Source of the DNA: Thermoplasmata archaeon | Lineage (GTDB): Archaea; Thermoplasmatota; E2; JACPAO01; JAHFTW01 | Assembly: GCA_034667725.1 (NCBI GenBank) | Contig: JAXDQS010000007.1 | Coordinates: 1-57,133 of the forward strand | Length of the DNA stretch: 57,133 nt | Reading direction: 5' to 3' | Part shown: in pieces, positions 1 through 57,133 of the stretch | How the letters are laid out: each line of letters starts with the position of its first letter | Position numbering within the stretch: the stretch's first letter is position 1 | Translations under genes and position numbers: made by a program | The notes under the pieces: generated by a model | Told to the model about the DNA's origin: nothing | Database searches by the model: none | What the model saw: only the letters and a program-made list of their open reading frames with translations

Positions 1-149
1 CGCAGAAGTCGTCTGGCGTTTGGCTGCCTGGAGCCGAACGCCGGCGGCGCGGCCGGCCCTTGCCGTGCCTCCAGCACGCCTGCGGGCCGGCCACTTGCCG
101 GCGCCACGCTCCAGATTGCCAAACGGACAGACGACTTCTGCTTCAGACT

Positions 150-1703
150 CTAAATCAGCGGAAGGACAAGCCGCGATCCGCCCGTGAAGGTCACGGTGTA
201 GTCCGCCGGCAGCGGCAGGAACCACGACAGGTCGTTGCTGGCCACCCGCAGCACCAGTTGCTCGCCCGGCTCCAGCACGGCATGGGTCCACGGGAACCGC
301 AGCGTCACCGACGTGGCGTTGCCCGCCAGGTCCGCCGCCGCCGCGTGGCCAAGCACGCGGGCGTTGCCGGCGGCGTCCACGTGGTCCAGCGTCGCGACCA
401 CTTGGAACGCCGGGCCGCGCCCGACCTCCAGCACCACCTCGGCCGAGCCCACGAGGGTGGCGGCGTGGTCGAGGCGCCAGGCGAACGCGGTGGCCGTCGG
501 GTCCTCCCGGAGCTGGTTCGGAACGGCGTTGTTGGGCTGCCCGGCCTGGTCCCAGAGCGCGCTCGGGTCTTGCAGCGGGCTGCCGACGAAGCTCTGGCGC
601 ACCTCGAAGGTCGCGTCCGACGGTCCCTCGCCGAGGTCGGGGGCGCGCAGGTAGCGCAGGGTGGGCGCCGGCTCGGGGTACGATGTGTAGCCGCGCACCG
701 TCGCGCCGTCGGCGTCGATGGTCTCCAGCGCGGGCCAGGAGTCGACGCGGGTGTCGAGGCCTTGGAGGAAGAAGCGGAACCAGTCCATGGTGCGCTCCCA
801 GCAGCCCGCGTCGGCCTCGCCGTGGCCGCCGGTGTAGCCGTAGGCGCGCACGAAGCCGGCGGCGCGCTGGGCGTCGCCCATCTGCGGGAACAGCGTCTCC
901 TGCAACCCTTGGCAGACGAACAGCGGCTTGGCCGTCGCGTCGAGCCCGAGGTGCGCGACGCTGCGCTCCCGCATCTGGCGCAGGATGGTGGGCATGTCGG
1001 TGCGCAGGTGCGCGTCGACGTACCAGCGGTCCACGATCGGGTCGTAGGTGCCGCCGTTGGCGCGGCCGTAGCCGTAGAGGAACTCGCCCCAGGCCAGCTT
1101 GGGCACGCCGCCCGGCGCCAACCCCTCCGCGAGGTCGAACCAGCCGTAGTGCGACACCGCGGTCGTGACGTCCGGGTTCTCGGCCCATGCCAACAGCGCC
1201 TGGCCGCCGCCGTAGGAGCCGCCGACCAGGCCGATGCGGCCGACGTCGTAGCGGTCTTGCAGGGTGTCCAGCAGGAAGGCGAGGTCGTCGCGCTCCGCGA
1301 CGCCCGCCACCGTGCTGGCGCCGGTGGAGTCGCCGAAGCCGCGCGCGTCGTAGGCGACGGCGAGGAAGCCGGCCCGCGCCGCCTCGTCCAGCCGGGACGC
1401 GAACGAGGCCTTGCTGCCGCCCCAGCCGTGCAGGAACACGATGGTGGGCAGCGGCACCACGGGGTCGGTGGTCGGCACGTGCGCCACCATCGCAAGCATG
1501 GTGCGGCCGTCGAACGAGGTGAGGTTGTCCTCCTGGACCCGGACGCCGGTCACGCGCACGAAGGCGGGGTCGAAGCCGACGTCGGCGGGGGCCACCGCGC
1601 GGCCGGGCGCGTCGTCCGCGCAGCCGGCAAGGCCTGCCACGGTCACCAGGAAAGCCACGACGACGGCGCCACGCACGCTGGGCGACCCGCCGAGGGCCCG
1701 CAT
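150..1703 (-). CDS. CocE/NonD (peptidase S15-like) alpha/beta hydrolase, predicted lipoprotein
   Basis: HGWGG oxyanion motif, YDARGFGDS, nucleophile elbow GGSYGG, C-terminal PepX_C-like region (LEPGEQLVLRVAS). Hydrophobic leader ends in lipobox LAGC. Start is ATG 1703 or GTG 1676. Confidence 0.8.
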   Translation of the reverse strand: MRALGGSPSVRGAVVVAFLVTVAGLAGCADDAPGRAVAPADVGFDPAFVRVTGVRVQEDNLTSFDGRTMLAMVAHVPTTDPVVPLPTIVFLHGWGGSKASFASRLDEAARAGFLAVAYDARGFGDSTGASTVAGVAERDDLAFLLDTLQDRYDVGRIGLVGGSYGGGQALLAWAENPDVTTAVSHYGWFDLAEGLAPGGVPKLAWGEFLYGYGRANGGTYDPIVDRWYVDAHLRTDMPTILRQMRERSVAHLGLDATAKPLFVCQGLQETLFPQMGDAQRAAGFVRAYGYTGGHGEADAGCWERTMDWFRFFLQGLDTRVDSWPALETIDADGATVRGYTSYPEPAPTLRYLRAPDLGEGPSDATFEVRQSFVGSPLQDPSALWDQAGQPNNAVPNQLREDPTATAFAWRLDHAATLVGSAEVVLEVGRGPAFQVVATLDHVDAAGNARVLGHAAAADLAGNATSVTLRFPWTHAVLEPGEQLVLRVASNDLSWFLPLPADYTVTFTGGSRLVLPLI

Positions 1704-1766
1704 AAGGCTTCTTGCGTTCCAACCATTGACCAATCGCTCAAAATAGGGCAAGCGCGACGCGGGGGT

Positions 1767-2774
1767 GTGCCCCGAGCCCTTCTGCTAACGTTGCTCGCGC
1801 TGCTGTTGCCTGGCGCCGCGGCCGCCGCCAGCCTCTCCGTCCACCCCGACGGCGGGCTGCGGATGCAAGGCCCGCCCGGCGGCGCCAACCTGGCGGCCGC
1901 GTGCGAGGGCACGCCGGCGGAGCCGACCTGGCGCGTGGGCGCCGACGGCTTCCACGCCGGCGAGGGCGCCGACGCGGTCCTGGTGCACCCGCGCTTGGCG
2001 CGGGCCATCCAGTCCGGGTCGCCCACCGTCGGCTGGAGCATGGCGTGGGACGCCGCGGACCTGGGGTTGTCCGCGCCGGCCAACGCCGCCGTCGAGGCCA
2101 CGCTGCTCGCGGACGCGGGCGCCGGCTTCGAGCCGCTTGCGACCGGCACCTCGTCGCCGCGGCTGCTCCTGAACGGCGAGTCCACGTTCCGGTTCCCGCT
2201 CTCGGCCGACGCCGTCCTGCTGCCGGCCGGCGCCGTGCTGGCGCTGGAGGTCGTGCTGCATGGCACCGAGGCCTGCGCCGACGGCGACGCCGGCGTCGTG
2301 CTGACGGGCGGCAACGTCGACATCCCGGCGGGCTGGGACTTCCGCGTCGAGGTCCAGCCGCAGCAGACGGACGGCCAGACCGTGTTCTGGGCCTCGGTCA
2401 CGAGCGACTGGGGCGGCTACGACGAGGAGGAGCTGATGGCCGAGCTGGAGCTGGAAGGGCCCAGCAAGCTGGAGAGCCGCGCCGTCGAAGGGCCGTTCGG
2501 CCACTTGCAGAACGCCGCCATGCGCGACCGCGGCGAGCGGCTGTTCTCCTGGACTTGGAACCCCGGCAAGCAGGGTGCCGCGCCGGGGACCTACGAAGCT
2601 TTCGTGTCGGCGTACCCCACCCGCGGCATCGCGGAGTTCCCGTTCGGGACCGGCGACGCCAAGGTCGAGGTCCATGCGCCCGCGGCCGCGCCGTCGCCGG
2701 CGGTCCTCGTGCTGGTGCTGGCGCTCGGGCTGGCGGCGATGGGACGGCGGCGGTTCGACGCGCCGGTTCCATGA
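1767..2774 (+). CDS. exported hypothetical protein with C-terminal Pro-rich linker, TM helix and basic tail
   Basis: GTG start, signal peptide (LLLTLLALLLPGAAAA), C-terminus PSPAVLVLVLALGLAAMGRRR. Upstream part of the track ORF is a shadow of the hydrolase gene. Confidence 0.7.
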   Translation: MPRALLLTLLALLLPGAAAAASLSVHPDGGLRMQGPPGGANLAAACEGTPAEPTWRVGADGFHAGEGADAVLVHPRLARAIQSGSPTVGWSMAWDAADLGLSAPANAAVEATLLADAGAGFEPLATGTSSPRLLLNGESTFRFPLSADAVLLPAGAVLALEVVLHGTEACADGDAGVVLTGGNVDIPAGWDFRVEVQPQQTDGQTVFWASVTSDWGGYDEEELMAELELEGPSKLESRAVEGPFGHLQNAAMRDRGERLFSWTWNPGKQGAAPGTYEAFVSAYPTRGIAEFPFGTGDAKVEVHAPAAAPSPAVLVLVLALGLAAMGRRRFDAPVP

Positions 2775-2778
2775 CTTG

Positions 2779-3795
2779 CTACAGCAACGCCAGCAGGTCC
2801 GCGACCGCCTTGCGGACGTCCTTGCCCTGGTACAGGATGCGGTAGATCTCCGAGGTCATCGGGAGGGGCACCTGCTCGCGCTCGGCCAGCTCGTGGACGA
2901 ACTTGGCGGCGAACACGCCCTCCGCGACCTGGCCCTGCATCGACGCCAGCGCCTCCTTCATGCTGAGGCCCTTGCCCAAGAGCTCGCCGACGCGGTGGTT
3001 GCGGCTGCGGCTCGAGGTGGCCGACAGGATGAGGTCGCCGAGCCCCGACAGGCCGGTGAAGGTCTCCTTGCGGGCGCCGTGGGCCACCCCGAAGCGCACC
3101 ATCTCGTCCAGGCCCAAGGTGATGACGGCGGCGCTCGCGTTCTGCCCGAAGCCGATGCCTTGGGTGAGGCCGGCGGCCACCGCCGTGATGTTCTTCATGA
3201 CGCCGCCCAGCTCGACGCCCACCAGGTCGCGGCGCGGGTAGGCCTTGAACACCTGGGTCGTGAACAGGTCGCACAGCAGCTCCAGCGCCGCCGGCGACTT
3301 CGAGGCGATGACGGTGGCGCCTGGCATTCCGCGCGCGATCTCCTCCGCGAAGTTGGGGCCGCTCATCGTCGCCACCGGGGTCGCGGCGCCCAGTTCCTGG
3401 TGCAGCACCTCGCTCATGCGCAGGTAGGTGTCATGCTCGATGCCCTTGGCGACGTTGAGGACGCGGGCGTCCTTCTCCAAGAACGGGGCGGCGGCCTGGG
3501 CGGTCTCGCGCATCGCCTGGCTCGGCACGGCCATGACGACGACCCCCGCGCCGGCCACCGCGTCCTGAAGGCTGGAGGTGATCCAGGTGGTGATGGGCAG
3601 CTTGACGCCCGGGAGGTACTTCTCGTTCTGGCGGGTGTTGGACAGCACCTGCGCGTAGTCCGGGCTGCGGCACCAGAGCCGCACCTCGACGCCCTTGCGG
3701 GACAAGAGCGAGGCCAGGCAGGTCCCGAAACCCCCGGCGCCCACCACGGCGACTGGGACGTCGGACGACAGGCGGGCCAAGGCGGCCTTCGACAA
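2779..3795 (-). CDS. gpsA: NAD(P)H-dependent glycerol-3-phosphate dehydrogenase
   Basis: GAGGFGT Rossmann motif, AKGIE, SGPNFAEE, GVELGGVMKN, GLSGLGDL...SRN and EG motifs of GpsA. Confidence 0.93.
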   Translation of the reverse strand: MSKAALARLSSDVPVAVVGAGGFGTCLASLLSRKGVEVRLWCRSPDYAQVLSNTRQNEKYLPGVKLPITTWITSSLQDAVAGAGVVVMAVPSQAMRETAQAAAPFLEKDARVLNVAKGIEHDTYLRMSEVLHQELGAATPVATMSGPNFAEEIARGMPGATVIASKSPAALELLCDLFTTQVFKAYPRRDLVGVELGGVMKNITAVAAGLTQGIGFGQNASAAVITLGLDEMVRFGVAHGARKETFTGLSGLGDLILSATSSRSRNHRVGELLGKGLSMKEALASMQGQVAEGVFAAKFVHELAEREQVPLPMTSEIYRILYQGKDVRKAVADLLALL

Positions 3796-3863
3796 GCCCC
3801 GGCCATAAAAAGCAAGGCGTAGGCAGCCGAAGTTTTTTCCCGACCCCGCGGTGCGTTGCCGCG

Positions 3864-5159
3864 ATGCGCCTGCCTGTCCTGCTGGTCCTGACCCTCCTGG
3901 TCTTCGCCGGCTGCGCCGCCAAGACCAACACCTCGTCCTCGACCGACGCCCCCGCGAACGGCTTCGTCGACCCGACCTGCGACCTGCCCTCGACGGTCCC
4001 CGCCGCGCCCGCCAACCCCCGCGTCGTGCTGAACACCACGCTGGGCAACATCACGCTCGAAGTGTTCCGCGAGCAGGTCCCCGTGACCGCCAACAACTTC
4101 CTGCAGCACGTCCGCGACGGCGTGTTCGACGGCACCAAGTTCCACCGCATCATCACCAACTTCATGATGCAGGGCGGCGACCCGAACAGCAAGGACGCCG
4201 ACCCCGCCAACGACGGCCAAGGCGGCGCCGGCAGCCCCATCGAGGACGAGTTCCACTGGAAGCTGCGCCACGACGCCAAGGGCGTGGTCTCGATGGCCAA
4301 CCGCGGCCCGAACACCGGCACCAGCCAGTTCTTCATCACCTTCGCGCCCACCACCCACCTCGACGACAAGCACGCCATCTTCGCCAAGGTCGTCGACGGC
4401 ATGGCCGTGGTGGACCGCGTCCAGGCCGAGGCCGCCAGCCAGTCCGGCACCCCCCGCGTGGCCGTTGTCCTGAACAAGGCCACCATCCTCGACCCGGCGC
4501 CCGCCAGCGGCGGCCCGCTCGGCCTCGCCCTCTGGACCCCCGACCCGAAGAACAACGCGGCCGGCGGCGCCACCCGCTTCCTGCTGGTGGCCAGCAACAA
4601 GGCCGACCGCAGCGTCCCCGTCTGCGTCGACTTCACCGCCCCCGACGGCGTGACGGTGCGCGTCGAGCCCGGCCACGCCTCGTTCGACCTGCCCGCCGGC
4701 CAGCGCCACGCCTTCGTGGTGGAGGCCCGCCTCGGCGACGCCGCCCCCGACGAGGCGCTGATCGTGGCCAAGCTGCGCACCGTCGGCGCCACCGCCACCC
4801 AGGAGCTCACGGCCGTCCGGGTCGCGGCCGGCCCCAAGGCCGGCGACGGCAACTCCGTCGTGGTGGACTACATCGGCCTGAACACCGACGGCCGGCTGTT
4901 CGACACCTCCGTCAAGGACGCCGCCGAGCGCGCCAAGGCCGCCGAGTTCGGAAGCGCCGTCAAGGGCTCCTACGCGCCCATCACGTTCCAGCTTCCCGGC
5001 GGCGCCATCAAGGGCTTCGAGGCCCTGATGCGCGAGACGCCCGAGGGCGGCAGCAGCGCCGTCCGGGTCGCGCCCGCGGACGCCTACGGCGCGTCGGGCA
5101 CCCACCAACTGGCCGGCCGGACCCTGATGTTCCAGCTGGAGATCCGCGACGTCAAGTAG
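3864..5159 (+). CDS. lipoprotein peptidyl-prolyl isomerase: cyclophilin domain, middle beta domain, FKBP domain
   Basis: Lipobox FAGC. Cyclophilin motifs FHRII..FMMQGGD, SMANRGPNT.TSQFFIT, HLDDKHAIF. FKBP motifs VDYIG...DGRLFDTS, IKGFE, PADAYG, LAGRTLMFQLE. Confidence 0.88.
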   Translation: MRLPVLLVLTLLVFAGCAAKTNTSSSTDAPANGFVDPTCDLPSTVPAAPANPRVVLNTTLGNITLEVFREQVPVTANNFLQHVRDGVFDGTKFHRIITNFMMQGGDPNSKDADPANDGQGGAGSPIEDEFHWKLRHDAKGVVSMANRGPNTGTSQFFITFAPTTHLDDKHAIFAKVVDGMAVVDRVQAEAASQSGTPRVAVVLNKATILDPAPASGGPLGLALWTPDPKNNAAGGATRFLLVASNKADRSVPVCVDFTAPDGVTVRVEPGHASFDLPAGQRHAFVVEARLGDAAPDEALIVAKLRTVGATATQELTAVRVAAGPKAGDGNSVVVDYIGLNTDGRLFDTSVKDAAERAKAAEFGSAVKGSYAPITFQLPGGAIKGFEALMRETPEGGSSAVRVAPADAYGASGTHQLAGRTLMFQLEIRDVK

Positions 5160-5330
5160 GCACGAGCGGGGTTGTCGACCGCCCCGGCGTCCGGCATCCC
5201 TCGACGCAGGTCCCCACCGCGGTAGGGCGCCGTCAGCCGGCTGCGAGCAGGGGCTGGTCGGCGCCGCGAGCGCCAAGCCGCGCTTGAGCTTGCGCTAGGG
5301 AAGAGGCAAAAGCCAGGCCGCGCGACCCCG

Positions 5331-5492
5331 TCAGTGGGTCTTGGCCCAGTTGTAGCTGCGCAGCTTGGCGGTGGCGCCGAAGCCGCACTGGGAGCAGCGC
5401 TTCTTCTGCATGTGGTACGCATGGCGGCCGCAGCGGCGGCAAATCATGTGCGTGCGCTTGCCACCCTTCATCGACGGGGTTCCGGTTCCCAT
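5331..5492 (-). CDS. rpl37e: 50S ribosomal protein L37e (absent from ORF track)
   Basis: Manual translation [53 protein letters not shown]; CxxC...CxxC zinc ribbon and RSYNW. Confidence 0.96.
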
Positions 5493-5604
5493 GGAGACTC
5501 ACCGGCGGATGCCCGCCGAATGGAGCGCGCGACAGGGGGGGTGCTCATAATGGTTTGGCACGGGCGGGCGCAAGGCTTTCTCCCGACCGCGCCGATGCCC
5601 GTCC

Positions 5605-6675
5605 ATGCGCGGGGAGGTCGTCCACTTCAGCCTCTATGACGTGGGCGCCGAGCTGCGGCTGGAGAAGGTCCAGCGCATGCTCGGCCGCGCCCCCGCCCCC
5701 GCGCCGCTCACGACCGAGAGCCCGACGCCCGCCTACGTGGGCTTCTCGCAGCCGCTGGAGGTCGCGTGGACGCCGGAGGGCGCGTCCACGCCCGGGATGC
5801 GGGTCGAGGTGCGCCTGCACGCGGTCGGCGTCGTGGCGGTGCGCATCCGCCTGCCCGTGACGGTGGCGGCGATGGAGGAGCTGCCGGGCGCGTCCAAGGC
5901 GGCGCGCATCCAGGGGCGCACCTTGGAGGAGGCGTCGGCGGGCTGGTTCCGCGCGTTGGAGGCAGAGCTGAAGCACGCCTTCGTCGAGCCGTACCAAGGG
6001 TTGCCCCAAATGGAGACCTACCGCGCGTTCTGCCTGGTGGAGGCGCCGTCGGCGGAGGATTTGCTGGCGCACGGCCGCGAGGACTTGGCGTCGCTGGTGG
6101 CCGGGGAGCCGCGCGGCGTGCTGGTGCCGGACACGGTGGCGGGCGCCCTCAAGCACACCATCCACTACTACCGCGGCCACTGCGCCATCCTCGGCTGGGA
6201 CAACGCCTTGGTGGTGTCGCCGACCAAGGACTACGAGGACCTGCTGGACGTCTTCGAGGTGGCCAACCTGGAGCTGTTGGAGTTCCGCACCTACGATGCC
6301 TACCTCGACCGGCGCCTGGAGCAGAGCTTCGCCGCCCTCGACCGGCTCTGGGCCCGCGGCGGCATCTTCCGCAGCGCCCGCGCCCCGCTCAAGGAGCTGT
6401 CCGAGCTGCGCGTGGACCTTGCCCGCCTGACGGACAACCTGCACGACACCGGCAAGGTGTTCGGCGACTGGTACCTGGCCAAGGTGCACCAGCGGCTGCA
6501 GGAGCGGTTCCACATCGGCTCGTGGGAAAAGGCGGTCGAGAACAAGATGGCGACCATGGAGGACATGTACCAGCTCGCGGAGGAGGAGGCGAACCACCGC
6601 CGCAGCCTCATCCTGGAGGTCATGATCGTCCTGCTGTTCATCCTCGACGTGGCCCTCCTGTTCATCCTGAAATAG
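5605..6675 (+). CDS. Rmd1/YagE (DUF155)-like protein with C-terminal TM helix
   Basis: Helical C-terminal region ending LEVMIVLLFIL; GDWYLAKV...FHIGSW pattern; host-like codon usage. Confidence 0.55.
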   Translation: MRGEVVHFSLYDVGAELRLEKVQRMLGRAPAPAPLTTESPTPAYVGFSQPLEVAWTPEGASTPGMRVEVRLHAVGVVAVRIRLPVTVAAMEELPGASKAARIQGRTLEEASAGWFRALEAELKHAFVEPYQGLPQMETYRAFCLVEAPSAEDLLAHGREDLASLVAGEPRGVLVPDTVAGALKHTIHYYRGHCAILGWDNALVVSPTKDYEDLLDVFEVANLELLEFRTYDAYLDRRLEQSFAALDRLWARGGIFRSARAPLKELSELRVDLARLTDNLHDTGKVFGDWYLAKVHQRLQERFHIGSWEKAVENKMATMEDMYQLAEEEANHRRSLILEVMIVLLFILDVALLFILK

Positions 6676-6696
6676 CGCCGGTTCCTCGAAGGCCCC

Positions 6697-7473
6697 GTGG
6701 ACGCGCTGGCCCTCAAGCTGGTGGCGACCCCGCTCCTGATGGCGGCGGTCACGCTAGCAGGGCGAAGATACGGCCCCGGCGTCAGCGGCTGGCTCGCGGG
6801 CCTGCCGCTCACCTCCGGCCCCGTCTCGCTGTTCCTCGCGCTGGAGCAGGGCCCCGCCTTCGCCCGCGACGCGGCGCCCGGGATGCTGGCGGGCTTCCTC
6901 GCGTTCCTCGCCTTCCTTGCAGGCGCCGCCTGGGCCGCCCGCCGCGCCGGCTGGGCCGGCACCGTCGCCGCCGGCCTCGTGGCCTACGCCGTCGTCGAGG
7001 CGCCGCTGCTGTGGCTCAAGCCCACGCTCTGGCCGGCGTTCGCCGCCGCCGTCCTGGCCACCGCCGTCCTCGTGCTGGCCTTGCGCCGCGCGCCCCCGGC
7101 CGTGCCCGTGCCGGCGCCGCGCTGGGACGTCCCCGTGCGGGCCGCCACCGCCACGGCCGTGGTGCTGCTGGTGACCGGCCTGGCGGCGTCGCTCGGCCCC
7201 CGCATGGCCGGCCTGCTGTCGCCGGTGCCCGCCTTCGCCGCCGTCCTGGTGGGCTTCACGCACCACCAAGGCGGCGGCGAAGCGGCCCGGGCGACGGTGC
7301 GCGGCATCGCGGCGGGCGCCTTGTCGTTCACCGTGTTCTTCCTGGTGGTCGGCCTCGGCCTGCCGGACCTCGGGCTGGCGCTGACCTACGCGGCCGCCGC
7401 GACGGGCGCGGTCCTGGCCAACGTCGGCACGCTGCGGCTGGTCCGTCCCGCGGCCGTGCCGGCTAGGTCATAG
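6697..7473 (+). CDS. multi-pass membrane protein with internal two-fold repeat
   Basis: About 8 hydrophobic segments; GPGVSGWLAGLP / GPRMAGLLSPVP repeated halves. Confidence 0.7.
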   Translation: MDALALKLVATPLLMAAVTLAGRRYGPGVSGWLAGLPLTSGPVSLFLALEQGPAFARDAAPGMLAGFLAFLAFLAGAAWAARRAGWAGTVAAGLVAYAVVEAPLLWLKPTLWPAFAAAVLATAVLVLALRRAPPAVPVPAPRWDVPVRAATATAVVLLVTGLAASLGPRMAGLLSPVPAFAAVLVGFTHHQGGGEAARATVRGIAAGALSFTVFFLVVGLGLPDLGLALTYAAAATGAVLANVGTLRLVRPAAVPARS

Positions 7474-7495
7474 CGCCCCTCGCCTTGCGCCGCGC

Positions 7496-8005
7496 GTGTC
7501 CGAGGAGCCCCGCGTCCGCCGCCGCGCCAGGCTGCGCAACAAGGAGGCCGCCGAGCTGCGGGCGGCCCTGTCGCAGCTCTTGGGCGGCGCGGCGCTGTGG
7601 CCGGAGACGGCGGCGCTCGAGTCGGGCGAGTTCCTGGACCGCGCCGTGCTCCTGGTCGACAACAAAATCCACGGCCTGTGGGACGGGCCGGCGCCCGAGG
7701 GCGCCCCGTTCCTGTCGATGCGGGGGCTCCTGGCCTACCGGCCGCAGGCCCGCTTCGTCACGGTGGACATGGGCGCCGTGAAGTTCGTGGCCAACGGCGC
7801 CGACGTGATGGCGCCCGGCATCGTCGAGGCCGATCCTGCCCTCCAGCCCGGCGACTGGTGCTTCGTCCGCGACGAGCGCAACAAGCAGCCGCTAGGGGTT
7901 GGCAAGGCGCTCGTGCCCGGCGTGGCGATGGTGCGCGGCAAGGGCAAGGCGGTCAAGTCGGTGCACCACATCGGCGACAAGCTGTGGCTGCTGGAAGCGG
8001 CTTGA
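7496..8005 (+). CDS. PUA-domain RNA-binding protein (Tma20/MCT-1-like)
   Basis: VTVDMGAVKFVANGADVMAPGI and GKAVKSVHHIGDKLW motifs. Confidence 0.9.
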   Translation: MSEEPRVRRRARLRNKEAAELRAALSQLLGGAALWPETAALESGEFLDRAVLLVDNKIHGLWDGPAPEGAPFLSMRGLLAYRPQARFVTVDMGAVKFVANGADVMAPGIVEADPALQPGDWCFVRDERNKQPLGVGKALVPGVAMVRGKGKAVKSVHHIGDKLWLLEAA

Positions 8006-8074
8006 GGCCAGCGGCCGTCCGAGTTCACCGCCGTCCTGGGACGTTTCATCGGGCAAGGGGCGCTGCTGCCTGCC

Positions 8075-8284
8075 ATGGACTGGCCGGAAGCGGCGGTGCT
8101 GGTGGGCGTGCTGGTGGCTGCGGCCGGCGGCGCGTTCACCGTGCTCCACGGGCGCGTCGAGAGGCTGGACGAACGGATGCGCCGGGCGGAGAAGGACCTG
8201 GCCGTGCTGGAGCCCGTCCTGGGCCTGGTTTCGGTGGAGGCTTCCCAGGGATTAAGTGGGCTGGCGCGCAGTCGGAGGCGATGA
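8075..8284 (+). CDS. small protein, N-terminal TM helix plus coiled coil
   Basis: 69 aa; hydrophobic N-terminus; ATGA overlap with next ORF. Confidence 0.5.
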   Translation: MDWPEAAVLVGVLVAAAGGAFTVLHGRVERLDERMRRAEKDLAVLEPVLGLVSVEASQGLSGLARSRRR

Positions 8285-8496
8285 CCGTGGCGTTGGCGGA
8301 CCAGCGGCGCATGGCGGAGCTTCTCCTGAAGGCCGAACGGGGCCGGCTCACCCCCAAGCAGGAGCGCGACCTGCGGACCCTCGTCGTCCGGCACAACCCG
8401 CGCGCCGCCGACCTGCCGCACGACTGGCTGGTCAAGGCGGGCCTCGTCGTGATCGGCGTGGAGCTGCTGCGCAAGGCCCTCCATTCCACGCGCTGA
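8281..8496 (+). CDS. small hypothetical protein (71 aa)
   Basis: MTVALADQRRMAELL...; GGAGG upstream, ATGA coupling to previous ORF. Confidence 0.55.
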   Translation: MTVALADQRRMAELLLKAERGRLTPKQERDLRTLVVRHNPRAADLPHDWLVKAGLVVIGVELLRKALHSTR

Positions 8497-8596
8497 GGCG
8501 CCCGTGGACTCCACAGGAAGCCAAGGCGTCGGCCGCAAAAGATTCCACCAGGGTTATACGGCGACGTTTCCTGTGCGAACCCCAGAAGGGATGCGC

Positions 8597-8974
8597 ATGG
8601 GCCTCAAGTCGCTCTTCAGCCAGAAGCAGGCCGCCAAGCCGCGGACGGACGGCAAGGACTACATCGACCTCGAGGAAGCCTCGGGCGCCGAGCTGTTCGA
8701 CGGAACGGCCAGCATGATGGTCCGCGTGGCGGAAATCCAGAAGTACGACGACCTGCGCGAGTACGCGAACTACGTCTACCAGGGCAACCTCCTGCTCCTG
8801 GACTTCAGCCCGATCGCGGGCGACGAGATCGTGCTGCGCCGCGTCACGGGCGACCTCAAGAAGCTCGTGGCCGACATCAACGGCGACATCGCGGGCCTGG
8901 GCAAGACGATGCTCATCATCGCGCCCACGGGCGTCCGCATCGACCGGCACAAGCAGAGGGGCGGCGGCCGTTAG
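8597..8974 (+). CDS. sepF: cell division protein SepF (archaeal type)
   Basis: Amphipathic N-terminus MGLKSLF, YIDL motif, VYQGNLLLLD, GDIAG...IIAPTGVRIDR. Confidence 0.88.
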   Translation: MGLKSLFSQKQAAKPRTDGKDYIDLEEASGAELFDGTASMMVRVAEIQKYDDLREYANYVYQGNLLLLDFSPIAGDEIVLRRVTGDLKKLVADINGDIAGLGKTMLIIAPTGVRIDRHKQRGGGR

Positions 8975-8989
8975 GCCGACGCACCTCCG

Positions 8990-9072
8990 GCCGCGGCCCG
9001 CTTGCGGGCCGTGGCTTGCGCGGCGCCGCTAGACAGCCGAACCCTCTGCCACTCCTTCCCCCCTTTCTTTTT
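8990..9072 (+). terminator. GC hairpin and T-tract between convergent sepF and GT87 genes
   Basis: gccgcggcccgc-tt-gcgggccgtggc (8990-9015) and T-rich tract at about 9064-9072. Confidence 0.4.
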
Positions 9073-9080
9073 GGTTTCCT

Positions 9081-10349
9081 TCAGGCGGCCTTGGCCAGGT
9101 TCCGGGGCCGGTGCGCGTACCCCTTCTGCACCAGGCCGGACAGGATCCAGGTGTAGGCCCCGCAGCGGGCGATGACGGCGACCCCGACCGGCAGGTAGAG
9201 CGCCGTGTCCGCGACCTGCGGGCTGACCGCGAAGAAGGTGAACAGCGCCAGGAACAACGCCACGTCGGCGGCGACGACGGCGGCGCGCTGGCCGTCCCGC
9301 AACGGCAGCAGCGCCAGCAACGGCAGCGCCCACAGGACGTACTGGATGCTCTGGACCTTGTTGAACGCCAGGAAGGCGAACACCGGGATGGCCGCCGCCG
9401 CCAACGGCTCCAGCCGGCGGGTCGCAGCCAGATGGCCGGACACTACCAGCGACCCCAGGAACAGCAGCATGGCCACGACGCTGGCCGCGGCCTCGTCGCC
9501 CATCGGCTCGAACACGCCCAGGCCGTTGTGGCGCCCCAGGTGGCCGAGGACGAAGTAGGGGGACTCCAGGTTCGGCCCGCGGCCCATCTGCCATGCGTAG
9601 GTCTCCCACCAGCCGGGGAAGTAGGCCAGCATGAAGGGGAGGTTCACCGCCAGCCAGGCCGCCACGAAGCCGCCGCCGAAGGCCCAGCCGGAACGGTCCA
9701 GCCGGCCGCCGGCGCGGGCCACGAGGGCCAGCCCCAACGCCGGCATCAGGAACGCCGGGTACAGCTTGGCGGCAGCCCCCAGGCCCAGCAAGGCACCGGA
9801 CAGGAGGAACCGCTCGCGGCGGTAGGCGAGGATGCCGAGGACGCAAAAGCCCACGGCCAGCAGGTCCCATGAGTAGAACGCGTACAGGAACAAGCCCGGC
9901 GCCGCCGCCCACCACAGCACTTGCTTGGGCGGGGCCAGCCGGGCAAGGACGGCCGTCGTCGCCAGGGCCAAGACGCCGAGCAGCACGGCCTGCACGCCCA
10001 TGTAGGCCCCGATGTTGTCCGTCAGCACGGCGGCGAGGTACATCGTGAGGCCGGTCAAGGCCGGGTACTCGTTGAAGCCGGGCTCCCCCAGCAGCCCCGA
10101 GTAGGGCACCGGCACGTCGTGGCCGCTGTTGACCCGGAAGACGTACTGGACCTGGATGTCCGAGTAGCAGAAATGGCGATACTCGAAGCCGTCGCCCCAC
10201 GGCTGCGCCAGGCAGTTCGACTTGAGCCACCAGGCCATCAGCAGCACCACCAGCGTGGCGCCGCCCAGGACGGCAAGCCAGCGGCGGGGCACGGCCACGC
10301 CCGCCCCAGACGGCCCAGGCCGAAAACCCCTCCCAGTCGGTCGGGTCAT
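9081..10349 (-). CDS. GT-C fold glycosyltransferase family 87 (PimE/DUF2029-like)
   Basis: CYSDI, EYPALTG, WDLL, GLGAAAKLYP, NKVQSIQY motifs; many TM helices. Confidence 0.85.
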   Translation of the reverse strand: MTRPTGRGFRPGPSGAGVAVPRRWLAVLGGATLVVLLMAWWLKSNCLAQPWGDGFEYRHFCYSDIQVQYVFRVNSGHDVPVPYSGLLGEPGFNEYPALTGLTMYLAAVLTDNIGAYMGVQAVLLGVLALATTAVLARLAPPKQVLWWAAAPGLFLYAFYSWDLLAVGFCVLGILAYRRERFLLSGALLGLGAAAKLYPAFLMPALGLALVARAGGRLDRSGWAFGGGFVAAWLAVNLPFMLAYFPGWWETYAWQMGRGPNLESPYFVLGHLGRHNGLGVFEPMGDEAAASVVAMLLFLGSLVVSGHLAATRRLEPLAAAAIPVFAFLAFNKVQSIQYVLWALPLLALLPLRDGQRAAVVAADVALFLALFTFFAVSPQVADTALYLPVGVAVIARCGAYTWILSGLVQKGYAHRPRNLAKAA

Positions 10350-10504
10350 CGGCCCCTGCCGCGGCCGCCCGCGTTCCGGCCGCCCTTGGGCGCATACGGC
10401 GTCTTGGCGCGGCCGGCCTCCGCGTCGCCCCGCACCGGCAGCCCGAGGGCCTTGCGCGCCGCCTTGGCGTCCGCCTTTTCCTTGGCCGAACGGGAGGAGG
10501 ACAT
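10346..10504 (-). CDS. small basic protein (52 aa, absent from ORF track)
   Basis: MSSSRSAKEKADAKAARKALGLPVRGDAEAGRAKTPYAPKGGRNAGGRGRGR; ATGA overlap with GT87 start; host-like codons; TTAA box about 25 nt upstream. Confidence 0.6.
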   Translation of the reverse strand: MSSSRSAKEKADAKAARKALGLPVRGDAEAGRAKTPYAPKGGRNAGGRGRGR

Positions 10505-10608
10505 GGACGTTCCAAGGGACAGGCTCTTAAGAGGTCCGCGGCCCCCACGGGGGCCTCATAAACCTATTCCGGGCCGCTTATCTGGGAAACGGCCCAACAG
10601 AGGAGGTT

Positions 10609-11325
10609 GTGCCCGACCCGTTGTTCTTCGACGCCTACCGCCGCGGCAACCCCCCGTGGGACATTGGACGCGCCCAGCCTGCCTTCGTCGAGCTTGCCCA
10701 AGCCGGCGAGATCAAGGGCTCCGTGCTGGACGTCGGCTGCGGCACCGGCGACCTCGTGCTGGAGATGGCGGAGCGCGGCCACGACGCCTGGGGCGTCGAC
10801 GTGGTCCCCATGGCCATCGACCAGGCCAAGGCCAAGTCCCAGCTGCGCGACGTCGAGGCGGTCTTCCTGGTGGGCGACGCCTTGGAGCTCGAGCACCTGA
10901 ACCGCTCCTTCGACACCGTGCTCGACTGCGGCCTGTTCCACATCTTCAGCGACCCCGAGCGCATCCTCTACGCCCGCCAGCTGGCCAAGGTCGTCGCCCC
11001 CGGCGGCGTCCTTCACCTCATGGCGATGAGCGACTGGGAGGACCCCGGGTGGGGCGGCCCCCGCCGCATCAGCCAGGCCGAGATCCTGGAGATCTTCTCC
11101 ACCGGCTGGCGCTTCGAGGACATCCGCGAGGCCCGGTTCGCCACCACCCTGCAGCGCGTCCGCGGCCACGCCTGGCTCGCGACCTTGGTGCGCGAGGAGC
11201 CCAAGAAGGGCCGCAAGAAGGCCAAGAAGCTCCCGCCCCAGACCGAGGAGCACCCGGCCAAGCCGCCCAAGGCCTCCAAGCCCAAGGCGAAGCGGACCAT
11301 CGAGGAGCACCCGCACAGCCGCTAG
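10609..11325 (+). CDS. class I SAM-dependent methyltransferase with Lys-rich C-tail
   Basis: PPWDIG, VLDVGCGTG, FDTVLDCGLFH motifs. Confidence 0.88.
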   Translation: MPDPLFFDAYRRGNPPWDIGRAQPAFVELAQAGEIKGSVLDVGCGTGDLVLEMAERGHDAWGVDVVPMAIDQAKAKSQLRDVEAVFLVGDALELEHLNRSFDTVLDCGLFHIFSDPERILYARQLAKVVAPGGVLHLMAMSDWEDPGWGGPRRISQAEILEIFSTGWRFEDIREARFATTLQRVRGHAWLATLVREEPKKGRKKAKKLPPQTEEHPAKPPKASKPKAKRTIEEHPHSR

Positions 11326-11374
11326 GCCGGGCCACGAATCCAAGCCGCTATGGCCACGCCCGTGATGGGGGCAC

Positions 11375-13648
11375 GTGGCTGAACTGCTGTGGGTGCTGGC
11401 GGGGCTGGTCGCCCTCCTGGCCGCCACCGGCTGGGTCTGCCAACGCCTGCGCCTGCCCCCCGCGCTCGGCTACCTTCTGGTAGGCGTCAGCCTGCCCGAG
11501 ACGGTCACGGACGAACGCCTGCAAGAGATCGTGCACCTGGACGAGGCCGCGCACATCGCCGTCCTCATCCTGCTGTTCTTCATCGGCCTGGAGCTGGAGC
11601 TGCGGACGCTGCGGCGCATCCTCCGGGAGACCCGCGTCGTCTCCATCTTCAACATCCTGGTGCCCGGCCTCGCGGTGATGGGGCTTGCGCGCCTGGCGGG
11701 CTGGCCCCTCGTGCAGGCGGCCATCCTCGGCATCGCCCTCAGCCTGAGCTCCACCATCTTCGGCGAGCGGCTGTCGGCGGGCACGGCGTTCCCCGGCGAG
11801 GCCCGCAAGCGCATGTTCGGCGTCCTCCTGGCCGAGGACCTGGCCGCGGGCGCCCTGCTCGCCCTGGTCGCCGTGCTGGCCGGCGGCGCGGGCGGCGGCG
11901 AGCCCAGCACGGGCATCCTGGAGCCCGTGCTTGCCATCGGCGTCCTGCTGGTCGCCCTCGTCGTGCTGGCCGCCGTGGCGCTCCTGGCCGTGCCCCGCAT
12001 CGTCGACGCCTTGGCCATCCTCCATCAGCAGGAGCTGGTCATCCTCGGCTCCGGCGCCTTGCTGCTGCTGTTCAGCGCCGCCGGCGACTGGGCCGGGTCT
12101 GCGGAGCTTGGGGCGTTCCTGGCCGGCATGGCCGTCGCCGAGGCCGGCTCCCGCTTCGTCGTGCGCAACGCGCTCTCCGGCCTGCGCAGCATCAGCCTCG
12201 CCCTGTTCTTCTTCGCCTCGGGCCTCGTGGTGGAGCCCGAGGTCGCGCTCGCGCAATGGCCGCTCGTGCTCGCCTGCGTCGCCGCCGTGCTGGCCGCCAA
12301 GCTCGTCGTCCACGTCCCCGCCGCCATGGGCGCCGGCCTGCCGCTCGCGGACAGCCTGCGCGTCGGCTTCGGCATGGCGACCGTCGGCGAGTTCAGCCTC
12401 ATCCTGGTCATCGCGGCCTCCGACGGCGGCGTGGCGCACGCGGACCTGGCCGCCACCGTCGCCGGCACCATCGTCGGCCTGCTGCTGCTGGCGCCGCCGC
12501 TCCTGCTGCTGGCGCCTCGCGCCGCCCGCGCCCTGCTGCGCCTCCCCAAGGGCGTTATCCATCCGGCGCACGCCTTCGTGCAGACGCTGCGGCGCCGCAG
12601 CCAGGCCGGCGCCGGCAAGGCCGCCCCCAGCACCGGCCTGCCCCGGCTGGCCGCCGGCGCCATCCTGGTCGGCACCATCTTCGCCGTCGCCTTCGCCCTC
12701 GACGCCTGGCTGTCGCGCCAGCTTGCCGACGCCGACCCGCTCTACCTGCGCAGCATCCTCTACGGCGCCGCGTTCGCGCTGTCGGCCCCGCTGGCGGTCC
12801 AGCTGTTCCGCAGCTACCGCCGGCTGTCGCGCTCGTTCGTGGCCCCCGGCGACACGCTGTCTCGCCTCGATCGGTTCAAGCTCGGCGCCGCGGACGCCTT
12901 GGTCGCCCTCGTCTTCGTGCTGCTCTGCCTCGTCGTCCTCGTGGCGGCCGAGGCGCCCGTCCTGCTGGTCCTCAGCAGCATGTTCCTCGCGGTCATCGTC
13001 GCCGTCGTGGCGTGGCGCCGCCTCACCCAGGCCGTCGGCACCGTCTCCACCACCTTGGCCCGCGTGCTTGGCGCCGACCTGGAGGTGCCGCCCGTGCTGC
13101 TGGACCACGCCATCCAGACCTACGGCTGGGACTTCCGCGTCCTCGCCCTCGCGCTCTCCCCCGCCTCGACGGTGGCCGGCCGCAGCCTCGGCGAGTCCCG
13201 CATCCGCGAGGCCACCGGCGCCACCGTCGCGGTCATCAAGCGCGGCCCGCGCGAGCTCGTGAACCCCGCCCCAGGCGAACGGCTGCGCCCCGGCGACACG
13301 GTCGTCCTCATGGGCGACCCCAGCCAGCTGGCCCGCGCCGAGGCGCTCTTGGAGGCGGGCGAGGAGCCGCTGCGGATGGCCGCCGAGACCCGGTCGGCGG
13401 CCGTGACGGACCTCGCCATCGAGGACGGCTCCTGGTTCGCCGCCAGCCGGCCGACGCAGGAGCAGCTCGAGGCGCGCACCGGCGCCAGCGTCCTCGGCTA
13501 CTGGCCGAAGGACAGCGAGCGGGCGCGGCCGTGGACCGGCGCCGGCCCTGCCCCAGGCGACCGGCTGGTCGTGCTCGGCACGGCGTTCCAGGTGGCGCGC
13601 CTTGCCAAGCTGCTGCAAGCCCCGTCTGACGAGGACGCCGCCGCTTGA
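11375..13648 (+). CDS. CPA2 cation:proton antiporter with C-terminal TrkA-C (RCK-C) domains
   Basis: LFFIGLE, SLSST, LAEDL, LGAFLAG, GEFSLI motifs; TrkA-C pattern GRSLGESRIREATGATVAVIKRG. Confidence 0.88.
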   Translation: MAELLWVLAGLVALLAATGWVCQRLRLPPALGYLLVGVSLPETVTDERLQEIVHLDEAAHIAVLILLFFIGLELELRTLRRILRETRVVSIFNILVPGLAVMGLARLAGWPLVQAAILGIALSLSSTIFGERLSAGTAFPGEARKRMFGVLLAEDLAAGALLALVAVLAGGAGGGEPSTGILEPVLAIGVLLVALVVLAAVALLAVPRIVDALAILHQQELVILGSGALLLLFSAAGDWAGSAELGAFLAGMAVAEAGSRFVVRNALSGLRSISLALFFFASGLVVEPEVALAQWPLVLACVAAVLAAKLVVHVPAAMGAGLPLADSLRVGFGMATVGEFSLILVIAASDGGVAHADLAATVAGTIVGLLLLAPPLLLLAPRAARALLRLPKGVIHPAHAFVQTLRRRSQAGAGKAAPSTGLPRLAAGAILVGTIFAVAFALDAWLSRQLADADPLYLRSILYGAAFALSAPLAVQLFRSYRRLSRSFVAPGDTLSRLDRFKLGAADALVALVFVLLCLVVLVAAEAPVLLVLSSMFLAVIVAVVAWRRLTQAVGTVSTTLARVLGADLEVPPVLLDHAIQTYGWDFRVLALALSPASTVAGRSLGESRIREATGATVAVIKRGPRELVNPAPGERLRPGDTVVLMGDPSQLARAEALLEAGEEPLRMAAETRSAAVTDLAIEDGSWFAASRPTQEQLEARTGASVLGYWPKDSERARPWTGAGPAPGDRLVVLGTAFQVARLAKLLQAPSDEDAAA

Positions 13649-13673
13649 ACCGCCGTCCCTCGGTTCTCGACTT

Positions 13674-13684
13674 GTTTTATTAGC
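13674..13684 (+). promoter_or_regulatory. putative TATA box of sdh operon
   Basis: TTTTATTA in a GC-rich context about 40 nt upstream of sdhC GTG. Confidence 0.4.
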
Positions 13685-13720
13685 ACGGGTCCGTGCGCGC
13701 CCCAGGCGGGGTCCGTTTTC

Positions 13721-14104
13721 GTGTACCAGCTGAAGGAAGGCCAGATCGCCTACATCCTGCACCGCGTCTCCGGCGTCGCGGTCATCCTGTTCCTGTTCGC
13801 CCACCTGGTGGAGAACTTCTTCCTGCTGCTGGGCCGCGACGCCTACAACGCCGCCATCGGCATCTACGACACCTGGTATTTCCGCCTCGGCGAGTTCGGC
13901 CTCATCGCGGCCGTGACCTACCACGCCCTCAACGGCCTGCGCATCGTGGCCATCGACTTCTGGCAGGCCTCGACCCGCCACCACAAGCAGATGTGGTACG
14001 CCGTGATGCTGCTGTCCGCGGCCATCCTGCTCTACGTCGCCTACAAGATGCTCTGGCTCTACCCTCACTGGCCGTGGGGCTCGCTCGCGGGAGGCCACGC
14101 ATGA
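13721..14104 (+). CDS. sdhC: succinate dehydrogenase cytochrome b556 subunit
   Basis: LHRVSG, YHALNGLRI heme-ligand motifs; 3 TM; first gene of sdh operon. Confidence 0.9.
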   Translation: MYQLKEGQIAYILHRVSGVAVILFLFAHLVENFFLLLGRDAYNAAIGIYDTWYFRLGEFGLIAAVTYHALNGLRIVAIDFWQASTRHHKQMWYAVMLLSAAILLYVAYKMLWLYPHWPWGSLAGGHA

Positions 14105-14493
14105 GCTACGCGGCAGGCTCGGCGCGCCCGGTCGGCGGCGGCCGCGGCGAGGTCTTCCTCTGGTACTACATGCGGCTCTCGGGGCTGCTCCTGGTCTTCC
14201 TGGCGTTCTTCCACCTCTGGCTGAACCACATCGAGACCGAGGTCGGCGCCCTCAGCTACGACCTGGTGATCGGCCGGCTCGGCAGCTTCCCCTGGCTGCG
14301 CGTCGTGGACTTCCTGCTCCTGTTCCTCGGCCTGTCGCACGGCGTCAACGGACTCAAGAACGTCATCGACGACCGCGTCCACGGGGCCCGTCAGCGCGCC
14401 TTGTGGCTGACCTTCCTGCTTGTGATGTTCGCCGTCTTCATGGTCGCCGGCACCGCGGTGCTGTTCGTGCTGCCCGCCTCGGGAGGCGCGTGA
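14101..14493 (+). CDS. sdhD: succinate dehydrogenase membrane anchor subunit
   Basis: MRLSG, HGVNGLKNVIDD; ATGA overlap with sdhC. Confidence 0.88.
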   Translation: MSYAAGSARPVGGGRGEVFLWYYMRLSGLLLVFLAFFHLWLNHIETEVGALSYDLVIGRLGSFPWLRVVDFLLLFLGLSHGVNGLKNVIDDRVHGARQRALWLTFLLVMFAVFMVAGTAVLFVLPASGGA

Positions 14494-14589
14494 ATGGCGT
14501 GCCACAAGTTGAGCCTCGTGGCCGAAGGACGCGAGGCCACAACGTCGTGCGGCGTCCAAGCCACCGCGAGCGAAGCGAGAGGTGCTTGA
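14494..14589 (+). repeat. 97-bp hairpin insertion duplicating the sdhD-stop/sdhA-start junction; reads as a 31-codon ORF
   Basis: GGAGGCGCGTGAATGGCGTGCCACAAGTT vs AGAGGTGCTTGACATGGCCTACCACAAGTT; contains GCGAGCGAAGCGAG. Confidence 0.65.
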
Positions 14590-14590
14590 C

Positions 14591-16345
14591 ATGGCCTACC
14601 ACAAGTTCGATGCCTTGGTCGTCGGCTCCGGCGGCGCCGGCCTGATGGCGGCCTACGAGCTGTCGAAGCACAAGGACCTCAACGTCGCCGTCATCACCAA
14701 GCTCTACCCGGTGCGCAGCCACACGGGTGCTGCCCAAGGCGGCATCTCGGCGGCCCTCGGCAACGTCAACGAGGACCACTGGGAGTGGCACGCCTACGAC
14801 ACGGTGAAGGGCTCCGACTTCCTGGGCGACCAGGACGCCATCGAGATCATGTGCCGCGACGCGCCGGAGACCATCATCCAGCTCGAGCATATGGGCCTCC
14901 CGTTCGACCGCCTCGAGAACGGCAAGATCTCCCAGCGCCGCTTCGGCGGCCACACCCGCGACCACGGCAAGGCCCCCGTCGAGCGCGCCTGCCACTCCGC
15001 CGACCGCACCGGGCACGCGATGCTGCACACCATGTACCAGCAGTGCCTCAAGAACGGCGTCCGCTTCTTCAACGAGTACCAGGTCGTGGACCTGGTCGAG
15101 GGCCGGGACGCCAAGGGCCGCAAGGCCGCCGCCGGCGTCGTGGCCTACCAGATCGAGACGGGCGAGCTGCACACCTTCCACGCCAAGGCGACCATGTTCG
15201 CCTCGGGTGGCTACGGCCGCGCCTGGAAGGTCACCTCGAACGCGCACGCGCTCACCGGCGACGCCATCGGCATCGCGATGCGGCACGGCATCCCGATCGA
15301 GGACGCCGAGTTCTACCAGTTCCACCCGACGGGCCTGTGGCGCATCGGCGTCCTTCTGTCCGAGGCCGTGCGCGGCGAGGGCGGCATCCTCCGGAACAAC
15401 ACCGGCGAGGCGTTCATGGCCCGCTACGCGCCCACCATGAAGGACCTCGCGAGCCGCGACGTCGTCAGCCGCGCCATCTACACCGAGATCCGCGAGGGCC
15501 GCGGCATCGGCCCCGTCGGCGACCAGTACGTCGTCTGCGACATCACCCACCTCAGCCCCGAGGTCATCGACAAGAAGCTGCCCGAGGTCACCGGCTTCGC
15601 CCGCACCTACCTCGGCATCGAGCCCAAGACCGAGCCCATCCCGGTCGCGCCGACGGCGCACTACGCCATGGGCGGCCTGCCCACCAACGTCGACACCGAG
15701 GTGCTCGCGGACGCCAAGGGCACGGTCGTCTCCGGCCTGTTCGCCGCCGGCGAGGTCGCCTGCGTGTCGGTCCACGGCGCCAACCGCCTCGGCACCAACT
15801 CGCTCTTGGACCTCGTGGTCTTCGGGCGCCGCGGCGGCCGCCGCATGGCCGAGTTCTGCGCCCTGGCCGACCACCTGCAACTGCCGCAGGCGCCCCAGGC
15901 CGCCGCCGAGGCGCAGGTCAAGGCCCTGCTCGCCAACAACGGCGGCGAGTCGGTGGCCCGCCTGCGCGACGAGATGCAGGTCGCGATGATGGACCTGTGC
16001 GGCGTGTACCGCACCGAGGAGTCGCTCACGAAGTGCAAGGGCATCCTCCAGACCCTGCGCGCCCGCTACCGCAACGTCAAGGTCAGCGACAAGGGCCGCC
16101 TGTTCAACACCGAGCTGCTGGAGGCGCTGGAACTGGGTTACCTGCTGGACATCAGCCTCGCCGTCGTCGAGTCGGCCATCGCCCGGCGCGAGTCGCGCGG
16201 CGGCCACGCCCGCGACGACTACTCCAAGCGCGACGACGCGCAGTGGCTGAAGCACACCTTCGCCACCTTGCAGGGCGACCAGGTCGTCCTCGACTACAAG
16301 CCCGTCACCATCACCCGGTACCAACCCGTGGAGCGTGTCTACTGA
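14591..16345 (+). CDS. sdhA: succinate dehydrogenase flavoprotein subunit
   Basis: GSGGAG, RSHTGAAQGG (covalent FAD His), QFHPTG, HYAMGG, HGANRLGTNSL. Confidence 0.97.
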   Translation: MAYHKFDALVVGSGGAGLMAAYELSKHKDLNVAVITKLYPVRSHTGAAQGGISAALGNVNEDHWEWHAYDTVKGSDFLGDQDAIEIMCRDAPETIIQLEHMGLPFDRLENGKISQRRFGGHTRDHGKAPVERACHSADRTGHAMLHTMYQQCLKNGVRFFNEYQVVDLVEGRDAKGRKAAAGVVAYQIETGELHTFHAKATMFASGGYGRAWKVTSNAHALTGDAIGIAMRHGIPIEDAEFYQFHPTGLWRIGVLLSEAVRGEGGILRNNTGEAFMARYAPTMKDLASRDVVSRAIYTEIREGRGIGPVGDQYVVCDITHLSPEVIDKKLPEVTGFARTYLGIEPKTEPIPVAPTAHYAMGGLPTNVDTEVLADAKGTVVSGLFAAGEVACVSVHGANRLGTNSLLDLVVFGRRGGRRMAEFCALADHLQLPQAPQAAAEAQVKALLANNGGESVARLRDEMQVAMMDLCGVYRTEESLTKCKGILQTLRARYRNVKVSDKGRLFNTELLEALELGYLLDISLAVVESAIARRESRGGHARDDYSKRDDAQWLKHTFATLQGDQVVLDYKPVTITRYQPVERVY

Positions 16346-17106
16346 TGCAGACCCAACTGGAGAAGCTCACCGTCACGCTGCGCGTGGCGCGCTACAACCC
16401 CGAGGCCGGCGACAAGCGCGCCCGCTTCGAGGAGTACCGCCTCAACGACTGCACCCCGATGGACCGCGTCCTCGACCTGCTGATCCGCATCAAGGGCGAG
16501 CAATCTGGCTCGCTGGCCTACCGGCGCTCGTGCGCGCACGGCATCTGCGGCTCGGACGCGATGGTCATCAACGGCAAGAACCGCCTCGCCTGCAAGACCC
16601 TGGTGCGCGACCTCAGCGGCACCATCACCGTCGAGCCCCTCAAGGGCCTCCCGGTCAAGAAGGACCTCATCGTGGACATGGAGCCGTTCTTCAAGTCGTA
16701 CGAGTCGGTGATGCCGTACCAGGTCACCAAGCACGAGCCGAGCGGCAAGGAGCGCCTCCAAAGCCCCGCCGACCAGGCCAAGATCGACGACCAGTCGAAG
16801 TGCATCATGTGCGCCGCGTGCACCACCAGCTGCCCCAGCTTCTGGGCCAACGACCAGTTCGTCGGCCCCGCCGCCGTCGTGCAGGCCAGCCGCTTCCTGT
16901 TCGACACCCGCGACGAAGGCAACGCCGAGCGCCTCCAGGTCCTCAACGACTACACCGGCGTCTGGCGCTGCCGCACCATCTTCAACTGCGTCGAGGCGTG
17001 CCCCCAAGGCATCGACATCACGCGCCACATTGGCAACGTCAAGAAGGCGCTCTTGTACGGCAACACCTCGTTCCTGCCGGACCTGCCGCCGCCTCCGTCC
17101 CATTAG
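16345..17106 (+). CDS. sdhB: succinate dehydrogenase iron-sulfur subunit
   Basis: SCAHGICGSD, CIMCAACTTSCP, CRTIFNCVEACP cysteine clusters; TGATG coupling. Confidence 0.96.
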   Translation: MQTQLEKLTVTLRVARYNPEAGDKRARFEEYRLNDCTPMDRVLDLLIRIKGEQSGSLAYRRSCAHGICGSDAMVINGKNRLACKTLVRDLSGTITVEPLKGLPVKKDLIVDMEPFFKSYESVMPYQVTKHEPSGKERLQSPADQAKIDDQSKCIMCAACTTSCPSFWANDQFVGPAAVVQASRFLFDTRDEGNAERLQVLNDYTGVWRCRTIFNCVEACPQGIDITRHIGNVKKALLYGNTSFLPDLPPPPSH

Positions 17107-17170
17107 GCACGCAGGTTGAAAGCGCAGCCTCCCTTGCCCGGCAGGCCGGCGCGACCGGCACGTGAACCCC

Positions 17171-17641
17171 ATGGCTGCCCGCAAGTCCGCAAAGAAGGCC
17201 AAGCCCGCCAAGTCCGCCAAAGCCGCGAAGCCCGTCCGCAAGGCCGCGCCCAAGAAGGCGGCGGTGCAGGCCACGCGCAAGATCCGCCCTGGCTTCATCT
17301 CGCACACCGAGTTGGTAAGCTCCGACCCGGCCGCCACGAAGGCCTGGGCCGCCGCGACCTTCGGCTGGGACATCTCGTCGATGCCGATGCCGGGCGGCAG
17401 CCCGTACCATATGTGGCGGTTCAACGAAGGCCAAGGCGGCGGCATCCGCGCCAACAACCCGCCCGAGGCGCCCGGCACGATTGCCTACGTCGAGGTCCCC
17501 GACATCAAGGCCGGCTTCGCCAAGGCCCTCAAGGGCGGCGCCCGGGAGATGCTCGCGCCCATGGCCATCCCTGGCGGCGGCTGGATGGCCATCGTCCAGG
17601 CTCCGGGCGGGCCGGCCGTTGGCCTGTGGGGCACGAAGTAG
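17171..17641 (+). CDS. VOC/glyoxalase family protein with Lys/Ala-rich N-tail
   Basis: SHTEL...FGW...GGGI...YVEVPDI...GG...PGGGWMA...PGG; paralog at 45614-46027. Confidence 0.85.
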   Translation: MAARKSAKKAKPAKSAKAAKPVRKAAPKKAAVQATRKIRPGFISHTELVSSDPAATKAWAAATFGWDISSMPMPGGSPYHMWRFNEGQGGGIRANNPPEAPGTIAYVEVPDIKAGFAKALKGGAREMLAPMAIPGGGWMAIVQAPGGPAVGLWGTK

Positions 17642-17663
17642 GTCAGGCGTCCTCGGCCAGCCC

Positions 17664-17763
17664 GCCTTGCGCCCCTTCCGCACCTCATAGACGACGTAGG
17701 GCGCTCCTGCACGGCAACACTTCGTTCTTGCCGGACCTGCCGCCCCCGCCGCCGTCGCATTAG
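17664..17763. repeat. orphan copies of the dedA 3' region (17664-17700) and sdhB 3' end (17701-17763)
   Basis: 37 nt identical to 18090-18126; 63 nt similar to 17047-17106, encoding ALLHGNTSFLPDLPPPPPSH*. Confidence 0.9.
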
Positions 17764-17777
17764 GCGTCCGCGAATCG

Positions 17778-18071
17778 CCGACTGGACACAGATTCCACAG
17801 AGTTCTGAGGGAATCTTCCGAATCTGTGCGAATCAGTGCTCGTCGCGGGCCGGCGACTGGACACAGATTCCACAGAGTTCTGTGGGAATCTTCCGAATCT
17901 GAGGGAATCAGTGCTCGTCGCGGGGCCGCCGACTGGACGCAGATTCCACAGAGTTCTGTGGGAATCTTCCGAATCTGAGGGAATCAGTGCCCGTCGCGGG
18001 CCGCCGACTGGACACAGGTTCCGCAGAGTTCTGTGGGAATCTTCCGAATCTGAGGGAATCAGTGCCCGTCG
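17778..18071. repeat. four tandem ~75-bp palindromic units (REP-like)
   Basis: GACTGG at 17780, 17855, 17931, 18006; consensus cgactggacacagattccacagagttctgtgggaatcttccgaatctgagggaatcagtgcccgtcg. Confidence 0.93.
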
Positions 18072-18709
18072 AGCGCCGCCGCCTTGCGTGCCTTGCGCCC
18101 CTTCCGCACCTCATAGACGACGTAGGCCACTAGGAGCACCAGCAGCACCACGCCGACCAGGTCGAGGTAAGGCTTGGCGGCGTCGATGGCGGCTTGGCCG
18201 TAGCGGTAGCCCAGCCAGAACAGGAACATGTTCCAGATCGTGGCGCCGACGGCGGTGGCGGCCAGGAACGGCCCCAGCGGCATCCGGGCCGCGCCGGCGG
18301 GCATACTCGAGACATGGCGCACGCCCGGAATGAAGCGGCACAGGAACACCGCCCAGACGCCGCGGCGCGCGAAGAACGCGTGCGCCTTGGCGACGTGGTG
18401 CGGCTGCACGAAGACGTAGCGGCCGTAGCGCTCCACCAGCGGCAGCAGGCCATGCTTGCCCATGAGGTAGCCGAGCCACGAGCCCAAGAGCGAGCCCGCC
18501 GTCGAGGCCAACAACACGCCGAGGACGGACATCTCGCCGCGCGCCGCCGCCAGCCCCGCGAACGGCATGACGGCCTCGCTCGGCACCGGGAACACCATGC
18601 TCTCGGCGGCCATGAGCAGGAACACGCCCCACAGGCCGGTGGCCGCGAGGACCGCCTGCGCCGTCTCGGTCAGCCAGTGCAGGAGGTCGCCGACGACGCC
18701 CACGCCCAA
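18059..18709 (-). CDS. dedA: DedA family membrane protein
   Basis: ESMVFPVPSE, RFIPGVRH, AGAARM motifs. Confidence 0.9.
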   Translation of the reverse strand: MGVGVVGDLLHWLTETAQAVLAATGLWGVFLLMAAESMVFPVPSEAVMPFAGLAAARGEMSVLGVLLASTAGSLLGSWLGYLMGKHGLLPLVERYGRYVFVQPHHVAKAHAFFARRGVWAVFLCRFIPGVRHVSSMPAGAARMPLGPFLAATAVGATIWNMFLFWLGYRYGQAAIDAAKPYLDLVGVVLLVLLVAYVVYEVRKGRKARKAAALDGH

Positions 18710-18725
18710 GGGAGCGGCGCGGGCG

Positions 18726-19301
18726 CTAAAGCCCTGTGGACGCCGCCACCCATAGCAGCCGCAGCGCGAACACCAGCAGCAGGTCGGCGCTCAACACCTC
18801 CAGCATGGGCGTGAACCATGGCCACCGCAGGGCGCCGCGCTCGACCAGCCACGCGAAGCCGGCGACCCAGGCGAAGATGCCGCCGAGGAAGCCGACGATG
18901 CCCCACGCGCCCTGGTCGGCGAGGAAGGTCGGGCCCGCCGACAGCCACCACGCCAGCTGGAACGGGTTGGTGAGGCTGAGGGCGAGGACCGCCGTGAAGC
19001 TGCGCGGCGGCGAGGTGGCCCCTTCCCGGACGCGCACCGTCGCCCACGCCAGGTAGGCCATCAGCACGGCGCCCGCGCCGGCCATCCACGGCAGCGCCGC
19101 CGTGAGGTCCACCACCTGCGGCAGCCCGAACAGCACGAGGGCGAGGTACACGGTGTCCACGACCGGCGCCGCGAGGCCGGCGGTGAAGCCGCGCCGCCAA
19201 CCGTGCGCGGCCGTCTGCTGCGCGATCAGCGTGTTGATGGGCCCCGGCGGGGCGGCCAGCGACAGCCCGATGGCCAGGCCGGCGGCCAGCTCCAGCAGCA
19301 T
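18726..19301 (-). CDS. LysE family translocator
   Basis: GLSLAAPPGP, LTNPF...WW motifs. Confidence 0.85.
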   Translation of the reverse strand: MLLELAAGLAIGLSLAAPPGPINTLIAQQTAAHGWRRGFTAGLAAPVVDTVYLALVLFGLPQVVDLTAALPWMAGAGAVLMAYLAWATVRVREGATSPPRSFTAVLALSLTNPFQLAWWLSAGPTFLADQGAWGIVGFLGGIFAWVAGFAWLVERGALRWPWFTPMLEVLSADLLLVFALRLLWVAASTGL

Positions 19302-19859
19302 TCAGTAATGGTAGTCGCGCTCGGTCTCGCCCTCGAGCTCGACCCCGAGGCCCAGGCTGAGGCGGTTTGCGAAGTTGAAGTAGGAGACGATCTCGGCGGT
19401 CTGGAGGATCTGCTCGTCCGTGAAGCCGCGGCTGCGGAGCGCCTGCACGGCCTCCTTGCTGCCCTTGCCCGGCGTCTTGGTGAGCGCGACGGCGAAGTGG
19501 ACCAGCGCGGCCTCGCGCTCGTTGAGCTTGGCCTTGGTCGGGTCGGTGGCGACCGAGCGCACCCAGGCGGGGTCCTTGGCGTAGCGGTCGAGCGCCTCGG
19601 CGTGGTGGGTCGTGCAGTAGGCGTCGCCGTTGGTGGCGGACACGACGACGGCCAAGAGCTCGGCCTCGCGGCGCGACAGGCCGCCCTTGCCGAACACGGT
19701 CGCCATGTAGAGGTCGAGGTGGGCGCGCAGGCTCTTGGGGTTCAGGCTCTGGATGCGCAGGATGTTCGAGACCCGGCCGCGGTTGCGCTGGATTTCGTCG
19801 TAGACCTCGAACAGCTTGCCGTCCGCCTCGTCTTCGGTCACGTGCCGAATGTGCGCCAC
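19302..19859 (-). CDS. peroxidase-related AhpD/CMD family enzyme
   Basis: LSRREAELLAVVVSATNGDAYCTTHH, YFNFANR; single Cys (DxxC). Confidence 0.85.
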   Translation of the reverse strand: MAHIRHVTEDEADGKLFEVYDEIQRNRGRVSNILRIQSLNPKSLRAHLDLYMATVFGKGGLSRREAELLAVVVSATNGDAYCTTHHAEALDRYAKDPAWVRSVATDPTKAKLNEREAALVHFAVALTKTPGKGSKEAVQALRSRGFTDEQILQTAEIVSYFNFANRLSLGLGVELEGETERDYHY

Positions 19860-19909
19860 GCCCCGGCAAAGCCGCCCGTCCCTTAAAGGAGGCGGGGCGC
19901 TGCCAGGGC

Positions 19910-20587
19910 ATGGAGACCTGCCCGCCGACGGCCGCCGTCGCCGACGCCTTGGCCCGCCTCGGCCTTCCCGTGCGCGCCCTCGGCCTCCGGCCCGCCTTGC
20001 CCGGCGCCGCGGTGGCCGGCCGCGTCCTGCCCGCCCGCCACGCCGGCTCGGTGGACGTCTTCCTGGAGGCGCTCCAGGCCGCCGCCCCCGGCGACATCTT
20101 GGTCGTCGACAACGCCGGCCGGCTGGACGAGGGCTGCGTCGGCGACCTCACCGCCCTGGAGGCGCGCCACCGCGGCGCCGCCGGTCTCGTCGTCTGGGGC
20201 GCGCACCGCGACCAGCGCGAATTGGCGGGCATGGGGTTCCCGGTCTGGAGCCTGGGCGCCTGCCCGAACGGCCCGCTCGAGTTGCGCCCGCGCGCCGCCG
20301 ACGCCTTGCAGGCCGCACGGCTGGGCCCGCATCAAGCCACCCGCGCCGACGTGGCCGTCGCGGACGACGACGGCGTCGTGCTGGTCCCGGCCGCCCGCTG
20401 GCCCGAGGTGCAGCAGGCCGCCGACGCCGTCGTGCGCACCGAGCGCGCGCAGGCGGAGCGCGTGCGCGGCGGCACCGGCCTCGCCGAGCAGCTCGACCTC
20501 AAGGGCTACCTCGCGGCGCGGGCCAAGGAGCCGACCGCCACGTTCCGCGACCACCTCAAGCGGCGCGGCGGCGCCATCGAGGCCTAG
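19910..20587 (+). CDS. RraA family protein (HMG/CHA aldolase-like)
   Basis: PGDILVVD, CVGDL, GAHRD, ADDDGVV motifs. Confidence 0.85.
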   Translation: METCPPTAAVADALARLGLPVRALGLRPALPGAAVAGRVLPARHAGSVDVFLEALQAAAPGDILVVDNAGRLDEGCVGDLTALEARHRGAAGLVVWGAHRDQRELAGMGFPVWSLGACPNGPLELRPRAADALQAARLGPHQATRADVAVADDDGVVLVPAARWPEVQQAADAVVRTERAQAERVRGGTGLAEQLDLKGYLAARAKEPTATFRDHLKRRGGAIEA

Positions 20588-21207
20588 CGCCTGGACTGCC
20601 AGAGCACCCGCGCCGCCACCGAGCAGTAGGGCGACCACGCCGGCCCTTGCTCGCGCATGAAGGCGGCCGCGTCCTCGGGGGCCACCCCGTAGGTGTTGGC
20701 GACCGCGAGCCGCAGGCCCAGGTCCTCGGGCGCCAGCACGTCCGGGCGCTGGAGGTGGAACATGAGGAACATCTTGGCGGTCCACACGCCGATGCCCTTG
20801 ACGGCGACCAAGGAGTCGGCGACGGCGTCGTCGGCCATGGCGGAGAACGCGGCGAAGTCCACCTCCTTCGACTGGGTGCGCTGGGCGAGGTCCAGGATGT
20901 AGGCGGCCTTTGCGCGCGACAGCCCCGCCTGGCGAAGCTCCAGCGCGTCGCGGTTGAGGACGCGGCGCGGCGTCACCTTGCCCCCGAGCGTCTTCACGAG
21001 GTTGGCCGTGATGGTGCGGCCCGCCGCCAGCGAGACCTGCTGGTGGACGATCGAGGTCACGAGGGCCGCGAAGCCGTCGTCGCCCGGGATCGCCTGCTCG
21101 GCGGGCAACGGGTTGGCCTTCGACAGCCGGTGCATCACCGGGTCCGCCTTCTTCCAGTGGCGTTCGGCCTCGGGCTGGAGTGCGGACAGCGGCGCGGGGG
21201 CGGGCAC
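20584..21207 (-). CDS. alkA: DNA-3-methyladenine glycosylase II (AlkA family, HhH-GPD)
   Basis: IVHQQVS, GLSRAK, VKGIGVWTA HhH, DLGL, WSPY. Confidence 0.88.
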   Translation of the reverse strand: MPAPAPLSALQPEAERHWKKADPVMHRLSKANPLPAEQAIPGDDGFAALVTSIVHQQVSLAAGRTITANLVKTLGGKVTPRRVLNRDALELRQAGLSRAKAAYILDLAQRTQSKEVDFAAFSAMADDAVADSLVAVKGIGVWTAKMFLMFHLQRPDVLAPEDLGLRLAVANTYGVAPEDAAAFMREQGPAWSPYCSVAARVLWQSRR

Positions 21208-21286
21208 GCGGGCGCACCGGCCGGCCGTCTCAAGGTTTCCGCGTCGCGTCCGATGGCTTTATCGCGCGCGCCGGCGCCGCCTTGCC

Positions 21287-22246
21287 GTGCGCGTTTGGCT
21301 GGTGCTCCTCGCCCTGCTGGCGCCGGCCGCGTCCGCGACCACCCTGCACGCGGGCTTCGACGCCGCGGGCGCGGGCTTCCTGTCGTACCCGGACACGCCG
21401 CCCGCCGCCTCGCGCGGCGCCTGCGACCAGGACACGACCCGGTGGACCCTGGCGGGCGTGGACGCGCTCCAGGCCCCCGTCCGCCTGGCGGGCGGCTTCG
21501 TGGCGTGGCAGCTGCGGTCCAGCGCCCCGCTCGACCTGCGCGCCGAGGTGGCGGCGACCCTGCGCGTCCCCGGCGAGATGGAGCGCGTCGTGGCCGTCGG
21601 CGCTGCCTCAGCCGTCCTGTCCCCCGGCGAGACCAACCTGCTGCTGCCGCTCGCCTTCAACACCACGCGGACGGTGCAGCAGGGCGAGCACCTGGTGCTG
21701 GACGTGGCGGTCGCCGGCGTCCCCTGCACGCTGGAGGCGCTGGAGGCCACCTCCGGCTCCCGCCTGGACCTGGACGCCCACGACCCGTTCCTGGTGCAGT
21801 ACCTCTACCCGGAGATTGTCGGCGACCAGCTGCAGGTCGATGCGTCGCTGGTGTCGCCTTGGGGCCGCCAGGCGTTCGGCCCCGAGCCCGCCCGGCTCGT
21901 CGGGGAGGGCCTCGCGTTCGAGCGCGGCCTGGAGACCGGGGGCCGGCGCGCCTACCCGCACCGTGACGGCGCCTACGTGCGCTTCGTGCTGGACCTGGCG
22001 GACGTCCCCGACGGCGACCACCCCATCTACCTGCACGCCAACGACCTGCTCGGCCACACCACCACCGTCGCCGCCTCGTTCCACCTGGACGGCGCCGAGC
22101 GCTACGGCGTGGACGAGGCCGGCCGGGTGGTCCCCGCCGTCGAGCCGGGCCTGCCGGCGCCGGCGCCGCTCTGGCTGCTGGTGGCGGCCCTCGCGTTCAT
22201 GGCGCGAGCTTGCGGCGGCCGTGCCGGGTCATCCCGCGCGGCTTGA
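21287..22246 (+). CDS. exported hypothetical protein with C-terminal anchor; likely distant paralog of 1767-2774
   Basis: GTG start 29 nt after TTTATC; signal peptide; SPWG vs SDWG; C-terminus PAPAPLWLLVAALAFMAR. Confidence 0.65.
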   Translation: MRVWLVLLALLAPAASATTLHAGFDAAGAGFLSYPDTPPAASRGACDQDTTRWTLAGVDALQAPVRLAGGFVAWQLRSSAPLDLRAEVAATLRVPGEMERVVAVGAASAVLSPGETNLLLPLAFNTTRTVQQGEHLVLDVAVAGVPCTLEALEATSGSRLDLDAHDPFLVQYLYPEIVGDQLQVDASLVSPWGRQAFGPEPARLVGEGLAFERGLETGGRRAYPHRDGAYVRFVLDLADVPDGDHPIYLHANDLLGHTTTVAASFHLDGAERYGVDEAGRVVPAVEPGLPAPAPLWLLVAALAFMARACGGRAGSSRAA

Positions 22247-22691
22247 ACACCGACAGCACCGTGGCCACCAGCATCAGGACGATGGCGCCCGCCGCGTCGA
22301 ACACCAGCTGGAGGCGCGTGCCGTGGTGGTCGTCGGCCGTGAAGGGATGGTCGGCCGCAAGCTCCGCCAAGTGGCTCACCGGCTGGAGATGCAGCAGCAG
22401 GAACGCCGTCGCCACCACCGTGATCCCGAGCTTCACGATGACCCAGTAATGCCGGAACAGGCCCCACTCGGTGCCGAGCGACAGGACGACGCCGGTGCCC
22501 AAGGCGGCGAAGCAGAACGGCACGATGGCGGACCAGCCCACGACGTCCATCGCGGCGTAGACCGCCTTGCCCTCCAGCCCAGCAAGCGCCAGCGCCAGGA
22601 ACGCCGCGACGGAGCCGAGCCACCCCAGCGAGGCGGCGACGTGCGCGACCAGCGCGGCCTTGCGGAGGCGGGGCGAGAACACCATGGTCAT
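22197..22691 (-). CDS. DUF2269-like membrane protein
   Basis: RKAALVAHVAASLGWLG, WGLFRHYWVIVK, LSVFKPRG. Confidence 0.7.
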   Translation of the reverse strand: MTMVFSPRLRKAALVAHVAASLGWLGSVAAFLALALAGLEGKAVYAAMDVVGWSAIVPFCFAALGTGVVLSLGTEWGLFRHYWVIVKLGITVVATAFLLLHLQPVSHLAELAADHPFTADDHHGTRLQLVFDAAGAIVLMLVATVLSVFKPRGMTRHGRRKLAP

Positions 22692-22801
22692 GCGTGGCCG
22701 AAGCCGCCGCCCGCCAAGTGCAGTCCGAGGAACACGGCGGCCGCCACGAGGGCCAGGATGCCGAACACCTTCACCCAGCGCGGCATCGGCGGGTCGTCCA
22801 C
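22688..22801 (-). CDS. small single-TM peptide coupled to the DUF2269-like gene
   Basis: VDDPPMPRWVKVFGILALVAAAVFLGLHLAGGGFGHA; ATGA overlap. Confidence 0.6.
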   Translation of the reverse strand: MDDPPMPRWVKVFGILALVAAAVFLGLHLAGGGFGHA

Positions 22802-22852
22802 GGCCCCGGCAGCGCCGCAACCCAGAAATAAGCCGGTCCTGTCGAAGCGGCC

Positions 22853-23092
22853 ATGCCCTTGGTGCTGGCGGAGCGCGACTACAAGCTCTTGACGCTGTTC
22901 ACCAAGATCGCGGGCATCTTCGTGTTCGCGGGCGGCTCGGTCACCCTGCTGGACCACGGCCGCGTCGTGCTGGGGCTGTCGCTCATCCTGCTTGGCACTG
23001 TCATCACGCTGGCCCCCGTCCCGATGACGGTCGTGCGCCCGGACACCTACCCGGCCGACGAGGACGACGGCCTGCTCACCGTGCAGGAATAG
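22853..23092 (+). CDS. small two-TM membrane protein
   Basis: 79 aa; two hydrophobic segments; host-like codons. Confidence 0.65.
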   Translation: MPLVLAERDYKLLTLFTKIAGIFVFAGGSVTLLDHGRVVLGLSLILLGTVITLAPVPMTVVRPDTYPADEDDGLLTVQE

Positions 23093-23110
23093 CGAAACGG
23101 AACCGAGGGC

Positions 23111-23806
23111 CTAAGTGCCGCCCGCCGGCTTCCGGAGCGGATGCCTGCCCTGCGGCCCCCGCGGCCCCGCCCGGTCCCCGACGTGCTGGACGACAGCCCC
23201 GTGACGCATGTCGCGGCGGCCTAGGTCGAACTGGAACACGGCTTCGGCCACCAGCGTGCCGCCGCCCACGGCCCGGCGCCGGTAGAGCGCGTACTCGGCC
23301 AGCAGCCAGCCGGCCAGCGCCACGGCGATGCACGCCGCCAGGGTCGCCATCAGGCCGAGCGGGTGGCCGACGAGGCCGGCCCAGACGCGGGCGAAGCCTG
23401 GCGCCTGGTAGGACAGCAGGTTGCCGGCGAACGCCAGCACGCTCACGGCCAGGGTGGGGGCCACGACCATGCGGCCGAGCAGCCAATGGGCGCGGCGCCG
23501 GCCCGGGGTGCGCCACAGGATCTGGTGCCAAGGATAACGGCCCTCCAGCAGGAAGTGGGACAGGAAGGGGCGGAAGGCGAGGCCGGGCTGGGACGGGGCC
23601 AGGCCGGAGGTCAGGCGGAGCGACCGGACGAACAGGAACGCGAGGCCGGCCAGGACCAGGAGGTTGAGGCCGACGAGGCCAAGAAAATCGAAGCCCAAGA
23701 GGGCGTGGGCGAGGTTCTGCTCCCCGTCCAGGGTCGGGTCGAGGGCGTGGGTGCTCCAGAGGTCGGCGGCGCGGGCCCCGGCCATGGCGCCGCACGCGGC
23801 CGCCAC
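23111..23806 (-). CDS. hypothetical membrane protein
   Basis: Several TM segments; DLWST...GEQN motif; start uncertain (23785, 23806 or 23866). Confidence 0.5.
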   Translation of the reverse strand: MAAACGAMAGARAADLWSTHALDPTLDGEQNLAHALLGFDFLGLVGLNLLVLAGLAFLFVRSLRLTSGLAPSQPGLAFRPFLSHFLLEGRYPWHQILWRTPGRRRAHWLLGRMVVAPTLAVSVLAFAGNLLSYQAPGFARVWAGLVGHPLGLMATLAACIAVALAGWLLAEYALYRRRAVGGGTLVAEAVFQFDLGRRDMRHGAVVQHVGDRAGPRGPQGRHPLRKPAGGT

Positions 23807-23937
23807 TTGGGGCCAACGGAGGGAACGACCAGCCGCCACGAGGTTTCGACTTGGCTTCAGGCACAAGACCTTTGCGTCGGCGGGACGGCGGGGGCCAAAG
23901 GAGGGAGGCTGGACTTGTCAACGAAGAAGCGGGAGGT

Positions 23938-24123
23938 TCAGGCCTTGCTCAGGTCCTGGAAGTAGCGGGTGAGGGCGGAGCTGACGATCTTGGAGAAGTT
24001 GCTGCCCTGCTTCATGCGGGCGTAGTGCAGCCGCATGATCTGGTCCACGGGCAGCTTGACCTTGACTTCCCGGACCTCTTCGTCCAGGGACACCTGCGTT
24101 TCGGTTGCTTGCTTGTCGTCCAT
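23938..24123 (-). CDS. small ribbon-helix-helix-like protein
   Basis: Beta strand EVKVKLP then two helices (NFSKIVSSALTRYF), a CopG/RHH pattern. Confidence 0.6.
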   Translation of the reverse strand: MDDKQATETQVSLDEEVREVKVKLPVDQIMRLHYARMKQGSNFSKIVSSALTRYFQDLSKA

Positions 24124-24329
24124 GAGAACCCTCGAGTGCGATGCTTGAGGACGGCAGCGCCGCCTCCCGGGAATCCATCCCCGGCTCCTTCACACCGAAG
24201 CCGCCATGCGCCCCCCGCAGGCTTAGACCTCGACGGCAAATCCTTAAATGGCCAAAAACCGGCCCCTCTGGAGGAGCCAGATTTCGGGCCGCCTTAACGA
24301 CGCGCAAACATGTTCCCGTGCCGCAAGTA

Positions 24330-25973
24330 TCAGCTGAACGAAAACAGGCTCGGCATGATGGACATCAGAATCAGGCCCATGCCGACGCCGGCGGCCACGT
24401 TGATGGCGGCGTGCATCGCAGCGCCCTCCAGCCGCCCGCCCTGCACCATCGTGAAGAACAGCCCCGCCAGCAGGCCATGGGCGGCCACCAGCAGGACCAG
24501 GATTTGCTGCGCCGTGTCGGAGTCTTGCTGCGGCACGACCGAGAACAGGCCCTGCTGCACCAGCAGCTCGCCTTGCCCGCCGAACAGGCCGGACAGGCTG
24601 GACAGGATGCCGGAGCCCATGAACATCACGAGCGCCAGCCCGATGCCCAGGCCCAGGAGCATGCCGCGGAAGGTGCCGGCGGTGGCGCGACGCGTTGTCC
24701 TGAGGGCCAACACGTCGAGCATGTTGTGGCTGATGATGTCGCTGATCGGGCCCGGCTTGCCGCCGGCCGCGATGCCCTGCACGAACATGTCGGAGAACGA
24801 GTCGATGAGGCGGCTCTCGGTCTGCTCGCCGAACGACTTCCACGCGCGGGAGTCGTCCACCCGCCACATCAGGCGGCGGTGCAGGTCGCGCACCGGCTGG
24901 GTCAGGCGCCCCAGGTTGTTGGCCTGGAGGCTGCCGAGCACGCTCCGCACGGCCCCGCCTCGGGCCGCCGCGGCGGCGCCCAAGCTGCGGATGAAGGCCG
25001 GGTAGTCGGCCTCGCGCTGCCGGATGGCCTTCTCCTCGCGGTTGGCGTAGAGGCCGGGGACCGCAAGCGGGATGGTGGCCAGCAGGATGGCGGCGCCGAG
25101 GCCGACGAACCAGAAGGCGGCCACCGCGATCACGAGCGAGGCGCCGGCCGAGACCATCAAGAGCTGGCGCAGGCGCTGGGCGAACGGCGTGCGCACCGGG
25201 CGGTTGGGTGACAGGCGGTCGTGGGGCAGGCGGTCCTGCAGCACCACGCCCATGACGATCTCCAGCAGGATGGTGAGGCCCGCCACCACCGCGGTGTAGA
25301 CCACCGTGTTGCCGCCGGCGAACAGCGGCATGATGGTGGCGAACATCGACAGGAACGCGACCGTCATGAGCGAGTTGGTGTAGATCTCCTTCCAGGCCTC
25401 GACCCGGAGCAGGTCCGCCTCGTAGATGCTCTTGTACTCCGACATGACGACGCGCTGCTCGCCCATGAGGAAGGTCTCGAGCTGCTGGCCGGCCTCCAAG
25501 GCGTGCGCCAGCCGCAAGAGGAACGCGGCGAAGGTCTTGGACGGCGTCGACTGGGCCACCGCGCGCACCGCGTCGGACAGGCCGAGGCCCCAGTCGGAGG
25601 TGAGCCGGAGGATGCGGCCGACCTCGGCGGCGATCTCCTTGTACTCCTTGTTCTCCGACAGGATGCGCAGCACCTCGCCGCGCGGCAGGTTGGAGGTCGC
25701 GAGCACACCGAAGTGCGTGATGAAGAACGGGATGTCGTCGTCGATGCGGGCGCCGTGGCGGGCGGCCTGGAGCTTGGGGGCCGCCAAGCCGAGGGCGACG
25801 ATGGTGGCGCCGCCGCCGAGCCCCAGCACCATGTCGATGAAGAAGCCGAACGGGGCGACCACGAGGACGCCGACGCACAGCGCGACGCCGACCACGACGG
25901 AAATCCAGCCTTGGCGGAGGGTCTGCACGGCAGCCTTGGCCTGGGCGCCGAGGCTAGTGGTGTCCAGCTTCAC
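24330..25973 (-). CDS. arlJ: archaellum platform protein ArlJ/FlaJ
   Basis: FITHFGVLATS, T2SSF-like repeats (READYPAFIRSLG), multi-TM; last gene of arl operon. Confidence 0.88.
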   Translation of the reverse strand: MKLDTTSLGAQAKAAVQTLRQGWISVVVGVALCVGVLVVAPFGFFIDMVLGLGGGATIVALGLAAPKLQAARHGARIDDDIPFFITHFGVLATSNLPRGEVLRILSENKEYKEIAAEVGRILRLTSDWGLGLSDAVRAVAQSTPSKTFAAFLLRLAHALEAGQQLETFLMGEQRVVMSEYKSIYEADLLRVEAWKEIYTNSLMTVAFLSMFATIMPLFAGGNTVVYTAVVAGLTILLEIVMGVVLQDRLPHDRLSPNRPVRTPFAQRLRQLLMVSAGASLVIAVAAFWFVGLGAAILLATIPLAVPGLYANREEKAIRQREADYPAFIRSLGAAAAARGGAVRSVLGSLQANNLGRLTQPVRDLHRRLMWRVDDSRAWKSFGEQTESRLIDSFSDMFVQGIAAGGKPGPISDIISHNMLDVLALRTTRRATAGTFRGMLLGLGIGLALVMFMGSGILSSLSGLFGGQGELLVQQGLFSVVPQQDSDTAQQILVLLVAAHGLLAGLFFTMVQGGRLEGAAMHAAINVAAGVGMGLILMSIMPSLFSFS

Positions 25974-27507
25974 CGGCTCCCTCCAGCTTGAACGGCAGCG
26001 CCTTCTCGCCCTGCACCGAGACCTCCATCATGATGCGCGCGACCTCGGCGGCGTCGAAGATGCCGCGGCGCACCATCTCCTCCAGGATCAAGGTGCGGCG
26101 GGCCAGCATGTCGTACACCTTGCGGGTGTCCTCCATGCCCAAGAGCGGCGCGATCTTCTTCTCCAGGATGTGGCTGTTGTTGAGACCCTGGAACCGCAGC
26201 GTGTCCTCGACCAGGTCGTGCGTGAACACCGGGATCGCGACCACGCCCTCGGGGGAGCTGCCGGCGATCTCGACGATCTTGGTGACGCGCCGGACGCGCC
26301 GGCCGTTGACCATGCGGGCCTCCTGGAACAGCGCCACGTTCAGGTTGTCGATGAAGGTCATGGGCACGCTCATGGGCGCCGCCCCCAGGCGCTGCACCAG
26401 TGTCGTGGCGTCGGTGGCGTGGAACGTCGCCAGGGTGGCGTGACCGGTCTGCATCGCCTGGAACGCCACCGCGCCCTCGGCGCCGCGGATCTCGCCCACG
26501 ACGATGTAGTCGGGGCGGCTGCGCAGGGCCGCGCGCAGCAGGTCGAACATCTTGACATGGCCCTCCGGGGGGCCGGTCTCGCGGGTCAGCAGGCGCTGCC
26601 AGATGCGGTGCGGCGGCCGGACCTCGGGCGTGTCCTCGGCGCTGTAGATCTTGCCGCGCGGGTCGATGAACGGCAGCATCGCGTTGAGGGTCGCGGTCTT
26701 GCCGCAGGCGGCCTCGCCGCACAGGAACATGCTCATGCCCTGCTGGAGGCAGATCCAGACGTAGGCGGCCGCCTCCGCCGAGATGGTGTTGAGCTGGATG
26801 AGGCGGGTGATGCTGAACGGCGCCTCCTTGCCGCGGCGCAGGCTGATGCTCGGGCCACGGCGCGACACATCCTCCGAGTAGACCAGGTTGAGGCGGCTGC
26901 CGTCGGGAAGCACTGCGTCCACGATGGGCGTCGAGTCGCTCACCGGGCGCCCCAGCCGCTCGCACAGCAGCCGGAGGAAGCGCACCAGGTCCACCGGGTC
27001 CTCGAAGCGGACGTTGGTGGGCATCATGCCGTGGATGGTGTGGATGACGTGCACCGCGTTGGTGCCCACGACGTGGATGTCCTCCAGGTGGATGTCGCGC
27101 AGCAGCGCGTCGATGGGGCCGTAGCCCGCCATGTCCTGCAGGACACGGTTCACGACGGGGTCGCTCGCGGGGTCCGCGCCCGGCCGCAGCGCCTGCACGA
27201 TGCCCAGCAGCGCCTCCTTCAGCGTGCCCTGGCGGGGCTGGTCGCCGCGCCGGGCCGCCTCGGCGCCGACCTCGGTGCGCAGCTTCTCGACCTCGACGAA
27301 GTCGTTGGGCCCGAGCTGCGGCTGCACCACATCGTAGCGCCAGAGGTTGTCGGCGCGCCGCAGGTGCGCCCACGCGCCGCCGCCCAACGGGTACACGACG
27401 TCCGGCGGGCCGCCGGGTTTGAGCTGGGCCGCGTCCGCGAGCACCAGCGGCGTGCTGCCGTCGGCGGCCACGCGGCGCAGGTGCGCCTGGAGGGTCGCGT
27501 CGCTCAT
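25954..27507 (-). CDS. arlI: archaellum ATPase ArlI, second copy
   Basis: PIVDAVLPDGSRLN, Walker A GEAACGKT, EDTPE, LRSRPDYIVVGEIRG, QTGH...TFHA. Confidence 0.88.
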   Translation of the reverse strand: MSDATLQAHLRRVAADGSTPLVLADAAQLKPGGPPDVVYPLGGGAWAHLRRADNLWRYDVVQPQLGPNDFVEVEKLRTEVGAEAARRGDQPRQGTLKEALLGIVQALRPGADPASDPVVNRVLQDMAGYGPIDALLRDIHLEDIHVVGTNAVHVIHTIHGMMPTNVRFEDPVDLVRFLRLLCERLGRPVSDSTPIVDAVLPDGSRLNLVYSEDVSRRGPSISLRRGKEAPFSITRLIQLNTISAEAAAYVWICLQQGMSMFLCGEAACGKTATLNAMLPFIDPRGKIYSAEDTPEVRPPHRIWQRLLTRETGPPEGHVKMFDLLRAALRSRPDYIVVGEIRGAEGAVAFQAMQTGHATLATFHATDATTLVQRLGAAPMSVPMTFIDNLNVALFQEARMVNGRRVRRVTKIVEIAGSSPEGVVAIPVFTHDLVEDTLRFQGLNNSHILEKKIAPLLGMEDTRKVYDMLARRTLILEEMVRRGIFDAAEVARIMMEVSVQGEKALPFKLEGAGEAGHH

Positions 27508-27654
27508 GCCTTCGGCCTCCGGCGGGCCGCCTCGATGGCGTCGAGCGTCACCTGGTCATCGAACGCGGCCAGGCCGGGCCGGCCGGCCCAAGCCATTCCG
27601 TTCACGTCTTCGGCCTCCGGCGGGCCGCCTCGATGGCGTCGAGCGTCACCTGGT
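27504..27654 (-). repeat. 47-bp direct duplication of the arlI-1 3' end around a hairpin spacer; 30-aa bridging ORF 27504-27596
   Basis: 27510-27556 identical to 27608-27654; ORF MAWAGRPGLAAFDDQVTLDAIEAARRRPKA* overlaps the arlI-2 ATG (ATGA). Confidence 0.85.
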
Positions 27655-29134
27655 AATCAAACTGGCCGCGGCCGACCAGGTCGTCGAGGATGGCGCGGCG
27701 GCGCTCCAGCTCGTCGTAGACCTGGCGCGGGTCGTCGAGGCCGAGGCGGGGCGCCACCAGGTTCTCGAGGACGTAGGAGTTGTTGCGGCCGCTGAACTCG
27801 TGCTTGTCCTGGACCGGGTCCCAGCGGAACACCTGGCGCGTGACCGGGCTCTTGAGGCGGCGGGAGTAGCTCTCGATCTCCTCGATCTCGATGACACGGC
27901 GCAGGCGGCGGCCGCCGACGTGGACGGCGAGCTGCACCAGCACGACGTTGAGGTTGGGCATGAACTGGCCCGGGACGCTGATGGGCGCGCTTGTCATGCG
28001 CTGGATGAGCTTGCCGACGCTGGAGGCGTGGAAGGTCGCGTAGGTGGCGTAGCCGGTCTGCATCGCCTGGAACGCGACGGCGCCCTCCTGGCCGCGGATT
28101 TCGCCGACGATGATGCGGTCGGGGCGGCTGCGGAGGCCCACCTTCAGGAGGTCGCCCATGTCGACGCGGCTGCCGGCCTCGCTGGAGTCGCGGGTGACGA
28201 GCTGCTGCCAGTTGCCGTGCGGCGGGCGCACCTCGGGCGTGTCCTCGGCGGTGAGGATTTTGGCGTCCTTCGGGACGAACGGCAAGAGGCCGTTGAGGGT
28301 GGTGGTCTTGCCGCTCGCGGTCTCGCCGCTCACGAACACGCTCATGCCCTGCTCCATGCAGAGCCACAGGTAGGCGGCGATGGTGGTGTCGAACGTGCCC
28401 CACGCGATCAGTTGGGTGACGGCGGTGGGGATGTCGCTGAACTTGCGGATGGTGAAGCTCGAGCCGCCAACGCTCACGCCTTCGCTGTAGATGATGTTGA
28501 TGCGGCTGCCGTCGGCAAGCGCGCCGTCCACGATGGGGCGGGACTGGCTGACGGGGCGGCCCATGCCTTCGGCCAGGTCGGCCAGGAAGGCGTCGAGGCG
28601 GCGCACGTCGGGGAAGCGGATGTTGGAGCGGCAGGCGCCGAACACCTTGTGGACCGGCCACAAGTCGGTGACGCCCATGGCGTGGATGTCCTCGATCCAC
28701 GGGTCGCGGATGAGCGGCTCCAGCTCCTTGGCGCCGACGACGCGCTTGGCCGTGTGGTAGCGCACCGCCTGGCGGGTCGCCCCGGCCAGGCCGTTGGCAT
28801 CGAGGATCTGCTCCAGCATCGCGCCCAGCGCCTTCTCGAAGTCGCCGTGGCCTTCCGGCAGCGGCGCGCTGGTCACGCGCGCGAACACGGCGTCCTTGGC
28901 GGCCTGGACCTGCGCCTCCATCCCCTCGTCCAGCACCGGCTCCAGCGCGGTGTAGTTGGCGAACTGCGCGCCCTCCGTGATGTGGACCCAGATGTCGTCG
29001 TTGACGCGGTAGAGCAGGTTGTAGGGCCGCTTGTCCTTGGCGCCGCGGGTCAGCTTCTCCAGCATCTCGGGCTGCGGCTTGCCGGACTGGACGTGCCGCG
29101 CCACGTGGGCGGCGACGTGGGGCGGGACGTTCAG
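27602..29134 (-). CDS. arlI: archaellum ATPase ArlI, first copy (probable CTG start)
   Basis: LEPLIRDPWIEDI, PIVDGALADGSRINIIYS, Walker A GETASGKT, RSRPDRIIVGEIRG, NNSYVLE. Confidence 0.9.
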   Translation of the reverse strand: MNVPPHVAAHVARHVQSGKPQPEMLEKLTRGAKDKRPYNLLYRVNDDIWVHITEGAQFANYTALEPVLDEGMEAQVQAAKDAVFARVTSAPLPEGHGDFEKALGAMLEQILDANGLAGATRQAVRYHTAKRVVGAKELEPLIRDPWIEDIHAMGVTDLWPVHKVFGACRSNIRFPDVRRLDAFLADLAEGMGRPVSQSRPIVDGALADGSRINIIYSEGVSVGGSSFTIRKFSDIPTAVTQLIAWGTFDTTIAAYLWLCMEQGMSVFVSGETASGKTTTLNGLLPFVPKDAKILTAEDTPEVRPPHGNWQQLVTRDSSEAGSRVDMGDLLKVGLRSRPDRIIVGEIRGQEGAVAFQAMQTGYATYATFHASSVGKLIQRMTSAPISVPGQFMPNLNVVLVQLAVHVGGRRLRRVIEIEEIESYSRRLKSPVTRQVFRWDPVQDKHEFSGRNNSYVLENLVAPRLGLDDPRQVYDELERRRAILDDLVGRGQFDYQVTLDAIEAARRRPKT

Positions 29135-29862
29135 CCCACCACCGCCTTGATCTCGATGACGATGCCGACGCGGGGCTCGACGCGGAAACCGATGGTCTCC
29201 GAGTAGCGGCGCGCGGCGCGGCTCATGCGCTCGACCACGATGCGGCGGTTGGTGGCAGCACCCACGCGCTCCTTCTCGAGGCGGAGGAAGATGTCGGCCG
29301 CGACCGTGAACGGCTCCAGTGCGTGCGGGTCGGCCTGGGTCGGGTCCAAGGTCAGCACGATGGTCTTGCCGGCACCGGTGAGCCGCTTGAACAGGTGCAG
29401 CACGGCCTCGACGGTGTCCATCGCCGTGGCCATGTCCGGGTTCTCGGCCATGTGGTCGCCGACGATCTTGGAGAAGGTGTCGAACAGGATGACGTCGAGC
29501 TCGTAGAGGCGGCGGGCCTTCAGCAGCCGGGCGAGGCGGTCGCCGCGCGGGGAGCGCTCGCCGATGATGGGGTGGGTCGGCACGAACACGAAGCGCTCGG
29601 CGGGGATGGCGTCCCAGGCCTCGCCGTAGCCGAGGCTGTCCATCTGGTCGAGCATGCCGCGGGTGGTGAGCTCGGTCGAGACGTAGGCGACGCGGACGTT
29701 GCTGCGCAGCAGGCCTTGGGTGATGCGCTGGCACAGCACCGACTTGCCGGCGCCGACCGGGCCGTCGAGCACGATGAGCGCCCCCTTGGGCAGGCCGCCG
29801 CCGAGCCGGGTGGCAAGGTCGTCCTGCTTCAGGTCGAAGTGGTGGAAGGAGTCCTCGCCCAT
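29131..29862 (-). CDS. arlH: archaellum RecA/KaiC-like ATP-binding protein ArlH
   Basis: RLGGGLP, GPVGAGKS..QR, YVSTE, FRVEP..GI.IEI. Confidence 0.92.
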   Translation of the reverse strand: MGEDSFHHFDLKQDDLATRLGGGLPKGALIVLDGPVGAGKSVLCQRITQGLLRSNVRVAYVSTELTTRGMLDQMDSLGYGEAWDAIPAERFVFVPTHPIIGERSPRGDRLARLLKARRLYELDVILFDTFSKIVGDHMAENPDMATAMDTVEAVLHLFKRLTGAGKTIVLTLDPTQADPHALEPFTVAADIFLRLEKERVGAATNRRIVVERMSRAARRYSETIGFRVEPRVGIVIEIKAVVG

Positions 29863-29866
29863 GGTC

Positions 29867-30307
29867 TCACGCCGTCGAGAACTCCAGTTCGTCCATCGTG
29901 CTGGCGCCGGCCAGGACGACGACGCGGTGGTCGCTGCTGCCCGGGATGGTGAGGCCGGAGCTGGTGAAGGTGGCCAGCTCGCCGGGCTTCACCACGGTGT
30001 CCGCGACCCCGCCGACCGTCATCGTGAAGGTGCGCGGCACGCCGTCCACCAGGATCACGAACGACTCGCGGTTGACGTCCTGCGAGCCGGTGTTCTTGAG
30101 GTAGAGCAGCAGCGGGTTGACGTCGACGTCGCCCGGGTCGTTGACGATGGCGACGCGGGTCGTGTAGTCGCGTTCCAGGGAGGTGGTGCGGTCACGCAGC
30201 GACGACGTGTAGCCGGCCGCGACCGCGCCGAGGGCGGTGGCGACACCGGCGGCGGCCACGATGGCGCCGATGAAGATGATGATCTCCGCGGCCGACGAGG
30301 CTGCCAT
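29867..30307 (-). CDS. arlG: archaellum stator protein ArlG
   Basis: MAASSAAEIIIFIGAI, IVNDP, YLKNTG. Confidence 0.88.
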   Translation of the reverse strand: MAASSAAEIIIFIGAIVAAAGVATALGAVAAGYTSSLRDRTTSLERDYTTRVAIVNDPGDVDVNPLLLYLKNTGSQDVNRESFVILVDGVPRTFTMTVGGVADTVVKPGELATFTSSGLTIPGSSDHRVVVLAGASTMDELEFSTA

Positions 30308-30308
30308 G

Positions 30309-30728
30309 CTAGGCCCCCCAGTACGCCGCGGTGCCTTGGGTGGTCGAGACGCCGACGCGGTTCGGCAGGGCGCCGTTGTAGCGCATGGTCAGGTCGCTGG
30401 CGGGCGGCCACACGTCCGTGGTCTTACCATCGACCTGGCGGGTCACGCCGGTCGTCTTGGGCACGCCGTTGACGAGAAGGTCGACCTCGCTCACGTCGAG
30501 GGTGCTGGAGCCGGTGTTGGTGACGGTGACGGTGACGAAGGCGCCCTGGCGGTTGACGCTCACGATGCCGATGGTGGCGCCGATGCGGTCGCCGTCGAGC
30601 CGGGCGCTCTGGGCTTGCGCGTCCTGGAGGGTCGCCTGCGACTCGATGTAGCTGAAGGTGACCGCGAAGCCGGCGGCGGCGATGGCGAGCCCGACGACCC
30701 CGGTGGCGGCCACGACGCTGAACCCCAT
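30309..30728 (-). CDS. arlF: archaellum stator protein ArlF
   Basis: MGFSV N-terminal TM, VTNTGS, LLVNG, WPP. Confidence 0.88.
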   Translation of the reverse strand: MGFSVVAATGVVGLAIAAAGFAVTFSYIESQATLQDAQAQSARLDGDRIGATIGIVSVNRQGAFVTVTVTNTGSSTLDVSEVDLLVNGVPKTTGVTRQVDGKTTDVWPPASDLTMRYNGALPNRVGVSTTQGTAAYWGA

Positions 30729-31790
30729 CTACGGCTCCCCCAGGAGGGCGTCCAGCGTCTGCTGCAGGTACTGGGCCTCGCCGTGCTGGAGGGTTGCGCC
30801 GAAGATCTTGTCGAGGACGCGCAGGTTGCGCAGGTGGTTGGCGGCGAGGCGGCGGGCGTCCAGGCCGTAGTCCGCCCAGGTGGCGCCTTGCTTGCGGGTG
30901 GCAAGGCCGCGGGCCAGGCCTTCGAGCCAGTGGTGCTCGGCGGGGCCGAACCAGCCGGTCTCGCGGTAGTGGTCGAGGTAGCAGAAGATGACGCTCGGGT
31001 CGGTGCCCTCGGCCAGGTACGTGAACCAGTGGATGGCGAGGAAGGTCTCGCGCGGGCCGCCGACCGGGCGCACGACGCTGAACAGCCGGCCCTCCGCCGG
31101 GGCAGGCTCCGCCACGGGCATCGGCGCGGGCGCCGGCGGGGCGGGCGCCTCATCGTGCTCGTGGATCGGCTCCGGCTCGGGGACCGGGGCGGGGAGGCGA
31201 ACCGGCATCGGCTCGGCCTCCGGCAAGGGGAGAGCCTCGGCGGCCTCGGGAACGCGCTCCTCGGAGCGCACGCCCAGGCGGCGCATCAGCAGGTCCGCCG
31301 CGGTGTGGCGCTCCTCGGGCGAGGTCTCCTCCGCGGCAAGGAACGGGTTGTACTGCACCGAGATGATTTCCGACAGGTCCCGGAGGTCGTGCAGCTTGGC
31401 GAGCGCCGACTCTAGGCTCTGCATGCGCGCGTCCATGCCGCCCGCGGGCGGCGCGGCGGCGACTGCGGCGGTGGCAGGCGCCGGCGGCGCGGCAGCGGCC
31501 GGCGCGGCCGCCGGCTTCGCCGGGGCCGGCGCCGGAGCGGCGACAGGCGTGGCCGGCTCAGGGGCGGGGGGTTGCCGGGCCGCCTTGGCCTTGCGGCGGG
31601 GGCGGCGGGGTAGGGGGGCCGGGGCGGCCGGCGCGGCAGGAACGGGAGCCGGCGGTGGCGCCGCGGGCGGGGTCGGGGATGCGGGGCCGGGGACGCCTTC
31701 GGGCGGCGGGCCGCCCGCAGCGTCCTGCACCCTGGCAAGGAGGTCTGCAAGCCGGCCCTTCCGGGACCCCGCGTGGAAGCGGAAGGCCAT
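30729..31790 (-). CDS. ArlC/D/E-type protein with long Pro/Ala linker
   Basis: ISVQYNPF (ArlC-like) and C-terminal WFTYL...LDHYRETGW...H ArlD/E domain; position between arlB and arlF. Confidence 0.75.
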   Translation of the reverse strand: MAFRFHAGSRKGRLADLLARVQDAAGGPPPEGVPGPASPTPPAAPPPAPVPAAPAAPAPLPRRPRRKAKAARQPPAPEPATPVAAPAPAPAKPAAAPAAAAPPAPATAAVAAAPPAGGMDARMQSLESALAKLHDLRDLSEIISVQYNPFLAAEETSPEERHTAADLLMRRLGVRSEERVPEAAEALPLPEAEPMPVRLPAPVPEPEPIHEHDEAPAPPAPAPMPVAEPAPAEGRLFSVVRPVGGPRETFLAIHWFTYLAEGTDPSVIFCYLDHYRETGWFGPAEHHWLEGLARGLATRKQGATWADYGLDARRLAANHLRNLRVLDKIFGATLQHGEAQYLQQTLDALLGEP

Positions 31791-31871
31791 GGAGACACCT
31801 GGGTCGGGCTTGGAGTGAGATCGGAAGGGAGAGGAGGGGGAAGGAGGAGAAGGGCGATCCTTGGAGCCGGC

Positions 31872-32519
31872 TCAGAAGAGGCCGATCAGGAGGGAGTCGC
31901 CGAAGCCGTCGGGCGAGGTGAAGCTGACGACCGCGCTCGAGCCGTGGGCCGGGATCAGGCTCACGGTGACCTTGGTCGCCGTCTCGATGCCGCCCGCGAC
32001 GGGCAGGGCATTGGCGGGCGTGGCGGTGTCCGCCAGGCCGAGGTGGATCTGCACCAAGTCGCCGGCGGTCATCACGCCACAGTCCGTGGCGGAGCCGCGC
32101 AGCACATCGGTGGCGAACTCGGCGTCCTCGTCGGCGACCTCGCCGCCGGAGGCGCAGGAGACCAGCTGGACCTGTCCTTGCCCGTCATCCAGCAGGATGG
32201 CGAGCTTGCTCAGGTCCACGGGGTCGGCGCCGGCGGCAAGCTGGACCGTGAGGTCGAGCTGGTCGATCGGGTCGTTCGCGGCGTCGTCGCTGCGCAGTCC
32301 ATCGACCCGCATGACCGTCAAGGCGGAAGCCACGTTCTGGCTTGCCTCCGTGCCGGTCTGCTGGCTCTTGGACTGCAGTTTCTGGGCGGTGTTGATGAGG
32401 ACGCCGGCCGCGATGGCAGCGACCAGGATCGCGGCGATGAACACGATCATGGTGCCGATGCCGACCTCGGCCGCTTCATCCTTTGTCAGGTTGTGCGTTC
32501 TGCGGGTGCGGGAGTCCAT
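31872..32519 (-). CDS. arlB: archaellin
   Basis: Class III signal and N-helix VGIGTMIVFIAAILVAAIAAGVLINTAQKLQ; LAAGADPVDL. Confidence 0.93.
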   Translation of the reverse strand: MDSRTRRTHNLTKDEAAEVGIGTMIVFIAAILVAAIAAGVLINTAQKLQSKSQQTGTEASQNVASALTVMRVDGLRSDDAANDPIDQLDLTVQLAAGADPVDLSKLAILLDDGQGQVQLVSCASGGEVADEDAEFATDVLRGSATDCGVMTAGDLVQIHLGLADTATPANALPVAGGIETATKVTVSLIPAHGSSAVVSFTSPDGFGDSLLIGLF

Positions 32520-32638
32520 TGGACAATCACCTACCCCAGCATTGGCGCGCTGGGTAGTTCAAACGCCGAGAATCCGGGACAAGGGAAGAGTCCCCTGCTC
32601 GTAGGGAGTTAAGAGCATGGCCCCGGCATCCCTCCCCC

Positions 32639-33532
32639 ATGTCCGCGCGCCTGAACCCGCGTGCCGTCCTTGCGGTCTTCGTGGCCGCGGCCCTCGCACC
32701 CGCCGCCTCTGGAGCCAACTACGTGCCGGAATTCGTGATGGGCACCACGGTCCCCGCCTATGTGACGGGGGTTGCCGTGGGCGACCAGGTCACCTTGGCC
32801 ATGGCCGGCCTGTCCGCCAGCAAGACCGCCACCACCGCCACCGTCTCCCTGTCGCTTGCCGGCGTCCCGGCGGGCCTGCACGAATACACCTTGTCCATCC
32901 TGTCCAACGGCGTCACGACCTCCACCTCCGGCTTCGTGCTGGTCGAGACCCGCATGGAGGACGTCTACGGCTCCGTGCTGGGCCACAAGGAGGACGACCG
33001 CGCCGTCCAGGCCACCGAGAACGTCACCAAGGAGCTGCAGGCGATGGAGGCCCGCGTGCGCGCCAACGAAAACGCCACCCGCCTCCTGCTTGCGCAGGCC
33101 TGGGCCACCGAGAACGCCACCAAGGCCAGCCTTGCCGACCTCCCCGGCCAAGTGGCGGACGGCCTCGCCGGCGGCGTCAACGTCACCGTCGACGAGCGCG
33201 CCGACGCCCAAGTGCTCGCCCGCATGAACCAGCTCCAGGCCGGCAACGAGGCCGTCCAAGAGAGCGCCGCCGCCGCCCAGCAAGCCAGCAACTACGGCGT
33301 GTACGCCGTCGCCGCCCTCGCCGTGCTCGCGCTGGTCTTCGTCTGGATCCTGCTGCGCCAGGGCCGCCGCGCCCGCCGCGAGACCCTCGTCATGCTGATG
33401 CTGCTGGCCACCAAGGCCGGCATCACGCCCGGCTCGCCCGAGTTCCAGCACGCCATGGAGGCGTTCGACGGCAAGAAGCCGAAGAAGCTCAAGGGCAAGA
33501 AGGCGCTCGCGCTCGAGGCGAAGACCAACTAG
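32639..33532 (+). CDS. exported/membrane hypothetical protein with coiled coil, TM helix and Lys-rich tail; divergent from arlB
   Basis: Signal peptide, ENVT/ENAT repeats (N-glycosylation sequons), TM, KKPKKLKGKK. Confidence 0.7.
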   Translation: MSARLNPRAVLAVFVAAALAPAASGANYVPEFVMGTTVPAYVTGVAVGDQVTLAMAGLSASKTATTATVSLSLAGVPAGLHEYTLSILSNGVTTSTSGFVLVETRMEDVYGSVLGHKEDDRAVQATENVTKELQAMEARVRANENATRLLLAQAWATENATKASLADLPGQVADGLAGGVNVTVDERADAQVLARMNQLQAGNEAVQESAAAAQQASNYGVYAVAALAVLALVFVWILLRQGRRARRETLVMLMLLATKAGITPGSPEFQHAMEAFDGKKPKKLKGKKALALEAKTN

Positions 33533-33537
33533 CGCCC

Positions 33538-33623
33538 AACGGACCTGACAACGGACCTGACACAGATTCCCACAGATTGGTTTTGGAAACCTCTGTGGAA
33601 TCTGTGTCAGGCTGTGTTAGGCC
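33538..33623. repeat. palindromic element of the CACAGATTCCACAGA family between convergent genes
   Basis: cctgacacagattcccacaga...tctgtggaatctgtgtcagg (33556-33611), preceded by aacggacctgac x2. Confidence 0.8.
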
Positions 33624-33638
33624 GGATGAATTTGCGCC

Positions 33639-34901
33639 CTACCACACTTTGACGACTTTCGCGCCCATGTTCTCGATCAAGGCGTCGCCGAACTCGCTGC
33701 ACTTCAGCAGCGTGGCGCCGGGCATGAGGCGCTCGAAGTCGTAGGTGACGCGCTTCTGGGCGATGGTCTTCTCCAGGGAGGCCTCGATGAGGTCGGCGGC
33801 TTCCTTCCAGCCCATGTGGCGCAACATCATGACGCCGGACAGGATGACCGAGCCGGGGTTCACCTTGTCTTGGTTGGCGTACTTGGGCGCCGTGCCGTGG
33901 GTGGCCTCGAAAATGGCGTGGCCGGTGAGGTAGTTGATGTTGGCGCCGGGCGCGATGCCAATGCCGCCCACTTGGGCCGCGAGCGCGTCGGACAGGTAGT
34001 CGCCGTTGAGGTTCAGCGTCGCGATGACGTCGTACTCGCTCGGGCGGGTGAGGACCTGCTGGAGCATGGCGTCGGCGATGACGTCCTTGACGACGATGCC
34101 GCTCGGCAGGCGGACCCATGGGCCTTGGTCGATGACCTGGCCGCCGAACTCCTTCATGGCGACCTCGTAGCCCCAGTCGCGGAAGCCGCCCTCGGTGAAC
34201 TTCATGATGTTGCCCTTGTGGACGAGGGTGACCGACTTGCGCTTCTGGGCGATGGCGTAGGTGATGGCCGCGCGCACCAGGCGCTTGGAGCCCTCCTCGG
34301 ACACCGGCTTGATGCCGAGCGAGCTCGTCTCGGGGAAGCGAATCTTCTTGACGCCGAGCTCCTTCTCAAGGAAGTTGCGCAGCTTCTTGACCTCGTCCGA
34401 GCCGGCCTTGAACTCGATGCCGGCGTAGATGTCCTCGGTGTTCTCGCGGAACACCACCATGTCCACCTTGTGGGGCTCCTTGACGGGCGAGGGCACGCCT
34501 TCGTACCAGCGCACCGGGCGCAGGCAGGTGTAGAGGTCGAGCTGCTGGCGCAACGCGACGTTGAGGCTGCGGATGCCGCCGCCGACGGGGGTCTCGAGCG
34601 GGCCCTTGATGGCGACCTTGTACTGCGTGACGGCGTCCAAGGTGGCCTGCGGGAGCCAGTCGCCCATCTGCTGGTACGACTTCTGGCCGGCGAGGACCTC
34701 CATCCAGGCGATGCGGCGCTTGCCGGCGTAGGCCTGCTCGACGGCGGCGTCGAACACCCGCTTCGAGGCGCGCCAGATGTCGGGCCCGGTGCCGTCGCCT
34801 TCGATGAAGGGGAGGATGGGCGTGTCGGGCACGCTGAGCTTGCCGTCGGCGCCGACCGTGATCGGCTTGCCGTCCTTCGGGACCGTGGGGGCCCAGGCCA
34901 T
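33639..34901 (-). CDS. icd: NADP-dependent isocitrate dehydrogenase
   Basis: [61 protein letters not shown]. Confidence 0.97.
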
Positions 34902-34951
34902 GGAACCGGCTGACTGAAGCCTGCTTATCAGCGTTGGGGACCGCGCCGTCA

Positions 34952-36103
34952 CTAGAGCGAGCCGTAGGCCGGGATGAGCGGCCCCAGCTCCAGGGTCAGC
35001 TTCCACTCCGTGCGGCACGGGCACTGGACGTCCTCCAGGCACTTGGCGAGCCACTTCTTGTCCTGGGTGGCCTTGTACTTCTTGAGGTAGCCCGCGACCG
35101 TCTCGTCGCACTTGCCGCAGTTGTGGGCGCCGCGGCTCTGGCCGGACGCGACCACGTCCGACTTGAGCATCCCGGCGAAGCCGGCGGCCTCGGCGGCGGT
35201 GCGGCCGTCCAGGAGCGCCTGCACGATGGTCCAGAGCCAAGGCGGGCGGTAGCTGCCGCGCTTGTAGAGCGCGTCCACGATGGTATTGCCTTGGACGTTG
35301 GTCGGGTTCAGGCTGACCATCTGGCTGTGCGGCGCCGCCTGGATGATGGTGTGGGTGGCGTCCACGAGGGCGTCCGACTCCTTCAGGAACGGCGGCTTGC
35401 ACATGAGGTAAGCCTTGACGGAGACGCCGTGGCGCTTGCACACCTCGGCGGCCTTGGGGAAGGTCTCGAAGCCGTGGCCCTTGTTGATGGAGTCCCGCAG
35501 CACGCGATGGTTGGCCGACTCGACGCCGATGCCCACCTCGAGCTTCTGGCAGATGCCGCCGAGCGGGGCGAGCGCCTCGTCGGTGACGAAGCCGGGCAGC
35601 GACTCGAACGCGACCTTCTTCGCCTTGCCGCCGATGGTCTCCAGGATGGCCTTCTGGGCGCCCGGCATGACCTCGAAGCGGTCGAGGAACGAGCCGGAGG
35701 TGTAGATCTTGACGAGCTCCTCGTTGTTGTAGCGGGTCCAGGCGCGCTGGAACTGGGCCACGAGCTGCTCCTCGGACACCTTGGTCCAGGCGGAGTCGTT
35801 GGCGTAGCCGCACATCGTGCAGCCGCCGGCGAGCGCCCAGGTGCAGCCACGGGTCTTGAGGATCACGACGAGGGCGCGGCACGGCTTGTTGTCGAGCACG
35901 TCCTCCTCGCTCCAGCACTTGGTGTACTCGGTGAGGTCGCCGGGCTCCCACCGCAGCGAGATGCGGCGGCGCAGCTCGCGCGCCTCGGCGTTGAGCTCCT
36001 TGTTGACGACGTTGTAGTCGATGAGCTTGAGCGCCGCGGGCTCCAGCGTGCTCTCCTTGCCGTCGGCCTGCGGGCGCAGCGCCACGGTCTCCGTCTCGGT
36101 CAT
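34952..36103 (-). CDS. raSEA: archaeosine biosynthesis radical SAM protein RaSEA
   Basis: TRGCTW...GCTMCGY (CX6CX2C), [34 protein letters not shown]; adjacent to arcS. Confidence 0.9.
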
Positions 36104-37872
36104 GCGGTCGCCTCCGCGTGGCGCAGGGTGACGGCCACACCGCGCTTGAGGTGGGTCATCTCCTCGGCCGACATCTGGGCGACCCCGCAGGCGCGGACCT
36201 TGCCGTCGCACAGCACGACGACCTCGTCGCCGGCGCGCACGTCGCCGTCGGCGCCCTTGACGCCGACCGCGAACAGGCTGCTGGTGCCGCGGATGGGGAA
36301 GTCCTGGATGTGGACACGCTTGGTGCCGGCCTCGGCGAGCGCCTTGGCGCCCTCGATGGTGAGCGACAGGACGCCGCGGCCCGGCGTCGTGGTGCCGAGC
36401 TGCACGCCGTCGGCGCGCACCAGCTTGACGTAGGGCATCCGGCCGTGCGCCTCGGCGCCGTCGGTGAGCGCCACGGCGACCTCGGGGCCGAACTGGAAGG
36501 TCGCAAGCGCGCGCAGGTCCTCCAGCTTGCGGGCGCGGCCGGCGAGGGCGGCGTCGATGGCGCCGACGATGGGCTTGAGGCGCTCCAGCTCGGTGGCGAG
36601 CCGGACGAGGTCCTCGGGGTCCGTCGGGTGCGTCATGCAGGTGTGGCGGACGTTCTCCTCGGGCAGCAGGTGGCGGATGACGTCGAAGGTGGCTTGGCTG
36701 GTGTGCACGACGACGTGGTCGTAGGTGTGCTTGTCCAGGAGCGCCGCGATCTGCTCCTTGACGATGGCCTCCTCGTCGCGCAGCCAGTGGCCGGTGACGG
36801 GGATGTCGTACTGGTTGGCCGGGTAGACCTCCTCGACGTCGCGGGGGACGAGGCCGAGTGGGCTGGTGACCATGACCTCGTGGACGAGGGGGCGGATGCC
36901 GGAGTCGTCGAGGACGCGGCCGAAGATGCGGTGGCTGCGGCTGGTCTTGTACGGCTTGCGGGCGCTGCACGGCATCAGCAGCAGCACCTTGGCGGTGCGG
37001 GGCGGCTGGTAGGCGTCGCGGAAGCGGCGGCGGAACGACTCGACCTCGGGCGACCAGAGCGACTCGCCGGTCATGGCGGGCAGCGGCACGTCGCGGTGGC
37101 GCGGGGTCGCGGCCTCGAGGTAGCCGTGCTCGCGGTCGAAGCGGCGCAGCAGCTCGACGCTGGCGGCGCGGGCGTAGCAGCGGCGCTCGACGAGGGCGCG
37201 CAGCGTGCCGCCCTCCATCGCGTTGCGGACGACGGCGAGCTCGCGCCGGGCCGCCTCCAGGTTGTGCGCGACCAGGGCGTCCTGGTCCCATGGCGTGCCG
37301 TCGCCGAGCACCTTCTCGGCCTCCTTGAGGGGCAGCACGCCGTCGATGGTGAGCGCCTCGCCGCGGGCGGCGGCCAAGAGGAGCGGGCTGGCGTCGAACA
37401 GGTCCACGCCGAGGTAGGCCCAAAGGGCGTAGTCTTGCGGGGTGCCGAGGGCGGGCGCCCACAGCAGGCGGCCGGGCCCGGCTTGGCGGCGGGCCTCCAT
37501 CAGGATGGGGACGAGCGAGCGGGGGTTGGAGGCCCAGCCGACGGCGTCATGCAGGACGGCAAGCTCCTCGCCGACCGAGAGAAGCTGGAGCTGGCTGGTC
37601 GGGCCCGGCATGACGGCGGGGACTTGCAGGCTGCCGGTGGCGCCGCTGGGGTGGAACCAGGTGCCTTCGGAGACCAGTTCGATGCGGCCGGCCGCGTCGC
37701 CCAAGGGCTTGGTGGTGAGGACGGCCTGCGCCCACGCGGGCGCCGGGGCGAACGTCGTGTCAGGCCACAGCAGGCCGGGGGTCTGCATGGCGGCCTTGCC
37801 CTGGGCGGGGACCCATTGGCAGGAGCGGCCCCTCCCGTCTGCGACCTTGACTTCCAGCATGAACTGGCCCAC
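36100..37872 (-). CDS. arcS: archaeosine synthase alpha subunit ArcS
   Basis: [49 protein letters not shown]-terminal PUA domain. Confidence 0.92.
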
Positions 37873-37908
37873 TCGTCCCCCCCTTAGAAGCTTGGGGTGA
37901 GGGACCCG

Positions 37909-38844
37909 TCACTTCGAACGCTTGCGGCCCGTGGAATCCGCGGCCCGTTTTGAGGACGTTCCCTTCTTGCCGGAGCTGGCCGACGACTTGGTGTGCGTCG
38001 TGGTGGTCGTGGTGCGGCTGAAGGTCTCGACATGGTGGCCCGCGGCCTCGCCGGGGTCCCAGCCCTCGGAGGAGGACGGCATGGAGGCCGGCAGCGAAGA
38101 CTCCACCGACACGGCGCGGAACGACTGGGTCGCCGGAGTGGGCGTGGGCGTCGGCGCTTCGACGGGGACCGCGGTCTCCGGGCCGGTCTCGGCGGGCGCC
38201 GCCGACTCCGCACGCTTGCGGCCGAACAGGCCGAAGCGGCGCTTGGGGGCCGCCTCGCCGTTGCTGGGAGCAGCGGCTTCGGTCCCTTCCGCCAGCGGAG
38301 CCTCGGGCTCGGGCTCGGCGGGCGTGCGGCCGATGGCCTGGTCGACGAGGCCCTCGTGGAACGGGCGCTCCTCGATGCGCTGTCCGCGGCGCTGCGTGAT
38401 GGTGAGCGTGGGGTTCGGGCCGTCGTAGATCCGGACCTCGTTGCCCTGCTCCGTCGTGTAGAGGGTGCGGGAGCGGGTGCCGGGCGGGTTCAGGTTGGCG
38501 CGCGACGGGCGGCCAGCGAACGCGGGGTCGGGGCGGCCGAGGCTGTCGATGCGGCTCCGGATGTCCTCGATGTCGCCGCGCGGGCGGACGGGCTCGCGCA
38601 GGGAGGAGGGTGCGAAGGCGCGGGCTTCGGGCTCGGCGGCGGCCGCGCCGGGCTCGGGTCGGCTGGGCTCGCTGCCCTCGAACACGATGTGCTTCTTGGG
38701 GCCGGGCTCGGTCACGAGCTCGATCGGGCTCGGGTCGAGCGAGGCCGGCTCTTGGGCGGGCTGGACCTCGGCGGGCGCGGGGGCGTCGTTGTCGATCTCG
38801 AACGCGGCTTCGGCGGCGGGTTCGTCGGAGCGGTTGCGGGCCAT
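37909..38844 (-). CDS. low-complexity acidic/Pro-rich hypothetical protein
   Basis: ATG start, host-like GC3, divergent from dtdA across a TTATA box. Confidence 0.6.
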   Translation of the reverse strand: MARNRSDEPAAEAAFEIDNDAPAPAEVQPAQEPASLDPSPIELVTEPGPKKHIVFEGSEPSRPEPGAAAAEPEARAFAPSSLREPVRPRGDIEDIRSRIDSLGRPDPAFAGRPSRANLNPPGTRSRTLYTTEQGNEVRIYDGPNPTLTITQRRGQRIEERPFHEGLVDQAIGRTPAEPEPEAPLAEGTEAAAPSNGEAAPKRRFGLFGRKRAESAAPAETGPETAVPVEAPTPTPTPATQSFRAVSVESSLPASMPSSSEGWDPGEAAGHHVETFSRTTTTTTHTKSSASSGKKGTSSKRAADSTGRKRSK

Positions 38845-38900
38845 GGCAGGGCTTCGAAAGGAGGCTCGGTTTATACGTTGTCGTGGCCCCTGGTCTGGCC

Positions 38901-39725
38901 GTGCGCGTGCTGGTCTGCAACCGTGGCGACCCTGCCAGCGTCAACCTGCGCGACCGCATCCTGGAGACCGGCGACTGGGAGGTGACGAACCGGCGCTTCC
39001 GCCACGCCATCGTGTGGTCCCAGAGCGAGGCCATCCTGGTGGAGGTCGAAGGCCCCACCGTCACGGACGAGCAGTTGGACGCGGACCTGCGGGGCCTCCA
39101 TCTTCCCCTGCGCGACGTCTGGTTCCTCTCCAAGCACGCCGCCCAGTCCGGCACCCCGAGCCTGACCGTCCACCCGATCGGCAACTGGGGCGACGAGGCC
39201 CGCTTCGGCGGCGCGCCCCGCACCCTCTCGCCCGCCGCCGCCCGCGACATGGGCGCGCTCTTGCGCCGCGTCCGCCAGCGTGCCCAGGAGGCCGGCCTGC
39301 CGCACGAAGTCACTTACGAGGCGACCCACCACGGCCCGCGCATGAGCCTGCCCAGCCTGTTCCTGGAGATCGGGTCGAGCCCGGACGCCTACGCCGACGT
39401 GCCCACCGCCCGCGCCATGGCGACGGCCGTGTGCGACGTGCTGCGCGGCGAAGGCAAAAGCGTCGGGCCGGTGCTGGTCGGCGCCGGCGGCGGCCACTAC
39501 GCGCCGCGCGCCACCGACGTGGCCCTCGCCGGCGACGCCGACTTCGGCCACCTGCTGCCGACGCACGCGCTCGAGGCCGGCGACCCGCTGGATTTGCTGC
39601 GCCGCGCCGTGGCCGCGACGCCGGAGTGCGCGGGCGTCCACCTGCACCGCAAGGCGATGAAGGGCGAGCTGCGCGCCCGTGTGCTGGCCGCGTGCGCCGA
39701 GCTTGGCGTCGAGCCGTGGAACTAG
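38901..39725 (+). CDS. dtdA: D-aminoacyl-tRNA deacylase (archaeal DTD2/GEK1 type)
   Basis: DPASVN, FLSKH...SLTVHPIGN, YEATHHGP, EIGS, GGGHYAP. Confidence 0.92.
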   Translation: MRVLVCNRGDPASVNLRDRILETGDWEVTNRRFRHAIVWSQSEAILVEVEGPTVTDEQLDADLRGLHLPLRDVWFLSKHAAQSGTPSLTVHPIGNWGDEARFGGAPRTLSPAAARDMGALLRRVRQRAQEAGLPHEVTYEATHHGPRMSLPSLFLEIGSSPDAYADVPTARAMATAVCDVLRGEGKSVGPVLVGAGGGHYAPRATDVALAGDADFGHLLPTHALEAGDPLDLLRRAVAATPECAGVHLHRKAMKGELRARVLAACAELGVEPWN

Positions 39726-40510
39726 GCCGCCGGCAGCCGGCCGCGCGGATACGCCTGCACCGTGCCGGCCACGAACCGGCCTCCTTCCCAGTGGCGCTGC
39801 TCGACGGCGATGCGCTGCTGGTCGGCGTGCACCAGGTTGTAGCTGTTCGGGGCGCCGCGCATCCGCCGGCTCACCGCCGTGCCCGCCTGCACCACGACGA
39901 GGCGGTGCGGCCCGCCGACCGCGAACGCCCGCGTCTCGCTGTGGCCCGGGACGTGATGGTGGCCCGCCAGCACCACGTCGACGCCGGCCGCCTCCATCGC
40001 GGTGATGCCGCGCTCGCGGCCGCGCACCAGCGAGTGGCCGCCGGCCGCCCCCGCGAACGGGTGGTGCGCGACCACGACGCGCAGCCGGTCGCCGGCGGCC
40101 GCGGCCCAAGCACCCACGAGCACGAGGTGGCGGGCGCGCACGGCGCCGCCCTTCCACATCGTCGGCTCGACGGTGTTGAGGCCGAGCACCGCGACCTCGC
40201 CGTCGGCGTAGGTCGGCTCCATGTCGGCGGCGAACAGGCGCTGGTAGCGCTCGAACGGGCGCAGCAGCCGGCGCGGCAGGTCCAGGAGCGGGATGTCGTG
40301 GTTGCCGGGCACGACCAAGGTCGGCATCGGGAGGGCGCGCAGGAAGCGGGCGGCGGCCGCGAACTGGTCCGGCTTGGCGCGCTGGGTGAGGTCGCCGCTC
40401 ACGGCCACCAGGTCGGCGCGCATCCGCTCCAGGTCGTGCGCGAGGCCGGCGACCACCTCCGGGTCCTCGCGGCCGAAGTGCAGGTCGGAGACGTGCGCGA
40501 TGCGCCGCAT
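39722..40510 (-). CDS. calcineurin-like metallophosphoesterase
   Basis: SDLHFG, SGDLT, PGNHD, HHP, GHHH. Confidence 0.9.
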   Translation of the reverse strand: MRRIAHVSDLHFGREDPEVVAGLAHDLERMRADLVAVSGDLTQRAKPDQFAAAARFLRALPMPTLVVPGNHDIPLLDLPRRLLRPFERYQRLFAADMEPTYADGEVAVLGLNTVEPTMWKGGAVRARHLVLVGAWAAAAGDRLRVVVAHHPFAGAAGGHSLVRGRERGITAMEAAGVDVVLAGHHHVPGHSETRAFAVGGPHRLVVVQAGTAVSRRMRGAPNSYNLVHADQQRIAVEQRHWEGGRFVAGTVQAYPRGRLPAA

Positions 40511-41403
40511 CAGGCTGCCTCCGGGCCAAGCAGCCGGAGGGCGCCTGGCCAGCTCTCGAAAGCCAGCGGCGGCCGCAGCCGGACGACCTCGCCGTCGAGC
40601 GCGACCCGCACCAGGGCGCGAGGGCTTTGCAGCACGACGGTGCGCGCCTCCTCGGCCCTGAAGTCGCGGGCGGCGTCCAGCCGGCCCAGCGCCGCGCGGA
40701 CCCCGAGCCCCAGGATGGCGGCGCGGCCCGGGCGGGCGACGTGGTACACGCCCAGGCGGCCGCCGGTGAGCGAGGCGCGGTGGCCCAGCCGCCCGAAGCT
40801 GGTCTCGTAGGCGTTGTTGCCGACCATCACGAACGACGTGGTGCGCTGCACCGGCCGGCCGTCCACGGACATGACGAGCCGGTGCGCGGGCATCCGGCGC
40901 AGCACCGCCCAGGCCGCGCGCGCCATCGCCAGGCGCTTCGAGTGGCCGGGGACGCGGCGCTGGTCGCGCTCCACCACGGCGCGCGGGTACACGCCGATCG
41001 AGGCGTTGTTGACGAAGACGCGGCCGTTGACGCGGGCCACGTCCACGGGGCGGGGCTGGCCGGCCGCCGCGATGGCCGCCGCGGCCTCCAGGTCCTTCGG
41101 GACCTTGGCGTCGCGGGCAAAGTGGTTGAGCGTGCCCAGCGGCAGCACCGCCATCGGCGTGTCGGTGCCCGCGAGGGCGGAGGCGACGGCGTTCACGGTC
41201 CCGTCGCCGCCGGCCGCGACCACGGCGTCGGGGCGCTCGGCAAGGGCGGCGCGCGCGGCCACCTCCAGTCCGGCCCCCACCACGCAGCGGACCTGGGGGA
41301 GGACGCCGGTCGGGCGGAACGCGGCCTCGATGGCCCGCACCCGGTCGGGCGGCAACGCGCCGAAGCCGGAGCCGCAGTTGGCAAGGACCACGACGCGCGG
41401 CAC
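40510..41403 (-). CDS. diacylglycerol/lipid kinase (DAGK/YegS family)
   Basis: NCGSG, AGGDGTVN, LPLGTLNHFARD, FVNNASIG, VGNN, LDGE. Confidence 0.9.
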   Translation of the reverse strand: MPRVVVLANCGSGFGALPPDRVRAIEAAFRPTGVLPQVRCVVGAGLEVAARAALAERPDAVVAAGGDGTVNAVASALAGTDTPMAVLPLGTLNHFARDAKVPKDLEAAAAIAAAGQPRPVDVARVNGRVFVNNASIGVYPRAVVERDQRRVPGHSKRLAMARAAWAVLRRMPAHRLVMSVDGRPVQRTTSFVMVGNNAYETSFGRLGHRASLTGGRLGVYHVARPGRAAILGLGVRAALGRLDAARDFRAEEARTVVLQSPRALVRVALDGEVVRLRPPLAFESWPGALRLLGPEAA

Positions 41404-41427
41404 AGCAGGGCATCGCGTCGCTTCGCG

Positions 41428-42138
41428 TTAAGGCGATCGCCGGCGGCTGCGGGCGAGGGCGGGCAGCGACATCGACAGGCCGCCGACGGCGAGGCCGAGG
41501 CCGGTGCCGGCCACCACGTCGCTGAGGTAGTGGACGCCCAGCAGCACCCGGCTGCCGCAGACCAGCAGCATCCAGCCGGCGGCGCCGGCGGTGGCGGCCA
41601 GCACGACGCGGCGGCGCGGGTCCTCCGCGACCAGCCAGACCGCGAAGAAGCCCACCAAGGCGGCGAGGGTGGCGTGGCCGCTGGGGAAGCTCAGGCCGGC
41701 GGCGGCCGCGAGCGGGTCGTCGGGGCGCGGGCGGGCGATCCAGAGCTTGAGGCCTGAGATGGCGGCTTGGGCCAGCACGACCGCGACGACGAGGGCGGCG
41801 GGGCCAGGCCGCTGGCGCCGCCACAGCACGTAGGCGACCCCCAGGAGGACGGGGCCCACGATGGTGAGGCTGCCCACGATCGCGACAACCCCCATCGCCG
41901 CCACCACCGTCGGCGTCGCGAAGCCATGCGTCCAGGCGCCCACGGCCGCGTCGCCCGGGGCGCGGCCGCCGCCGTCCACCACCGCGCCGAGCGCCAGCAG
42001 GAACAGGCCGCCGCCGCCGACGCCCGCGATGAGCGAGCCGGCCTGGCGGCGCGTCAGCTCGCGCCCCCGCGCCGTGCGCATCGCGGCCAGCAGGCCGGCG
42101 AGAGCCGCGACGGCGGCAAGCGGGAGCCAGAAGGTCAC
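41428..42138 (-). CDS. PAP2 family lipid phosphatase
   Basis: KxxxxRPRP, SFPSGH, SRVLLGVHYLSDV. Confidence 0.9.
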   Translation of the reverse strand: MTFWLPLAAVAALAGLLAAMRTARGRELTRRQAGSLIAGVGGGGLFLLALGAVVDGGGRAPGDAAVGAWTHGFATPTVVAAMGVVAIVGSLTIVGPVLLGVAYVLWRRQRPGPAALVVAVVLAQAAISGLKLWIARPRPDDPLAAAAGLSFPSGHATLAALVGFFAVWLVAEDPRRRVVLAATAGAAGWMLLVCGSRVLLGVHYLSDVVAGTGLGLAVGGLSMSLPALARSRRRSP

Positions 42139-42707
42139 GCCGCGGCCCTCCGCAGCAGCCCGCGCAGCACCTCGACGGGCTGGGCGCCGGAGACGGCGAA
42201 GGCGCGGTCCACGACGAAGAACGGCACGCCGCGCACACCCAGTCCATGGGCCTCCGCCTCGTCGGCGCGCACCTGCCCGGCGAACGCGTCGGAGGCCAGC
42301 AGGCCCGCCGCGCCGTCGGCGAGCCCGGCCAGCACTTCGCGGTCCCCGAGGTCGAGCCCGCGCACGAAGTGGGCCTCGAACAGGGTCGCCAGCATCTGGG
42401 GGCCGCCCCAGAGCGCCAAGCGGTGCGCGTCGAAGGTGTTGGCCGCGATGGCCTGCTCGGGCCGTAGGGTCAGGCCGTCGGCCGCCGCCACCGCGCGGAC
42501 GTGGGCCATCATGCCGTCCGCGGCGGGGCCGTGTTTCTTGCGCAGCATGGCGGACGACGGCTCGCTGGCGGTGCGCCCGGGGTCGAGCTCGAACGCCCGG
42601 TGGACGATCTCGGCCTGGACGCCTTCCAGCCGGATGGCCTCGCGCAGCCGGTGGTGGCCAAGGGCGCACCACGGGCACACGACGTCGGCCCAGACCTCGA
42701 CGCGCAC
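42135..42707 (-). CDS. DsbA/FrnE family oxidoreductase
   Basis: DVVCPWC, NTFDAHRL, GVPFF, SGAQP. Confidence 0.9.
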   Translation of the reverse strand: MRVEVWADVVCPWCALGHHRLREAIRLEGVQAEIVHRAFELDPGRTASEPSSAMLRKKHGPAADGMMAHVRAVAAADGLTLRPEQAIAANTFDAHRLALWGGPQMLATLFEAHFVRGLDLGDREVLAGLADGAAGLLASDAFAGQVRADEAEAHGLGVRGVPFFVVDRAFAVSGAQPVEVLRGLLRRAAA

Positions 42708-42787
42708 GCCCGCCGGATGCGGCCGGGGGTCAAGGAAGCATTGCCGGCGCCTGCACCTTCAACCTGCCCGCACGATGACCGAGCGGC

Positions 42788-43135
42788 ATGGCCTCCCAAC
42801 GCAGCGCCCAGCCCCAGACCCACGCCTTCGCAGGCAAGACCCTCCGCTGGACGTTCGAGGACGGCCCCACGGCGGGCACCACCTTCGAGCACAGCTTCGG
42901 CGCCGACGGCGGGGTCGCGTTCCGGGTCGCGGGCAAGGACGGCCCGTGGACCAAGGCCAAGGAGTTCGGGGTCGCGCAGGTCGCGGAGGACGTCTGGGTC
43001 GTGTCCTACCTCGCGCCGGAGTCGGGCTACACGCTGACGGTCGCGCTCAACATGCGCGAGGGCACCATGGCGGGCTTCGCGTCGGACGGCAAGCAGTGGT
43101 TCCAGCAGACGGGCGCCTTCGACATGGTGGCGTGA
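42788..43135 (+). CDS. MoaF-N/phenolic acid decarboxylase-like beta-barrel protein
   Basis: GKTLRWTF.DGP, VSYL...GYTLTV pattern. Confidence 0.55.
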   Translation: MASQRSAQPQTHAFAGKTLRWTFEDGPTAGTTFEHSFGADGGVAFRVAGKDGPWTKAKEFGVAQVAEDVWVVSYLAPESGYTLTVALNMREGTMAGFASDGKQWFQQTGAFDMVA

Positions 43136-43166
43136 CCCTCAAGACCGGGCCCGGGCTGGAGCCCGC

Positions 43167-43754
43167 GTGGGCAACAACGAGCTGACCGGCATCCTGTCGG
43201 GCACGGGCGCCAAGATGAAGGGCGAGGTCCTGGACGACCACGTCGTGTTCCGCGGCGCCGTCAAGGCGGAGGTGCCGTTCGAGGAGATCGTCGCGGAGGC
43301 CCGCGGCACGCTTTTGGTGCTGTCGTTCCGCGGCCACGTCGTCGAGCTTGGCGCCGGCGCCCGCGCCAGCGCGCTGGCCTCCAAGGTCCGCAGCCCGCCC
43401 AGCCGGCTCGACCGCATGGGCGTCCAGCACGGCGCCTCGGCCGCGGTCGCCGGCCCCGTGGACGCCGGCTTCCGCCGCGAACTGGAGGGCCGCGCCGTCG
43501 TGGCCGCGGGCCCGCCGCGCTCGCCAGTGGACCTGCTGGTGTTCGCCGTCGAGGCGAAGGAGCAGCTGGCGCCGCTTGCGAAGCTCGCGCCGCTGGTGGC
43601 GCCGGGCGGGTCGCTCTGGGTTGTTTACCCGAAGGCGGCCGTCCCGGAGTCCCAGGTCGCCGCGGCGGCGAAGCAGGCAGGCTTGGCGGCAGGGGCCAGC
43701 GTGCGCTTCTCGGAGACGCACGCCGCCGTGCGGCTCACGCCTCGGCCGTCGTGA
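43167..43754 (+). CDS. DUF3052-like hypothetical protein
   Basis: PPSRLDRMGV, GSLWVVYPK, AGL...FSETH. Confidence 0.6.
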   Translation: MGNNELTGILSGTGAKMKGEVLDDHVVFRGAVKAEVPFEEIVAEARGTLLVLSFRGHVVELGAGARASALASKVRSPPSRLDRMGVQHGASAAVAGPVDAGFRRELEGRAVVAAGPPRSPVDLLVFAVEAKEQLAPLAKLAPLVAPGGSLWVVYPKAAVPESQVAAAAKQAGLAAGASVRFSETHAAVRLTPRPS

Positions 43755-44385
43755 CGCCCTTGCGCGGCTCCGGGCGCTCGTGGCCGGCGCGGCGGGCAGC
43801 CGTGTCCTGGCCGTGCTCCTTCAGGGTGCCGTCGCGCACCAGCTTCATCGCGTGGCTCCACTGGAGAAGCTGGTCGAGCATGGTGTGGAGCGTCTTCTCG
43901 TGGCGCGGCTCCGGCTTGAAGACCTTGTAGTCCTGGAAGTCGGTGGCCAGCGACAGCGCGACCTGGGTGCGCACGGTGGCGACCTGGAGCTCGGCCATCG
44001 TGATGCGCAGCGACTCCACCGCGCGGCTGCCCATGAGGCTCCCGTAGCCGACGAAGCCGGCGGCCTTGTTGTTCCACTCCTGGTAGAGGAAGTCGAGGGC
44101 GTTCTTCAGCGCCGCCGAGGTGCCGTGGTTGTACTCCGGCGTCACGAACACGAAGCCGTCGAACGGCGCGATCTTGGCCGCCCATTTCTTGGTGTGCTCG
44201 TTCTGGTACTTGCCCTGCGACGGCGGGATCGGCTCGTCCAGCAACGGCAGGCCTTGGTCCACGAGGTCGATGAGCTCGAACTCGGCGTCGGTGCGCTTGC
44301 GGGCGGCCTCGAACACCCACTTGCCGACGGCCTCCCCGTTGCGGCCAGGGCGGGTGCTTCCGATGATGACGGCGATGCGCAGCAT
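43735..44385 (-). CDS. NADPH-dependent FMN reductase
   Basis: IIGSTRPGR, TPEYNHG..AALKNALD, EWNNK. Confidence 0.92.
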   Translation of the reverse strand: MLRIAVIIGSTRPGRNGEAVGKWVFEAARKRTDAEFELIDLVDQGLPLLDEPIPPSQGKYQNEHTKKWAAKIAPFDGFVFVTPEYNHGTSAALKNALDFLYQEWNNKAAGFVGYGSLMGSRAVESLRITMAELQVATVRTQVALSLATDFQDYKVFKPEPRHEKTLHTMLDQLLQWSHAMKLVRDGTLKEHGQDTAARRAGHERPEPRKGVTTAEA

Positions 44386-44498
44386 ACGGCCCCCACCCGG
44401 GTGCCCCGCGTGAACCTCCCCATTGCGGCAGGCCGCGCCGCCGAGGCTCGTCCCTCAAGGCTTGTGGGCGGGCCGAGCGTTTCCTGCGAGCGACCGCC

Positions 44499-45215
44499 AT
44501 GCGCCTTCCCGCCTTCCTTCGCGTCATGCTCCTGCTTGCCAGCCTCGTCCTCGCCGTGCCCGCCAGCGGCCAGACCGAGCCGCCCGAGCTGTGCGCGCCG
44601 GCCGGCTTCGCCGCCGAGCCCCTGGGCGTCGTCGTCCACCTCACCTGGACCGAGACCGTGGGCGCCACCGCCTACCACATCTACAAGATGGAGGCCGGCA
44701 GCGACGAGGAGTTCGCCTTGGCCATCAGCATGGACGCGCCCGCCAACGAGACCTTCGACACCCAGGTCGAGGGCGGCGTCACCTACCTGTACGCCGCCGT
44801 GGCCGTGGTCGGCGGCGTCGAGACCCAGCCGTGCGTCGTCGTCGAGGCGACCGCCAACAGCGCCCCGTGCGCCCCCGCGTTGAGCGCCATCGCCGGCGAC
44901 GGGCCCCGCGTCGACCTGCAGTGGACGGCGGTCGCCATCGCGGACAGCTACAACGTCTACCGCGCCGAGGGCGACAGCGACGAGATGGAGCTCATCGGAA
45001 CCACCGACGCGAGCACCCAAGCCTTCACCGACACCGACGTGGAGGCCGGGCTGGTCTACCGCTACGCCGTGACGATGGTCGAGGGCGGCAGGGAGCGCTC
45101 GCCCTGCAACGCCGTCGAGGTGACCACGATCCCCAGCTTCCCGACGGCGTTCGGCCTGCTGGCGGCGGCCGGGCTCGGGGTCGGGGCGTACGCGGTGATG
45201 CGGCGGAAGCGCTAG
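44499..45215 (+). CDS. secreted tandem fibronectin type III protein with PEF-CTERM-like tail
   Basis: Signal peptide; two FN3 repeats (LTW...YHIYK / LQW...YNVYR, D..V..G..Y.YAV); IPSFPT, TM, RRKR. Confidence 0.8.
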   Translation: MRLPAFLRVMLLLASLVLAVPASGQTEPPELCAPAGFAAEPLGVVVHLTWTETVGATAYHIYKMEAGSDEEFALAISMDAPANETFDTQVEGGVTYLYAAVAVVGGVETQPCVVVEATANSAPCAPALSAIAGDGPRVDLQWTAVAIADSYNVYRAEGDSDEMELIGTTDASTQAFTDTDVEAGLVYRYAVTMVEGGRERSPCNAVEVTTIPSFPTAFGLLAAAGLGVGAYAVMRRKR

Positions 45216-45590
45216 TCACTTCTGGGCGGCCTGGTGGCCCTTCGCGGTCTTCCGGACCTTCAGGCGGGGCAGCCCATCCAGGACCTTGTGCAGCGGCGTG
45301 CTCTTGGCGAAGCCGAAGGTGGCCGCGCGATGCTTGGTCGGGATGCGCTCCCCCAAGGCCTGGACGGCGACCCAGCCCTCGTCGTGCTGGCCGGCGCTAA
45401 TGGCGGCATCCAACGCCCCCAGGACGATGGCCTGGAAACCGTCGGCGTCTTTGGATGGAGCTTTGCCGGGCGGGTCGATCAGCTCGACATGGCCGCCTTG
45501 CCGCCGCAGCCGGCTGGCCAACGGCTGGAAGTCGGAGTCGCCCGACACGATGCAGAACGCCCGGTAGCCCGCGCCGTGCAGGAGGTCCAT
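45216..45590 (-). pseudogene. N-terminally truncated NYN-domain (PIN-like) / OST-HTH gene
   Basis: AMDLLH...IVSGDSDFQPLA.RLR..G is the C-half of NYN; GWV...LG LOTUS-like tail; the N-terminal catalytic segment is missing and the VOC gene sits in its place. Confidence 0.65.
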
Positions 45591-45613
45591 CGCCCGGACC
45601 TGCCCACGGCGGC

Positions 45614-46027
45614 TTACTTCGGCGCCCAGAACCCGACCGGCACGCCGCCGGGGGCCTTGACGACGGCGATCCAGCCCATGCCGCCGGGAACCTGGTCGGG
45701 CGGCATCATCTCGGTGGCGCCCGCCTTGATGGCCTTGGCGTAGGCGGCCTTGATGTCCGGGACCTCGCAGTAGGGCGTCGAGCCGCCGGGCTCGCCCTTG
45801 TTGGTGTTGCGGATGCCGCCGCCGACGTTGTCGCCGAAGCTCCACATGTGGTAGTCGCCGGCCGGGGTCGGCATCGACGGCATGAAGCTCCAGCCGAGCG
45901 CCTGTTCGCACCACTTGCGGGTCGCGGCGGGGTCGCTGCTGGCCAGTTCCGTGTGCGACACGAAGCCCGGACGAATCTTGCGGTCGGAGGGCGTCGATAC
46001 CTGGGGTTGGGTGGTGTTGGAGGCCAT
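45614..46027 (-). CDS. VOC/glyoxalase family protein, paralog of 17171-17641
   Basis: RKIRPGF.SHTEL.SSDPAAT and EVPDIKA shared with the first copy. Confidence 0.88.
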   Translation of the reverse strand: MASNTTQPQVSTPSDRKIRPGFVSHTELASSDPAATRKWCEQALGWSFMPSMPTPAGDYHMWSFGDNVGGGIRNTNKGEPGGSTPYCEVPDIKAAYAKAIKAGATEMMPPDQVPGGMGWIAVVKAPGGVPVGFWAPK

Positions 46028-46179
46028 GCGCGATGCACCTGCCGGACCAGCCGGCAGCCAAGAACGCCGGGTGGCCTAGAGAAGGCCTTGCGGGGCGGCA
46101 ATGGAAGCTCGGGCGGCCTTCCAGGAAAGCAAGCGCCAGCACCGCAACGGTTTTTCCAGGAGGACGCAACCCCCCGTCC

Positions 46180-47058
46180 ATGCGTGGCGGCTTCCGCACC
46201 CTCGTCCTGTTCGGCGTGCTCACCGTGCTCATGATGGGCGCGGGCTGGGTGGCCTCGGGCTACGGCCTCGTCTCCGGCGACCCCTGGACGGCGACGTTGA
46301 TCTTCGCGGTGCTCGCGGGCGCCCTGAACTTCATCATGTACTTCGCGAGCCACAAGTTCGTCCTCTGGTCCTACAAGGCCAAGGTCGTGACGGCCGCGGA
46401 CGAGCCCCGCCTGCACCGCATCGTCGCCAAGGTCGCCGCCAAGGCCGGCCTCCCCATGCCGACCGTCGCCGTCATCCCGATGGACGTCCCCAACGCCTTC
46501 GCCACCGGACCCAGCCCCAAGAAGGCCGTCGTCGCCGCCACCCGCGGCATCATGGCCATGCTGGACGACGACGAGCTGGAAGGCGTCATGGCCCACGAGA
46601 TCGGCCACGTCCGCAACCGCGACATGCTCATCATGACGGTGGCCGCCACCGTCGCCGGCGCCATCACCTTCGCCGCCCGCATGCTGTTCTGGAACGCGCT
46701 GTTCGGCGGCAACGGCAACAACCGCAACCCGCTCTCCATCGTCGTCGGCATCCTGTTCATGATCCTCGCCCCCGTCGCGGCCCTCGTCGTGCAGCTCGCC
46801 ATCAGCCGCCGCCGCGAGTTCGAGGCCGACAAGGCCGGCGCCGAGATCTCCGGCAAGCCGCTCGCCCTCGCCTCCGCCCTGCGGAAGATGGAGCACTGGT
46901 CGCAGCGCGCGCCCCTCGACGACCGCGCCGCCCCCAGCGCCACCGCGAGCCTGTTCATCGTCAACCCGTTCAGCGGCAAGGGCATGGCGGCGATGTTCCG
47001 CACCCACCCGCGCACCGAGGACCGCATCGCGCGGCTCGAGAAGATGGCACAGGCCTGA
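46180..47058 (+). CDS. htpX: zinc metalloprotease HtpX (M48B)
   Basis: PNAFATG, HEIGH, ISRRREFEAD, LASALRK, THP...RI. Confidence 0.93.
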   Translation: MRGGFRTLVLFGVLTVLMMGAGWVASGYGLVSGDPWTATLIFAVLAGALNFIMYFASHKFVLWSYKAKVVTAADEPRLHRIVAKVAAKAGLPMPTVAVIPMDVPNAFATGPSPKKAVVAATRGIMAMLDDDELEGVMAHEIGHVRNRDMLIMTVAATVAGAITFAARMLFWNALFGGNGNNRNPLSIVVGILFMILAPVAALVVQLAISRRREFEADKAGAEISGKPLALASALRKMEHWSQRAPLDDRAAPSATASLFIVNPFSGKGMAAMFRTHPRTEDRIARLEKMAQA

Positions 47059-47077
47059 CGGCGCTCGCCTCTTCTGC

Positions 47078-47130
47078 ACCACGGATTTCACGGAACGACG
47101 ACATTCCGTGGAATCCGTGCGATCCGTGGT
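47078..47130. repeat. palindromic element, CACGGA variant of the CACAGA family
   Basis: accacggatttcacggaa-N8-ttccgtggaatccgtgcgatccgtggt. Confidence 0.7.
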
Positions 47131-47204
47131 TGGGCACGCGGCAGCGTTGACCGCTCCATCCCCGGCCCCGCACGCCTTATGACGCCCCAGCCGACGCCCC
47201 GCGC

Positions 47205-49574
47205 GTGACGGCCTGGGGCCTGCCCGCCCGCCATCCCTGGGCGACCCTTGCCGTCGCGACCCTCCTCCTGGCGGGCGCCATCGCGGGCATCCCCCGCCTC
47301 CGGGCCCAGGTGGACTTCGTGGACACCGTGCCTGCCAGCGCCGACGTCGACGCCTACCGCGCCCTGCTGGACCGGCTGGAGGGCGTGCGCTTCGTGGCCG
47401 TCCACATGGCCGCCAAGGAGTCGTACCGCACCGACGCCGGCTTCGACGCCCTCGTGGCCGAGCAGCAGGACCTGACCGCGTTCCTCACCGGCACGATGCC
47501 GCCAGGAACGTTCAGCCACAGCCTGTCGGCCTACGAGGCGATGCGGCAGGGCAACTACATGCTCGCCAAGGTCGCCACCGCCGGCAACCCGCCCGCGTCC
47601 GCCTACGCCCTGCCCTCCAACGACGTGGCGTGGCGCTACGTCCGCGACGAAGTGCGCGGCGAGGCCGGCGCCGACGTGCTGGCCGCCGACGGGTCGAGCG
47701 CGCTGCTGCTGATGTTCCTGGCCACCAAGGACCCCGCCGAGGCCCGCTCGCTCGCAGGAGCCGCGGCCGGCGCCACCACCCTTTGGAGTGCTGCCAAGCC
47801 GCATCCCGCCACCACCGCCGCGCAAGCCTCCGGCCTCCTGGTCTCCAGCGGCTACGTCGACGACCGCAACCAAGAGGACCTGCGAATCTGGGGCCTCGCC
47901 TCAGGCATCGCCGTCGCGGTCGCCCTGCTGGCCGTCGTGCGCCGCCCCACCAACATCCTGCTGGCCACCCTGAGCCTGGCCGCCGCGACCCTCGCCACCT
48001 TCGGCGTCCTCGGCTGGCTGGGCACCCCCATCAGCTTCCTCACCGTGTTCCTGGCGCCCATGGTGACCGGCATCGGCATGGACTACGCGCTGCACATCCT
48101 CCACCGCCAAGACCAGCTCGTGGAGTCGGGCGCCCGCCCGCGCGCCGGCCTCGCCCAGGCGATGCGCGACGTCGGCCCCGCCACCCTCGCCGGCGCCGCC
48201 ACCACGGCCGCGGCACTCCTGGTGCTGGTGCTCGTGCCGGCGCCCCTGTTCGCCCAGGTCGGCGCCATCGGTGCCCTCGGCGTCGCGCTCGGCTTCCTCA
48301 CCAGCATCACGCTCGCGCCCGCCCTGCGCGCCGCCATCCCCATGCGGCAACCGCGCCCGCGCCGCGACCGCATCGGCCCCGCCGTCGGCGCCGTCGGCTC
48401 CTGGAGCCTGCGCCATCCCGCGACGGTGGCGACCCTGCTCGCCGTGCTCCTGGTGGGCGGCGCGGTGGCGGCATGGCAAGGCACCCGCCTGGAGTCGGGC
48501 AGCGCCGAGAACGAGTTCCCCGCCCACGACCCCGTCCTCCTGCTGCAAAAGCGCATCGAGAAGGAATACGGCGCCTTCCAGCGCGCCTACCTCATCGTGC
48601 AAGGCCCGCTCGCCGACGCCGACGCCCTCGCCGCCCTCGACCAGGCCGTCGCCAAGGCCGCCAGCCTGCCGCTGTTCCGCTCCGCCAGCGCCGTCACCAC
48701 CCTCCTGCGCGCCGACGCCGCCACCGACCAAGGCATCCTCGACATCGCCCGCGGCGCCGCCGGCATGGGCGACGGCCTCCCCGCCACCGACGCCGACGCC
48801 CGCGCCGCCCTCGACCGCCTGTTCGCCGACCCGCTCTGGCGCACCCTCGCCCCCTTCGTCGTCACCCGCGACGCCACCCTCGCCGTCGTCGCCATCCAGG
48901 TCGACCCGTGGGACTCCCAGACCCAGCTGTCGGAGCTCGACGCCGCCCTCCACGCCCAAGCCTCGGAGCTGCGCGGCGCCCTCGGCCCCGGCTACACCGT
49001 CCACGCCGCCGGCGCCCCCGTCAACCGCGCCGCCGTCCTCGACCAGACCCCCGCCGACGTCCGCCTCGCCACCTTCGGCGTCGCGGCCGTCGTCGTCGCC
49101 ACCCTCGCGCTCGCGTGGGCCCGCAGGCCCCGCGGCGTCGCGGTGGCGGTCGCGGCGGGCGGCATCGTGCTGGCGGCCGCGCTGTTGCTGGTCGCGACGG
49201 TGCCTGCGCTGGACGCCGCGTACCGCTGGTCCGGGACCGGCAACTCGGCCGCGCTCAACGACATGTTCCTGCTCGCGTTCGCCGTCACGGTGGGCGTCGG
49301 CGTCGACGGCTTCCTGCAGATGGCGCACCGCAACTGGGAGACCCGCGACCCGGCGCGAGCCATGCGCGAGACCGGCCGCGCCGTGTTCGGCACTTGGCTC
49401 ACGACGGTGGCCGCGTTCGCGCCGCTGGCCGGAGCGTACTTCTTGCAGACCAAGAACCTGGCCATCCTGATCGTGGCCGGCTCCGTGTACGCCTTCGTGC
49501 TCACGCTGCTGGCGGGGCCGTGGGTGATGCGGTGGGCGAATGGCGTCCATTCGCGCCGGGGGCCGCAAGCATGA
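47205..49574 (+). CDS. MMPL/RND family transporter
   Basis: Two-fold repeat with GIGMDYALH and GVGVDGFLQ; TTVAAFAPL. Confidence 0.85.
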   Translation: MTAWGLPARHPWATLAVATLLLAGAIAGIPRLRAQVDFVDTVPASADVDAYRALLDRLEGVRFVAVHMAAKESYRTDAGFDALVAEQQDLTAFLTGTMPPGTFSHSLSAYEAMRQGNYMLAKVATAGNPPASAYALPSNDVAWRYVRDEVRGEAGADVLAADGSSALLLMFLATKDPAEARSLAGAAAGATTLWSAAKPHPATTAAQASGLLVSSGYVDDRNQEDLRIWGLASGIAVAVALLAVVRRPTNILLATLSLAAATLATFGVLGWLGTPISFLTVFLAPMVTGIGMDYALHILHRQDQLVESGARPRAGLAQAMRDVGPATLAGAATTAAALLVLVLVPAPLFAQVGAIGALGVALGFLTSITLAPALRAAIPMRQPRPRRDRIGPAVGAVGSWSLRHPATVATLLAVLLVGGAVAAWQGTRLESGSAENEFPAHDPVLLLQKRIEKEYGAFQRAYLIVQGPLADADALAALDQAVAKAASLPLFRSASAVTTLLRADAATDQGILDIARGAAGMGDGLPATDADARAALDRLFADPLWRTLAPFVVTRDATLAVVAIQVDPWDSQTQLSELDAALHAQASELRGALGPGYTVHAAGAPVNRAAVLDQTPADVRLATFGVAAVVVATLALAWARRPRGVAVAVAAGGIVLAAALLLVATVPALDAAYRWSGTGNSAALNDMFLLAFAVTVGVGVDGFLQMAHRNWETRDPARAMRETGRAVFGTWLTTVAAFAPLAGAYFLQTKNLAILIVAGSVYAFVLTLLAGPWVMRWANGVHSRRGPQA

Positions 49575-49581
49575 TAATGAC

Positions 49582-50331
49582 TTGGGGAATCGGCTGGTTT
49601 GGTTGCACGGTCGGCTTGGCATCATTTTGGTCTGCGCTGCGTTGATGGTAGGCATTGGCGCAACGGTTTTTATCGTAAATTCGATGACCGATTGCGAGCG
49701 CTTTGAATGGACCATTGGCACTGGCGTGGACGACCAGGTCCGCATCGACCTCAACGGGGATTGGCGCCCGGGGCTGACGTCCAACGTCATGGCCATCCCA
49801 CGGAGTTGCCCGCTGGACGAAGCCCAGTTCCATTGGACGGTTCGAGGCCCAACGCCTCAGCAAGTGCGCCAGTTTGAAGGTGAATCCATCACGGTTCCGT
49901 GGGAGTCTCCTGGTGAGTACTTGATTGCCTTGACCGTGTCGAAGGCCTCAGGGGAACTTGCCTACTCTGGAACGGGGCCTGCTGCCTGGAGCTACGTCAG
50001 GGAGGCCACCATGGAAGCCACCAACTCGACCATGTCGCTTCGGATTCCCGTCACATGCTGTGCACGCTACTTGGATGTCGCATGGTTGAACGCTGCAAAC
50101 CTAGGCGCCAATGCGCGCTTTTCACTCTACGATGGCGCTGGCAAGCCGATTGTCACCGGTGCCAATGAAATCCACATCGGACAAACGTTCTCGTGGCCCA
50201 ACGACATCGTCTACGGCGACTTCCTGCTGCTGGTGGAGCAGGACGTGACGCCCGAGGCCAGGCTCGGCCTTGGCCAATCCCGCGACTTCGGGTTGCGGGT
50301 CCACTATTCTCCTGGATACACACAATGGTGA
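49582..50331 (+). CDS. membrane-anchored protein with PKD/Ig-like domain (lower-GC islet)
   Basis: N-terminal TM; FHW...GESITVPWESPGEYLIALTV PKD-like pattern; start uncertain. Confidence 0.55.
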   Translation: MGNRLVWLHGRLGIILVCAALMVGIGATVFIVNSMTDCERFEWTIGTGVDDQVRIDLNGDWRPGLTSNVMAIPRSCPLDEAQFHWTVRGPTPQQVRQFEGESITVPWESPGEYLIALTVSKASGELAYSGTGPAAWSYVREATMEATNSTMSLRIPVTCCARYLDVAWLNAANLGANARFSLYDGAGKPIVTGANEIHIGQTFSWPNDIVYGDFLLLVEQDVTPEARLGLGQSRDFGLRVHYSPGYTQW

Positions 50332-50335
50332 AACA

Positions 50336-51928
50336 ATGAACCAAACGACAAGGATAGTGGCTGTTGCGCTTTTGCTCGCAGCCGGCAGCCTGCCCACGTT
50401 CACGAACGCGGCCCCTCTCTGCACCGATGCCGTGGCGCTGCTGGCGCTGGCCGGGCAAACCTCGACGCTCGACGCCCAAGACTCGGACGGTGACCACATC
50501 AGTGACTACGCGGAGATGAATTACCTGAACACCAGTCCGTGCAATAGCAATTCCGACGGTGATTCTGTGCCAGATGGCATCGACGGCACGCCCAACGCCC
50601 AAGGCGTCAAGATTCCGTTCAACCTTGCAGTTCTGGCCATCAACCAAATCGAGTTGGACAATGAATGCGACGAGGGTTCCAATTGGGACCCTTACCTCAC
50701 GGCATGGAATGTCGAGGTCCGTCCGCTGTCGCTCAACAAACAGGTGTCCGCGCTCGATTGGACGGAGGGCGGGCACCAAGACAACCGCCCCAACGAGAAC
50801 ACCAATCCGACGCTGTTCACCAACGGGCAGGACGCCGCGGCAAGCGGAAACCTGCTCACGTTCCAGCTCGACCCGAACCTGGACATGTGGGGCCTGTTCA
50901 CGGGGGACGTTGGCGTCGGGCTGGCGGGCGGAGTGATGGCAGTTGACCATGATGACACGCGCCACGACCTGATGCCCTTCAATGTCGGGGAAATCAAAAT
51001 CATCCCCTCGGCGACCGGTGGGCCCACATCCGTCGTTTGGACATCGCAATTGGCTACAGACTCCGACACTCCGACGCCCTTCAAGTGCCGGACCCAGATA
51101 GTCATGGAGGCCAAGGTCAGTCTTCCGGCGGAGATTGAAGAGACCTTCGAAGCCCTCCAAGCCATTGGCCCCGACAACTTCGTCGACTGCGGCGATGAGA
51201 TCGACTGCACTTACCATGGCGGAAATCCGGGGTCCCCGATTCCCATCATCGGCGCTGCTCTTCCGTACTCCCCGGGCAGCAACATCTGCGACGACTCGCT
51301 GCTGCATACGCCTGCCGCCCTTGGAGCCCAGTTCAACGCCGCGGTGCCCGCGCCGAGCCAAGCCTTGGGCCAGTGCGAAGCACGCCCGGTCGATGGCGGG
51401 CATGAAGACCCCTTCCAGCCCGCCTTGTGCATGGACGGCAGCGTCGATGTGCTCCCACGCTACCGGTCATTCTACGCAAGCGCCCCGTCCGTCAGCATGG
51501 GAACCTATGTCGAATACCTGGTCAACCTGCGCGCGACCTACACTTTGGCGACGGCAGCCGGGCCACGGACGACGAGCTACGACTCCTGGTTCGACCTTGC
51601 CCACAAGCAGGGCGATCCGCAGGTTGGCTTCGCGGCGATGCCTGGCTGCTCGATTTCTGCTGTCCAAGTCACCGTGCAAGACATCCAGGTCAGGACCGCG
51701 ACCGGCACGCTGCATTCCATTGCAATCAAGAACGGCTGCCAAGCGCTCGCCTCAATGCCGGCAGTCTCGCTTCAAGGGCTGCAGTTTGCGTATGTCCTGC
51801 CCGAGATTCGGCTCGCAGCGGCGACCGGCCTCGTTGGCGAGAGTGGCGAATGCCTCATCGCCGACGACCCGATTGGCGGCCAGCTTGGAACCGCGGACGG
51901 CGCCGAGTTCTTCGCGGCGTTCGCCTGA
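50336..51928 (+). CDS. secreted Cys-rich protein with thrombospondin type 3-like Ca-binding repeats (lower-GC islet)
   Basis: GGTGA SD, signal peptide, DSDGDHISDYAE and NSDGDSVPDGID. Confidence 0.7.
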   Translation: MNQTTRIVAVALLLAAGSLPTFTNAAPLCTDAVALLALAGQTSTLDAQDSDGDHISDYAEMNYLNTSPCNSNSDGDSVPDGIDGTPNAQGVKIPFNLAVLAINQIELDNECDEGSNWDPYLTAWNVEVRPLSLNKQVSALDWTEGGHQDNRPNENTNPTLFTNGQDAAASGNLLTFQLDPNLDMWGLFTGDVGVGLAGGVMAVDHDDTRHDLMPFNVGEIKIIPSATGGPTSVVWTSQLATDSDTPTPFKCRTQIVMEAKVSLPAEIEETFEALQAIGPDNFVDCGDEIDCTYHGGNPGSPIPIIGAALPYSPGSNICDDSLLHTPAALGAQFNAAVPAPSQALGQCEARPVDGGHEDPFQPALCMDGSVDVLPRYRSFYASAPSVSMGTYVEYLVNLRATYTLATAAGPRTTSYDSWFDLAHKQGDPQVGFAAMPGCSISAVQVTVQDIQVRTATGTLHSIAIKNGCQALASMPAVSLQGLQFAYVLPEIRLAAATGLVGESGECLIADDPIGGQLGTADGAEFFAAFA

Positions 51929-52067
51929 GAGCAAGGACTTCCCTTATCCCCTCGTCCTTTGATTTTTGCCCGCGCTGACGCATGTTTGCCCTTGATGGGG
52001 TTTCCTTGCTGCACCCGGCTCGCTGAACTGACGAATCGATGATTTCAGCCGCGCCTTCGGCGCCGGC

Positions 52068-52362
52068 CTAGATGACCTGGACTTCGTCGATTTCCCCTTG
52101 CGGCCGATGCCCCTCCGATTCGCTGTCCTTCGCTGTCGCTCGGACCAGCTTCACGGTGCGGCGCGACCGCAAGGTCCGCTCGCCGTCGCTGCGCTCGGCT
52201 CGCTGAGATCGACGAAGGCCGCGCATCTGGGCGCTGCGAGCCTCAGATGACTTGCACCCCTTGCGGCCGCCCTGACGGTCGGCCGCAAAGGTCCGGCGCG
52301 GCCGCTTCGCGGCCTGCCTGTGCAAGTGCTCTGCCCTCGCCTTCGCTGCGCGCTCGGCTCGG
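52068..52362 (-). repeat. two related hairpin insertions downstream of nusA, each followed by a displaced copy of the nusA 3' end
   Basis: Copies at 52243-52257 (VQVI*) and 52068-52094 (EIDEVQVI*); both inserts share cccttgcggccg, ccgcaa(a)ggtccg and tcgctgcg(cg)ctcggctcg. Confidence 0.85.
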
Positions 52363-52842
52363 TCAGATCACTTGCACTTCGTCAATCTCGTGGTGCCGCT
52401 TCGCGATGTGGCGAATCGACGCGATGTTGCGGCCCTGCTTGCCGATGGCCTTGCCTTTGTCCTTCGCCTCGACCTCGACAATCGCCCTAATCTTGATCTT
52501 GGGCTCGGGCGCGGGAGCGTCGGGGTTGCTGGGGTCCGGGGGCGGGGTGAGCGCCAGGGACTCCATGCGGATGGAGGCGACGTCGAACGGCTTGAACAGG
52601 TTCCGGATGAAGACCTGCTTGTCGTCGTCCCATTCGACGAACTTGACGTCCTTCTTCAGAAGCTCGCGCATCATCTGGAGGTTCTTTGCCTCCTTGCCGA
52701 GGGCTTGGCCGAGGTGCCCTTTCTCGGTGATGAAGACGATGCGCTCGCCCTCGTCGACGGCGTCCTTGATGCGGGCGCGCAGGCGCTTCTCGGCCTCGGT
52801 GATGAGGCCGATGGTTTCCATGGAAAGGGAGAGGTCCGCCAT
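52363..52842 (-). CDS. nusA: archaeal NusA-like KH protein
   Basis: Two KH motifs (ALGKEAKN, AIGKQGRN); follows rpl30e. Confidence 0.92.
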   Translation of the reverse strand: MADLSLSMETIGLITEAEKRLRARIKDAVDEGERIVFITEKGHLGQALGKEAKNLQMMRELLKKDVKFVEWDDDKQVFIRNLFKPFDVASIRMESLALTPPPDPSNPDAPAPEPKIKIRAIVEVEAKDKGKAIGKQGRNIASIRHIAKRHHEIDEVQVI

Positions 52843-52857
52843 TGTGGTGTCCCCTGG

Positions 52858-53148
52858 CTACTTGGCCAGCTGGAGGACGTCGGAGGTCCCGGCGTCCAGC
52901 ACCGCGATGGCGGAGATGGAGAAGGGCTTTCCGCACGCGGGCCCGAGCTGCGTCCCCATGCCTTCGAAGGCGTAGACGGGGATGCGCTTCTTCTGGGCGG
53001 CGGCGCGGAGGCCCTCGGCCTCTGGGGCGTTCTGGGCGAGGATGACCAGTTTGGCCTCCCCACGCGCAACGGCTTTCGCGGTCTGATCGGCTCCGATCAG
53101 GACCTTGCCGGTGGCGATCACGGTTCTCAGGCTGCGTTGTACGTCCAT
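52858..53148 (-). CDS. rpl30e: 50S ribosomal protein L30e
   Basis: TGKVLIG, LGPACGKPF, DAGTSDV. Confidence 0.95.
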   Translation of the reverse strand: MDVQRSLRTVIATGKVLIGADQTAKAVARGEAKLVILAQNAPEAEGLRAAAQKKRIPVYAFEGMGTQLGPACGKPFSISAIAVLDAGTSDVLQLAK

Positions 53149-53150
53149 GT

Positions 53151-54752
53151 CTACTCCTCCTTGGAGGCGGTCTCCGCCTCGCCCTTCTCTTCGGCGAACT
53201 CGGGGCCGGCCTCGCCCTCGATGGAGAGCGTGGCGGCCTCTTGCACGATGGGGATGGTGCTGATCGGCGTCGGCATGGTCTTCTTGAGCTGCGCGAGCTT
53301 CTTGATGTCCATGGCGAGGCGCACGGCGCCGGTGCCGAGGTTGACGGGCTGGCCGACGATGATGTTCTCGGCCACACCGTTGAGGGGGTCCACCTCGCCG
53401 ATCATGCCCGCGGTCAGCAGGTGGTCGACGGTGATCTCGAAGGCGGCGCGCGCCAGGATCGAGGACTTCTGGCCCGAGACACCCTGGCGGCCGATGGCCT
53501 TGACCTCGCCGTCGGCCGTCATGACGTCGGCGACGAGCATCAGGTGGCGCAGGTCCACTTGGAGACCTTGGCCCTTCAGGGTGCCGAACGCCTCGTCCAT
53601 GATGGCTTGGCGGGCGGCCTCGATGCCGAGCTGGTCCTGGATCTGCAGGATGTCGTTGGTCTGGACGCGCGAGTGGTCGATGCCCTGGATCTCCAGGATG
53701 GCCTGCAGGTTGCTGCCCTCGGTGAAGAGGATGTAGCCCTTCTCGCCCTCGTCGCGGCGGATGACCAGGCGGGTGATGCCGTCGATGCCCTTGACCTTGA
53801 CCTTCTTGAGGTCCTCGACGGCGCGCTGCAGGTTCTTGAAGTTCGGCTCGGCGAGCTTGACCAGGATCTTGGGTTGGGCCTTCTTGCCTTCGCCCTTCTC
53901 CTCGGTGGCGTTGATGCGGCGCACCGCGTTGACGGCGGTGAGCACCTCCTCCATCGAGATGTCCTTCTCGGCCATCTTGTCGGTGTCGGGGATGACGCGG
54001 ATCTCCAGGTTGCCGAGGTCGGCCTCGACGGCGGCGATGTCCTTGAGGCTCGTCGTCTCGATCATGTTCGCGATGCGGGTCGCCGTGGCGCGGTCGGCCT
54101 TGACGTCCGGCTTCAGGAAGATGGTCATCGTCGGAGTGCTCGGGGTGCGCCGGGCGTCCACGATCTCGATGAGGCGCGGCAGGCCCAGGGTGACGTTGAT
54201 CTCGGCGACACCGGCGAAGTGGAAGGTGCGCATGGTCATCTGGGTGCCCGGCTCGCCGATCGACTGGGCGCCGACGATGCCGGCGGCCTCGGTCGCGTCG
54301 ACCTTCGCCTTGCGGTACTCGGCAAGCGCCAGGTCGACGGCCAGCTTGAGCTGGGCGTCGGAGAAGTCGCGCTCGAGGCCGCCGTCCACGATCTTGCGGA
54401 CGATGCGCTGCGGCAGGGCGGCGTCCTGCTCGGCGAGGTAGGCCACGAGGATCGTGTCCTTCTTGAGCCGGGCGGGGTCGCGGGTCTCCAGCTTGGCGAC
54501 GTAGCCCTCGTAGGCGCGCGCGTCCTCGACCACCGCCTTCTTGGTGCGGCGGGCGGCGGCGTCGCGCTTGCCCTTCGAGAGCTTGAGCATGATCTGCTCG
54601 ACCTCGTTGCCGGTGAAGCCGGCGTCCATGAACTTCTTCTTGTCCGCGGACTTGGCTTGCGTGACGGTGAACGCCTCGGCCAGCCGGCTGGCGGTGTCGT
54701 GGTCGAACCCGTACGTCTTCTCGAAGGACTTCACGGTCTGCGCGTTGGCCAT
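53151..54752 (-). CDS. rpo1C: DNA-directed RNA polymerase subunit A''
   Basis: [53 protein letters not shown]. Confidence 0.97.
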
Positions 54753-57133
54753 CTACTTGCCTCCCTTCTTGGCGCCCTTGGCGTCGCGGACGACCTGGGC
54801 GAAGATCTGCTCGAAGTCGACGGGCTCGCCGCCGACGGAGCGCGTGGGGTCCACGCCGTCTTCACCGTAGGTGAACTGGATGATGGTGCCGGCGGTGTTG
54901 CGCACGGTGCCGTCCTCGGCGACCTTGAGGTCTTCGAGGGCGTTGATGAGGCGGCGCTGCATGTAGCCGGAGCGGCTGGTGCGGACGGCGGTGTCGACCA
55001 GGCCTTCGCGGCCACCCATGGAGTGGAAGAAGTACTCCGTGGGCGTGAGGCCGGTCTTGTAGCTCGCGGCCACGAAGCCCTTGGCCTCGGCGCCGAGGTC
55101 GCCCCACTTGAAGTGGGGGAGCGTGCGCTTCTGGTAGCCGCGGTGGATGCGCTTGCCGCGGACGGCCTGCTGGCCGACGAGGCCGGCCATCTGCGACAGG
55201 TTGAGCATCGAGCCGCGCGCGCCGCAGCGCGCCATGAGAACGGCCGAGTTGTCCATGCCGAGCGACCGCGAAGCCGTTTCACCGGCGGCGGCACGGGCCT
55301 GGCCGGTCTCGCGCATGATCTCCATCTCGAGGGTCTCCTCGACGGAGCGGCCGGGCAGCGCAGGCAGGTCGCCCTTGGCGTACTGCTTGAGGAGCTCGGC
55401 GACGCGGACCTTGGTCATCTTGATTTTCTCGGCGATCTCGTGGGCGGCCTCGGGCGGCAGGTCCTCGTCCTCGATGGAGGTGGAGAAGCCGCGCAGGGTC
55501 AGGAAGCCGTTGCCGACCTTGGTGACCTTGTCGAGGAACTTGCGCGCCTCGTTGTTGCCGTAGCGGCGGGCGATGTGGTCCAGCAGCTTGCCCTTCTCGG
55601 ACGCGATGGCGGACTTGTCGATGCCGCCCTGCTTGAGCTGCGAGTCCTCGATGACGACCCAGAAGTCGTTCTCCGGCTTCTTGGCGTCCTCCTTGCCCAT
55701 GCCGCCGGGGCAGGCGTTGGCCTTGAAGCTCAGGTTGATGCCCGGGGGCAGCAAGGTGCTGAACAGGTCGCGGCCGAAGACGAAGCGGCGGGTCTCGCCG
55801 CGGGCGTCCTTCTCCTCATGGATGGCGGGCAGCTGGCCCTTGAAGCCGACGCGGGCGAGAACCTGCGTGGCGTCGTCGAGCTCGAGCTTCGGGTTCTTCC
55901 ACGTGAGCAGGAAGTTGCCCGAGATGTGGTCGTGGATGGCCCCGATGATGGGTCCGCCGAAGCGGGGAGAGCGGATGTTCTCCTGCACCTTCATCAGGAT
56001 CTCGGCCTCGGCGCGGGCCTCCTCGCCCTGGATGACGTGCATGTTCATCTCGTCGCCGTCGAAGTCCGCGTTGTAGGGCGGGCAGCACGGCAGGTTGAAC
56101 CTGAACGTCTTGCCGGGCATGACGCGCACCGTGTGCGCCATCATCGACATGCGGTGCAGCGTCGGCTGCCGGTTGAACAGCACGACGTCGCCGTCATCGA
56201 GCTGGCGCTCGACGATGGATCCGACCTCGAGGCGCTTGGCGACCTCGTCGGCGTTCTTGTCGGTGACCTTGACGCGGCGGCCGTCCGGGCGGATCACGTA
56301 GTTCGTGCCCGGGATGTACTTGCCCTCGGGGCCCGGCTTGGGCTCGGGGCCGCGCAGGATCATGTCCATGCAGTACTGGAAGTTCGCCGGGGTGACGCGG
56401 ATCGGCACCGTCAGCTCCTGGGCGCACTCGGCCGGGACGCCGACCTCGTTGATCGAGAGGTTGGGGTCGGGGCTGATGACCGTGCGGGCCGAGAAGTTGA
56501 CGCGCTTGCCCGACAGGTTCGAGCGGAAGCGGCCTTCCTTGCCCTTCAGGCGCTGGCTGATGGTCTTCAGCGGGCGGCCGGAGCGGTGACGGGCAGGCGG
56601 GATGCCGGCCGTCTGGTTGTCGAAGTACGTCGTGATGTGGTACTGCAGCAGCTCCCACAGGTCCTCGACGATCAGCTGCGGGGCACCGGCGTCGCGGTTC
56701 TCCTGCAGGCGCTGGTTGATGCGGATGACGTCGACCAGCTTGTGCGTCAGGTCGTCCTCCGAGCGCTCGCCGGATTCCAGCGTGATCGAGGGGCGCATGG
56801 TCACCGGCGGCACGGGCAGCACGGTCAGGACCATCCACTCGGGGCGGCAGACGCTCGGGTTGAGGCCGAGCAGGTGCAGGTCCTCGTTGGGGACCTTCTC
56901 GAGCCACTCGCGCACTTCCGACGGCGTCATCTTGTGGCCGTTCTCGCGGAAGGTCGTGGGTTTGTCGACGTCGATGGTGCCGTGCTCGCGCCCGCAGTGC
57001 GGGCACACGGTCACGTTGGAGGCTTCCTTGGCGACGCGCTTGGCCAGGAGCTGGGTGTCCTTCTCCTCCTGGATGTACGTCTTGAGGGACTTGTCGAAGT
57101 CCTGGCGGATGCGCTCCCCGAAGAGGAGCTTGC
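54753..57133 (-). CDS. rpo1N: DNA-directed RNA polymerase subunit A' (5' part lies outside the window)
   Basis: Catalytic YNADFDGDEMN, GKRVNFSART, GGREGLVDTAVRT. Confidence 0.98.
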   Translation of the reverse strand, partial: KLLFGERIRQDFDKSLKTYIQEEKDTQLLAKRVAKEASNVTVCPHCGREHGTIDVDKPTTFRENGHKMTPSEVREWLEKVPNEDLHLLGLNPSVCRPEWMVLTVLPVPPVTMRPSITLESGERSEDDLTHKLVDVIRINQRLQENRDAGAPQLIVEDLWELLQYHITTYFDNQTAGIPPARHRSGRPLKTISQRLKGKEGRFRSNLSGKRVNFSARTVISPDPNLSINEVGVPAECAQELTVPIRVTPANFQYCMDMILRGPEPKPGPEGKYIPGTNYVIRPDGRRVKVTDKNADEVAKRLEVGSIVERQLDDGDVVLFNRQPTLHRMSMMAHTVRVMPGKTFRFNLPCCPPYNADFDGDEMNMHVIQGEEARAEAEILMKVQENIRSPRFGGPIIGAIHDHISGNFLLTWKNPKLELDDATQVLARVGFKGQLPAIHEEKDARGETRRFVFGRDLFSTLLPPGINLSFKANACPGGMGKEDAKKPENDFWVVIEDSQLKQGGIDKSAIASEKGKLLDHIARRYGNNEARKFLDKVTKVGNGFLTLRGFSTSIEDEDLPPEAAHEIAEKIKMTKVRVAELLKQYAKGDLPALPGRSVEETLEMEIMRETGQARAAAGETASRSLGMDNSAVLMARCGARGSMLNLSQMAGLVGQQAVRGKRIHRGYQKRTLPHFKWGDLGAEAKGFVAASYKTGLTPTEYFFHSMGGREGLVDTAVRTSRSGYMQRRLINALEDLKVAEDGTVRNTAGTIIQFTYGEDGVDPTRSVGGEPVDFEQIFAQVVRDAKGAKKGGK

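Follow-up and report, generated by a model that had tools for sequence, protein, structure and literature searches.

Two gene-less cassettes at the end of an archaeal nusA gene represent an apparently undescribed, probably mobile family of elements that carry a replacement gene end

The window analysed here, a stretch of 57,133 nucleotides, is one contig of the 2.32-Mb, 71% GC genome of a Thermoplasmata archaeon whose nusA relatives come from uncultured Thermoplasmatota. This contig encodes an intact archaeal NusA with KH domains (52363-52842, minus strand; Pfam PF13184) and, directly behind the gene and on the same strand, two inserts follow one another. In the newer of these, cassette 1, the last 15 nt of the live gene (52363-52377), which pair with the antisense arm at 13 of 14 positions and show silent differences from the displaced copy, were apparently brought by the cassette itself; they are followed by a spacer hairpin with a C-GCA-G loop (52334-52362, delineated by folding), by the arm (52320-52333), in which the last base pairs with the first base past the junction (register 15), and by the core (52258-52319), which consists of an A, hairpin P2, GGAC, hairpin P3 and a terminal GG and is recognised by our covariance model R2 with an E-value of 5e-4. 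The displaced 15-nt nusA end (52243-52257) is part of the older cassette 2, in which sequence comparison further delineates a spacer hairpin (52230-52242), an arm in register 27 (52205-52229) and, beyond a core (52095-52204; R2, E-value 1.7e-4) with P3 lengthened by additional internal sequence, the oldest displaced nusA end, 27 nt long (52068-52094), which begins immediately 3' of the GG. The 3' half of the older arm (52205-52217) pairs, with one G.T, with the nusA positions 27-15 nt before the gene end; that this arm still matches a gene segment upstream of the newer junction is a single hint of a precise left joint. Folding of the nusA unit yielded a z of -6.8 on the sense strand, and the core model matched this pair only within the window. 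In a public run, probably of the source sample, one Logan contig covers both nusA inserts with zero differences; among the public-run contigs, that is, assembled contigs only, there was neither an excised circle nor an empty allele of the same strain, which we count against mobility. The contigs of the RNA run did not extend over the inserts, and small-share runs are uninformative as to excision and expression.

The initial annotation had placed the nusA inserts in one family with inserts at three other loci (sdhD/sdhA, dedA and arlI-1), and the direct gene-end duplications at all four loci, both events at nusA, and the short ORFs in the sdhA and arlI-1 inserts are present as described there. 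The claim that an inverted copy of the respective target is present in each insert holds for both nusA arms but not for sdhA, dedA or arlI-1, and the inserts at these three loci are separate duplications outside the nusA cassette family. The 97-nt insert before sdhA (14494-14590, plus strand), delineated by sequence comparison, relatives, folding and the core model, contains a 15/17 copy of the sdhA start and a tandem-GA hairpin along with its ORF-like reading; its fold-back is short, bulged and not significant (fold z -1.1, duplex p 0.56), the core model finds no match in it, and the sdhD|sdhA junction is empty in 14 of 14 relatives; the insert is possibly a decayed cousin of the cassettes. 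Near dedA, sequence comparison reveals a double duplication (17043-17764, plus strand) that brackets an additional gene of 156 aa (17171-17641): the sdhB end at 17046-17090 resembles 17700-17744, and the dedA end at 17664-17700 is identical to 18090-18126. The adjoining dedA insert (17776-18071, no strand assigned), analysed by repeat search and core model, is a tandem repeat of four 75-nt units that is dispersed in the source genome (163 BLAST hits) and also flanks a GxxExxY gene; it contains neither an inverted copy of the target (duplex p 0.67) nor a core. At arlI-1 (27504-27654, minus strand; sequence comparison and core model), 47 identical nt of the gene end are duplicated around a short GC spacer, with the downstream copy being the ancestral end, which overlaps the start of the next gene; the site is empty in the two closest orthologues, the inverted matches are GC palindromes only (duplex p 0.04-0.23, fold z -1.3), and the insert has no core and no clear arm. 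The arlI label is putative, these genes being T2SSE ATPases by domain, and so is the dedA label. The duplex-energy test is insensitive in DNA of 71% GC and fails to detect even the nusA arms (p 0.49 and 0.91); therefore, the negative verdict on arms at sdhA, dedA and arlI-1 is based chiefly on inspecting the sequences themselves, on folding and on the core model, and for the arms discussed below we relied on register tests.

To put these duplications in a genomic perspective, the source genome, with genes called by a purpose-built Markov model, was scanned for copies of gene ends located within 420 nt and scoring at least 16, with the expectation taken from swapped controls. Direct copies of 3' ends are strongly enriched (26 observed, 1.3 expected), whereas copies of 5' ends (2 and 2.0) and inverted copies (14 and 12.7) are not, so the proposal that gene-end copies exceed the null expectation stands for the former category only, and a fold-back arm does not generally accompany these duplications. 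Within the source genome, the duplicated 3' ends comprise several unrelated spacer families. Long-range 3' duplications, considered as potentially cargo-bearing, were rejected as tandem paralogues or chance matches.

The proposal of a gene-less family with a conserved scaffold and a variable, target-complementary arm, which fails for the three loci above, is borne out for the nusA pair and its relatives by the shared core, its covariation, the filled and empty sites and the excess over the null. The covariance model, built from cassette cores, produced about 190 matches in 29 of the 32 genomes of one uncultured Thermoplasmatota family, including 10-11 in the source genome, and none in six genomes of sister families of the same order or, outside the family, in a sample of 150 genomes of the phylum. 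The order of the unit is constant: replacement gene end, spacer hairpin, antisense arm, A|P2|GGAC|P3|GG, displaced old end. The cassettes span some 90-150 nt, with a core of about 50-60 nt and an arm of 6-25 nt; P2 often contains tandem G.A pairs, the spacer hairpin has a C-GNA-G loop, and there is no ORF inside any core, that is, the cassettes are gene-less. In 11 aligned cores, 17 of the 19 pairs show two-sided changes and pairing stands at 92%, a level reached in none of 500 shuffles and compared with at most 48% in slid controls, although this check leans toward the positive because the structure was read from the same 11 sequences. This anatomy recurs at orthologous nusA ends across many genera; in other genera, the ends are plain. 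There are more than 20 targets, among conserved gene ends and tRNAs; those confirmed by Pfam include secY, S7, TFB, FtsZ, Spt5, a PUA-domain gene, biotin carrier and aldehyde dehydrogenase, and those recognised by sequence are EF-2, thermosome, P-stalk protein, ATPase D, acyl-CoA dehydrogenase, thiolase and several tRNAs. Successive units form tandem arrays in some cases, and some units are antisense to tRNAs. Near-identical cores (0.87-0.89) occur at different targets in different genomes; nevertheless, the nearest neighbour of a core (n=65) shares its target in 25 cases and its genome in 8, and this grouping by target more than by genome implies that retargeting is rare.

Comparison of the elements yielded a simple junction rule. 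On the sense strand, the point of entry is N^G and precedes the target end by 4-70 nt; among 107 elements, C precedes the conserved A in 88 and G follows the GG in 82. Pairing between the six bases flanking the core on one side and the six on the other is 0.66 in register, compared with 0.34-0.48 when slid and a maximum of 0.51 in 500 shuffles, and the upstream and downstream copies, which up to the junction are no more alike than background, show an identity of 0.5-0.8 exactly after the GG. The arm register and the start of the copy, which were called independently, agree exactly in 25 of 48 elements and 16 of 24 targets, and several of the disagreements are tandem arrays in which the copy matches another unit. 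No bases are conserved 5' of the insertion site, the duplication beginning at the junction; a guiding role of P3 for the 5' flank was therefore discarded, since identity in that flank does not rise above background. The nusA gene itself has been entered 15, 21, 24 or 27 nt before its end, with a matching arm each time. In the nusA tree, these registers and empty sites are interleaved, in accord with the filled/empty polymorphism expected of a moving element, and a single well-supported clade of three members holds registers 21, 24 and 27. Empty sites can also come from repeat-mediated deletion (PMC3119063), and some of the empty sites may be such losses.

The two copies of the gene end differ in a manner that is informative of their origin. 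In 23 well-preserved coding cases, they differ at 67 synonymous codons and 9 others, a synonymous fraction of 0.88 as opposed to 0.31 (maximum 0.43) under duplication followed by decay. It follows that both copies were coding, in different lineages, so that the pattern reflects horizontal arrival rather than duplication and decay, and we consider it very likely that cassettes from other lineages have arrived repeatedly and site-specifically. An account by independent replication template switches (direct-inverted-direct), or by tandem duplications that decayed afterwards, which might have explained all the cases, strikes us as extremely improbable for the family: such events, or allele exchange joined by microhomology, suffice for arlI-1 and the sdhB/dedA locus, but cannot yield a shared covarying core, its range across the family or the predominance of synonymous differences, and for the nusA family this account is refuted. 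In 11 of the 23 cases, the copies first mismatch no more than 4 nt from the junction; hence the right joint is independent of homology.

What the arm does is a more delicate issue. Where the copies differ, the arm fits the upstream copy in 30 cases and the downstream copy in none, a comparison with some circularity, given that arm pairing served to choose the upstream start, and over 5 nt the pairing with the displaced host end drops from 0.83 to roughly 0.5; from this preference for the cassette's own copy, it follows that any pairing with the target must tolerate many mismatches. Both observations are what one would expect if the same mobile cassette used its arm only structurally, to make the carried end double-stranded in the manner of an integron attC, with the target chosen through homology of the carried end, or of the gene body, to the host gene and through host recombination. 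The failure to find a dedicated enzyme and the grouping of cores by target are also compatible with this possibility. However, the right joint needs almost no identity and falls exactly after the GG, unlike in ordinary homologous recombination, and some tRNA-targeted units have only 3-4 nt in common with the target, so we hold a purely structural arm to be rather unlikely.

Several features suggest that the cassettes act as DNA. The P2 loop is C-GNA-G in 57 cases and the P3 loop is C-TT-G in 31, UUCG loops are absent from the cassettes, and GNRA loops are rare. Mini-hairpins of the GCGNAGC type are extraordinarily stable as DNA, with the tested RNA counterpart much less so, and are found at single-strand priming sites (PMC13037366). 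G.T pairs outnumber A.C pairs 52 to 6 in the arm stem and 50 to 9 in P3, and the sense strand of the cassettes folds better than the opposite strand. Judging from these loops and pairs, the likely substrate is a folded single strand of DNA. The G.T bias is compatible with RNA too, and the folding of the sense strand directly behind stop codons and tRNAs would suit a 3' RNA structure of use to the host, be it a terminator or a stabiliser, or else a retro-element based on RNA, with recombination as the means of spread; against this speak the GNA triloops in place of UUCG and GNRA, the lack of any Rfam match for the cassettes, the presence of a reverse transcriptase (RT) in only 1 of the 32 family genomes, the units antisense to tRNAs, and the displaced gene ends, which regulation does not explain, so we consider this explanation very improbable.

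The search for a mobilising enzyme, among the HUH/RAYT, IS110, RT and four-helix-bundle types that had been suggested, brought no enzyme to light. The Y1 HUH transposase (PF01797) is missing in all 32 family genomes, with the control positive in 6 of 14; IS110 (PF02371) is missing in the source genome and present in 2 of the 32; Cas1 was not detected in five genomes, and neither was the Y2 transposase (IS91/ISCR), for which the positive control also gave no signal. The genomes used for these counts are 65-94% complete, related and not statistically independent. In the source genome, neither a four-helix-bundle carrier nor a nuclease gene flanked by such hairpins came up, and the single integrase lies away from the cassettes. 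Matches to half-core patterns included no gene-bearing version. An HNH gene located behind secY in a few genomes is no more than a weak lead, being single-copy in 25 of 32 genomes and adjoining secY at about 5 of 20 loci, and a 527-aa orphan was dropped as a candidate once its Atlas features identified it as a DDE transposase. The HNH gene is accompanied by a conserved downstream gene for a membrane protein, ClC-like by eye. As the assembled genomes are incomplete, the enzyme could be provided by a plasmid or virus that visits the cell.

A related possibility is that the cassettes are remnants of larger integrative elements (viruses or plasmids) that restore the 3' end of their target from attP, the core having been left after gene loss. 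Silent differences in a replacement gene end are what attL/attR sites typically show, integration classically occurs at tRNAs and at the ends of conserved genes, and metagenome-assembled genomes often lose such elements. Yet a single core of 50-60 nt at more than 20 unrelated targets, with several registers per gene, would require as many integrase specificities; moreover, about 150 flanks contained no long version, ORF-bearing core or recurrent recombinase, and none of 80 pattern hits in viral contigs had a core. This origin appears improbable.

Taken together, these observations probably place the nusA inserts in a family of mobile cassettes without genes that most likely move as folded single-stranded DNA, with the arm setting the position of the cut; mobilisation in trans is what we infer for them. 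Most likely, the unit would pass from one lineage to another as a folded single strand of DNA, and a trans-acting protein would recognise the three-way junction formed by the arm helix, P2 and P3 and join the GG to the target by strand transfer at N^G. The arm would fix the cut through base pairing immediately 3' of the cut, both in the donor and, probably, in the target; a new arm would thus mean a new target. The left end could be joined either in the same reaction, via a circle, or by homologous recombination in the body of the gene. As a result, the target gene would end in the incoming end, with the old end of the host left immediately after the GG. In its strongest form, this would be retargetable, DNA-guided insertion, in which a core of about 60 nt and an arm in cis direct precise strand transfer at pairable sites by an enzyme in trans, and the cassettes home between species into conserved gene ends without harm; this proposal is tentative, and we put it somewhat short of an even chance. 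If the arm is a guide, the family would be a natural counterpart of the engineered long-guide IS608, with one core re-aimed at more than 20 conserved sites, and would point to new programmable integration chemistry. On the weaker reading, the cassettes would be an undescribed class of homing parasites that swap the last codons of the essential genes nusA, secY, EF-2, FtsZ and TFB for those of other lineages. Either way, the hunt for the enzyme and an arm-swap test gain a concrete form through the core model and the junction rule.

Elements with some of these properties are not without precedent. Integron cassettes use a folded single strand as the recombination substrate (attC) and include gene-less sites and arrays, but the elements described here lack RYYYAAC/GTTRRRY cores (the junction is GG|G plus variable bases), cargo and attI, and their target is variable. 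The bridge/seek RNA of IS110 combines a constant scaffold with variable target-complementary segments; by contrast, the cassette arm acts in cis, the loops are of DNA type, the target end is duplicated, and IS110 is far rarer in the family than the core. In retro-elements that employ target-primed reverse transcription (TPRT) and in casposons, the copies would be identical at insertion, unlike the cassettes with their 88% of synonymous differences, and the counts of RT and Cas1 given above do not fit either. REP sequences and REPINs are short hairpin elements behind genes that are thought to be mobilised in trans by RAYT (PMC3333891, PMC6006769). The cassettes, unlike these, enter the coding end with a replacement, have a low copy number and target-specific arms, and are not accompanied by a Y1 gene. 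Both have a conserved tetranucleotide at the foot of a hairpin, namely, the guide GTAG/GGAG in REPs and GGAC in the cassettes. Elements that restore a gene end from attP leave a live gene end upstream and a dead one downstream, with silent differences, conserved targets and tandem arrays, and the cassettes resemble them in the replacement end upstream and the displaced end downstream; however, the cassettes are of about 100 nt, have no integrase, share one core at more than 20 targets and have an arm in register with the junction. PATEs are gene-less IS200/IS605 derivatives without inverted repeats and with near-terminal palindromes (PMC3119063), and the strand-specific imperfect hairpins of the cassettes, evident from the G.T bias and the folding of the sense strand, recall these elements and IS200/IS605 itself. 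Unlike them, the cassettes carry a spare gene end and produce a duplication, have no fixed 4-5-nt target on their 5' side, and occur in genomes without Y1. IS608 reads its target by DNA-DNA pairing and has been engineered to targets of 12-17 nt by extending the pairing (PMC5934647); its natural guide has 4 nt, and pairing was engineered on the upstream side of the cut, whereas the cassette arm has 6-25 nt, is target-specific and pairs 3' of the junction. A search of the literature, with most subscription journals outside its reach, yielded no description of the cassette anatomy. On the tested features, the cassettes fail membership of IS200/PATE, REP/RAYT, IS110, integron cassettes and retro-elements, and none of the tested families fits; they are apparently undescribed, even though a known type of enzyme may still drive them. 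In terms of function, the cassettes appear to be most like IS608 and the attP-restoring elements.

Antisense arms are also found in combination with cores other than the standard one of the nusA-type cassettes (A, hairpin P2, GGAC, hairpin P3, GG). In G000, the genome from which the window derives, arms matching the target but accompanied by cores of other kinds are present at the gene-end duplications C2:63836, C10:395054 and C1:69602, the first of which carries two arms in succession, each matching the copy that immediately precedes it. In the tandem arrays at nusA (L091:2880-3330, from a related genome) and secY (G000 C8:7330-7850), the standard core, which finishes in GG, alternates with variant cores that finish in GC or GAGC. 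The nusA end is duplicated in a sister family as well (L021:1830-1960), with a short antisense stretch and a core that differs from the standard one. Some cassettes in related genomes (L338, L344 and L169) are oriented antisense to a tRNA, and in these, the tRNA end is supplied instead by the 3' strand of P3.

Besides the nusA-type family, two more spacer families are located between duplicated gene ends in G000, one at C10:211380, C10:68696, C10:432012, C3:174677, C4:18606 and C5:82723, and the second at C10:110826, C10:224459, C2:110109, C3:515560 and C9:801; both terminate in a GGGG-C(GNA)G-CCCC hairpin, and no arm was detectable in either. Across 20 duplications in this genome, the majority of them not of the nusA-type family, the differences between copies are mostly silent (39 versus 11).

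At 17043-17764 in the window, the 3' ends of sdhB and dedA are each present twice, flanking an extra gene whose 156-aa product has a Lys/Ala-rich N-terminus and no Pfam match; the locus looks like a pair of alleles fused via a microhomology of a few bases.

Several individual genes were also observed. An HNH gene (G000 C8:4024-4548; L378-L397 in related genomes) is single-copy in 25 of the 32 genomes of the family, preceded by a short conserved motif and followed in nearly all cases by one and the same membrane-protein gene. G000 further encodes a DDE transposase, assigned by Atlas with high confidence and without a Pfam hit (C10:77432-79015), and a lone tyrosine recombinase close to a tRNA (C10:27011-28180). 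Finally, at G000 C5:135000-135892, a GxxExxY (PF13366) gene is followed by tandem hairpin repeats of the same kind as those at dedA; the 75-nt repeat unit yields 163 BLAST hits in the genome.

Follow-up and report, generated by a model that had tools for sequence, protein, structure and literature searches.

The nusA locus and its inserts

The window analysed here is a stretch of 57,133 nt from a metagenome-assembled Thermoplasmata genome (2.32 Mb, 26 contigs, 90% complete), whose nearest relatives are uncultured Thermoplasmatota from groundwater, soil and sand. It carries an archaeal nusA gene, preceded on the same strand by rpoA', rpoA'' and an L7Ae/L30e-family gene. The last codons of nusA are found three times in series around two inserts, and the features concerned are the following:

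54753-57131, minus strand: rpoA', upstream neighbour of nusA
53151-54752, minus strand: rpoA'', upstream neighbour of nusA
52363-52842, minus strand: archaeal nusA, the live gene (159 aa, two KH domains, KH_5 and KH_2)
52363-52389, minus strand: end copy A, in service (last 8 codons and TGA)
52258-52362, minus strand: cassette 2, the newer insert, 105 nt (inverted pairs and fold)
52243-52257, minus strand: end copy B, displaced (last 4 codons and TGA; one synonymous difference to copy A)
52095-52242, minus strand: cassette 1, the older insert, 148 nt (inverted pairs, core match and fold)
52068-52094, minus strand: end copy C, displaced (last 8 codons and TAG)
52008-52067, minus strand: probable decayed third cassette (52011-52030 being 75% like 52191-52210; fold; reading of the sequence)

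The inserts have rpoA'', the L7Ae/L30e-family gene and an unannotated convergent ORF as neighbours. They contain no gene, and no integrase fragments or coding remains were found in or beside them. A scan of 51800-52500 against Rfam 15 gave nothing at the gathering score and two sub-threshold matches at chance level. As to the surroundings, rps12/rps7 are not next after nusA here, unlike in many archaea. The region downstream (49600-51950) has a G+C content of about 58-62%, compared to 65-70% around it, and holds long ORFs without a Pfam match, including a convergent one of 552 codons (50270-51928).

A preliminary description of this stretch had reported three synonymously recoded 3' ends for nusA, and this was borne out by the coordinates, by the kind of differences and by counts over the genome. 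Copy C differs from copy A by five third-position differences and a stop swap, and all differences among the three copies are either synonymous third-position changes or swaps of TGA and TAG. In a six-frame search of the whole 2.32-Mb genome, the string of four residues plus stop was matched 3 times, always at the nusA locus, against 0.04 expected matches, and the string of eight residues plus stop was matched 2 times against 1e-8 expected. All three copies fall within 325 nt. Chance can therefore be excluded as the origin of these copies.

The same description had taken the farthest copy for the original end, as the one with the most host-like codons. This difference turned out to be weak (6 vs 5 of 8 codons ending in G/C), and among relatives both codon versions occur in either position. 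Codon usage was also tried across loci for telling original from new copies and rejected, as the trend was inconsistent. The stretch past copy C (52008-52067) is probably what remains of a still older cassette, so that copy C is unlikely to be the original end. Recognisable in this stretch are a hairpin (52048-52067), an anti-end arm in degenerate form (52025-52045) and, of the core described below, the initial 6 nt (52019-52024). It is the weakest part of the anatomy; a displaced nusA end was sought past it and none was recognisable.

Read in the sense of the gene, both inserts follow one order: an apex with a G-N-A-loop hairpin after the stop, an inverted copy of the gene end, a core, and a closing structure (P3). 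The gene end together with its inverted copy forms a long hairpin (P1). The parts are located as follows:

52356-52377: cassette 2, 5' arm of P1, overlapping the stop
52342-52355: cassette 2, apex
52320-52341: cassette 2, anti-end arm of P1
52297-52311: cassette 2, GNA-loop hairpin
52290-52297: cassette 2, degenerate core
52258-52291: cassette 2, closing hairpin P3
52230-52242: cassette 1, apex
52205-52229: cassette 1, anti-end arm
52173-52204: cassette 1, conserved core (6 nt, small hairpin, 10 nt)
52096-52106/52164-52174: cassette 1, outer stem of the closing structure P3

The claim that the two inserts are homologous is supported. They are structured units with two modules in common (52179-52194/52336-52351 and 52155-52170/52290-52305) and a shared border. 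The border beside the displaced copies, which had been described as the same, is indeed an exact run of 13 nt (52094-52106 and 52257-52269), and it corresponds to the 3' arm of P3. As a whole, the 393 nt from 52000 to 52392 fold far better than shuffled sequences, with z-scores of -6.9 for RNA and -6.1 for DNA.

The inverted matches to the gene end that had been pointed out are real, with 82% over 22 nt for 52320-52341/52356-52377 and 88% over 16 nt for 52205-52220/52079-52094. In the case of the second pair, the proposed partner has to be revised, as the upstream part of the live end (52377-52389) is an equally good or better match for 52205-52220. The arm at 52205-52220 represents the hairpin partner of the end that served before insert 2. 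Correspondingly, the last 15 nt of copy A are part of cassette 2 and its first 12 nt are the leftover 5' arm of cassette 1; copy B is the tail of the end used before cassette 2 and still pairs with 52224-52229. In the RNA fold, the first 12-13 nt of the live end pair with 52205-52217 across insert 2, implying that insert 2 entered the older hairpin. Cassette 2 is thus predicted by this fold to be nested within P1 of cassette 1.

The inverted arms had been called anti-nusA arms. Each of them makes up the 3' half of a hairpin to which the gene end belongs, and these hairpins show compensatory changes across species. The arms are thus structural partners, and not evidently antisense regulators. 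Where the live end of a species has changed synonymously, the arm has changed in the complementary way, and a consensus fold of three species recovers P1, P2 and P3, with compensatory changes at four pairs. When each anti-end arm was compared with the end copies on its two sides, the one directly upstream gave the better fit in 10 of 10 units. The core is conserved, with a possible tandem G-A motif, and the small hairpin inside it shows many different stem sequences from copy to copy. Cassette and gene always have the same orientation. Whole units also occur in tandem arrays, and successive units of one array differ in loops and arms.

Cassettes at other gene ends and in relatives

Two scans were combined to define the number of such loci in the genome. 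In the first, all long ORFs were tested for a downstream copy of their last residues and stop, and the second was carried out at the nucleotide level, ignoring translation. The count leaves out several unrelated tandem repeats and the tail that ribosomal P0 and P1 have in common. About 22 credible loci with an end-insert-end layout were obtained, with duplications of 15-94 nt spaced 72-316 nt apart, and two tRNAs show the same layout. In a scan for duplicated 5' ends of genes, low-complexity and other repeats dominated the output. Among the targets of the 3' duplications are FtsZ, A-ATPase subunit A, a class II aminoacyl-tRNA synthetase, PolD DP2, aCPSF1/FttA, a DRG GTPase, glutamate dehydrogenase (GDH), acyl-CoA dehydrogenase, an ABC1 kinase and TFB. 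What had been presented as a peculiarity of one core gene is in fact found at protein and tRNA gene ends throughout the genome and the family. The possibility that translation reads through into the displaced copy was considered and rejected, as the spacing is divisible by three in only about 11 of 24 cases.

A comparison of the inserts with the rest of the genome, which had been suggested beforehand, was productive: the core of cassette 1 recurs at the end of the TFB gene on another contig (C1), with 97% identity over 33 nt, and the arms of this cassette match TFB and not nusA. At this locus (235.8-236.4 kb, minus strand), the live end copy has no in-frame stop, and in the assembly the ORF reads on across the cassette and past it, which adds ~170 codons. 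At a distance of ~100 nt downstream there is a displaced copy that has a stop, followed further on by what may be an older tail of different sequence. The missing stop could be due to a sequencing indel or to a real C-terminal extension.

Besides the nusA type, families of multi-copy inserts of ~70-110 nt are found with 5-11 copies in the genome. They are flanked by locus-specific duplications of 15-64 nt, which are identical or nearly so when young (44/44, 21/21, 48/49 and 36/37 nt) and vary in length even within one family. Two of these duplications concern tRNA genes, where 44/44 nt span the 3' part and trailer of tRNA-Tyr and 21/21 nt belong to tRNA-Thr. The identical flanks of the young multi-copy cassettes show that some events, at least, create a true duplication of the target instead of importing an end. 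Two further loci deserve a description:

contig C3, 174676-174776: multi-copy cassette, two codons before the native stop (49-nt duplication, 48/49)
window, 27504-27662, minus strand: end duplication at the secretion-type ATPase gene 27602-29734

In the C3 case the duplication excludes the stop, and the live protein gains a new two-residue tail encoded by the cassette. Because this 49-nt duplication ends two codons short, duplication is not tied to the stop codon. In the case of the ATPase gene, the second instance within the window, its final 61 nt recur 98 nt further down, on the other side of a GC-rich insert of 37 nt (27565-27601), with four differences between the copies, two of them non-synonymous. 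The downstream copy retains the stop/start overlap with the next gene and may for this reason still serve its translation start. The window also contains a tandem array at 17776-18081, in which a 75-nt unit is present 4.1 times (93% matches). Units related to it occur here and there on other contigs (C3, C5 and C6), and this family is distinct from the gene-end cassettes.

A comparison of nusA 3' regions across relatives, as had been proposed, revealed alleles with 0, 1, 2 and 3 inserts. In four species of the genus or family nusA has no cassette, other relatives have one cassette with a displaced copy of 27 nt or 15 nt, and one genome shows three displaced copies. In some relatives with a nusA cassette the displaced copy is truncated, decayed or gone. 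This comparison supports repeated gain and loss of cassettes. Other genes showed similar patterns. At FttA, this genome is the only one of 14 in the genus with cassettes, two in series followed by a degenerate third end. A gene encoding a DUF7121 protein has cassettes in six species and none in three, and the duplication begins at the same nucleotide wherever the displaced copy survives.

The nusA-type core was found 0-9 times per genome and in 12 of 15 members of the family. In total, 38 matches were obtained within the family against one for a reversed control, and one match in ten genomes outside the family. Thirty core-type loci were read individually: 17 of them follow a long ORF of the same orientation at a distance of no more than 110 nt, 3 directly follow tRNA genes, and seven retain a displaced end. 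Altogether, the end-cassette architecture was seen in >20 independently assembled genomes and metagenome contigs from different studies. Exact-protein look-ups with NusA and three other targets returned only the source sample, and the nearest public NusA is <=93% identical. These look-ups gave no near-isogenic empty site and no pair of empty and filled alleles in a near-identical background in which an insertion could be seen directly, which counts against the mobile reading.

Origin of the duplicated ends

One alternative is an ordinary insertion with a long target-site duplication. Here, widely staggered nicks would give two identical copies that then diverge where they are, with selection acting on the live copy and neutral drift on the displaced one. 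The young multi-copy cassettes with their nearly perfect flanks are what such a process would leave behind, and nusA cassette 2 and its displaced copy show a single base difference. Under target duplication and neutral drift of the displaced copy, about 45% of the differences would be expected at third positions. The observed differences do not follow this expectation. Between live and displaced copies of this genome, 53 of 68 fall on third positions, and most of those at second positions are stop swaps. A hand tally over nusA-type pairs across genomes gave roughly 87 third-position differences, 8 at first positions (7 of them synonymous, in Leu or Arg codons) and 1 at a second position, with ~2 non-synonymous among roughly 96.

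The displaced nusA copies of three species point the same way, with 1-2 third-position differences and 0/18 at first or second positions, while nusA third positions differ by 20-35% among these species, without a drop near the 3' end. In the same species the cassette stems differ by ~17% and the sequence past the displaced copy is unalignable. Neutral decay of a target-site duplication in place was therefore rejected for the diverged pairs on the codon-position counts. A long target duplication also leaves the source of the inverted arm without explanation, and overall we regard it as an unlikely account of these loci. A recent tract of homologous recombination over the nusA 3' end was rejected as well, as third-position divergence shows no decrease toward the end in the three species.

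Because the differences are almost only synonymous, the displaced copies appear to have been working gene ends until recently, or to have been repeatedly returned to service. The version of the nusA end that is live in this genome is found displaced in three relatives, and vice versa, which suggests an exchange of ends between lineages. In the case of DUF7121, live and displaced copies share a lineage-specific residue in every genome, even though most codons differ; as each lineage's own variable residue is shared by both copies, this argues against import from distant donors, with which it fits awkwardly. In three genomes with arrays of two DUF7121 cassettes, the first and third copies are nearly identical and the middle one uses the other synonymous codons, so that the two versions take turns along the array.

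The preliminary description had proposed serial replacement of the 3' end in a core gene. Serial replacement is the natural reading at nusA, because the inserts are bracketed by end copies and relatives carry zero to three of them; its limitation to a core gene did not hold. The account that we favour, and to which we attach moderate confidence, is that of mini-cassettes mobilised in trans, which restore the gene end at which they arrive, which have been inserted serially, and whose ends were also shuffled between alleles by recombination. The nusA stop region would accordingly hold two intact copies and probably one decayed copy of a non-coding, hairpin-rich cassette of ~105-150 nt. These would belong to a cassette population settling at the 3' ends of protein and tRNA genes in one uncultured Thermoplasmatota family.

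A cassette would arrive at the last 5-30 codons together with a full copy of these codons and the stop, so that the reading frame stays intact and the earlier end becomes untranslated downstream sequence. In the nusA type, the copy in service would form the 5' arm of the long hairpin with the inverted copy, followed by core and closing hairpin. New cassettes would enter at the base of, or inside, the previous hairpin, and arrays would for this reason grow outwards from the gene while the oldest units decay. We infer that some activity mobilises the cassettes in trans. In the diverged pairs, the live end would have come with the cassette from another lineage or allele instead of being copied on the spot. 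A folded hairpin that mimics the target end may help to find the site, by analogy to the att sites of CTX phage and integrons. The layout, its recurrence, its presence and absence among relatives, the covariation and the coding-type differences are observed directly; which enzyme acts, what form the intermediate takes and where the inverted arm comes from are inferred.

Possible mobilising enzymes were searched in the 90%-complete genome. There was no match to a Y1/RAYT (PF01797) or TnpB-type protein, with control genomes giving matches, and neither a reverse transcriptase (RVT_1) nor Cas1 was found. One borderline tyrosine recombinase (Phage_integrase, an Xer-like candidate) is present on another contig, and one DDE transposase lies on a contig that has no sequence in common with the cassettes. 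Overall, no recombinase, transposase or reverse transcriptase accounting for the cassettes was found in this genome at its 90% completeness, which counts against mobile cassettes. Two other possibilities were rejected, namely mutagenesis of the DGR type, as the copies show differences of all base types, and a bulge-helix-bulge intron, whose layout does not apply because both junctions are direct repeats and cannot pair in this manner.

A further alternative is that nothing is mobile and that the cassettes are resident functional 3'-UTR structures including the stop, such as a stabiliser, a terminator or a protein-binding site, duplicated by slippage, template switching or unequal crossing-over. 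Across genera the hairpin is maintained and covaries, which counts against mobile cassettes, and it could accordingly be a resident functional 3' element instead of a selfish one. Compensatory changes keep the gene-end hairpin across species and genera, the core with its possible tandem G-A motif is conserved, the orientation is always that of the gene, the fold z-scores are near -7, and whole units occur in tandem. The distribution is difficult to reconcile with a resident structure, however. The cassettes are patchy among close species, to the point that at FttA this genome stands alone, and the same core lies behind unrelated genes and tRNAs. In addition, the multi-copy families have locus-specific flanking duplications, the units of an array differ in loops and arms and are thus not simple tandem copies, and no Rfam match was obtained. 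We consider a purely resident structure rather improbable.

The inserts could also be scars of large integrase-mobilised elements such as proviruses, plasmids or islands, whose attP carried the gene end and whose interior was deleted. A layout that restores the gene, at 3' ends of tRNA and protein genes, is typical of these elements, as in e14 at icd (PMC6379469). Random internal deletions are nevertheless disfavoured because the inserts are uniformly 40-270 nt in size and their architecture and core are conserved across >20 genomes. The inserts hold no integrase fragments or coding remains, and the genome has a single borderline tyrosine recombinase. Such scars appear very doubtful as an explanation.

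Finally, it is hardly credible that the assembler joined strain variants of the nusA end in series, even in a metagenome-assembled bin where strain variants would look like synonymous differences, as the same architecture recurs in >20 genomes and metagenome contigs that different studies assembled independently, the inserts are structured and covarying sequence outside genes, and the source contig (128 kb) is identical over the 3.5 kb compared.

Should serially inserted, end-restoring cassettes be the correct reading, the 3' ends of genes essential to these archaea, such as nusA, TFB, FtsZ, PolD, FttA and an aminoacyl-tRNA synthetase, would be routinely edited by elements of ~100 nt while the proteins stay unchanged. 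This would constitute a route of gene-restoring DNA insertion that needs no element-encoded protein, and the history of successive insertions could be read from the stacked displaced ends. That the displaced copies are conserved in the manner of coding sequence implies that turnover is very fast or that integration is reversible, and each of these would be informative on recombination in uncultured archaea. The cassettes are also relevant to how hairpins of 3' UTRs and short "orphan" ORFs are annotated in the genomes of archaea and CPR bacteria, and a hairpin able to direct insertion by mimicking its target would make an interesting tool. In this sense, the wider picture in the genome and family is more interesting than nusA alone.

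A bolder proposal can be put forward tentatively. The cassettes may belong to a distinct and widespread protein-less class of mobile elements that home to the 3' ends of conserved genes and tRNAs by means of a folded mimic of the target, bring their own synonymous end and leave precisely, with both copies under lasting coding selection over evolutionary time, and that occur in Thermoplasmatota, DPANN, methanogens and CPR by means of an unrecognised enzyme or a host pathway. We see this as possible, with the balance against it.

Comparison with known systems

A full-text literature search gave no description of such cassettes, which is not proof of absence. The closest parallels are elements that insert at the 3' end of a gene or tRNA and restore it, like e14/phage 21, P4-like elements and archaeal tRNA elements. 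In the case of e14/phage 21 at icd, the gene receives from the prophage a 3' end that differs slightly, and a short icd pseudo-copy stays behind (PMC6379469). The old end is likewise left downstream as a short pseudo-copy with mostly conservative differences (PMC6379469). The cassettes resemble attP-type insertions in being bracketed by two target 3' ends with a restored gene and in using tRNA 3' ends too. They differ in that no recombinase is encoded or adjacent and in that there is no single fixed target with an identical attL/attR core, the copies differing along their whole length. Elements of the e14 type are kilobase-sized, carry their own integrase and use one fixed target, whereas the cassettes measure 40-270 nt, are protein-less and have dozens of targets per genome. 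Furthermore, the cassette hairpin contains the gene end, and there is no associated integrase.

The second parallel lies in folded attachment sites, as used by CTX phage (XerCD at dif) and integrons (attC). The order of live end, loop, inverted copy, rest of the element and displaced end matches these systems, in layout only, and would be the expected outcome when a target-mimicking hairpin recombines with its target. G-N-A loops are unusually stable in single-stranded DNA, and tandem G-A pairs are also a stability motif. CTX phage and integrons rely on a fixed core and a dedicated tyrosine recombinase, whereas in the cassettes the 'site' differs at every gene; no conserved core for such recombination is common to the different targets, and the genome holds one Xer-like candidate.

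Like MITEs, REP/REPIN sequences and small palindromic repeats, the cassettes are small, non-coding, hairpin-rich and multi-copy (5-11 copies here, and a core found up to 9 times in relatives), and they lie mostly after genes. Their inverted repeats are internal hairpins, however, and not end-to-end terminal repeats, their duplications are long and variable (15-94 nt) instead of short and fixed, and their arms are gene-specific, unlike those of MITE or REP elements. Regarding REP/RAYT and IS200/IS605 elements, the genome has no Y1 (HUH) transposase, and the cassettes have duplications, which insertion of such elements does not produce. Regarding retroelements (group II introns, retrons and DGRs), there is no RVT_1 match, and differences of all base types are found, not the adenine-specific ones expected between DGR repeats. 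Long target duplications of tens of bases are made by IS1634-group insertion sequences and during CRISPR spacer integration. These need a DDE transposase or Cas1-Cas2, respectively, and neither is linked to the cassettes.

Altogether, we class the cassettes as a variation on the gene-end-restoring insertion already known, with an appreciable chance that they will form a distinct class once the mechanism is known.
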